Shown here: one piece after another, positions 1-64,000 of the stretch
Layout: every line of letters begins with the position of its first letter
Position numbering within the stretch: position 1 is the stretch's first letter
Assembly: GCF_000372725.1 (NCBI RefSeq)
Contig: NW_005201192.1
Location: forward strand, 1,004,758 to 1,068,757
Origin: Emiliania huxleyi CCMP1516
Taxonomy: Eukaryota
Length of the DNA stretch: 64,000 bases
Direction: 5' to 3'
Notes under the pieces: model-generated
Database searches by the model: none
What the model was told of the DNA's origin: nothing
Seen by the model: only the letters and a program-made list of their open reading frames with translations
Made by a program: the position numbers and the translations under genes

Positions 1-11263: not shown

Positions 11264-11500
11264 TGACTGGTGGTGTGGCGATGGTATGAGCGTCGTTTGT
11301 GTGGCTGCTGCCGGCGTGTGGTGGCAGTTGTGGCGCTGAAGCAGAGGCCGCAGCGAAGCAGGCAAAGATAGGCCGAGCCCGCAACCTCGAGAGAGATTTT
11401 TTAGCAATACCAAACAACTCTAACACTCAAACACTCAAACCTCGCGGGAATAATCCCGAAAAAAAGGGAAAACCCGGCGACGACGGCGCTCTGGATGGGG

Positions 11501-11957
11501 CGTGACCTCCTGCCTCCAACCTCCTTCCTTTTTGAGCAGGTGTGACGCCGCGCGAGCGACGCTCCGAGATCGCCCGAGATAGCGCGGCGCGGCCCCGAGA
11601 TCGCCCGAGATAGCGCGAGATCGCCCGAGATCGCGCGGCGCGGCCCGGGGCGGGGTGGATGGGTTGGGAGCGAGGGGGCGGAAGTGACCAGTGCGGTAGA
11701 TCGGTCAGCTCGAGGCGCGTGAGCCGGACTTGGGAGCCGGACCACCCCCTCTTGTTATCTGCGTTGTTGAGCCAGGACTCAACATACTCGGGCTGTTGCC
11801 GTCCCAAACTGTCACTCCCCTCTCTCCCGGCCGGGGTGGGGCGCGCGCGGGGGCGGCGGGTGTGCGGCGAGTGTGCGGGATGTCTGTGGGCCCGAGAGCG
11901 ATATGCCATGTCCGCCTTGCGTTGTTTTCATCCATCGAAGGCTAAGCTCAAAAGAAA
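11501..11957 (-). mobile_element. Non-autonomous dispersed element, copy 1 (DINE-1/HINE-like architecture)
   Basis: Homologous to 18021-18315 and, inverted, to 54860-55339. Subterminal IR ttcctttttgagc / gctcaaaagaaa and internal CCGAGAT repeats. Confidence 0.8.
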
Positions 11958-12109
11958 TACGCGGCGGGAGCGTGGTCTTTCCCCAGAGTGCGTGCAGCAC
12001 GCCCTCTCCCCTCGCTGCGCCGCCGCGCCGCACCGCCGAGGCCGCCGACCCCGACGCCGCCGTCCCTTCACCGCGTGCGTCCCCGCCCCGCCCAGGCGGC
12101 GGCTGCACG

Positions 12110-12892
12110 ATGTTTGAGAAGGTGGTCGTGATCGACTGCAAGAACCATCTGCTCGGCCGGCTGGCGTCGATCGTCGCCAAGGAGCTGCTGAACGGCCAGC
12201 GCGTCGTGTGCGTGCGCTGCGAGGACATCAACATCTCCGGCTCCTTCTACCGCAACAAGCTCAAGTTCCTCGACAAACTGCGCAAGCGCACCAACACCAA
12301 CCCGGCGCACGGGCCTTACCACTTCCGCGCGCCGAGCCGGATCTTTCACCGCGTGATTCGCGGGATGATCCCGCACAAGACGCACCGCGGCAAGTGCGCG
12401 ATGGAGCGCCTCAAGGCGTTCGACGGCATCCCGGAGCAGTACGAAAAGTCGAAGCGCATGGTCGTGCCTGACGCCTTCCGCGTGACCCGGCTAAAGCCGG
12501 GCCGGCGCTACTGCGTGCTGGGGCGCATCTCGCTCGAGATTGGGTGGAAGCACAAGGAGGCGGTCGAGCGCCTCGAGGCCAAGAGGAAGGAGCGGTCGGC
12601 AGTGTACTGGGAGGAGAAGAAGGCGCGCAGAACCCTCCCGCCCCCTCTCTTCCCGCCCCCTCTTCCGCCCCCCCCCCCTTCGGAGGGGAGGGGGGGGGGG
12701 GGGCACTGCTGTCCTCCGCCTCGCTTTTGGGGGGAGGCCTCCATCCTCCGTCCTCGCTTTGGGCTAGGGGTTGGCACTCCCAACTCTCCCAACCCTCCCG
12801 CCCTCCCGCAGGCGCAGCTTGGCAAGGCCAAGGCGGCCAAGGCGGCCGTCGCCGATCAGTTCGACGCCAAGCTCGCCAAGTTCGGCTACTAG
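12110..12892 (+). CDS. RPL13A: 60S ribosomal protein L13a (uL13); GC-AG intron 12623-12811
   Basis: [30 protein letters not shown]...[12 protein letters not shown]...GMIPHKT...LAKFGY*. Confidence 0.97.
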
Positions 12893-13219
12893 AGACGCGC
12901 GTGGTGTACACACTGCTCAGTACACACTGCTGCTCGGGCTCCCCTCCTCCCGACGACCGAGGGTGCGTGGCGGTGGCATCGCCATGAGCTCGGCGTCTCC
13001 GCCGCTTCTCTTGCGACTTGCGTCTCGCTTGCTTTGGGAGGGCGACCGTGGAGCCGGCCCCGGGTGGTGTGTGGCGCTCCGCCTCCGGCGCACCCCATCT
13101 GTCTTGAGAGAGTCTCCATATCTATCCAGATTCTCCGTTTGCGTTTTGTTCTGTGTGAGAATATGGCAAACCATGCATCGCCTCCGGGTTCGGGCTCCTA
13201 GAGTCCATCTGAATTTCCC

Positions 13220-13362
13220 CCCTTCCATGATATCATGGATTTTGGCCATGATATCATGGAACCGTGAGATCACAACTCCTCTCTCATGAAAATCACACGC
13301 CTGATTTCACAGCATATGATTTCATGGTCGCGCTGTGAAATCACACACGGGGGGGCACGCCC
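13220..13362. repeat. Cluster of short palindromes (catgatatcatg x2; tgatttcac/gtgaaatca), probable MITE remnant
   Basis: Read directly from the sequence; AT-richer than its flanks. Confidence 0.4.
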
Positions 13363-13604
13363 GTGCGGCTAGCACGACGGTCCCCCCAGCCCCACAGGCA
13401 GCAAACATTTTATTTCGTCCCACATGCTTCGATAAATGAGGCGAGAGCGTACGCCGCGCCGCGCAAGCGGTGCACACACACACACACTCACTCATTCATA
13501 GCGCGCGAGGGACATGACATGCAGAGAGAGTGGGAGAAACTAGAGAGACTGGGCGCGAGATCCGCGGGTGTGCGCAATGCACCACTGGCGGAAAGGCTCA
13601 GCTC

Positions 13605-15258
13605 GTAGCTGCCTCTCGCTCCTAGAGGCCTAGTCTCTCGTGAGGAAGCCTCGCACCGGGGCGGCGCCTCCTGAGCGGCCCCAGATCGCGATGAGTCGCG
13701 CTGGCAGCGCCCTGGCGCAAGGCTGCTGGCACAGCCGCCTAGGCCGCTGCCTCGCGGATGCGGAGCAGCGGCTCCCACTTGGTCGGGCACGCGTCGGCGT
13801 CGAGCAGCCACGCCTTGATCCTCTCGAACCGCGCGGAAGAGCCTGTCTCGCGGTTGCGCTTGCCGTACTGCAGCACGCCTACAAGCACAGGCACAGATCA
13901 CAGAACTGGTGAGGTGTGGGCGACTTCTCTCGCCGCAGAAGGTGCGCACGCACCTTCGGTGTCTGGGACGAAGGTGAGCGTCTGCCACAGCGACATCACC
14001 GTGTAAGCCACGAACTTGAGCGTGATGGTGCGCGAGCGGCCCGACGGGAGGAAGGTGAGGTACTGCTGGAGGAGCGCGGGCCACTCCTTGTGCGCGAAGG
14101 CCAGCAGCGTGTGGTTCTGCGGGTCGACGGCGGCGTGGAAGGCGAACATGAACTCGTCCTCGCCCTCAAGCTTGAAGCCGGGCGGCGCTGCCACCAGCCC
14201 AGCGAACAGCGCCACGTGCTCCGCCTTGGCCGCCGCGTGCAGAGTGGCGTTGGAGGCGTGCACCATGACGCGGTGGATGATGCCCGAGTAGATGAGGAGC
14301 AACTGGTTGCGGAGGTCGGTGTTGAGCTCCGACTCCGCCTCGCGCAGCGTCGCACGGAGGTTCTGCTTGAACTGTGTCTTGAGCAGCACCTTGGACCCGG
14401 TGTTGTCGGGCAGCGGCAGCGCAGCGATGACCCCCGGCAGGATGTCGTCGAGGGAGAGCCCAGCAACGGTCTCGTCGAGGTGGGCGAGGATGTACGCCTG
14501 GATGGGGCGCACAATGACATGGCGCCTCAGGCGTTTGTATGGAGCGATCTCGGGCGATCTCGATCGATCTCAGGCAAATTTTGGGCAATCTCGGGCAATC
14601 TCGGCGACACCTTGATGGCGCGCACGACGACGTGGCGCTTGCCGCCAAACGTCCGCCGGTCGGGAGTAGGCTGCCAGTACGGGGAGGCGCCCGCCGCGGC
14701 AGCGCCACCGCCGCCACCGCCGCCACCGCCGCCACCGCCACCGGCCGGGCCGGCAGCGGCGGCGGCGGCGCCGCCCAGCGCCGGGATGAGCTGTGAGACG
14801 AGGGCGGTCGCGATGTTGTTGGGCAGGGAGGTGATCGCCTGCGTGAGCAGCGCCTGGTTGAACTCGCGGTTGGGGTCGTCCGCGCCGTTGGAGTCCTCGG
14901 CCCGCGCAGCCTTCTCGTACTCGTCTTCCTCGAGCTCGGGGTCAGAGACGCCGTACTCAGAGCCCTCGACGGAGGAGAGGATGTCGCCGCCGAGGCCGTC
15001 GGCCGAGCCCGACTCGGATGGCGCGTACGACGTGTCCGAGTAGTCGCTCTCGCTGCGCGCGTCAGCCTGTGTGGGGCACCGAAGAAGCGTTCAAGAGCGC
15101 AGCGCTGGCGTGGCGGTCGCTGCGAAGCAGGCGCGCGCCTCGGCAGTCGGCTCCGGGTGGAGGTCTTGGAGCGTCTTGGCCTCTGTCTTGCCAGCTTGGT
15201 CGGTCACGGGGGTCGTGTTGACACCGGGAGCGCGGCGGCGCTGGCGCTTCTGAGGCAT
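13605..15258 (-). CDS. Multi-exon hypothetical protein (basic N-terminus, acidic stretch, Gly linker, helical domain); 3' end approximate
   Basis: Coding-like exons MPQKRQRRR..., ADARSESDYSD...EEDEYEK..., AYILAHLDE...KFVAYTVMSLWQ, joined by GC/GT-AG introns. Confidence 0.6.
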
Positions 15259-15698
15259 GTTGAAGTCTGAGAGACGGTTGAAGAAGCGACCGTGGGATCA
15301 TGGTCCGTGAATTTCGAGCGCGAACCGAAGATTCCTTTGCCGCTCCCGCCTCGAATGCGCGAATCGCGCGGTCTAGGTGTTGTGTTCTTGTGTTCGGTGT
15401 AAAGGGAAGTAGTTTGCTGAAAAAGCCGGCGACATTCTTCAAGAGAGAGAGAGAGAGAGAGAGAGAAACAGAGAATACGGCTGCTTGCAGGCTGCAGACG
15501 CATTTCAAGACATGCTTTTCTGGGTGGTGCCAGCTTGGGGCAGCAGCATGTCGTGTATAAACTAATTTCTCTTAGCCACTGCACACAACGTGCACACCAA
15601 GACGCCATTCATCCATGAGAGAGAAAGAGAAAAAACGGCCTTAGCGCGCGGTGAATGGAGGAATGGAGCTGCCCTGAGGAACGATAAACTCGCTCGAG

Positions 15699-17885
15699 GT
15701 GGTTTGCAGGTTTGGAATATGCGTCTTCCCTCGCAATAACAAAGAAAAGCACGAAATTCTTTCTGTCTCAGCGAAGCTGGTCGAGCGCGCAACAACCGAA
15801 GAACTGGCGCGTTTCGTGTGCTCCGACTGTGGCCGCGTCTGCCGTAGCTACACACAGCTCTCGTGGCACATCCGCGACGCACACCCTGGCGACCTCGACG
15901 CAGCAGCACACGCGGTACTCGATCGCGACGCGCATCGCGTCGCAGATCAGCAGGCGGAGCAGCCGCAGCGTGAGCACGAGCGCCGAGAAGCTCGGCGGAA
16001 GCCAGGCGAGCCGCGAGTGTCGCCGCGTCCGCCTCTGCCGCCGCCGTACTTTGCTGACATCCAGCTGGGCGCACTCTTTGGCAATATGCGCACGTTCCGG
16101 TGGTATGCACACCAGGAGATCATCGGCACTTCCAACCATGACGCGCCCTCGGCCATCGCTCGCGAGCAGGAGGACACGGTCGGGTCGCTCCAACCGCTGC
16201 TGATTGATGCACGGCGTGGACTGTCGCCGATGCGAGCGGTGGTGGATGGCTTGCTCGACAAACTCGGGCTTCGATTTCACACAGTCACCATCGAGGTGGA
16301 GCTGACGCCAGGTGAGCCGCCGGTCGCTGTCGTGATGCACTATCGGAAGCTGGATGCGATGGCCCGCTTCCTCTTCCGCTTTGTGACGCCGGAGCACTGT
16401 CGCCCACGGCGGCTCGTCGAGCGCAGCAGTGGTGACCGCGTCTACGCGGATCCCTACTCGGGCGATGTGCTGCTCGAGCTCTGTGGCGCCATCCAGGCTC
16501 GGGACCCCTCGGCCATCGCTTTTGCGCTCAAGCTGTACTGGGACGATACAAATCTCACCAAGAACGGCGAGCGCTCGGCTTGCCCCGTGTCCGTCACCAG
16601 CCTGGCTCTTCCACTGGAGCAAGCCCGGCAGCCTTCCAATGGAATGCTCCTCTCGTACCTGTCCAAGGTGCCTGACCGAGCCATGCTTGAGGTGTCTGAC
16701 GCGCGCAAGACAACTGTGCGCAAGCTGCTGTTTCGCGCGCAGATGCGACACTTGTTCAGTGGCATGCGAGACAGGAGCATGATCTCCCTGGTTGGTACCA
16801 CCGCTGTTGGCGCGCACGGCCAGGCTGAGCGCATCTACCCCGTGGTGCTCGGGCTGTCGCTCGACTACCCAAAGATTGCGCAGGTGACGCAGACGCTGCA
16901 GAACCAGGCGTGCTGGATGTGCTACGCCAGGAAGGGGCCGGGGTTCTGGTCACACGAGAGCTTTGACCTGCGGAGCAACGCCACCCAGCGTGCGCACATC
17001 GGTCGGGCATGGGCTCTCCACCCGCACTCGGCGGCAGCGCGCGCGGACCACACCCGGCCTCTCGGGCTCCACCCTGATCCCAACCCGGCCTTTGAGGTGG
17101 TGGGCCTGGACGTCTTCCAGGGCACGGCCATCCCGCTGATGCACTTTTGCGAGCACGGCACTGGCCAGAAGCTGATGGAGTGCACCTTCCAGCTGATGCA
17201 GAGCAGCCTCTCCTCCCGTGACTTCAAGGCGTTGGGCAAGCAGATCGATGCCTGGATCACGGCGCGCGTCGTCCCGCTGCACATGACCAAATGCGCATTT
17301 TCGCGAGGCATCTCGCATTACCTGTACGGAGCCTACATCAATCCACTCGACCCATGGGAGGGAACTGTCAAGTTCGGCCAGATTGCCTCTGCCGACACGC
17401 TGAGAGACATCCTCCGCTTCTGGCGACTGCTCCTCGTCGACATCTCCCCCGGCTGCCCCCAGCTGCTCGAGCTCTTCACCGTCTACTTTGAGTGGTTGGA
17501 GCTCATGTACCGCAGAGCTCACACTGACGGGAGCCTGCGATACGCTTCAGATTTGAACGAGCAGTGGCAGGACCTGGCCATCTCCCTCTTTGGCAAGGAG
17601 CACTTTGAGGACTCCATTAAGTTCCACGCTGCCGGTGCGCACCTTGCCGACTGGACGACCGGGCGAGGGAGCCTGCTCTACTACAACGACGCGTACGGCG
17701 AGCTCCTCAACAAGAGCAATGCCAAGGAGCCGTGGAGACGCACCAACTACCACCGTGGCCCTCACGGTGCCGAGGAGCAGATGACGACGGTGGTCAGTCG
17801 GACCGACCTGCTCTGCGTACACAGACGACATTGCCACCACGGCGCACGCTTCCTATCTAAAGAGAAGCACACCGAGCGCACGTAA
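15699..17885 (+). mobile_element. Plavaka/CACTA(EnSpm)-like transposase ORF with N-terminal C2H2 finger
   Basis: CSDC...HIRDAH; LYWDDT...ACPVSVT..LP...R.PS...LLSYL; LDYP...CWMC; PLMHFCEHG; IKFH...H...G....YN...E...K..WRRTN. The motif order matches Plavaka-type transposases. Confidence 0.8.
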
Positions 17886-18020
17886 ACGGCAAGGCAGAAG
17901 ACACGGACGCTCGTAAACAGCAAGGGCCAAGGCACCTAGGCAGAAGACACGCCCGCGCGTCACACCGCCTGCACACCGCAAAGAGCAGATAAGAGTAGCC
18001 GTCGCCGCGTGCGCCATCGT

Positions 18021-18315
18021 GGTGGATGGGTTGGGAGCAAGGGGGCGGAAGTGGCCAGTGCGGTAGATCGGTTAGTCGGGGCGCGAGAGGTGGCCTGTGA
18101 GCCATCCGGCTTACATTTACCCTGCGTTGTTGAGCCAGGACTCAACATACTCGTTCTGTTGCCGTCCCAAACTGTCATTCCCCTTTCTCCCGGCCGGGGC
18201 GGGGCGCGCGCGGGGGCGGCGGGTGTGCGGCGAGTGTGCGGGATGTCTGTGGGCCCGAGAGCGATATGCCATGTCCGCCTTGCGTTGTTTCATCGAAGGC
18301 TAAGCTCAAAAGAAA
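18021..18315 (-). mobile_element. Partial copy 2 of the 11501-11957 element
   Basis: ggtggatgggttgggagc...gagccaggactcaacatactc...gaaggctaagctcaaaagaaat, near-identical to copy 1. Confidence 0.85.
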
Positions 18316-18385
18316 TCAACAAGCCGAAAAAAGTCTCGCCGCAGAAGCGCACTTCGCTCGGGTCGGCATCTCCGCCGTGCACGTG

Positions 18386-22674
<4,289 letters not shown>

Positions 22675-22899
22675 GACGCCTCTCACTTTCATCCGGCTTT
22701 TCTGCCTTTTCTCCGTTGCGCGCGACTCGTGGCGGGGCGGGGGGGCGGCGGCGTGGTCGGGGTCGGAGAGAGGCAGAGAGCGCGCGCTTTTTTCTGCTGG
22801 GGAGAGGATGGATGGAGAGGTGTTCATACTGTGATACGCGCAGCATGGGTGGTGAACACTGAACAAAATTCTCAACTGCAGATGTCCTCAGGTGTTTTT

Positions 22900-25158
22900 T
22901 CATTCCGCCACAACGCAGAGCCGCGCAAGCGAGGCGTCGCTGCAACCGCAGACGTCGGCGCCGGCCGCCCTGAGCGCGCGAATGTGCTGCAGCGCCTCCG
23001 CTGTGATGGGCTCGCCCGGGAAGAAGACGGGGATGCCCGGGGGGTAGGAGCAGACTAGCTCTGCGCTCAATCGCCCCACCGCCTCGCGCGCGTCGACCAG
23101 CTCCGACGGTGCGAAGAAGGCTTCGCGGGGCGTCAAACCCCGGCCGTCGGCGACGGCGGCAGGCAAGGGCAGCCACACCGGCGCCGGTGCCGCTGGTGCC
23201 GCTTCTGAGGCCGAGGCCGCCGGGGCTGAGGCTGCGTCGTCTGCGGCGGCGGCGAAGGGCGCGGCGTCGGCGTCGGCGGTGACGTCTCGCAGCGCCTTGG
23301 GGAGCGGTTTGGGGGAGGGGTGAAGGAGGAGTGGAACGGCGTGCCGCTGGAGAGTGTGGCGTGGTGGTTGCGCTGCCGCCTCGACGAGCAGGTCGACATC
23401 GCCCTGCGTGGTGCCCAAGCTGAAGGCGAAGGTCAAGTGCCGCAGCTCGGGCAGCTCGCAGTACACACCGTGCCGCTCGATGAGCGCCTCGTCGAGGTCG
23501 AACCCCGACCCGGCGTCGTCGCACCGCACAACCACGCGCAGCGGGTCCGTCTCCACCCCGCCGCCGGCCGCGCCCCCCCCTGGCAGCGCGAAGACACGCA
23601 CGCCTGGCAGCTGCGAGAGGCGGCGGCGCGCCTGCTGCGCCAACGCTATGGCAGCGGCCGTGTCCCTGCGCGCGTCCGCGTCCGCATACTGCCACCGCGC
23701 GGCGTCGAGGGAGGCCAGCAGCAAGTACGATGGGCTGCTGCTCTGCACCAGCTCGAGTGCCTGAGGGACGACACCTAAGAAACGTCTCGGACGTGTCGAG
23801 GAAATGTCTCGGAAGTGTCACCTCGAGCGCGCGAGGGGCGGCGCCGTGCGGCAGCGGGCAGTCGGCGGAGATGTGAAGCATTGCAGCCTGCGTCATCGCG
23901 CCGAGCGTCTTGTGGCTGCTCTGGATGACGAGGTCGGCGCCGCGCGACAAGGCGGGGCGCGGCAGCCCCGGTGCCATCCCCAAGTGCGAGCCATGCGCCT
24001 CGTCGACGATGAGGGGCACGCCTAACGGGGTCCCGGCGACGAGCCGGTGGGTTCGGGTACTATGGGGTAGGGGAGGGCGGGTTCGGGTACTATGGGGTAG
24101 GGGAGGGTGGCGCACGCCTAAGGGTCACGGCGACGAGTCTTGCGCACCACGACACACGGGGTCCTCTCGCCGGCGATGAGGGGCACGCCGGCGGCGCGGC
24201 AGAGCCGGCTCGCGGCCTCCACGTCGGAGAGCACCCCGTGGTAGGTTGGCGAGACGAGGAGCACCGCCGCGATCTCGCCGCCGTGCCGCTCGAGCAGCGA
24301 CGGCAACGACGCGCCGACGTCAGCGTCGAGGACCAGCTGCTGCGCCGCGTCCCACCGAGAGTCGAGCCACACGGGCGCGGCGCCGGAGGTGACAAGGGCG
24401 TGCAACGCCGACTTGTGCGCGTTGCGCGGAATCACTACCTTGGGGGCAGGCGCGCCTCCGCCTCCGCCCCCGCCCCCGCCCCCGCCTCCGCCCCCGCCTC
24501 CACCTCCACCTTGCCGAGCTGAGAGGAAGTGCTGGACGCACGCGATGACCTACCAGACATGAAGGGGCATTCGTGGACGCGCCCTGGACACCGCTTCGAG
24601 GCCGCGAGACGAGGGTCATGCCGCCGCGAGGATGCCGCCCGTGGAGCCTATCGGACATGTCTCGGACACGTCATGGACAAGTCCTGGGTGCACCGCAAAA
24701 CCTCCGCCCGTGGAGCCGTTGATGAGGAAGTGGGTGCTACGGGCGCCAAAGGCCTCGCTCGCCAGCTGCTGTGCCTCGTGGATCGGGCCCTCCGCCGAGA
24801 AGAGGTTGTCCAGCTCCGGAAGCTCCGGCAAGTCGGACCGCAGCGGAGCTGTTCGGCCGGCGGCACCGCCCAGGACCGCCTCTCGCAGCGGCGCCGGCGC
24901 GCCCTCGCCCATCTTGTGGCCAGGGAAGAAGAAGGGCGCGCGGACGGACTGGGAGGCCCGCTGTATCGCGTCGATGAGCGGCGTGTCTGACTGTGAGAGC
25001 ATGCGTCCAGTCTCTGAGTCGGTTTGCTGTTGTCGTTGCTGCTGCTGTTGCTGCTGCTGCTGCTCCTGCTGCTGCACGACACCGCTCAGCAGGGTCGTGC
25101 GACTCCTTGTCGACAACGCCGCAGCGTGCCAGCCGGAAAGCACGGACAGCAACATCAT
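22900..25158 (-). CDS. PLP-dependent Orn/Lys/Arg decarboxylase (fold-type I), multi-exon, with N-terminal targeting extension
   Basis: PFFFPGHKMG, DLPELPELDNL, FLINGSTGG, PRNAHKS, VSPTYHG, VDEAHG.H, QSSHKTLGAMTQAAMLH, QSSSPSYLLLASLD, SYPPGIP..FPGE. Confidence 0.92.
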
Positions 25159-25453
25159 CGGGCCTGGCCCGAGGGCGAGGTAGGGAGCCGCGAGCACCCA
25201 AGCCGGAAAACCGCCCGCGCTGCTGGCCCGCTCATTCACATAAACGCACAACTCCGGACCCAAGACGCACAAGCACAGACAGTCGAGAAGGGGGAGAGAC
25301 AGCAACGACAGTCAGAAGTCAGCGCTGGGTCCCAGGAAGGCGAATGCGATGACGGCCTCTAGTGTGAGCTCTAGCTAGTGAGCTCATACGCACGCCGGCA
25401 GATCGCGACTATATACAGCTAGTTAAGAGCCGACCGACCCTCGCGTCCGGTGC

Positions 25454-27030
25454 TCACCGACGGCCGGGCGGGCCGCCCGCCCACGCGCCGCCTACGCGCA
25501 GCGCGTGCGCCGCAAACTCGCCCGCCGACAGCGCTGGCCAGTCTCCATCGGCCGTCGCGAGAGGCCTGCCCGGCTGTCGCCGCGGGGCCCCCACGAACAC
25601 CACGCGTCGGATGCGGTGCCGCGCGAACTCGCGCGCAAAGTGCACGCCCCACGCCCGCCGCAGCGTCGTAGCGAAGTTCACAGTCTGCTCTGCGATGGTC
25701 GAGATATTTGGCGAGCACTTTGGCGCGGCCGGAAAAGGCCCATTCGAGGCGCCTGTGACGGAGGCCCGTGCGCGTCGCGGCACTGGTAGTGCCGATGGCT
25801 TGTGTGCTGTCCGACGACGAAGACAACGGAGCGCCTCCGCACCGCTCCGGTGTCTCGACCAGTGCTCGAACTTTACCGGTATGAGACCGGTATTTGGTGA
25901 TATTTTGATTAACTTTGAAGTGGTATGGTATAGTGGTATGCGAAAGTGGTAGGCGTAAGTGTTGATTAGTGTAGCGGCTGTGGGTGTGGTCCCAGGTGCC
26001 AGGAGGCGAAGCCATGCAAAAGTGCGGGTATTACCCGGGTATACCCGGATTTTTACAGGTATACCCGCAAAATACCGGGTATTTTGCCAATTTCGCCGAT
26101 TTAGCCGCAAAAATGCACTCGGACTCGCTTTTGGTTTCCGTGAGGCAGGTGGTATCCCATACCACTTTTTGATTAGTGCAGGCCTAGGGTTTGATTAGCC
26201 AAAAACTCCCATACCGGTAAAGTTCGAGCACTGGTCTCGACTGACTGCCATCGCGTCCCCGTGCTCCGTGCAAGCTGAGCATTGCCGAGCATTGTCTGGA
26301 AAGAGCGTGGGCGGCGCTGGCGCCACCGTCTTCTCCTCTCCCTTCTTGTACTCGTCCGTGTACTTGAAGTAGCGCCACTGGTAGACGCGAGAGTCGGCTG
26401 GCAGCTCGTACTCTTGATAGCCGCCCGCCTCAGTCAGCTTCCAGTTTGGAGGGAGATGAGCAGCGAGTCGCCAAGCCAGGCCGGCAGGCTGCTCGACGGC
26501 GAGGAGAGGGTCGCCGCGAAGGAAGCCCAGCCGCGCACCTGCGGGACGTGTCATGGAGGGGACGTGTCGCGGACATGTCATGGAGGGGACGTGTCATGGA
26601 GGAAGCCCGGCCGCGCACCTGCGGGACGTGTCGCGGACATGTCGCGGACACGCCGGGGACACGAGAGGGGGGGGGGCTCGCACGTCTGCCGCCGCCTCGC
26701 TGCCCGGCAGGAGCGTGCGCGCCGCCTCCTCGGAGCCGCGCACGAGCCTCGAGGAGGCGTAGAACTTGCCGACCACCCCGCCCATAAAGTCGCGCGCCGG
26801 GAAGTACCAGCCGAGACTCACCGTCGCACTCGCCGTACCGTGCGGCGGGACGACTAGCCGCACCACCGCACCGCCATGCGAGCCTCCCATCGCGCCGTCG
26901 AGGCGCCCCGCCTCTGCAAAGGATCGCCACAGGGCGACGAGCGAACCGGCGGTGTGCCAAAGGAGACTTCCGCCGCCGCAGCGCCGCCCTCGCCCGCGCC
27001 GCAGAGCGAAAGCTTCCCGGCGGACGCGTG
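25454..27030 (-). pseudogene. Chimeric gene relic: GH116 (GBA2-like) internal fragment fused to unrelated coding fragments
   Basis: HGGAVVRLVVPP...SLGWYFPARD..G.FY and W......LPAWLGDSLL.SL, then an abrupt frame switch at about 26445 to NWKLTEAGGYQEYELP.... No start codon. Confidence 0.5.
25860..26233. mobile_element. hAT-type MITE (374 bp)
   Basis: TIR cagtgctcgaactttaccggtatg / cataccggtaaaagttcgagcactg. 8-bp TSD gtctcgac at 25852-25859 and 26234-26241. Confidence 0.92.
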
Positions 27031-28263
27031 GGTACCAATGGGGAGGGCTGCGTGCTTAGACAGTTAGGGCTGTCCGGCCCCTGTCGGAAAATCAAAATGC
27101 TCTCTCCACCCTTTTTTGCCTTCATGGCTGTTGGCTCTCTGGAGGCTAGGTCTGTACTTGACTGCGCGTGATTTTCTCCCTCTTCGCTCTCCGTTCTCCG
27201 TATATGACACATAGAAATCATTGGTTTTGGCTTTTTATAGAGATCTTGAGTCTTGTGTGTTGTGTCCCCCCATGCGCATCATTGCTCCTGGTTCAACCTC
27301 GGTGGTTCGCGTCAGACCGGTCCTGGGGCCTGCATGCGCCAGCCGCAGCGGTTAGAAACCAGTCCCCTGAAGAGGCGTGCGGAAGCGGGGCCACACGCTC
27401 ACTTCCCCTGGTGCGCGACACCTCACTCCATTCGATCAGCCTACTTCTGGGGACCCACTTCTGGGGCGCGCACAAAGGAACGTCTTGCGCCTTTCCTTGA
27501 ACAGACGGCGCTGCTCTTTGCGATGTTGCCGGCGGGCCATCGTTGACGATCCAACGCACTTGGATCGGGCCCCGCTCCCCGCTTTTCCTGTACCTGGACT
27601 GTCCGGGTCAGGAGGGTGAGAGTATTGGGTGGGCGAGGGCAGTACATCTGGTGGGTGGGGATTGAGGGACAGCAAGAGGGCTGATTGGGGGGTCAATGGG
27701 CGCGCGGGCGGCGCTTCGTGGTCCTGGGCGAGCAGGGGCAGTGGTTAGGAGTCTTGGGCCTGGAGAGATGAGGATTGTCGAGATGTCATGCGAGAGCGGT
27801 AGGTGGGCGAAGGTAGCGCAGCTGGAGAGTGGTGTCCGAGGGACAATGATGAGTTGTCAGTTGGGGCGCGAGACGCGCGGGACAGTGTCGGAGGCGGCCA
27901 GTGAGGTAGGGTTGGCTTTGAGCAGTGCAGCGAGTGTGGTCAAGCGTGGGAGCGGCGCGCCAGCACCGGATTTTTTTGCTGTGCGAGTCGAGTTCGTGGC
28001 CGGTGCGCGGGAACCTGGCTGAAAACCCGCGCATCCGGCCGGTTGTGCGACCGAGGTCGCCGATTGTACGACCGAGGTCGCAGAGCCTTGGCGACGCGAC
28101 GCGCACGTCGCCAAGGAGTTCGTAAAATGTCCGAGGTTTTTTTTTGCTGCACGCCCTGTCAACCGCACTCCGCAGAGACGAGTGGAGAGCGTCGTGTTTT
28201 GCCTTTGTGCTTTGAGCAAGACTGAACCGTTTTTTTGATGACAGAAACTGCGCGTAACGCCTC

Positions 28264-30181
28264 TCACGAGGTGAGCAGAGCGCTCTTGACGGCCTCCTCC
28301 TCCCCTCCCATGTCCAGCCGCTCCACCGGCCGATGCCACTCGTCCGGGACTCGCGATTGGCCGTCCATCCAGCCGTCGGTCCGCGAGCCGACATCGTGCC
28401 GCACCGCCTCGCACCTACGCTCGGGTCATCTCGGGTGATCACGGGTGAGCTCAGCCGACATCGTGCCGCACCGCCTCGCACCGCCGGCTGAGCGCGCGCA
28501 CGGCGGTCAGCTCCTCCTCGAGGCGGGCCTACCCACAGCGCTGGTGTGCGTCTGCTGCCCGCAACGGACCGTCTGTGCGGCTCCCGGGGGCGTGCCAGCT
28601 CGGTGAAGAGCACGCGATGCCAGACCTCGGGCAGCAACGAGCGGAGCAGCGACTGGTCGCGGATCCGCTTCGTCTCGGCCTCGAGGGCGATCTCGAGCTG
28701 GTCCGCCGTCTCGCTCACCGCCTAGGGCAGCAGGTAGGCGGGGTGGGCAGCAGGTAGGCGGGGAGGGCAGCAGGTAGGCGGGGAGGGCAGCAGGTAGGCG
28801 GGGAGGGCAGCAGGTAGGCGGGGAGGGCAGCAGGTAGGCGGGGAGGGCAGCAGGTAGGCGGGGAGGGCAGCAGGTAGGCGGGGAGGGCAGCAGGTAGGCG
28901 GGGAGGGCAGCAGGTAGGCGGGGAGGGCAGCAGGTAGGCGGGGAGGGCAGCAGGTAGGCGGGGAGGGCAGGAAGTAGGCGGGGAGGGCAGCAGGGAGGCG
29001 GGGAGGGCAGGAAGTACCTCGACGAGCGGGATCGCGTCCTCGGTCGTCACCACCTTGGCCGAGGAGGCGAGCGGCGCCAGCTGCGCGTGCAGCGCGGCGA
29101 TGCGGCCGAGCCGGAGCCAGATGATCGCGACGTAGTCCAGGTCGGAGAGCACCACCCCGAAGGAGGCGCTCATCTCGCGCTTCGCCGCCATCTCGTCGCG
29201 CGCGTCGCCCGGACCGGACTCGGGCAGCGCCCGCCGAGAGGTGCGGCGCCGCTCTCGGTCGATCTCCTGGTAGGAGCGCACCCGCTTGCCGTCGGCGGCG
29301 ACGTTCCGGTACGCCTTGCCAATGGCGCCTAGAGCCACGCCCTCTGGTGCTGAAGACACGCCGTCCGCAGAGTGTCGCCGGCAGCCGTGCCGATGGCGCC
29401 GCTCTGCAGCCGCTTGCTCTCGTGCGCGTGCACCACCTGCCGAGAGAGAGAGAGAGTCACAGGTGGGGGTGAAGAAGCAGAGGCACTGAGAGAGGAGTGG
29501 GGTGGGAAGACCACCTCGAGCAGGGAGACGACCGGCCGCAGAGACTCTGGCTGCAGGAAGAGAGAGCGGTGGATTGCGGTGGGCAGCCGCCTCTCCACTC
29601 GCGCCAGCGCGTTGAGCAGCCACGAGGGCGTGTCCTGCGGGAGGTGTGGAGGAAGAGAGGCGTGAAGAAGAGGTGTGCGCGCGAAGCTGTCGGGAGACTG
29701 GAGAGGTGTGAAGAGAGGCACGCGCCTCGAGTAGGCAGGTCAGGGCGACACTCCACAACGTGAGAGGCCACGCCGCGTGCAGCGTGAGCAGCACAAACTG
29801 GGCGGGCGAGACCGACAGCGTGGTCCGCAGCCGCCACGCCTGCAGCACGTACACAAAGGAGCCAACGTACATGTACATGCCTCCGATGGCAAAGAGGCAG
29901 GCGGCCGCGAGCGGCGGCCGGCCCTCTCCCTTACGGTACTGCACCATCGCGGCGCCCGCCACGGTGGCGATAATAGCGTTGCGGTGGTAGCTGAGGAATG
30001 TGTTGTCCGCGTTGAGCCGCAGCGACCAGCGTGCGATCTTTGAGGCCGTCTCTGCACTGTTGATTGAGGGCGGCGATGGCGCACGGGAGCAGTAGTTGCA
30101 CCGCAGCGGGAGAGCTGGCCTGAGCGGGCGGGAGAGCCGGCCTGCCCTCTGCAGCGATAGAACGCGGAGCATCGGCAGCAC
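28264..30181 (-). CDS. Multi-exon membrane protein with DUF202 (YidH-like) motif and mitochondrial-type presequence
   Basis: RLNADNTFLSYHRNAIIATVAG plus three TM segments. Exons can be traced to ...EEEAVKSALLTS* at 28264. Confidence 0.65.
28724..29014. repeat. 20-bp G-rich intronic minisatellite (about 14 copies)
   Basis: Unit gggagggcagcaggtaggcg. Confidence 0.95.
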
Positions 30182-31591
30182 AAGACGACAGATCGCCAGG
30201 CTCGAAGGGCGCGTAGTCGTCCCCCCGCCCGCCCTTTCGGTTTTGACGTGCCACCCGCTGGCGAGGTACTCCCACGCCTCTCGGGGTTTTTGTCTGGCCG
30301 AGTCAACCCGAGAGGCGTGTCTCGCCTCGTCAAGTCTGTGGGACGGCCGAGCCTCGTTTCAAGGGGCGCGTGCGTGCGTCCCCTCTCGACTACGTTTGTT
30401 CACAGCCGGCGCGCGCGCCGGCGACGAATATGCGCGACTCGCCGCCGCGGCTCCGGGCCTCCAACGGCACGACCTACGCCCAACCACCGAGAGGCGCGCC
30501 GTCACACCACTCGCACAGCCTGCAGCGCGGCGCTGCGCCAGAGCTCGAGAGGGCCCGAGAAGGGTCCCAGATCTCCAGTAGCACACAATAGCACACGTAG
30601 CCACGCATACCCAACCATCCCCTGTCACCCCAGAGCAGATCCCCCCAGGCGGTGAGGTCCTTTCTGGTGCTTGAAGCTCACCCTCGTCCCCTGCCGCAGG
30701 CCCTCGGCAGCCGTCCTGGCGCGCGCCAGGGCATGTACCGAGCGACCCCAGTCCGCTCTGGCGCGCGCGTTCGGCGCCGATTGGTGCCCTAGTCGGACCG
30801 TGCAACGGACGCGCGCTCTGCGCGCCTCACACGCACTTGCCCAGAGCTCTGCGCAGAGGCAGAGAGAGAGCGCGCCCTCCCCCCGGGCTGCTGCTGGCGC
30901 GCCACGCGCGTGCGATCCCTCTCTCGCAGTCGGTGTTCGCCGGGCGAGTTTTAGAGCTAAAATACATGTACATCACAAGACGCACACGCTGCTGTGGTCA
31001 CCGACGGTCGTGTCCACATGCGCGCAATGGCGCAATGGTGGGCAGCGCCAACGCGCAGGACCATGTTTGCGCGCGACATGCACGCACGGGTGCGCAGGCA
31101 GGCGAGGCCATGCCAAAGACTGCCCTGGGAGTCGCGCGCGCGCGTCTCCAGCCGACCGGTACGGCGGCAAGAGCTTGACGGCTGTCGTGCCCGCAGCACG
31201 ACAGCCGTCAAGCCGCGCAGTCGGGTGGACGCGTCGCGTCGGACTTTTTGCCACCACCTCCACGAGTCTGTCCAGTGCACCCACTGGCCAGATGCCGGGC
31301 CTCGGAGGCTGAATCGAGCGCCGAGTCAGGCCGACCTGGCACTGCTGAGGCAGGTCACGCCTGCTGGGGCGAGCCTCGGCGAGACTGCGTCAGCTGTTCC
31401 CACAGCAGGCTGGAAGTACCTCGCCAGGCCACCCGCAAGATCCGGTGAGGGAGAGAGGTGGTACCCGGTCAGTCAGCGCGCTCCGGTCAGGTCGATAGAG
31501 TATGTATACTACAACTTAGAACCGCGTCTAGGTAAAATTCGATGACGTTGACGATGTACACGGATGACCGTCCACAGAGGCACAGAGTTGA

Positions 31592-31856
<265 letters not shown>

Positions 31857-32604
31857 ACGTCACTGCATCCTCCGCCGGTTCCTCCCGTCGCCTCTTCTTT
31901 GTTCGAATGTTTTTCAATCCATCCTTCACGAAGCCCTCCCATGTAGCTAGCGTTCTTGGCGAATGTCTCGAAATGGCCAGCAGGCGCTGTCTGCTCGCGG
32001 TCTGTGCGGGCCGCTCGTCCTCCTCGCCCTTCTTTCGTCCTCCCGTCCCTCCCCTCCACCATGGCCTTCTCGGCACTTCTTTCTCCATCCGCCTCGCCCT
32101 GCCTTTTCGCATCGTGCCGTTCGCCCTCCATTCGGTGACCTCCATGGCTGTCCGCCCCTTTTTGGGTGGCGCTCTCGATACGGTTGCGTCAACCTCGACG
32201 TCGCTGTCGCCCTCCCCGTCCCCGCCGGCGTCCGTGCCTCGGTTCGCGTCATCGGTAGCGTCTCCGTTGTTCCCTTTGACTAGGGTCCTCATCTCTGGTC
32301 CACGCCGCGGTGGCCTTTGTAGCATAGGAATCCTACGTCTCTGACTCGACTCTCTGACACCACTAGACCCCGAGTATTCAGTCGTCCGCGTTCCCCTTAC
32401 CTTATCTCGGCACGTGTTTTAGATCCCCAGAGCCCAGTTCGCGCAACACCCGACACCGCGACGACTTACGTGGTTACGTGTTCACTGTCTGTTGTGCTCA
32501 AGTGTGCTCCTCAACGCAAGCACTGTCTCAAGGATGGCGTCCCGAATCTCCCGGCGAGGGCCGAGCCCCCACCTCGCGTCTCGCCGTGAAGGCCGGCTGC
32601 GCAG

Positions 32605-33120
32605 CTAGTCCGAGTTGAGAGTCGCGAGGCTAGCGGGCCTGCGGCTCGGTGTTCCATTCGGGACCTTGGTCCACTTGTTTCCGTCAGGGAACTTGATGCC
32701 GTCGCCCTCCCAAACGCCAAGGAGGTCTTTTGGCCCTCCCTTTGGCGAAAAGTCGATCGCGATTGACTCGCCGCTCTCCGCGACCGAGCCAGTCAGCTTC
32801 CACACTGCCGACGCCTCAGGCCTCGCATCGCACGCGCTATCGACGCCGGCGATGGCGGCCTGCGGATTGCGCGAGCGGCGGCCGCTTGGCAGCATGGGTG
32901 CGCCGCCCACCTTGATTGAGCGCAAGCAGCCCGGGTGCTGTGGGTCGTCGTACTCACCCGTGAAGACCGAGGAAAGGCCGGTCCGTGCGGTGACGGCGTG
33001 GCTGGCGGCGGGCGCAGCGACAAGAGCGGCAAAGCCGCCAAGGAGCCCGCGCCGAGTCGCTGTGGTCTGCGGCGGCGGCGCACCGGGCAGCAGCGCGTTG
33101 ACGGCGAGAGCAGCGATCAT
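32605..33120 (-). CDS. Intronless putative thylakoid-lumen (Tat-targeted) protein of unknown function
   Basis: Signal peptide plus TRRGLLG...ASHA twin-arginine transfer peptide; Y.DP.HPGC.R, DFSPKGGP, FPDGNKW motifs. Confidence 0.7.
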   Translation of the reverse strand: MIAALAVNALLPGAPPPQTTATRRGLLGGFAALVAAPAASHAVTARTGLSSVFTGEYDDPQHPGCLRSIKVGGAPMLPSGRRSRNPQAAIAGVDSACDARPEASAVWKLTGSVAESGESIAIDFSPKGGPKDLLGVWEGDGIKFPDGNKWTKVPNGTPSRRPASLATLNSD

Positions 33121-33456
33121 CGAGACGGCGTGAGCAGCGTGCGACCTGATCCCGGGATTGCGCTTTTGTGTGAGCAGCAACGACTAGGTTATCTCTCTGT
33201 GTCCGGTCTCTACTGCACCTTGGTGCGACCTGGGCCGGGTGGATCTCTAGGCGGCGGCAAGACGAAGAGCGAAGCTACTGGGAAAGGTCCTCGGAGAAGA
33301 AAAGAATTAACTTTGTGTGCGGTCCACGTCCGCCCAGCCACCGGCCCCAGCGCGAGGGTCTGAGGTGGCGAGCATCATAATCGGATCCGCTGGCCTATAT
33401 CCCCCAGACGCCAGAGCGCTCTATCCGCACGCCGCCGGCGCTCTGAACTACCGGCG

Positions 33457-34174
33457 TCAGCTCCAGGCGCCGCCAGCCAGGTCGGCCTCCTCCTCCTCCG
33501 CGTCGGCAGCCTCGAGCTCCCTCGCCAGCTGGATGGTCCGCGACATCTCAAAGTCGGCATGCAGCGCCGCGGCCGAAACGGACCTACACGGGCTCGTGGC
33601 GCGCCTCACAGGCACCGCGCGCGGGGGGGGCGAACGGCGAGAGAGCGCGGCCGCCACTCGAGTCGCTCGCCGGTCCGGCGGTTGCGGGAAAAGTACTCGA
33701 GGCTCGCAGGCGCCTCCTATAAGCGGCACAGATTCAGAAGCCGCCTCACGTGCTAGGCGCAGGCTACTGCTGGAGGCGTGCCGCGCTCGCCTGGAGCAGC
33801 GCGTTGACCACCTCGGACTCAGACTCGGATCCGTCGGGGCGCAGCGGCACGAAGCGGATCTGCTTGGCAAGCCGGTCGACGTACACGTGCTCCTCGACCT
33901 CCGAGTCGTACGAGGTGGCGCGTCATTGCCTTGTGAAGGTCAGGCAGCGCCATGTCGGGCCTGAGCCAGCCGGGGCGTGCAGCTCCACCGAGACAGGCAT
34001 TCCCTCCGGGAGGAAGGACTCGGGCTGTGCGACCTTGCGCATCATAGCGATCCACACCTTGTGAGGCGACGCCCCATCGAGTGACATCGAAACGCCGCTC
34101 AGCCGGGCGCACTGCCTGCGCGTCGTGGATTCAACGGCACAAACGCCAAGCGGCGGCCGGCGAAACAACCTCAT
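33457..34174 (-). CDS. START/SRPBCC-like (DUF1857/AtaL-like) protein, three exons, with an in-frame TGA at 33923-33925
   Basis: KVWIAMMRKVAQPESFLP...WRCLTFTRQ*RATSYDSEVEEHVYVD...IRFV...VVNALL, then LEYFSRN..TGERLEW. Confidence 0.5.
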
Positions 34175-36091
34175 CTATATGTGGCCCGTCAGGCCAGCGA
34201 GCAGCGTGGGGAAGAGACTGCGTAAAAAAAAAGTGTCTTGGCCCTGCACGATCTTGGTGTGAGGGATCTTCAATCCACGTGGCCCCTCAACCCTCGAATT
34301 CTGCCGGAATAGACAACAAAACAAGATAGTGAATAAAGGGTGTGGATGCTGGGTTGACCGAAATCGGGGGACGCGACCCACTTCGCCACAGATGGTCCCG
34401 CGCCTCGCCGCTATGACGGGCACACGCCCCGCACCGTCCGCTGTGTGCCCGTCTTTGTCCGGAGTGAATACTCCAACGCGCTCGTCGGTGACGGTGTCCC
34501 CCGATTTCGCCGCGCTCCGGCACCGCTCCGGCGTCCGGGACGCACGCTCTGGGGGGGCGCGGGGGCCCCCGGAGGCACCGTGCGCCGCGCAGCAGTACGG
34601 AAATGGGGCTCCGGCTCCGTTAGTCTCCGTTAGCACCAACTTCCCGATTAAGTACGGTTAAGTAGAGGGCAGATTTGGAGAGAACTCGAGGAGTACATAC
34701 AGATAGACCCTCCAACCATCAGAAAACTCCGACCTGATTGGTCGTACTGACCGCCGACAGATCACTCCAGACAGCAGACAGGCCGACGTCTGCACACGGC
34801 CGGCCGGGCGAGAGGCTTGACACGATCCGACCCTGCGAGACCCTGACGCTGCTGCTCTAGCTATCAGACATGCACTGCTGACTGCTGCCACAATGTGCGA
34901 CCGGTGCTGGCCCACTTGGCGGCCTTCCCGGTCAGTGGTGAGGCGCAGTTCAGAGCTGTCGATGGCGCGATGCCGCACTGGTCCCACATTGGTAACACGA
35001 GACCACCACGTTTGCCGGTCCAAGAGAGAGGCACTGGTGCTGTCCTGAGAAGGTGCGTGGTCCCTCTTGACTGCCCATGCGCGCGAGGCTGTGTAGGCAT
35101 AGCCTCGAGAGTGCCAGCAGCCAATCCGAGGCGACGCGCATTGCGTCAGAAGCGTGCACACGTTGGAAGGACACCTTCCGACTGGCCGTACGATCAGGTC
35201 GTCACTGAATGCTTGATACTAAGGCCGCGAGCTATGCAGGTGATCAATTGTGCAGCATGGCACGGTCAGCAGCGCCGACAGGCTGTCGCAAGGCGTGATA
35301 GCATGGCCGCAAGTACGCCGAATTCCCATGAAAAAGTGAAAAATCGCGCAAAAAAACCGAAAAAATCGGCGCCTGCGGCGGGCCATGGGACCCCATCGCC
35401 CCCCCGCATGGATACCCTCTAGGGCCCCCGCGCCCCCCCAGAGGACGCACGCCGGCGAAGCACGTCAAGCTGCTGTACGGCCCCGGAATCGCCTCCCCTC
35501 GCTTAGCTAGACTGAGAGTTATTGTGCACATGGTTAGTCTCTACAATATACTCACTGACACCCCCCCCCTCCCAGAGCTCGTCCCGGTCCGCCACGGCCA
35601 TCCTCGGCCTCCGGAGGGCCCCCGGCCGCGCCCGCGGCGCGGTGCGGCGGCGTCACAAATCCGACGGCAGAGCACCGGGACGCGGTCGGGCGATCTGAGG
35701 TCCAGTGAGGCGTATGCATTGCCCATCCAGGGCTATCACATGGACCTATCAACAGGCGCCTGCGGCGGAGCAGGAGGGCCCGGCGCACAACCCCCTGGTC
35801 AACTCACCCTCCACACCCCCCGCCCGTAGACACGCCGTGGCTACACATTCACATACAGAGTTTGTTTTTGTCACATATATCATATTCCGACACAACACAC
35901 AAAGCCTTTGATCTCAAAGCTGCGGGTCCCCGCAGGGCCCAGTCGGTGCACTGCAGTCCGATCTGGCCTGCCGGCCGGGGGAAAGAAGGGCGGCGAGAGC
36001 GCAGCAGCAGGGCGGCGAGAGAAGGGCGGCGAGAGCACAAAGGGCATAAGGGCAGCGCAGTTGTACGTGACTGCTGCACTCACATGTCACA

Positions 36092-36682
36092 TCACACGGC
36101 AAAGGCCAGCGCGGCGGCCGCCTCGGTGTCGATCTTGTCGCACTCCCTCTCGAGCTCCGCCAACACGGCCTCGCGCTCCGCCGAGAGGGCGGCCAACTGC
36201 TCGTCCTTTTGCTGCAGGAGGGCGTCGTACCGGGCCTTCACGGCGGACTTCTTGTCGGCGGTCGTGGCCTCGATCATGGCGCGGAGGCCGTCGGGGCTGG
36301 CCGCACTGTCAGCCGCACCCGCCGCATTGCCCGCCGCGGCGGTGCCCTCGGCCAGCCGCTGAAACTGCGCAGCGGCAGCGCCCACCCCGCCGCCTGCCTG
36401 TGCTCGCGCCGGGGCGGCATCCACGCTGCCGCGCTGCAGATCCAGGACGCTCTTCACGTTGGGGTCGAGGGGCCAGCGGTTGCGCTGCTGCGGCACCCGA
36501 CCCGGTGTGCGGCGGACGGCGCCTGTCATACCGCTCATTGCGGCGGTTGTCGCCGAGCTGCCGCCCCCCGCGGTGCCGAGCGGGGCGAAGGGCACCGCGC
36601 CGCCGCACTTGTCGCTAATCTGCATCATCGGCGGCGCCAGCCTCACGGCGGCGGGCGACAGGAGGGCAGCCACGGTAAGCAT
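36092..36682 (-). CDS. Putative plastid-targeted protein with C-terminal coiled coil
   Basis: MLTVAALLSPAAVRLAPPMMQ N-terminus; KARYDALLQQKDEQLAALSAEREAVLAELERE. Confidence 0.55.
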   Translation of the reverse strand: MLTVAALLSPAAVRLAPPMMQISDKCGGAVPFAPLGTAGGGSSATTAAMSGMTGAVRRTPGRVPQQRNRWPLDPNVKSVLDLQRGSVDAAPARAQAGGGVGAAAAQFQRLAEGTAAAGNAAGAADSAASPDGLRAMIEATTADKKSAVKARYDALLQQKDEQLAALSAEREAVLAELERECDKIDTEAAAALAFAV

Positions 36683-37343
36683 GGCCGGGCTCCGTCGAAC
36701 CTTCGATCGCAGTGTCTTTTTCAAAAACAGTCTCCTCACCTCTCAGTGTATGTAGCTCTTACGAACATACCCGTAGGTGAACTGCTGACGGGTTTTGCGA
36801 TGAGAAGCGATCCGAACGTGGTATTCGGGTGATTAGATCACTACCGCCGAAGCGCAAGCGCTTGGAGCAAGGGAACCGCCACGTATGGGTCCCAGACTAG
36901 CACCCCACCTCGCGGGCCGACGTTCTGGCCCAGCGAGGCTGCTGCGGAGCACTCGGGGCCGACGTTCTGGCCCAGCGAGGCCGCTGCGGGGCACCCGGCG
37001 GCTCGGTTCGCTCATCAGCGCAAACTCGGTCGAGCAGAAAGTAAGGTGTGTGTGTAAAGCGTAAAGGCGGCGCGGCACGGTAAGGGTCGGCGGTAAGGCG
37101 GCGCGGCGGCAGCAGACGGCAGGCAGGACATCTCTGACGGCGAGACAAACGGCACGGCGATCACGAGGAGGTAGAAAGTCGGGCGCGAGCGGGCGGGGTG
37201 GCGGCGAGGCGGCGGGTTTTTCCGAACATGGCATTCGTGTGATTAGATCACCGTAACGCAAGAGCACTTTTCTTGCTGTGTGGTCGCCCAACGAATTTTT
37301 CTTTGTTTGGGCGTAGGAATCCTGTGTGTATGTGTATGTGTGT

Positions 37344-37937
37344 ATGTCAGCAACCCTGTTCCTCGCGTGCTGCTCCGTTCGATCGCCACTCAGCAAGCCC
37401 AGCGGCCTGCGCGCCCCTCCAGCCCTTCTCAACGCCGGCGAGCAAAAAGGGCGGCCTCCGCGCATCACCGCTGAGCAGTTCAACCGCCTGCGAACTGCGG
37501 TGCTCAGTCCATCCATCTTTGCTGAGCTTGACACCGACCAGTCCGGCTTCCTCACGCTTGCGGAGCTGCAAGCGGCGCTCGCAAAGGCTGGCGGCGCCGT
37601 CAGCCTCGAGCAAAGCGAGGCGGTGTTCCGAGCGATGGACACGAACAGCGACGGCGAGATCAGCCTCGAGGAGTTTACAAAGGGGCTGAGCGATGCCATG
37701 GAGGGTGAAGAGGCGGCAATGAGCGAGTCTCCCGCCCTGGCCGCCTTTAGGGAGCTGGACACTGACGGCAGTGGCTTTATCGACCTGCAGGAGCTCAGGG
37801 TCGCCCTCGACGCAGCCGCCCGAGCCCGCCCATCGGAGGAGGTGGTGGAGGCCATCTTCAGGGAGATAGACGCCAACGGTGACGGCGTCATCTCGTTTGA
37901 GGAGTTCGCACGGGTGTACGCGAAGCTGGAGCTCTGA
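37344..37937 (+). CDS. Calmodulin-like protein with four EF-hands
   Basis: DTDQSGFLTLAE, DTNSDGEISLEE, DTDGSGFIDLQE, DANGDGVISFEE. Confidence 0.9.
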   Translation: MSATLFLACCSVRSPLSKPSGLRAPPALLNAGEQKGRPPRITAEQFNRLRTAVLSPSIFAELDTDQSGFLTLAELQAALAKAGGAVSLEQSEAVFRAMDTNSDGEISLEEFTKGLSDAMEGEEAAMSESPALAAFRELDTDGSGFIDLQELRVALDAAARARPSEEVVEAIFREIDANGDGVISFEEFARVYAKLEL

Positions 37938-38491
37938 GCCTCTGACGCATCGAATGCATGCATACAGCTGGTAGCTCTCCGTCGTTCGCGACCTGTTCGC
38001 GACTTTCTCGGACCTCGCCGGCTGACGCGCGGGGTCGTCGCAGAGTTGAATAAGGTACAGGGTACGGTTGCAGTACAGTCTGATGAGCGTGAGGGTATGT
38101 TGGTCCTTGCTAGGAAGGGCAGAGGGACGCGAAGAAAACGGCCGGGGCGCCGCGGCCCGCGCGCGTGTAACGTAGAGACAACAGACAAGAGAAGCCAGAG
38201 AGCTCTCACCTCAGACACGAACGGCGAACGCGGGGGTACCGAGTACTGCGCAACCGGCCCTGCGCGCAACTGCACTCGCGCGGTGTCGTTGCGCGCGCTA
38301 AAGGGGCCGGTTGCGCGCCCAGCGCACAGGGCGCATCCAAGTGGTGGCGCTCAACCCTCAAAACGCCTCTCACCCATGAGCCTCCTCGCGCCACACATGC
38401 ACAAAGAAGATGCCGGGACCGCGCCAGCGGCCTGATCGCCCCAACCCGCCTTTGCCGTCGCCTCTGTGGGTAGCTGAGCCGGCGAGCGGGT

Positions 38492-39701
38492 CTAGGGCTG
38501 CTTGGCCGTGGCGGCTTTGGAGGCGGCGCGGAGGAGGCCGAGGAAGAGCGGCGACGGCTTCATCGGCCGCGACTTGAACTCGGGGTGGAACTGGCAGCCG
38601 ACGAAGAAGGGGTGGCCCTGTAGCTCGAAGACCTCCATCCGCTCGCCTAGTCCCGGACAAACTCGGCTTGGTCTCGGGCGGTCTCGCGGCCGGCCTCGCA
38701 GGCCCGGCGGCCGCTCGCCCGTCGTGTCGCGGCCGACAAAGTCGAGGCCGGCCGCCTACGGGGAGGTGTCGAGGCGGCTCCGAGAAGGCCCCATCCCCTT
38801 TGGGTGGCCGGCAGAGCCGAGGTGGGGGAAAGCGGGAGGGTTGAGCGGGCTTCGGCCTGCCCATATGAAGGCTTTGATGTGGGGAGAGGGGCATTGGGTG
38901 GAGAAGCTGCTGCTGAGGATGTGCAATTGGGTGGTGGAGTGAGGTACACATGCTGGGCCGGCCGCCTCGAGCTGCTGCACGTAGGCCGGGTTGACCTCGT
39001 ACCGGTGGCGGTGGCGCTCGTCGAAGGCGGTGGCGCCTAATCTCGGGTGATCTCGGGTGATCTCGGGATCATCGCGGGAAAGCTCGTCGAAGGCGGTGGC
39101 GCCGTTGTACAGCTGCGCGGTGAGGCACTTTGGCGAGCGGAGCATTGTCTTCCTCGCGCCGAGCCGCATCGTCCCACCCATCTGAGTGCGGCTGCCTTCG
39201 GGCATGAAGATGATGAGCGGCGTGGCGCACTTCTCGTCGAACTCCGCCGAGTGGGCAGTCTTGACGCCGAGCACCGACCGCGCAAACTCGATGACGGCGA
39301 TCTGGAAGCCGAGGCAGATGCCGAGGTAAGGCACGCCGTTCTCGCGCGCGTAGTTTGCAGCGAGCATCTTTCCCTCCACGGCGCGGATCCCGAAGCCTCC
39401 CGGCACCAGCACGCCGTCTGCGCGCCGCAGCTTGGACCACGCCTCGTCGTAGGCTAGCCGGTCCGACGCGAGCGTTGTCTCGTCGAGGTGCGCCGAGTCG
39501 ATCCACATGATCCGGAGCTTGCGCTCCACGGCGAAGGACGCGTGCATCAGCGCCTTTGTGACGGAGAGGTAGGCGTCGGACAGCTCGGTGTACTTGCCGA
39601 CGACGGCGATGTGCACGTCGAGCGTGAGCGAGTCGACGAGCTCCGCGAGGGACGTCCACTCGGCGGCGAGGGCCTTCTCCGGTCCGCCGATCTTGGGCGT
39701 G
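38492..39701 (-). CDS. CTPS: CTP synthase, glutamine amidotransferase half (5' part lost in gap); introns 38647-38718, 38756-38965, 39037-39102
   Basis: [71 protein letters not shown]. Confidence 0.95.
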
Positions 39702-40120
39702 ANNNNNNNNNNNNNNNNNNNNNNNNNNNNNNNNNNNNNNNNNNNNNNNNNNNNNNNNNNNNNNNNNNNNNNNNNNNNNNNNNNNNNNNNNNNNNNNNNN
39801 NNTAGCGATTATCTAGGTCGTAAATGGTTACCGGCCTCACGCACTCAACGGTGGTCCGGGAGGTGCACCCGCCCGAGGGCGGCGCCTTTCCCCCTCCTCC
39901 TGCTGCCCCGGCCGTCACCCCTGCGGCTGGACGCACGCGGGCCTGCGCGGCTGCAGCGCCTGCCACACCCGCCGCCGCTGCTCCAGCGGCCGCAAACCAG
40001 CCCGTGGCGGCCACGACCGCCGTTGATCCGAACTACTACACGGTCGACAGCGGCTTCGAGGGCGGGAGGCGGCGAGTCCCCGCCTCGGCTCTCTCCCCCC
40101 GAGTCTCCGAGCCACGTCTA

Positions 40121-42788
40121 GAATCGCTGACCCAACTGCGAGAGCTCGTGCGCCGCGCTAGCGAAAAGCTCGACAGCTACTACCATCACATGGTCCGAGC
40201 AGCGCACGAGGCTGCTACTACCTCGCGTCTGCTCGAAGGGCTCGAGCAGGATCAGGCGCGGGCAGCCCACCTGCGAGACACACGGAGAAAGGGAGGTGAG
40301 GAGAGTCGCCCACGCGAACCCGAGAGAAGAGTGCGTCCGACCTCTACAGGTCCTCGTCATCGCCGACTGGAAAATGAAGTTCTTGATGAGCGTCTTCCGC
40401 GAGGCCATGTCCGAGTTCTTCGGCAAGCGCGGCATGCCTTGGCACGGCTGCATGCTTGTCCGGCGCCCACTGCGCTTCGAGGCCGATCGGTACGGCGAGG
40501 GAGAGTTCGTCTGCGAGTACAAACATGCAATGATGCTCGCGTCGAAAGAGGACGGCTTTGCTACCCTATCCGCAGTGCACATCGCGCTCTCCGAGTACAA
40601 ATCTGAGAACCCGCACGTCTCGAGCGCCTTGGTCAAGACTGACGGAGCCGCCGCATACGCGGGCGCGACCTTCACCCTCGGCCTCTCCTTCCTGGGTGAG
40701 ACGACCGGCATCGTCGTCCGCGGACACTTCATCGGCGAAGCTGGGCAGAATAAGTCTACTCTCGACGGCGAGTTTGCCGTCAGCGGGAGTCAGGTCCGCC
40801 GGCTCATCTGCAGCGGCCTCCACGACGTCCGCACGCCGTCAGACCTATTCCACGGGTTAGAGAAGGTGCTCTCCAAGCAGGGCGGCCGCACAGTCGCGCT
40901 CTTCCGGCCCGCCGGCAGCGAGGAGTTCGCCGTGGAGACGATCGCTCGCCTCACCCTGATGTCGGCCCGCGAGTACGTCTACGACGGGTCGGGGTCGTTC
41001 GAGGCGCTGCTGCTCCGCCGCCAGTCCTTTCTGGGGCAGGGGGAGCGGCTGACCTCGGCCGACCTCTTCCCGGACGGAAGGGTCGCGCCCACCGCGCCTC
41101 AGGTCGTCGCCTCGACGAGCCGCGGGGCGGCGGGCAGCTCGGGGCAGCACGAGCTCGTCGCACGAAGCGACGACAGGGGCCGCGAGGGCAAAGCGGACCG
41201 GAAGCTCGTCGCACGAAGCGACAGGGGCCGCGAGGCGCGGGCGAAGGCCAAGGCGGAGCGGAAGGAGGCGGCACAGGCGAAGGTGGCGGCGGAGCGCCGC
41301 CGTCTCGCTTCGGAGGCCTCGGTGGCGCGATCGACAGCGCGGTCCTACCGATGCTGCGACATGCCTGGCGGCATGCCCGGCTGCGATCGAGTCTTTGTGC
41401 GCCTAGGGGCGTTAAAGAGGCACCTGGAGCAGGGTCGCACCAACCCGGATGTGCACCAGTGCGGTTATGTCCGATGCTACCCCGCCGGCGCGCCTGTCGG
41501 CAGGGCGAGCGCCGGCGACGTGCTTGCGCGAGCGGTTGCCGCACAGGCAGGGCGTGTCACCATCCACGGCGGCGAGGGCGGCCTCGCCTCGCCCACCCTC
41601 TGCCCGGTGGCCGAGCTGCAGCTGACGCTGTGCGATGGGACCGTGTGCAAGCCGACCCCTCCGGAGGCTGGCTATGCCAGTAACCAGCAGGGGCGGTCGA
41701 AGCCGCGCCGCAAGTCCGCCATGCAGCTGACCTACGTCCTACTCGTCGGCCACGACGTGAAGGACGAGAAGGGGTACGAGAACCTGCACGGGCACGAGGC
41801 GAGCCAGCTCATGCTGGAGTGGGGCACGGCCGGCTTTGCCAGCCGTTTTGCGGGGGTTGGCAATGCGGCGGCCACGCAAGACGGGCAGCCGCACCTGCCG
41901 CGGACGGCGCAACTCTCGGCGAGCGAGCTCACGCCGCTGCTTATGCTGCCCCGGGCGAAGCTCGAGGCTCGCATCCTCAAGCTGAAGGCAAAGGAGCGGC
42001 GCCCCTGGGTCGCCGCAAAGACGAGGAAGCGGAAGCGCAGCGCCGTCCCTGCCGGCCGCAAGCAGAAGCCCGACAGCGCGGCCATCCTGCGCTCGGCGCG
42101 CGTCAAGCTTCGGCGCGCGGGCTGGGACATCGCCGCCGCAGTCGGGCAGAGGGGCGGGCGGCGGGCGGACCGCCTCACCGTCCCGGAGCTGAAGGCTCTC
42201 GTGGCAGGCCGCGGCTGGAAGCTGGGGAAGGGTGAGAAGGCCAACCAAGGCCCCCTGCTTGCGCTCGCCGAGCGGAAACGCAAAGAGGCGCGCGACGCGC
42301 ACGCTGGCCGCCACGGCGGCGTCGCCCGGCCTGAGGACGGCCTGGACGAGTGCTGGGCGCCTCAGCCCGAGGATGAGGTGTCAGACGACGGCGCGGGCGG
42401 CTCGGAGGCGAGCGGCTCGGGCGCCGCCGGCGCTGCAGGCGGTGCGGGCGGTGCGGGCGGTGCGGGCGCGGGGGGCGTAGCAGGCGCGAGGGCGGAGGCC
42501 GGCACGGCTGGGGAGCCGGCGGGCGACGGCTCGGCGTCGGAGGGAGAGGCTACAGGTGATGTCGAAATGGGTGAGGCATGCGGGGACGCCGAGATGGCAG
42601 AGGCAGGGTCGGGGAGCGGCGGCGGCGGCGGTGGCGACGGCAGCGACGGCAGCAGCAGCAGTAGCAGCAGCAGCAGCGACGATGACAGCGACGACGCCGA
42701 CGGACCTGACAGCAACTGTGAGGGAGAGGGAGAGGATGTAGCGTCGTCCGAGTCTGAGAGTGAGTCTGGGGATGAGGGTGAGGAGTAG
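40121..42788 (+). mobile_element. DDD-type transposase, Sola-like (probably Sola3), with C2H2 finger, SAP/HeH-like motif and acidic tail; 5' partial
   Basis: VIADWKMKF...RE...EFFGKRGMPWHG; KTDGA..Y; EAGQNKS.LD; C...GCDRVF...LKRH...H; LTVPELKAL...RG. Predicted GC-AG intron at about 40256-40349. Confidence 0.7.
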
Positions 42789-43733
42789 CCGCGCGGTGGA
42801 GTGTACGCTCGCTGTTTACTCGATCCGCGCGTGTGTCGACAAGGGAGAAAACGGCCACGAGAAGAGGAGGGCACGCGTGACACCTGAGCGAGCCCGCCAC
42901 AGCTGGCTCTTTCACCTGCAAGTACGAAGTAGCAGACGCTGAGGCGCGCAGGAAGTGGCCGACACGGCAAGGTCAGCGCGCATTTGCGCCACGCATCGCG
43001 AGATGGAGGGAGTACTGCAACCTACAGAGAGAGGACCTGCAGCAGCTGCCAGACGCGACGATTCGCACGAAGGAGTGACTCGCCCGCGGCTTGCCGCACT
43101 GCACTCGCAGGTATGCCCTCCGGGCGGAGGTTGAGCACTAGCCGCAAGGCACACGACCTGACCGCGGCCAGTGCTCAACCTGCAGCACCGGGCCTACAGC
43201 GAGGAGTGATACGGTGATTGACGAGGCAGTGGTTCATGCGGTGGTGGAATCGGTGTCAAAACCGAGCCAACAGGCTGAAACGGCACGGGAGCTCACAGTG
43301 TGCCTCACTGAGAGTCTCGCGGGTGCTCCGAGGCGAGCAGAGCGCGAGGGCCGATGGCATGTGAGTCTACGTAGACGCCTCATACTTGGCGGGGCTAGTG
43401 CCGGACGCAGATGGACGGCCCTGCCAAGCGTTACCCCCAAAAATCAAGAAAAAATTCTGCGGCCGAAATCTCGATTTTTAAGCTCTCTGGGGGTGTTTCT
43501 GGGACCATATGCGACCACTTCACCCGCCCCGGGAGGACTGGATCAGTTGCGACCTATCTTGCACCATCCTGGTGTGAGTCGGCGTCTAGCGCGCGCGATA
43601 AGGTTTTTGCTCGCCTTCCCTGGGACCCCGTGTTGCATGTCACTGTCATCACTGTGCGATTTCGGGGCCCGGGGTTGTGCGTTTACGTGAAGTCGCCCAT
43701 ACATGTCTATGCAAAGTCTTGTTCGGCGCGTGC

Positions 43734-45437
43734 ATGGCGTCCGCCGCCCGCAAGCGCGCCCGCACCGCCGGCGGTGAGGAGGTCGACGAGCCCGTGCCGG
43801 TCGCGGGTGGCTTTGAGGCGCCCATCTTTGGCGTGCGCGTCGTCGGCCAGGTGACGACGCTGCCGCTCGAGGGCGAGGACGGCCCTCCGGCATCGCTCGG
43901 TCGTGTTAGCGTCGCAAGCGACCACGCGGGCGCCTGGTACGTCGCGACCAAGGACTCGCTGCTGCACGTCTCGGCGGCCGGGCGCGTGCGCAGCGTTGCG
44001 ACCTTGTCGGAAAGTGTCGAATACTACACCGCTGCCGCCAGCCCCAACGGGAGCGCGGTGTTTGTGGCAGACTGGAGCAACGACGAGATCCGGCGGGTGG
44101 AGGTGGCGACGGGCGAGGTGACCACGCTCGCGGGCAGCGGCGAGAATGGCGACGCGGACGGCGTGGGCGACGCGGCGGAGTTCTGCGGCCCACGCGGCCT
44201 TGCCACAAGCCCAGACGGGAGCGCGCTGTTTGTGGCAGACTGGAGCAACCACAAGATCCGGCGGGTGGAGGTGGCGACTGGCTCTGTGACAACGATCGCT
44301 GGAAGCGGCGACGAGGGCGACGCCGATGGCGTGGTTGACGCGGCGGAGTTCTACTACCCATGTGACATCTCCATTAGCCCGGACGGCGGCGCGCTGTTTG
44401 TGGCGGACTATGAGAACCACATGATCCGGCGGGTTGAGGTGGCGACGGGCGCTGTGACAACGGTCGTGGGCAGTGGCATCAGGGGCAGCGTCGATGGCGT
44501 GGGCGACGCGGCGCAGTTCTGCACCCCAACTGGCATCGCCCTGAGCCCCGACGGCGGCGTGCTGTTTGTGGCCGACAAAGGCAACCACAAGATCCGGCGG
44601 GTGGAGGTGGCGACGGGAGAGGTGACGACGATCGCGGGCAGTGGCACCAGGGGCAGCGTCGACGGCGTGGGCGACGCGGCGGCGTTCAGCTACCCAACTG
44701 AAGTCGCCATCAGCCCTGACGGCAGCACGCTGTTGGTCAGTTCCAACGGTGGCCTCCGTCAGGTCTGCGTGGCTGCGCCTCCTCCGCCTCCCTCCTTTGC
44801 CCCGATCGTCGTTCCGCCTTCCACCATCCTGGCTGACTTCGCAACGACGCGGGGCGACGCCTCCCTGCCAGAGGGGAAAGTCACCTTCCTGATCGGCGAC
44901 GACGAGGAGCGCGTCGAGCACGTGAGCAAGAACATGCTCTGCGCCCGGTCCCCGGTCTTTCGGACCATGTTTGGCATCGGCATGAAGGAGCGCGACGCCG
45001 CCGAGGTCACGGTGTCGCACACCGACCTCGCCAGCTTCACCGCCCTCGTCGACTACCTCCTCTCCGACAAGTTCGACCTCGGCGAGGAGGAGGGCGGCAG
45101 GGCGCAGCGCGCGCTCGACCTGCGGGAGCTGGCGCAGATGTACCAGGTGCCGCGCCTCGAGCTGCTCTGCGCGCAGGCGCTGCAGGAGAGCGTCGCGCCG
45201 GCGACCGCCGTGCCGCTGCTCGAGGCGGCGCACACGCTGGGCGACGGGCGGCTCCTCGCGCAGTGCCGCCGCTACGTCGCCGACCACGCCGCCGAGGTGC
45301 GGGCGAGCGGCGGCGTGGAGCAGCTGCGCGACTTTGGCGTGGCCAAGGGGCTGCTCGGCGACGCGCTCGACCAGGTGGCGGAGCTGAAGGGGACAGTGGC
45401 GGCGCGCGACGCGGAGCTCGAGAAGGTCCGCGGGTGA
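43734..45437 (+). CDS. Intronless NHL-repeat beta-propeller plus BTB/POZ protein
   Basis: Repeats of P.G.A.SPDG..LFVAD..NH.IRRVEVATG.VTT.AGSG; VTFLIG...HVSKNMLCARSPVFRTMF; YQVPRLELLC. Confidence 0.92.
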   Translation: MASAARKRARTAGGEEVDEPVPVAGGFEAPIFGVRVVGQVTTLPLEGEDGPPASLGRVSVASDHAGAWYVATKDSLLHVSAAGRVRSVATLSESVEYYTAAASPNGSAVFVADWSNDEIRRVEVATGEVTTLAGSGENGDADGVGDAAEFCGPRGLATSPDGSALFVADWSNHKIRRVEVATGSVTTIAGSGDEGDADGVVDAAEFYYPCDISISPDGGALFVADYENHMIRRVEVATGAVTTVVGSGIRGSVDGVGDAAQFCTPTGIALSPDGGVLFVADKGNHKIRRVEVATGEVTTIAGSGTRGSVDGVGDAAAFSYPTEVAISPDGSTLLVSSNGGLRQVCVAAPPPPPSFAPIVVPPSTILADFATTRGDASLPEGKVTFLIGDDEERVEHVSKNMLCARSPVFRTMFGIGMKERDAAEVTVSHTDLASFTALVDYLLSDKFDLGEEEGGRAQRALDLRELAQMYQVPRLELLCAQALQESVAPATAVPLLEAAHTLGDGRLLAQCRRYVADHAAEVRASGGVEQLRDFGVAKGLLGDALDQVAELKGTVAARDAELEKVRG

Positions 45438-45532
45438 GTGAGTGACCAGTTCGGATACGACCTCGCGACATTTCTTTTTTCACACAATTCCGCAGCCATC
45501 CGAACGAGGACGCACCACCGTCGGACCAATCG

Positions 45533-46971
45533 ATGACCCTTGCCGGCGCTCAGCCCAAACGATTCACTCCGCCGAGCATCTCCTCGACCGTCTGCTTGAG
45601 CATGCGCTACGCTTCCGAGTCGCTTGGACTCGCACAGTGCTTCCGCTGCCGCACAGTTTTGCCTCTCTGCACTTCGCCCATTTGGATCGCACTAAACCTA
45701 GCCACGTTACCGCTCGGCTGGCCCTTCGCCATCCGGGGCCTCTTCAGCAGCAGCGCCACCGACCGTGTCCAGCGCTCGGCCTCTGGCACAGCGAAGGCGG
45801 TTGCCCTCCTCCGCTTTCGGGCCGCGGAGCTGGGGTTTGGCCCCGACCACCTCGCCGGCGCTTTCACTCACCTCTTCTACGAGGACCTGCCTGCCGCCTT
45901 TCTCCGGGCGAGGGGCGCGATCGAGAGGTGGGAGTACTTCGTCACGGGCAGGATCGGCGGCGGAGCCTGCGGCGTTCCTGCCGGCTCCTAGGAACTGCAC
46001 AGGGATTTTGCTGCATCTTCCCACAGGCGCCGGCTTCGACACGCGCTGCTACCGGCTCGACATCGGCAAGACCGCGCGCTGCTTCGAGGCGTCACCCCCG
46101 CGCGCGAGCCGCCGCCGTCGTCGCGCCCGCCTCGCCACCGCCGCGCACCCGCCTCTTCTCGCCCGCCTCCCACCACCCCCCTCCCTCCTCCCACCCTCCC
46201 CGCCGCTCGCCAGGTCGATGCGCCGACCACGCAGGCGCTCAAGCGAGAGAGCCTGAGCCGCGCCGGCGTCGACTGCTCCCACGTCACGTTTGTGCCGGTC
46301 GACTTTGCCCACTCGGACTGGTTCCAATGCTTGTGTGACGCGGGGTTCGACCCGCGCCGGCGGACCGTCTTCATCTGGGAGGGCTGTCCTCTACCACCTG
46401 CCCGCGCAGACTACGCGAGAGACTCCGAGATTAGCCGAGATTTCCGAGAGTAGGCGTCTTCTACTATCTGCCTGCCGAGGCCGTCGACGCGACGCTGCGG
46501 CGGATCGCAACCTTGTGCAGCGACGCCGTCCTCGGCTTCGACTGCTTTGCCGACTGGATGGTCGCCTTCTCGGGCCTGCTCCTTGCGCGCGTCTACGGCG
46601 CGCCGAGATCACCCGAGATCACCCAGGATCACCTGCACGACCCGCGGCATCACCCGCACCGCTGCCACCCGCACCGCCCCCTCGCTCCGCCCCCTCGCTC
46701 GTGCGCCCGCCCCCACCCTCGACCCCCACCCTCCTCCCCCTCACGCCGCCGCGTCCCGTCCCTCTCAGGCGAGCCACTCCTCACCGGCATGCCGCGGGGG
46801 GGCGAGGAGGCCCTGCTCGCGCGCAACAGCCTCGTCGCTGCCGACGTTACCCGGCCGTTTCGCAGCGCGCGGCGGCTGCTCCCTCTGGATGAGGGGGGAA
46901 TGACGATCGGCCCACCGGCATACCTACTTCTCGCCGCCACCTTCCTCACGGCGAGGACCAAGCCGCGGTGA
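45533..46971 (+). CDS. SAM-dependent methyltransferase, leucine-carboxyl-methyltransferase-like family, multi-exon (may have an internal deletion)
   Basis: TA..VA..R...DHLA..F; GAGFDTR.YRL; FEVDAP.TQ..K; FVPVDF; GFD..RRTVFIWEGV.YYL. Confidence 0.75.
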
Positions 46972-47084
46972 GTTTGTTGAATTATTTTTCTCCGTAGTGT
47001 ACCTTTAGTGAGTGAGTTGGAACGCGGCTGAATTCTTTTCTGGTGCCCGACTTGGTGCTAATAACCTCCGTGCGGCCACCACCG

Positions 47085-48430
47085 ATGCGCCGCTGCTGCG
47101 CCCTTGGCGTCCTGCTGGCAGCTTCAACGACGCAAAGCCTCAGCTTCACCGCGCAGCCGCGCCTCTCGCGCGTTCATCCGGCCCGCAGGACGGCGCCGCC
47201 GTCGCTTGGCGCGATTGCGCTGCTGGCGGAGCAGCTCGAGGTCGTGCGCTCCATCCGTCCTGCGGATGACTCGGCGGAGGTGCAGTTCAAGCTCTGGGAA
47301 AATGCTGGCCTCAATCCGACCTACAAGGTATCCGGGTCCATCTCTGGAGAGCCGTCCTACACCCGACTCTTCTCGCACGCCGACTGGCGCGAGTACTCTG
47401 GGACAGAGCCGCTCGAGAGGTGGGTGCGCGCGGTCGTCACGTGGCGCTACTCGACGGTGCTGCGCGCGCTGTGGAAGCTGAGCCTCCTCGCTGCCCTCTG
47501 GGCCTATGCCGTCGCCTCGCTGCCGGCGGCGCTGCTGCCCCGCACCTCGCCAGTGCCCATGTCGTGGGCAAGCTCTCGGGCTACTGCTAGTCTTCCGCAC
47601 AAACAACACGTACCAGCGCCTCGCGGAGGCGTGCGCGTTGATTCCTGCCCGACCACCGCGCTGCGCGCCGCAACGCCACCAGCGCCCACCGCCTTCGCCA
47701 CCCTCCCCCCCCCCTCGCCAAGCCCTCGCACACACCAATCGCACCCAAGCCTCACGCGCCTCTCTCGCACCGCGGTCAGGCGCGCACGCTGTGGGGCCGC
47801 GCAATCTACCTGACTCGCGAGGCGCGCCGCCGCCGGCACAGAGCGAGGACGCCCCTCCCCGCCGAGACACGCCTCCCGAGCCAGAGCCCGCTGGTCGTAT
47901 AAGATTAACCTGGATTTTGCACCGGTTATTTCTTTTTTCAAAGCGAGGAAAAATGGTGGCGCCGCCTCTCGCCCTCCCGCTCCCTGCCTCTTGGCTCGCC
48001 CTGCCGCAGCCAGCCTCGCCTCTTCCGCCTCCTGCCTGCGCCGCCTCTCGCCCTCCCGCTCCCTGCCTCTCGGTCCCCGCCCTGCCGCAGCCAGCCTCGC
48101 CTCTTCCGCCTCCTGCCTGCCACGCCCTCCGCCGCCCTCCCATTCCCTGCCTCGCGGCGCTGCGGCAGGTGGCACAGGGAGTAGCCACGGCGCTCCTGAG
48201 TCCTGTTCGACCGCAGGGTGGCGAGCAAGGAGGAGGAGATGGAGGGGGCGGCCGAGGGGGCGGGGCGGCCTCCTGCCGCTACCTCGCAGCCTTCAGCTGG
48301 GAGCTCAACGCGAAGCTCACCGGCGCTCGCCCCTCGCCTCGCCGCCACCCGTCTCCGCCTCCGCGCCTCTTCAGACTACGCGGGGTGGCTGTGTGTAGGC
48401 CCCACGCTGCCCGACGACATCCTCCGCTAG
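47085..48430 (+). pseudogene. Bestrophin/UPF0187-like plastid-targeted channel, frameshifted at about 47566 and truncated at about 48430
   Basis: Signal peptide plus SLSF; RLFSH.DW; SPVPMS then, in another frame, GQALGLLLVFRTNNTYQRLAEA; CRYLAAFSWEL.AKL. Confidence 0.7.
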
Positions 48431-50127
48431 GGGCAAACACTGAAAACGTAACTTGATCGGGGCGCGGTTTTTTTTGGACTAGACTGCTCGGGGGAGGTGG
48501 GCGAGTGATTGGGTAGCTTTGGGGCCGCCGAAAATAATGAGAACCGCCCCCTATATCTCGCCAAATCTCGATTTTTCGCGGGAATGGGGGCTTCTCAGCC
48601 CCGCGCGAGCTACAGTGACTCCCCAGGGCTTGTCCCGTGGCCCAAAGTGGTACCCCGAGCTCCGCCACGAGCGTGGGCAATCAGGAGACACCCACAGTCA
48701 CGGCGGGCGAGGAGTTGGGTGACGGCCAACTGTCGATTACGGCGCCTCTGGAGCCTCCTGTATCGTCGGTTCGGCTCGAAGATCGTGCCGCATCCGCATG
48801 TAAACCACCTCCGCGCCCCCGCTGGCACATGTCCGCATTGCCCGAGCCTGGGAGAAGTTCCCAGTGCCCGGAGGCTGCACAGGTCCGCGAAACGCTGGCG
48901 CTGCAGCTCCCGGCGCGCACCCCAGATTCGCGAGGAAAACAGCCGAAAACGGGTCGCGCCGCGATCGACCCTCAGCGAGCCCAGGCGAGCCTGGTAATCC
49001 CACCCGGTGGTAAGCGCACGTCCTCCGCGTAATCTAGCGCGCTGTGCAGCCCGCCAGTGCATGGCGCCGACCTGGGCCGACTGGTCGATCTCGCCGCGAT
49101 CTCGCCATCCAATTCTCGGTCAGGTGTAGTGGATCACCTTAAAATCCTGGATTAATTCCTGAGCCCACCTGGCCCCACCAGACGGGTGGCACGAGGCGCC
49201 CGGGCCACTTTTTAGCGCCTCCCGAGCCTCCCGGCGCCTCCTGTGGCCTCCTGAACCCTCTCCCCCGCAGCCTCTCTCGGCGACGTGGGGAGCGGCTGCC
49301 GTCCACGGCTCGCACCGGCTCTTCCAGCGGCTCCACGCTTGCCGCCTGTGACGCCCGCGCCACGCACTGCCACGCGGCCGCTCGAGAGAGCGGTCGACGC
49401 CCATACTGCTGGGCGTGGCGCTCTATCGGTCGACGCGCTTCGGCGTCGCTGCTTGGTTGGGGACCCGTGCCTCGACGCGGCGGCGCGGCCAAGTACGGCT
49501 CGGTGGCACAGCGCGTCGCCACGGATGAGATGCGGCCACAAGCGGCTGGGGAAGCTCCAAGAATGTTTCGTTCTACTTGCAGGAGAGGTGCAAGCAATTC
49601 GGGTGACTGCATGGCTCTTCGCGTCGAGGGATGCGTCCAAGATAATGAGTAGCTTATTGAAAGCGCCGTGTCTTGCGGCATATTCCGGGTCATCGATCCA
49701 CGTGATGTGACAAACTAGCCGCTATTAATGAATATGGGTGAATGTTATCTAGTTAAGGCAACCCGAGCGACAACTCACGCGCTTGGCGTGTGTGTGCCTG
49801 CTGCTCAAGGTCAAGCGGATATGAGCATATACACAACACACATACCACGGTCCGTCTGCATCCTCGGCCATCTACCGCCGTGCCACATCACCCTATGTGT
49901 TCGCTGTCCACCGCATGTGCCGCAGAGTCAACGTGCATTGCGCCGTGGGCGCGCCTCGCGCGCCTGTGGCGCCGCCTCATCAGCCGCCACGCCTGCTGCG
50001 GTTGCCCCGCGCTTCTTCGGCGCCCCGCGCTTCTTCGGCGCCCCGCGTGATGTGGGCGAGCGGCTCCGCCGCCCGAGCGGCGGCTTGACTGAGCAAGGAC
50101 GGGACGAGGCCCTTGGCGAGAGCCAAG

Positions 50128-51143
50128 TTACGCCACTCCGGATCGTCGGTCGGAGGCTGTCATCGCTCGCGCAACTGCGCACAACACGCACACACGGCTC
50201 AGGCAGCAAGGCCGAGATAGAGCCGAGATATAGCCGAGATATAGCCGAGATATAGCCGAGGTGTAGCAGCCGCGGCGGCGGCTCGGGGGGCGGTGGGAGA
50301 GCAGGGCGGGCGCCTGCTTGTAGCGACTCGACTGCAGCAGCACGACGTTCATCCACTGGTCGACGAGCGTCGGGACGGCGACCCACGAGCCGTCCGCGCC
50401 GCGGCCATGTAGCAGCACGAGCAGCGCCCATGCGTGCACCTCCGCCTCGCTGGGCAACGCCTTGCCCGAGGCGCACAAGATCGAGTTCCTGCGGCGCGGG
50501 TGAGCGGCAAGAGCTCGCCAAGGCGGGGCGAGCGCGGCCACGGCGAGGGCGGGCACGCACCGCTTCGATTCGGGCGCCCCGCGCTGCAGCGCCGCGCGCC
50601 GCTCAAGCTCGGCCTGCACGTTCTGGAGGATCTGCTGCAGCTGCTCGGTCGTGACATCTGCGGCACACACGCGCAAACCTGAGACCCCCACGGGCCCGGC
50701 GGCGGCGCGGCGAGCGGGGCGCGCGCAGGGGCACACACGGGCGTCGCAAACGCGCGGGCGCAGCGCGCCTGGAAGGGTGCCACCGCCGGGCCCGTGATCA
50801 CCTGCACGCACAGGCATCGCAGATCGTCAATGTCCCGCTGTGTCCCGAGCTTGGGGCTCGCGCTCCGGCGCCACGGGCTCGACGCGAGGACTCTGGAGAG
50901 AATGTCAGAGTGAGAGTGGATGAGGTTGGAGTGGAGGCGGCAATCGCCGTGCGGGCGCGCCCGGGGCTGCAGATCCTCCAAAGCAGCGGGACGGGAGCGC
51001 GCGCGCGACCGCGGGCCGGATTTTGCGGGGGAACTCGGGGGGAGGGCGCCCCGGACACGCCCTGCACGCGGCGCGGGCTGGCGCTCACCAGGAGCGGCAG
51101 CATTTGCGGTCTTCAAGCGAGGTTTTTCTTTCGCCGCCATCAT
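50128..51143 (-). CDS. Multi-exon hypothetical protein (boundaries uncertain)
   Basis: Coding-like exons DVTTEQLQQILQNVQAELERR and EAEVHAWALLVLLHG...VPTLVDQWMNVVLLQSSRYKQ. Confidence 0.35.
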
Positions 51144-51395
51144 TCTTTTCCCTGCCAGGGCCTCACTTGTCGCATTTGCGAGGAAAGCAAGCGCGAGCGC
51201 TGCGGCGCCGGAGTCTTTCGGTCACCATTCTGGACCATCTTAATATTTTTCAATGATTTTTGCAGGGTCTGAAAGCTGAGACTCAGCTCTTCACGCTCGG
51301 TATGAAAGCAAGGTCCGCCCGGGGGGTCCCATTTTTCAGTATTTCCCCCTACCTCCGCGCCCTCTTCACCGCCGAGGAGGCGCGCAAGGGAGACG

Positions 51396-51555
51396 GGCGG
51401 GCGGGAGGGCAGCGGGCGGGCGGGCGGGAGGGCAGCGGGCGGGCGGGCGGGAGGGCAGCGCAAGGGCGGGCGGGAGGGCAGCGCAAGGGCGGGCGGGAGG
51501 GCAGCGCAAGGGCGGGCGGGAGGGCAGCGCAAGGGCGGGCGGGCGGGCGGGGGGG
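51396..51555. repeat. G-rich about 23-bp minisatellite
   Basis: Unit gggcgggcgggagggcagcgcaa; shares gggagggcagc with 28724-29014. Confidence 0.85.
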
Positions 51556-51738
51556 CCACGGCTTGGACTAGCCTCCATCACCCTCCGGTTCCGGGTCCGG
51601 TGCCAAGCCCCGCCCCGCCCCGCCCCTCTTGCAACCCGCAGGCGGAGTGGATGGCGGCGCAGCGCTCCCGCCCGCTGCAGTGGCGGCAGCCGCTTCCGCG
51701 ACATGCCCCTGACGTCTCCTGGACATGTCCCGTAGGCG

Positions 51739-51917
51739 AGAATTTTACAGGACAGAATTTTACAACAAAACTCCCTCGCACAACACTGGGCACGGGACTG
51801 GCGCGCACTGGCACTAACACAGGTACACCACTGGAGCAGAAAAGAATCTTGCAAAAACTTTCTCGCACAACACTGGGCACGGGACTGGCGCGCACTGGCA
51901 CTAACACAGGTACACCA
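51739..51917. mobile_element. Two tandem right-end fragments of the 53724-53877 MITE family
   Basis: agaattttacaacaaaactccctcgcacaacactgggcacgggactggcgcgcactggcactaaca, duplicated. Confidence 0.75.
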
Positions 51918-51996
51918 CGGGAGCCGCCTAAGCGACTCCCGCGAGGACGGCCAGAAAAGAATTAACAATGCCGGTGTCTGCCACCTGTAACCTCTC

Positions 51997-52275
51997 AGGA
52001 GAGCGATGAGTCAGGGGAAGAGACAGCAGCGAGCAGGAGAGAGAACGACGAGAGTGGGAAGAACGCGAGGTGGCATGAAGGTCGCTGCGAGAATTGGGGA
52101 GAGAGAGACTCTCTCTTCTAGAATTGGTGAGAAACTGCGAAGAGAGATAGGAAGTGGTAGACGCCCGAGCGAGGGTGGGCGACGGCTAGCACCACACTTC
52201 TCCCCTAAAATCCCTGTGTGGCGGCGTGCCGTCCTCCCATCCCTCCCTTGGGTTGTCTGTTTTCTTTCTTTCTTT
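51997..52275 (+). mobile_element. About 280-bp insertion with 13-bp flanking direct repeat and (TTTC)n tail, SINE-like
   Basis: cctgtaacctctc at 51984-51996 and 52276-52288. Confidence 0.55.
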
Positions 52276-52302
52276 CCTGTAACCTCTCTTTAAGGTATTG
52301 CT

Positions 52303-52357
<55 letters not shown>

Positions 52358-52632
52358 ACATAAGAAAAATAAAAAAAACCAGCATGCACACGTGCATGAC
52401 ATGCACATGTGCATGTGCATGTGCATGCCACCCACATCCACACCACCTTAGGCGGGGCGTGACATCCGGGTCAATTCCGACCGGGAGCAAGGCGCAATCC
52501 GACCGAGAGCAAGGCCACGACTTCCATCCATGTGTGCCGCCGGGCCCCTGCCAGCGTTCCGCTCCTGCGCGCCTCTACATCTTCCCCCGTCCCACTCGCC
52601 AACCGTCGCCCCTCGCTCACTCCCGCCGCAGC

Positions 52633-53289
52633 ATGCTTCGCGTCTCGCTGGTCGCCTTTGCCGTCGCCGCCACCATCGGGGCGCCCGTCCAGAGTGCCGG
52701 AACCAGCTCCGACGTCCGCAAAATCCTATCGAAAAATTCAACCAAGATCGACACCGCACACGACAACATCAAAGACCCGGACGCTCTCCAACGTGGCCGC
52801 GCACTCGTGAACGGATGCAGTTGCGTCACACAAGGGACGTGCAACACGTTTGTATGCCCGTATGGGTATCGCCTCAGAGAGAACGCCGCGCAGCTCTTCT
52901 GCGACGATTTGGCGTGCATCAATACAAACTACAACACATGCTGCGTGTCCGCCGCGCTGTGCAACACGATGGCATGCCCGTCTGGGTATCGCCTCAGAGA
53001 GAACGCCGCGCAGCTCTTCTGCGACGATGTGGTGTGCATCGATACAGACTACAACACATGCTGCGTGTTCGACGGCCCGCCACCCACCCTGGCATGCCCG
53101 TCTGGGTCACGCCTCAGAGAGAACGCCGCGCAGCTCTTCGACTACAACACATTCTGTGCGTTTGAAGGCACCTGCGCGAGTTACTCCTGCCCAACAGGTT
53201 TGGAGCTCAAGCCCAACGCGGATGATCTTTGGTGCGCAAGCTCTATGTGCACCGATATGGATGTCGATGAGTGCTGTCAGTACTCGTAA
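52633..53289 (+). CDS. Secreted Cys-rich repeat protein
   Basis: Signal peptide MLRVSLVAFAVAATIGA; four about 40-aa repeats C...CP.GY.LRENAAQLFC....C....YNTCC, the third internally deleted. Confidence 0.8.
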   Translation: MLRVSLVAFAVAATIGAPVQSAGTSSDVRKILSKNSTKIDTAHDNIKDPDALQRGRALVNGCSCVTQGTCNTFVCPYGYRLRENAAQLFCDDLACINTNYNTCCVSAALCNTMACPSGYRLRENAAQLFCDDVVCIDTDYNTCCVFDGPPPTLACPSGSRLRENAAQLFDYNTFCAFEGTCASYSCPTGLELKPNADDLWCASSMCTDMDVDECCQYS

Positions 53290-53723
53290 AACATGCGCTC
53301 CTCGGACGCAAGGAGTGCGGAAGCCGCAAGCACCTCCTCGAGAGCAGGCTTCCAGGTGGGGACGCTGAGCATCTCGCCTCCACTCTCCCGTTTTGCTCGG
53401 TTGGGGTTGTCATCGGCCGCCGGCCCCACCGCAGGATGGTGAGCTGCATGGAACTTTCCCGGCCGGGGGGGGGCGCTGCCTTTCCCCCATCCATAGCCGC
53501 CTTTTGTTCGCGCCCCCCGTCGCCCTTCGGAGTTGCGCCCTCGTGTCTCAAACATGAACAGGGGTACGGAAGTGCGGACGATGGCGACAGGGATGCTAGA
53601 TTGTGCATTATTCTCGTTGACGTTGTGGGAACTCCTGTGGACCTAGCTGTGGACTATACAAACGGTATTATTTCTTTGTGTATTAACATTTGATGTAATG
53701 TACCTTAAGGTACACATGTATTC

Positions 53724-53877
53724 GTGCCAGTGCGCGCCCGCGCGCGTCCCCGTGCCCTGAAAGCAAGATCTCAAAACAGTAGGCCAAGAGAGGGAAGTCC
53801 CGTGTGCCCTGTAAAGAGAATTTTACAACAAAACTCCCTCGCACAACAATGGGCACGGGACTGGCGCGCACTGGCAC
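53724..53877. mobile_element. Short MITE with imperfect TIRs
   Basis: gtgccagtgcgcgcc...gtccccgtgccc versus gggcacgggactggcgcgcactggcac. Confidence 0.7.
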
Positions 53878-54781
53878 TAACAGCGACGTCCAGAGAAGGG
53901 CCGGCCTGCGAGTCGCCGATGGCCTGCACCTCGATGACGTCAGGTAGCAGCACCAGCGGGTCAGCCCACTCGGCGCTCGCCTCCAGCGAGAAGTGCGCCT
54001 CTCCGCCGACGACGAGGGTACCGCTGAAGGTGGGCGTCTCGAAGGCCTCGCGTAGCGGGCCTGACGGGATCGGCGACCAGCCGCCGCCGTGCTCGATCCC
54101 CACCGTCGCTGTCGCGCCGCCGTCCTCGAAGCGGAAGGCGGCGCTCACGCTGGCGTCGAAGCCTTCGTCGCCGCCGATCCGCATTTTCCCGGCGGCCGCC
54201 ACGTCGACGGTCGTGCTGGGCGCCGTCACCGCGAGGCTGCCGCCCCAGTCCTTGAACTCGAGCATGCCGTCGGCCATCGTGAAGGAGCCGGACGGCTCCG
54301 CAGTGAGCTCGAAGGACACGCCGCCGTCGCCGTCGAGCTTGAGCTCCCCTGTCAGCGCCGGCATCGTGAAGTCGGGGAGCAGGTTTGGCAGCGGCACCCA
54401 CGGCTCCTCCTCGGAGCCGGCACTCATCGTGAGGGCCGAGGCACCATTTGCGCTGACCGTACCGTCGATCTCAAAGCCAACCGAAGTGGATGAGCTCAGG
54501 TAAAGAGTCGCCTCGCTGAAAACGGTCAGACCGCCAGGCGAGGAGCATACCTCGAGCGAGGTGGACTCGAGAGTGTCTGGAATCAAAGTGACAGTTGACG
54601 ACGGCGATGGGGACAGCGGCGGCGGAGACGGCGAGGCGCAGAGAGGGGCGTCGTCGGCCAAGCCGAGGACCTCGTCGATGAAACCGGTAGCACCATCACG
54701 AACGCTGCGGCTGTCCGCCAGCTCCGGCTCGGCGAGCACTGGAGCCGGAAGACCCAGGCACGAGACGGCGATCGTCAGCAT
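53878..54781 (-). pseudogene. Secreted beta-strand-rich protein, 3'-truncated by the MITE
   Basis: Signal peptide MLTIAVSCLGLPAPVLA; two similar W.P.P...F..P...G.L modules; the frame runs into MITE sequence. Confidence 0.6.
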
Positions 54782-54859
54782 CGTGCGATCGTTGGCCTCG
54801 GTGCCGACACGTTACCCACACCATGCAAATGCGGCGGCTGCGCAGCGTTCGCCAAGACC

Positions 54860-55339
54860 TTTTCTTTTTCCGAGCTTAGCCCTCGATGAAAACAAACGCA
54901 AGGCGGACATGGCATATCGCTCTCGGGCCCACAGACATCCCGCACACCCGCCGCCCCCCCGCGCGCCCCACCAGCTTTGCCAACAACATACCTAAAACCC
55001 CGGCTGGGAGAAAGGGGAATGACAGTTTGGGATTGAAAGTCGAGTCCCTCGCACTCCATGTGCGAGAACGCAGAGAGAAATGAAAGCCACGCGTCCGGCC
55101 CCCAAGTCCGGCTCACGCGCCCCGAGCTCACCATCTACCGCACTGAACACTTGCGCCCCCTCGCTCCCAACCCATCCACCTCGCCTCGGGCCGCGCCGCG
55201 CAATCTCGGTCGATCTCGCGCAATCTCGGGCGATCTCGGGGCCGCGCCGCGCTATCTCGGGCGATCTCGGAGCGTCGCTTGCGCGGCGGCACACCTGCTC
55301 AAAAAAGGAAGGGCCCGGTTGGAGCCACGGGGCTCACGC
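54860..55339 (+). mobile_element. Copy 3 of the DINE-1/HINE-like element (inverted relative to copy 1)
   Basis: subTIR ttctttttccgagc ... gctcaaaaaaggaa, followed by hairpin gagcc-acgg-ggctc at 55322-55335; internal ATCTCGG repeats. Confidence 0.85.
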
Positions 55340-55589
55340 ACTCGCTCAGGGCGCCGCCTCACTCTGCGCCACTTTTGAGGCGTTGGCGAAGGCCGGTGAG
55401 GCGGCGCCCCGCGCGGCGCGTTCCTCGCCCTCCACGCCGACCCCTGCGCGCACCGCTCATCTCGGCCCTCCTGGGGTTACTCTCGCGCTCGTGCAGGGGA
55501 ACCCGGCGGGACTCCCTTCCCCCCACCTCCGACGGGTTGGGTCGGTTCTGCGCCCCTTGGCGCCTGTGCATATCGCGTGCCCGCCCGAC

Positions 55590-56160
55590 ATGGCTGGTGC
55601 CAAGGCCAAATCAACTGCCAAGGCTGGTGCCAGGGCCAAATCCACTGCCTGGCTGGCGCATCTCTGAGGCTACCCGCGCGCTGACTGCTACGCGCGCGGC
55701 GAGAGGCGCACCCCATCGGGGACAGGATTGAGGCCCCTGTACAAGCTCGGCAACGCTGCCGTCGTTGCCCTCCCGAGCCCTCAACACGATGCCGCACAGT
55801 GCGCAAGCCGTTCTGCGCACATGCCGCAGGGAGGAGTTTTCACTCTCCCGTCTGAGTTTCTCCTTCCTGCAGACGCGCAGCGCAAGGCTGGAGAACGCAC
55901 GCCAGTGCACATGCATCCCGACCCGCAGTTCTCCTGCGTGCGCCAGGGGCGGGTGCTAGACCAGATCGAGGGCCACGAGGACAAGGTTTACGAGCCAGGG
56001 GAGTGCTACCTGATGCCGCCGAACACGAAGGCACGCTTGTTGGGGCGGTCGTCGCCAATCCAAGGCTCCACGCCCACGCCGCCCTCCCCCCTCGACCGCA
56101 GATGGCTGCCATCTGCGTGAGCCCGGACGGCGAGGACTGCATCATCGACACGAGGATATC
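55590..56160 (+). CDS. Cupin-fold protein (multi-exon, possibly degenerate; boundaries approximate)
   Basis: RKAGERTPVHMHP.PQFSCVRQG....IEG....VYEPGECYLMPPNTK, then a GC-AG intron, then MAAIC. Confidence 0.55.
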
Positions 56161-56593
56161 TTCCGCGTGCCCGACTGCTCTACGTCCTGGGTCGTCCTCG
56201 AGCCGTCGATGTACTATCTGCAAGACCAGTTTTCACAAGAATTGGGAGCGTAGCCAGCCCGCAGTACCCTATAAGGCAGTAACCAGAGCGCACGGACCAC
56301 GGTGTCGTAAACCCTTGTACGGTAAATAAAGGAAAAGCCGTACCATGTCCATGAGAAATCGTGCGTGCACAGCGGTGTGCGTGCTGTGTGGTCCTCTGCC
56401 GCGCGCCGCCGTGTCGCGGTATGTCTTTTGCGCGTAGTGTCGGTTAGTGCAAAATGTGAGATAAGAGTAATCTAAGAACAAGACACAATACACAGTGCAC
56501 GCACGCGAGATAAGAAAACAGCTGAGACGAAAGGGCACCACGTCGGTCCGCTGCGCCGTGGAGAGACTCAGTCGGCCCGACACCCCTCCTGGA

Positions 56594-59100
56594 TCACAGG
56601 GGCGCGTCCGGAAGCAGCTTCACCGTCTTGCCTCCTCCCCTCTCGCCCGACCCGACAACGACGCTGTCCAGTGGCGCGAGCGGCGGCGCCACCTCCCTCA
56701 GCACGGCTCTCCGCGCGGGGGCTCCGCTCGGCGCAGCGGCCAACGCGGCGGCGGCTGCGGCGGCGAGCTCAGCGCTGCGCGACGCCTCCTCTCCCGCCTC
56801 GTCGACCGAGGGGAAGACCTCGTGGTGGCGGTGGGCTCTGTGGTGGTACGGCCGCGCGTCGCGCTTGATCAGGCGAGGCGTGTGCTGCTCGAGGGACGAG
56901 ACTGCGCGCCGGACCTCGTGCGCCGCCTTGTCGCATGCCTGCAGGAAGGTTCCAGGAAAGGTCCAGGGGCGGTCTAGGGAAAAGGCGTCGCGGTGCGCCG
57001 CCTTGTCGCACGCCTGCGCGCCCTGCCGCACCGCCTGCCGACCGAGCTGGTGCGGCATATACTTGCGCTTGAGCGTCTTGCGCCGGCCCACCAGCGCGCA
57101 GCCGACGCAGATGAGGCCGATGCCGAAGCCCATCACGGAGAGGTTCGGCGAGACGGGCACGTACTTGTGCTCCTGGTCACAGGAGTGAAGGAAGGAGTAC
57201 AGGGAGGAGGGAAGGAGTTCAGGGCACGTCACAGCATTGAGGGAAGGAAGGGAGGGAGGAAGGAAGGAGTTCAGGGGCACGCCCTTGTGCGCCTGATAGA
57301 CGACGAGTCCGCCGAGGACGGAGGTGGTGGTGACGGTGCCGTACTCGATGGGCAGCAAGCGCGAGGCGGGCAAGTGGACCAAGCCCTTGCGGAGCCAGTA
57401 GATGGCGGCGAGCGAGAGGAGCGCCCACGCAAGCAGCACGACCCAGAAAAAGGCGAAGCAGAGCTGAGAGTCCCCGACCGCGGTCAGTGCGAGCATCGAC
57501 GAGCCGCCCTTCATGCACATCTGCACGAGCGTCTCGAGGCCGCCTACAAGCGAGGGCCCGGGCAGGCTCCGAGCAGCTTCAGGGCGCGACAAGGCCAACG
57601 GCCATTCTTTGGCCGCCGACAACGATCGGGTACGCAAACGGCATCGCACTCTCCAGGCGAGAGGTGCTTGCAGCTCCCTCTGCAGCCCCGCGCACGGGAG
57701 AGGGGGAGCCGGTGACCTGCGGTGGGCAAAGAACAAACGGCCCGGTACGGTGAGAGGCGATGCAAGCGACGCGAGNNNNNNNNNNNNNNNNNNNNNNNNN
57801 NNNNNNNNNNNNNNNNNNNNNNNNNNNNNNNNNNNNNNNNNNNNNNNNNNNNNNNNNNNNNNNNNNNNNNNNNNNNNNNNNNNNNNNNNNNNNNNNNNNN
57901 NNNNNNNNNNNNNNNNNNNNNNNNNNNNNNNNNNNNNNNNNNNNNNNNNNNNNNNNNNNNNNNNNNNNNNNNNNNNNNNNNNNNNNNNNNNNNNNNNNNN
58001 NNNNNNNNNNNNNNNNNNNNNNNNNNNNNNNNNNNNNNNNNNNNNNNNNNNNNNNNNNNNNNNNNNNNNNNNNNNNNNNNNNNNNNNNNNNNNNNNNNNN
58101 NNNNNNNNNNNNNNNNNNNNNNCGCGGTGCGCCGCCTCGTGCTTCCCCGACATGGCAAAGTGAGGTGAGGGGTGTGCGCCCCCAAAAAATTGCGGAGGGG
58201 GGGGGGGGGGGGTATGGGTGTGGGTCGGCGCGCCGCGGGATTACAAGGGCTATTTGCAGTGGACAGTCCTCGAGCGCTAGTCGGGAGACAGGGCGGGGCG
58301 AGTGGTCCAGCATCTAAGTGAGTGTGGATCTAGCGTCTCGTGCCGCACGACCAGCACAGCGAGCGCTGTCACAGAGAGGACGAGGACGAGGAGGTAGCCT
58401 GCAGGTTCGAAGGGGGGGGGGGGTTAAGAAGCGGACTCTGTCTCGAAAGAGCGCGAGAGGGGCGCGTCCCCGGAGAGGGGCGCAGTCCGGCGAGGGCCGA
58501 AGAAAGCGCAGCCAAAAGACCGCGCGAGAAAAGGGGGTGCGGAGGTGGCCGCATCTAGCCCCAGCCGCCAAAGCCGAAGGGGTTGCTGGTCGGCGAGAGG
58601 AGCCTCGCGAGCGCGGGCGCATCGTACGACACGACCTCGGCAGGCGCGTACCAGCCCGTGACAGCTATCCCGCCCAGAATCAGCGCCCCGCCGTGGTAGT
58701 CGCATCGCCGCAACTCCTCGTGCAACACGCAGCGCGAGAGGGCGGCGTTGGCGACCACGATGGTTGCCATCAGCGCCGCCGCGAGAGACGCGGGCGTGAA
58801 GGCGAGCGCGAGGACAAAGACGCCGTTCCCGCCAAAGTAGACGGTGAGGCCCGCGAGCCAGATGGCGTGCGTGCGCGGGACGCGCGCCAGCGGCCCACGT
58901 ATACTCTGCGTGCCGCAGCAGTCTCCGAGCAGCACGTGCGGCTCGATGAAGGTGAGCGCATATTTCTGGATGGTGATCCCGATGGCGAGTAGCAGCACGG
59001 AAAGGAGGCAGAGCGCTATCCCGATGGCGCCGCCGCTGCCGTCCTCGCCCGCAGGAGCGAGCGGCGGCGGAGGAGGCGCGGTGGACGCGGAGCAGCTCAT
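56594..59100 (-). CDS. NIPA-family (DUF803, DMT superfamily) Mg2+ transporter-like protein, multi-exon, spans a gap
   Basis: GITIQKYAL; IWLAGL..YFGGN....ALAFTPASL.AAL....VVANA.LS...LHE; YWLRKGL....S.LLPIEY......VLGGLVVYQE. Confidence 0.85.
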
Positions 59101-60101
59101 CGCGACGTCCTTGCGACGCGGCGGGCGTCAGCACTGCGAACGCGGACGGCGCCGCGGCGCGTTGGAGCGCCCTTCCCAAGGATGTCACAGTCGCAAAAAA
59201 AGAATTTAAACAAGACAACTCTCTCTCACAGCACACAGGCTCGACACAGGTGCGAACTGGCGCGTGCTAGTACTATCACCGGCACACCAAAAAAAGAACT
59301 CGCGGAACGCAGGCCTCCCGGAGGGCCCAAATCCAGAATTGGCGGGCAATTGACCTCCCGCCGCCGCCGCCGCCGCCGCCACCACACGCCGCCGCCAACG
59401 CCGCCGCCACACGCCGCACGCACCCGCGCGCCGCAGCGCGCCGCACGCCCATCCTCCCCCTCGCCCGCGCGGCAGGCACGATCTCGTACGCGCAGCTCTG
59501 CCAGCTGGTGGAGGTGGAGTGGAGGCGGCACGGGCCGCCCGCGGGCCTGTACATGCAGCACCGCGCCGCCGCGCCGATCGCGCCGCAGCGGGCGCTGGCT
59601 TGAGGGCGCGACGGCGGGTGCGAGCGTGGCAGTGTGCGGCGTCGCTCAAAGGTGGAAAGGAGGAGGCGGCGCGCCGATTAGCGGCATGCATCTGTGGCGC
59701 ACAAGGCTGGTGTGCTCGACAGGGGCCCCTCGCTGCGTGCGCGTGTGATGAGGCCTGTAACCGCAGCCTGGGCTAGTACAGTCTACAGAGCCGTGTAGCC
59801 TGGTCGGCTGGGTTGCACACTGCACTTCACATGCGCTGGCGTGCGAGAACCGCGAGATGAAGAGGAGAGATGGGGTCCGTCCCCGTCTGCCATACCTCTC
59901 TTTTTCGCGTTCTCAAAATCATTCAGTCCAAAATTGCTGGTAGAGCTAGTGGTAGAGGCTCAGTCTCAGCCTGCACCGCCGACGAGCGTCTTCTGCGCGC
60001 AAACCGCACGGACAAGCTCGCGTCAGCCTCCACCGATGCTGAGGGTGAGGCAAAGCCCCGGCTGCGAGCCCGGGCGAGCAGACCGGTCCGGACGGAGTAG
60101 C

Positions 60102-60346
60102 CGCGGCCCTCTCGCCGGGGCGTGGCGCCGAGCGCCTTGGCCAAGAGCGCGAGCGACACCTATGGTGTCAACACCGCATCATCCATCCGCAAAGACAGAG
60201 ACGACCCTGAGCACCATTGCTCCAAAAGCTGACAGTGAGAGCCATCGAGCCGAAGAGAAATCACGACTCTCACAGTGATTTGGGCTCGGCAGCTTGTTAG
60301 CCCTCAGCCGAAGCTGGGGCCGGTCCCGTAGCCGAGAGAGCCCGCG
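60102..60346 (-). mobile_element. About 245-bp MITE-like element; 91 bp of it recurs inverted at 62332-62422 and a short piece at 63985-63998
   Basis: Imperfect ends cgcggccctctcg / cgagagagcccgcg. Confidence 0.6.
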
Positions 60347-60698
60347 CCGATGAGTTCGACGCGGTCGGGGGGGCCTGCGAAGAGGCCAGCGAGATGGCGA
60401 TCGCTGTGGGCTCTGCATGCTGATGCTCTCTCTGACTGACTGACTGACTCTGTCTGTGACTGTGTGCACTGTGGTCGTCGCGCGTGAAAGGAGCAGGCTG
60501 GAGGGCAGTTTTCTTCGTTTTTCTCTCTCCAACGGCGGCACGGAAACGCGAACGGGCGCGGAAACGAGAGAGTTCGCACTTCTCTGCACTCGACTGCGCA
60601 TCCCCCCCCCTTCCCCCGCACGTCCCTCAAACTTGCTTGAGGCGCGTGAGCAATGAACGCGGCAGCAAGCACAAAGAGTCTGTGCACGCATTTGCACA

Positions 60699-62374
60699 TA
60701 TGGCCGACGCCGCACCTCTCCTAGCTCCGCGCCTGGGCGCGGCCACTCGCGACAGCCGCCGCCGGCAGGTGCTCTCCATCGTGCGGCCGAAGCGTGGTGG
60801 GAAGCGCGCCGCCGCCACCGCCTACGCCTGGCTACTCGCGGGAGCCACCCTCCTCTGCGTTGTGCAGCTGGTGGTGGCAAGCTATCCAGAGCTCGGCGAC
60901 GATCCAGCCAACGACGTCTACTTCTTCGTGGCGGACGCGGTGCTCTCCTCCATCTTCCTCGCCGACTACAGTCTGCGGCTCTACTCTGCGCCAGAACTGC
61001 CTCGGATGGTCACGCGCGGCCTCGCTCCAGGAGAGGCGAGGCTGCGCTGGGTGTTATCAGGAGAGGCCGTCGTGTACGCACTCTCCACCTTCCCCTTTTT
61101 CCTCGACCTGCTTGTCGACGGCCGCTATTCGGGCGTGTTTGACAGCGGGCTCAATGCCAGCTGGGTTAGCACCTCTAGATGGGCCTCCCAAGGGGACACA
61201 GGGTAGGCTCTCGCTCACACGACCGACCCCGTGCAAGGTGCGCGTCTTTCGAATCCTCAACATCTTCCGCACGTCGGAGTACTCGGCCGCCGTAAACACG
61301 GTGCTACGCGTCCTCGTCGTCAACCGAACGATTCTGCTCGCCTCGCTCGCGATGGTGCTCTTCATGGTTTTACTCACTGCAACCCTCCTCTACTCGATCC
61401 TCCCCGACGCCACGCTCGCCGCGAACGGCATCCGCTCCATCCCGGACGCCGCTTACCTCGCCGTGCTCATGCTCACCGGACAGGCGCTGCCGGAGGGGTC
61501 CCTTTCCTCGGGCACGCGGCTCATCGTGCTCTTCACCTCCTTCTTCTCCGTGCCCATCTTTGCCGTGCCCGCCGCGATGCTGACCTGGGGCTTCGAGGGT
61601 GTGCGCCGAGCGTGGCAAGCGATGAATGCAGGCTGCGCGCCGAGCGGCCGGCGAGGGTTGTCTATAGGCGAGGCGCAGCGACTCGCGGCGCGCGCGGCGC
61701 GGCGGTTCGAGCGCAAGCAGGCTTACGGCGAAGGTGCAGAGTCTGCAGCGGGGACGATCGCCGCCGAGTCGTCCGACGACAGCGACTCCGACTTTGAAGA
61801 GTACCTGCGCACGGCAGCGGGGGCGGAGGGGGACGACGGCGAATTTGCGGAGGAGGCGCTGTCCTTCTTCGAGAGAGCAAGTTCGGACGCGGTGGGGGGT
61901 GGCGGCCGTCTCCTGCCAGAGGCGCGCCGCCTGGCGCAGGAGATCGAGTCGAAGCAGCAGCGTGCGGCGCGGACGCGGCACTTGCGCTGCGACGCGCTGC
62001 ACCTTGTCGAGGCGAGCTATGGCGAAGACAAGCCGGACGGGCATGCAGAGGCGCTGATGGAGGCGCGCCTCCAGAGCTTTGCCCAGCTCGTGCACTCGTC
62101 ACGGCAAGCAGAGGCTTCGACGCCGCTAGCTGCACCACTGGTGAGCGGGTCGGGCGCAGATGTAGAGGAGGAGGTGGCCTCCGGGGCACTGGTGGGTGAT
62201 GCGCAACTGCGGCGGCTGGAGGCGGTGCTGGACCGGCGTCTGGCCACTATGGATGCGCGGCTCGCGAAGCTCGAGGCGGCGCTGGTGCACCGACTGTCGT
62301 CCCGCAGCGCATCCCGCAAGTCGCTCGTCTACGCGGGCTCTCTCGGCTACGGGACCGGCCCCAGCTTCGGCTGA
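60699..62374 (+). CDS. Voltage-gated-like 6-TM cation channel (Ion_trans) with atypical pore LTGQ; two introns
   Basis: IFLADYSLRLY; LSTFPFF; S4-like VRVFRILNIFR; SIPDAAYLAVLMLTGQ; FAVPAAMLTWGFE. The C-terminus and stop come from a repeat. Confidence 0.8.
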
Positions 62375-62440
62375 GGGCTAACAAGCTGCCGAGCCCAAAT
62401 CACTGTGAGAGGCGTGATTTCTTGTTGGTTTTCTAAAATC

Positions 62441-62587
<147 letters not shown>

Positions 62588-62619
62588 AATGTTCATGAAG
62601 GTGCGCGGCATGGAGAGAG

Positions 62620-63823
62620 CATTGCCGCTCACGCCGCCTCTCTCGTACGTCGCGTTGACCCGCCCGCCGCCCTCAAGCCACGCCAGCACCGCCTCCTCCT
62701 CGCCTCGCCCAGCCGCTGCCACGACCGCATCGGGGGCTGCCAGGACCACGCTCGGCGCCCGCCCTTCCGCCACCGCTGGAGATTGCGTCTCCGCGACTCT
62801 CGATCCGGCCGAGGAAGCGCCGCCGGAGGAAGTGCCGCCTGCGCCTTCGCCGCCGGCTGCCGTCACCGCGGGCCGTCCCGCCACCACCTCCTGGAGGTGC
62901 TTCTTGAAGGCCTCGACGCACTCGGCGTGGCCCTTCTCCTTGGCAACCTGCAGCGCTGTCTTGCCGCCCCTTGGCAACCCGTCTCTAGAGCGCCCCTTCC
63001 TATCTGCTCCCGCCCGCAGCAGGCGGAGCACGACGGCGGGGCGGTTGAAGAAGGCGGCGCCGATCAGCGCAGTCCAGCCGTCGCAATTCTGCAGGTTGAC
63101 CTCCGCGCCGTGCTGCATGAGCAGCTCGACCACCCGCTCGTGACCTTTGTTGGCGGCGTACATCAGCGCGGTGTTGCCCTGGCTGTTCTGCAGGTTTATC
63201 TCAGCCCCGTGCAGCAGCAGCAGCTCGATCACCCGCTCGTGGCCGTTGTTGGCGGCGCGCATCAGCGCGGTGACGCCGATGCTGTTCCGCAGGTTGACCT
63301 CCGCGCCGTGCCGAATCAGCTTCTCAACCACCCGCTCTTGGCCGTAAAGGGCGGCGTACATCAGCGCGGCGAGGCCGCTGCTGCTCTGCTGGTTGATCTT
63401 CGCCCCGTGCCGAATAAGCGACTCGACCACCCGCTCGTGGCCGTGGCTGGCGGCGAACATCAGCAGCGTGATGCCGCTCACGCCGCCTCTCTCGCACGTC
63501 GCGTCGGCCCGCCCGCCGCCCTCAAGCCACGCCAGCACCGCCTCCTCCTCGCCACGCTCAGCCGCTGCCACGATCTCATCGGATACCGCCGCGGCACCGC
63601 TCGACGCCCGCTCCGCCGCCGCCGGCGACAGATTGCCCGGCCGCACCCGCACGCTCTCGCCGCTGACCTCGAGCGCCACAGCGTACCGCCCGCCCTCGAA
63701 GCTCCGCGCCACGCCCCGCTGCCCGTTCAGCTCGGGGCGGGAGGAGAGCCCGCCGAGCACGACTCGCTGGCCGAGCAGCGGCGCGTCGGCAGGCGACGTG
63801 CCGGCTTCGTGCTGCATCGCCAC
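62620..63823 (-). CDS. Ankyrin-repeat protein with N-terminal SH3/KOW-like module; second ankyrin block truncated at about 62620
   Basis: GQRVVLGGLSSRPELNGQRG...RYAV...VRPGNL; repeats of G.TALM.AA..GHERVVE.L..HGAE.N. Confidence 0.88.
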
Positions 63824-63874
63824 CCACTCGTGCTGTTTCTTTTGAGCAGGCGCAGGCGCGGAGGGGGGCAGAGC

Positions 63875-63959
63875 CTGTAGAGGATGTAGAGTGTAGAGCG
63901 CTGTAGAGCTGTAGAGATGTAGAGCGCTCTGGAGCGCTGTAGAGCTGTAGAGCTCTACA
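63875..63959. repeat. TGTAGAG-type short repeat cluster, probable element terminus
   Basis: tgtagag occurs about seven times, ending in the inverted ctctaca. Confidence 0.6.
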
Positions 63960-64000
63960 TCCGCCGCGTGACGAACTGCCTGTGTTCGGCTGAGGGCTGA

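What the first reader, a model, noticed from the sequence alone, without database searches (positions are those of the whole stretch)
14498..57292. Recurrent 'duplicate-and-fill' introns: a candidate ongoing intron-gain system that could explain GC donors
Seen: many introns in unrelated genes begin with a direct copy of the first bases of the following exon, then low-complexity filler ending in YAG. Examples: 28415-28481 (29 nt, perfect), CTPS 39037-39102 (21 nt, perfect), 38756-38965 (10 nt), 38647-38718 (8 nt), NIPA 56939-57013 (21 nt, 1 mismatch) and 57173-57292 (18 nt, 3 mismatches), decarboxylase 24648-24716 (13 nt) and 24022-24188 (15 nt), 29329-29399 (16 nt, 2 mismatches), methyltransferase 46383-46453 (about 26 nt, decayed), 19532-19956 (about 9 nt), and a 28-nt duplication around 14498-14638. 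The donor is the pre-existing exonic G|GC or G|GT, and the acceptor comes from the filler. Inference: an insertion duplicates the target (staggered-break repair or template switching), adds repeat DNA and splices out cleanly. The range from perfect to decayed copies suggests an age series. Variable-length duplications and non-homologous bodies differ from classical Introner transposons, which have fixed short TSDs and near-identical bodies.
Basis: partly seen in the sequence, partly recalled or inferred. Interest (0 to 1): 0.88.

Follow-up and report, generated by a model that had tools for sequence, protein, structure and literature searches.

The report
Algal introns born as truncated insertions
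In the bloom-forming alga Emiliania huxleyi, many short introns begin with a copy of the next exon's first 6-29 bases and end in repeat DNA shared with unrelated genes, likely because shortened retroelement-type insertions land in exons and splice out cleanly, which would explain why most introns of this alga start with GC.

Summary
All 12 quoted duplications exist. An RNA contig skips the three CTPS introns, and a database protein reads across both quoted NIPA introns. A close, intron-rich CTPS relative lacks all three positions, which favours gain.

Three corrections. (1) Bodies are homologous: fillers form two 10-11-nt repeat families aligned at the acceptor across unrelated genes. (2) Intron 19532 is a 5'-shortened copy of a high-copy element with a (CCTTA)n tail; a second copy has an 11-nt target duplication. 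(3) 14498 has mirror geometry, and some cases are local duplications at existing acceptors.

Best reading (0.5): target-primed reverse transcription of repeat-tailed RNA. The variable target duplication gives the G|GC donor; tail TA plus target G gives TAG. No reverse transcriptase and no sure empty allele was found, so 'ongoing' is unshown. Introner surveys list small families of unknown class here; my searches found no description of this anatomy, nor did the scan's earlier notes.

The parts
39037..39102 (-). CTPS intron 1: 21-nt exact copy of next exon start + 45-nt (CCCGAGATCA)n filler ending TAG; GC donor
   Evidence: RNA skip of 66 nt; position absent in L012-L022; anatomy
38756..38965 (-). 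CTPS intron 2: 10-nt copy, 210 nt, GC donor
   Evidence: RNA skip of 210 nt; position absent in L020/L022
38647..38718 (-). CTPS intron 3: 8-nt exact copy + decayed filler, GC donor
   Evidence: RNA skip of 72 nt; position absent in L020/L022
56939..57013 (-). NIPA intron: 21-nt copy (1 mismatch), GCAG shared upstream, 11-nt-period filler
   Evidence: P0022 reads across, P0024 retains
57173..57292 (-). NIPA intron: 18-nt copy (3 mismatches); filler doubled internally; a 66-nt form exists elsewhere
   Evidence: P0022 reads across; P0020 retains a 22-residue form against 40 here; 52-nt repeat
57544..57616 (-).
   Evidence: P0019, P0020, P0022 read across
28415..28481 (-). Intron with 29-nt exact copy + 38-nt CCCGAGATCA-family filler; GT donor
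   Evidence: sequence and frame; last 31 nt 87% identical to CTPS intron 1, both ending at the acceptor
29329..29399 (-). Intron with 16-nt copy (2 mismatches)
   Evidence: sequence and frame
24648..24716 (-). Decarboxylase intron: 13-nt copy + GTCCGAGACAT-family filler
   Evidence: sequence and frame; filler matches 21794-21823 and 51700-51735 up to their TAG
24022..24188 (-). Decarboxylase intron, compound: 15-nt copy at the donor, a second TAG + 6-nt exon-start copy inside
46383..46453 (+). Methyltransferase intron: decayed ~26-nt copy + CCGAGAT filler
   Evidence: p=0.002; homologs continue WEGV.. without insertion; Pfam LCM
19532..19956 (+). Intron = 8-nt copy + 5'-shortened dispersed element ((CA)n, ~175-nt body, CCTTA-type tail ending at the TAG)
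   Evidence: 84% over 268 nt to 31592-31854, match ends at the acceptor
31588..32286 (-). Non-intronic copy of the same element: 688 nt, (CCTTA)n 3' tail, 11-nt direct repeats at 32276-32286 and 31588-31598; candidate non-LTR-type retroelement fragment
   Evidence: depth >100,000 against ~100 and loose ends at 32275; no Pfam or Atlas hit for its open frame
21759..21823 (+). Duplication at an existing acceptor: 17-nt exon-start copy + local filler, inside intron 21461-21823
   Evidence: P0002/P0003 reading
26539..26618 (-). Duplication at an existing acceptor: 19-nt exon-start copy + copy of the preceding intron's own 3' end (14 nt shared upstream)
14498..14610 (-). Mirror case: GT + CCGAGAT filler + decayed 28-nt copy of the upstream exon end supplying CAG
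   Evidence: frame inference; no homolog
19225..19306 (+).
   Evidence: p=0.004; P0003 reading

Best explanation
These spliced introns start with a 6-29-nt copy of the next exon and end in repeat DNA shared between unrelated genes, and they are likely new introns made by target-primed reverse transcription of repeat-tailed RNAs into exons. Inferred steps: a non-LTR-type endonuclease nicks one strand at a G|GC or G|GT site; the nick primes on the 3' end of an RNA whose tail is a short tandem repeat ending ..TA or ..YAG (an element tail or an intron 3' end); copying stops early (38-67 nt in the short cases); the second nick 6-30 nt away gives the variable target duplication. The upstream copy then serves as donor and tail TA plus the duplicated G as acceptor, so splicing removes exactly the insert. 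Only sense insertions of about 65 nt or more at a usable donor would survive in exons, which would give the 66-75-nt length peak and a GC:GT donor ratio that follows exon composition. Copies then decay and introns lengthen by internal duplication.
For: Shown: exact splicing of three cases. Variable duplication length with constant total length in the short cases (29+38, 21+45, 21+54, 13+56, 16+55, 8+64, 6+67); 16 of 31 introns are 66-75 nt. Fillers homologous across genes, same orientation, in register at the acceptor; 23 contigs in each of two DNA runs share the CTPS filler end and three exon letters, then diverge. Intron 19532 is a 5'-shortened copy of an element whose other copy has a tandem tail, an 11-nt flanking repeat found only at those two places in the window, and an edge at 32275 where contigs of other copies leave it. 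All 31 next exons start with G and 29 of 31 upstream exons end with G. Positions absent in the closest relative, which has its own introns. Variable duplications, 5' truncation and tandem tails as non-LTR hallmarks: recalled knowledge.
Against: No reverse transcriptase or endonuclease was identified; the element's open frame has no Pfam or Atlas hit. No parent element was seen with the CCCGAGATCA or GTCCGAGACAT unit as a 3' tail; the only non-intronic arrays lie inside a 480-nt repeat. The retroelement evidence rests on one of the 12 examples, the one with the weakest duplication. Tails followed by an upstream repeat of 10+ nt: 13 of 63 against 244 of 2000 random positions, a small excess. Untargeted insertion predicts many short intergenic inserts; only two intergenic loci appear among 19 isolated repeats. 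Two of 15 intronic filler arrays are antisense (motifs were taken from these introns). 26539 and 21759 carry local filler and fit plain tandem duplication. No empty allele was shown.
Confidence: 0.5

Rival explanations
1. DNA-level repair: a staggered break or paired nicks duplicate the target and the gap is filled by template switching into a repeat tract at another intron's 3' end; selection keeps the spliceable products.
For: Same geometry. Short shared letters at the switch from copy to filler (seen at 21759, 26539). The mirror case 14498 and antisense fillers need no RNA polarity. Precedent in Daphnia, with 4-12-bp repeats (PMC4202315 passages).
Against: Does not by itself predict that fillers from unrelated genes end at the same letter, nor a shortened tailed element as a body. 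Duplications here reach 29 nt. Random breaks should leave more intergenic scars than seen.
Confidence: 0.28
2. Renewal, not gain: old introns are rebuilt when a duplication across the acceptor (or a partial cDNA conversion) puts the exon start into the intron and the old 5' part is lost.
For: Duplications across existing acceptors are seen at 21759, 26539 and 24022, and in large arrays in both introns of L020-L022 (7 and 3 extra exon-start copies).
Against: None of the three CTPS positions is present in L020/L022 (79 of 89 residues identical, own introns elsewhere) or L018. Filler is shared in trans.
Confidence: 0.1
3. A classical short DNA-transposon Introner whose bodies have decayed.
For: Co-opted donor and carried acceptor is a known Introner layout; Introner families are listed for this genome, one with a RepBase hit to Novosib.
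Against: Duplication length varies from 6 to 29 nt; bodies next to perfect 21- and 29-nt copies are only 87% alike over 31 nt and differ in length; no terminal inverted repeats were evident on reading.
Confidence: 0.06

Closest known systems
Introners that co-opt the 5' splice site from the target duplication and carry the 3' site (Symbiodinium, Polarella classes 4-6/8/10; bioRxiv 2020.10.14.339549, 2022.06.06.494994)
   Same: Donor from the duplicated exon letters, acceptor at the insert's end, mRNA unchanged, GC donors
   Different: There the duplication has a fixed length per class (3-8 nt) and bodies are alike end to end; here 6-29 nt, bodies alike only in a 3'-anchored tandem tract
Introner families listed for E. 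huxleyi CCMP1516 (supplements of PMC9860276 and PMC12130899)
   Same: Same genome; two families of about 70 nt, class unknown; one noted 'co-opt 5' carry 3'' and '10bp terminal direct repeats'; enriched in genes
   Different: 5, 6 and 45 members in the 2025 table, duplication given as 2-4 nt or unknown; that survey removed families whose likeness came from simple repeats. Their sequences were not seen, so overlap with this class is untested
Intron gain at staggered double-strand breaks in Daphnia pulex (PMC4202315; reviewed in PMC3443670)
   Same: [quoted passage not shown]
   Different: Repeats 4-12 bp, inserts AT-rich and mostly of unknown source; here longer repeats and shared filler families
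Non-LTR retrotransposons/SINEs with tandem-repeat 3' tails (recalled)
   Same: Variable target duplication, 5' truncation, 3'-anchored likeness, tail priming on similar target letters
   Different: No coding parent identified; here the products are precise spliceosomal introns
Tandem genomic duplication of AG|GT (PMC3443670)
   Same: Both splice sites can come from duplicated letters (56939, 57173)
   Different: Intron ends do not resemble the upstream exon (mirror control), except 14498 and possibly 23761

Membership tests
Introner (intron-generating mobile element) | Insert is spliced precisely from an exon | tested here: met
   RNA skips of 66, 210, 72 nt; P0022
Introner (intron-generating mobile element) | Position absent in orthologs or other alleles | tested here: met
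   three CTPS positions absent in L020/L022 and L018; one gene only; no sure empty allele
Introner (intron-generating mobile element) | Introns at unrelated loci similar along their whole length up to both edges | tested here: not met
   likeness only in the 3' 30-36 nt; 19532 matches a non-intronic copy over 268 of 425 nt
TIR DNA-transposon Introner | Fixed-length target duplication | tested here: not met
   6 to 29 nt
TIR DNA-transposon Introner | Terminal inverted repeats | not tested
   none evident on reading; no inverted-repeat search was run
Non-LTR retroelement insertion | Variable-length target duplication | tested here: met
   11 nt at 31588/32276
Non-LTR retroelement insertion | Copies share the 3' end and are cut at different 5' points | tested here: met
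   19532 vs 31588-32286, loose ends at 32275; for the 10-11-nt fillers only the shared 3' end is shown
Non-LTR retroelement insertion | Simple-repeat or poly(A) 3' tail | tested here: inconclusive
   (CCTTA)n tail on one element; no parent with the 10-11-nt units as tail
Non-LTR retroelement insertion | Autonomous partner with reverse transcriptase and endonuclease | not testable with these tools
   no whole genome held; fragment without Pfam or Atlas hit
Intron gain by staggered-break repair | Direct repeat of an exon end at the far end of the new intron | tested here: met
Intron gain by staggered-break repair | Inserts unrelated between loci | tested here: not met
   two shared filler families

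The most novel reading that the evidence does not exclude
A large share of E. huxleyi's introns were made, and are still being made, by a retro-mechanism with no dedicated transposon body: 40-60-nt repeat tails or intron 3' ends are reverse-transcribed into G|GC sites of exons, each new intron becoming a template for the next. One process would then account for the GC-donor majority, the 10-11-nt intronic repeats and the 70-nt length peak, and Introner screens would miss it because they discard repeat-driven families.
Probability: 0.3. Interest if true: 0.88.

Novelty: new variant of a known kind. Interest (0 to 1): 0.72.

Why it matters
Where new spliceosomal introns come from is a long-open question, and most gained introns have no traceable source. 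E. huxleyi uses GC donors in 56-65% of checked junctions, which PMC4028052 puts down to GC content alone. This anatomy gives a testable origin: the donor is exon sequence, the intron's age can be read from the decay of its copy, and the body can be traced to a source. It also names a class that current Introner pipelines filter out, and explains junction ambiguity and bad gene models in this genome.

Tried and rejected
No whole genome was held, so nothing here is genome-wide. Filler patterns in viral and prokaryotic collections gave 0, 1 and 8 loci, none with this anatomy. Homolog search for the 14498 gene: none of 4366 candidates. P0036 (methyltransferase) runs into the intron, so it does not confirm that junction. 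P0021 lacks intron 56939 while keeping three others, and its contig is exactly 75 nt shorter than that of P0187: an empty allele, partial splicing and assembly collapse cannot be told apart, so it is not counted. The tree used a mis-joined L020 row and its grouping (window+L020+L012, 84/91) is open; identity was recomputed. The cross-pair control (17 against a mean of 1.2) is inflated by the array at 28724-29010 and is not relied on. Candidates 17894-17939, 35369-35755, 51823-51909 lie in repeats or elements and were not counted as introns. Rejected: pure tandem duplication of exon sequence (mirror control); artefact of assembly (L010, L011, X3, X8 carry the CTPS introns). Literature: searches found no description of this anatomy in E. 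huxleyi; the 2013 genome paper is not held, supplement files 13-14 of PMC12130899 were not searched and the PMC9860276 file was cut when stored, so prior mention cannot be excluded. The scan's earlier notes held nothing relevant.
Full report
Setting. The window is 64.6% GC. Two of its exons match, at 100%, proteins that NCBI names as Emiliania huxleyi CCMP1516. No whole genome was held, so all counts are for this window. Pfam confirms the glutamine amidotransferase part of CTPS, NIPA and the LCM methyltransferase; the decarboxylase label rests on recalled motifs.

The observation. One RNA contig (run X12) skips 72, 210 and 66 nt at the three CTPS introns; the joints can slide by 9, 12 and 22 letters, which are the duplications; DNA runs X3 and X8 hold the intron sequence. 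The same call shows two spliced introns at 33584-33654 and 33717-33790 with no clear copy. P0022 reads across three NIPA introns. Six of the 12 examples have no read or protein support and rest on frame. 14498-14638 is not an intron; the frame-consistent intron is 14498-14610, with the decayed copy (third-position C to T changes) at its 3' end.

Chance. Intron starts match their own next exon far above permuted pairs (6.3 vs 1.7, p about 1e-5); the mirror comparison is at or near background. Without annotation, TAG|G sites carry an in-register upstream copy three times as often as non-AG sites (7 of 167 vs 122 of 8809, p=0.010), but CAG sites and pooled YAG do not. So the strong cases are beyond chance and about a third of these introns show a copy; an age series among the rest is plausible and weakly supported.

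Gain or renewal. A metagenome scan with the CTPS exon gave 13 loci from 217 candidates. L010 and L011 are the same gene with all three introns and 3-4 differences in 1211 nt. L020 and L022 (79 of 89 residues identical; L021 covers only the first position) run unbroken through all three positions and have their own introns at two other places where the window has none. L018 has an intron elsewhere and lacks the three; L012-L015 and L019 have no intron in the aligned part and weigh little; L016 and L017 cover only the first position and lack it. The taxa of these loci were not determined. Gain in the E. huxleyi line is the simpler reading, from one gene. No empty allele is shown; the P0021/P0187 pair differs by exactly intron 56939 but has three possible causes.

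The bodies. Fillers are not unrelated. The last 31 nt of CTPS intron 1 and of 28415 are 87% identical and both matches end at the acceptor; 24648 matches 21794-21823 and 51700-51735 the same way. Two families of 10-11-nt period appear, in the same orientation. In each DNA run 23 contigs share the CTPS filler end plus three exon letters and then diverge. Of 18 filler arrays, 15 lie in introns (13 sense; my placing), 3 outside (motifs drawn from these introns). Intron 19532 is different in kind: its last 268 nt match 31592-31854 at 84%. That second copy is part of a 688-nt unit with a (CCTTA)n tail, flanked by an 11-nt repeat found only there in the window, at more than a thousand times single-copy depth, with contigs of other copies leaving it at 32275, next to the repeat (depth is not a copy number). 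In the intron the element is cut inside its (CA)n tract and its tail supplies TA of the TAG. Its open frame has no Pfam or Atlas hit.

Mechanism. Shown: duplication, precise splicing in three cases, shared 3'-anchored bodies, one shortened tailed element as a body, absence in a close relative. Inferred: nicking, priming on an RNA 3' end, early stop, second nick, selection. In target-primed reverse transcription (recalled) the RNA's 3' end abuts the start of the downstream duplicate, which is where the acceptor sits; in 10 of 16 tabulated junctions at most one letter is shared upstream. In seven short cases copy plus filler sums to 66-75 nt whatever the split. Donors are GC 23, GT 8; exon GGC:GGT is 242:72; GGA is 79 yet no GA donor is among the 31, so selection for splicing also acts. 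Against: no enzyme or tail parent for the 10-11-nt families, few short intergenic inserts (two loci among 19 isolated repeats), local filler at 21759 and 26539, antisense arrays, and the mirror case. I give the retro route 0.5, DNA template-switch repair 0.28, renewal 0.1, a decayed DNA Introner 0.06; that these are gained introns with target duplication, by either of the first two, about 0.8.

What is known. PMC4028052 (passages): GC donors 56-65%, ascribed to GC content; heavy intron retention. bioRxiv 2020.10.14.339549 and 2022.06.06.494994 (passages): Introners that take the donor from a 3-8-nt duplication. PMC12130899 (passages; supplement rows) and PMC9860276 (supplement rows): E. huxleyi holds 3-5 Introner families, two of about 70 nt and unknown class, one noted with 10-bp terminal direct repeats; repeat-driven families were removed; non-LTR Introners are about 5%. 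PMC4202315 and PMC3443670 (passages): staggered-break gain with 4-12-bp repeats. PMC3609843 (passage): template-switch model. PMC11782384 (abstract): direct repeats near splice sites in general. PMC8379373 (passage): E. huxleyi is intron-richer than other haptophytes. PMC2784329, PMC3174169, PMC3488318, PMC11282704 (passages) added nothing specific. The 10-11-bp intronic repeats of the 2013 genome paper are recalled, not read. Ten searches found no account of variable 6-29-nt exon-start copies in this alga.

Verdict. Real; a new variant of known intron-gain routes; interest 0.72. Recent gain is likely, ongoing gain is open.

Noticed in passing
L020:2225-3670 and 3691-5800 (also L021, L022): In a close CTPS relative both AT-rich introns are filled with repeated copies of the exon boundaries: 7 extra copies of acceptor + ~65 nt of the next exon, 3 extra of the following one, and several of exon end + donor.
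   Followed up: partly
window 11500-11957, 18018-18316, 54861-55339: A ~480-nt dispersed repeat with an internal CCGAGAT array; all three copies seem to sit just upstream of a gene start, same end towards the gene (gene starts read by eye).
   Followed up: partly
window 34300-35900: Very high-copy DNA (depth 90,000-300,000 against ~100), holding a 14-nt direct repeat around a ~370-nt insert at 35369-35755.
   Followed up: no
window 57173-57292: P0020 implies a 66-nt form of this 120-nt intron without the internal 52-nt repeat: length polymorphism.
   Followed up: partly
window 56939-57013: P0021 lacks only this intron and its contig is 75 nt shorter than that of P0187: possible empty allele.
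   Followed up: partly
window 1713-1781: Interstitial (TTAGGG)n-like array, 11.5 copies.
   Followed up: no
window 9847-9985: 24-nt direct repeat around microsatellite and GGAGAT units between two divergent genes, with no splice-compatible register.
   Followed up: partly
window 23296-23379 and 23761-23830: Decarboxylase: a likely intron with AAG acceptor, and one whose 9-nt duplication allows either a GC or a GT donor in frame.
   Followed up: no
L003, L005-L007, L009: Viral contigs share an array of CCGAGATCCG units with GATCCTA repeats after a terminator-like site; unrelated to the finding.
   Followed up: no
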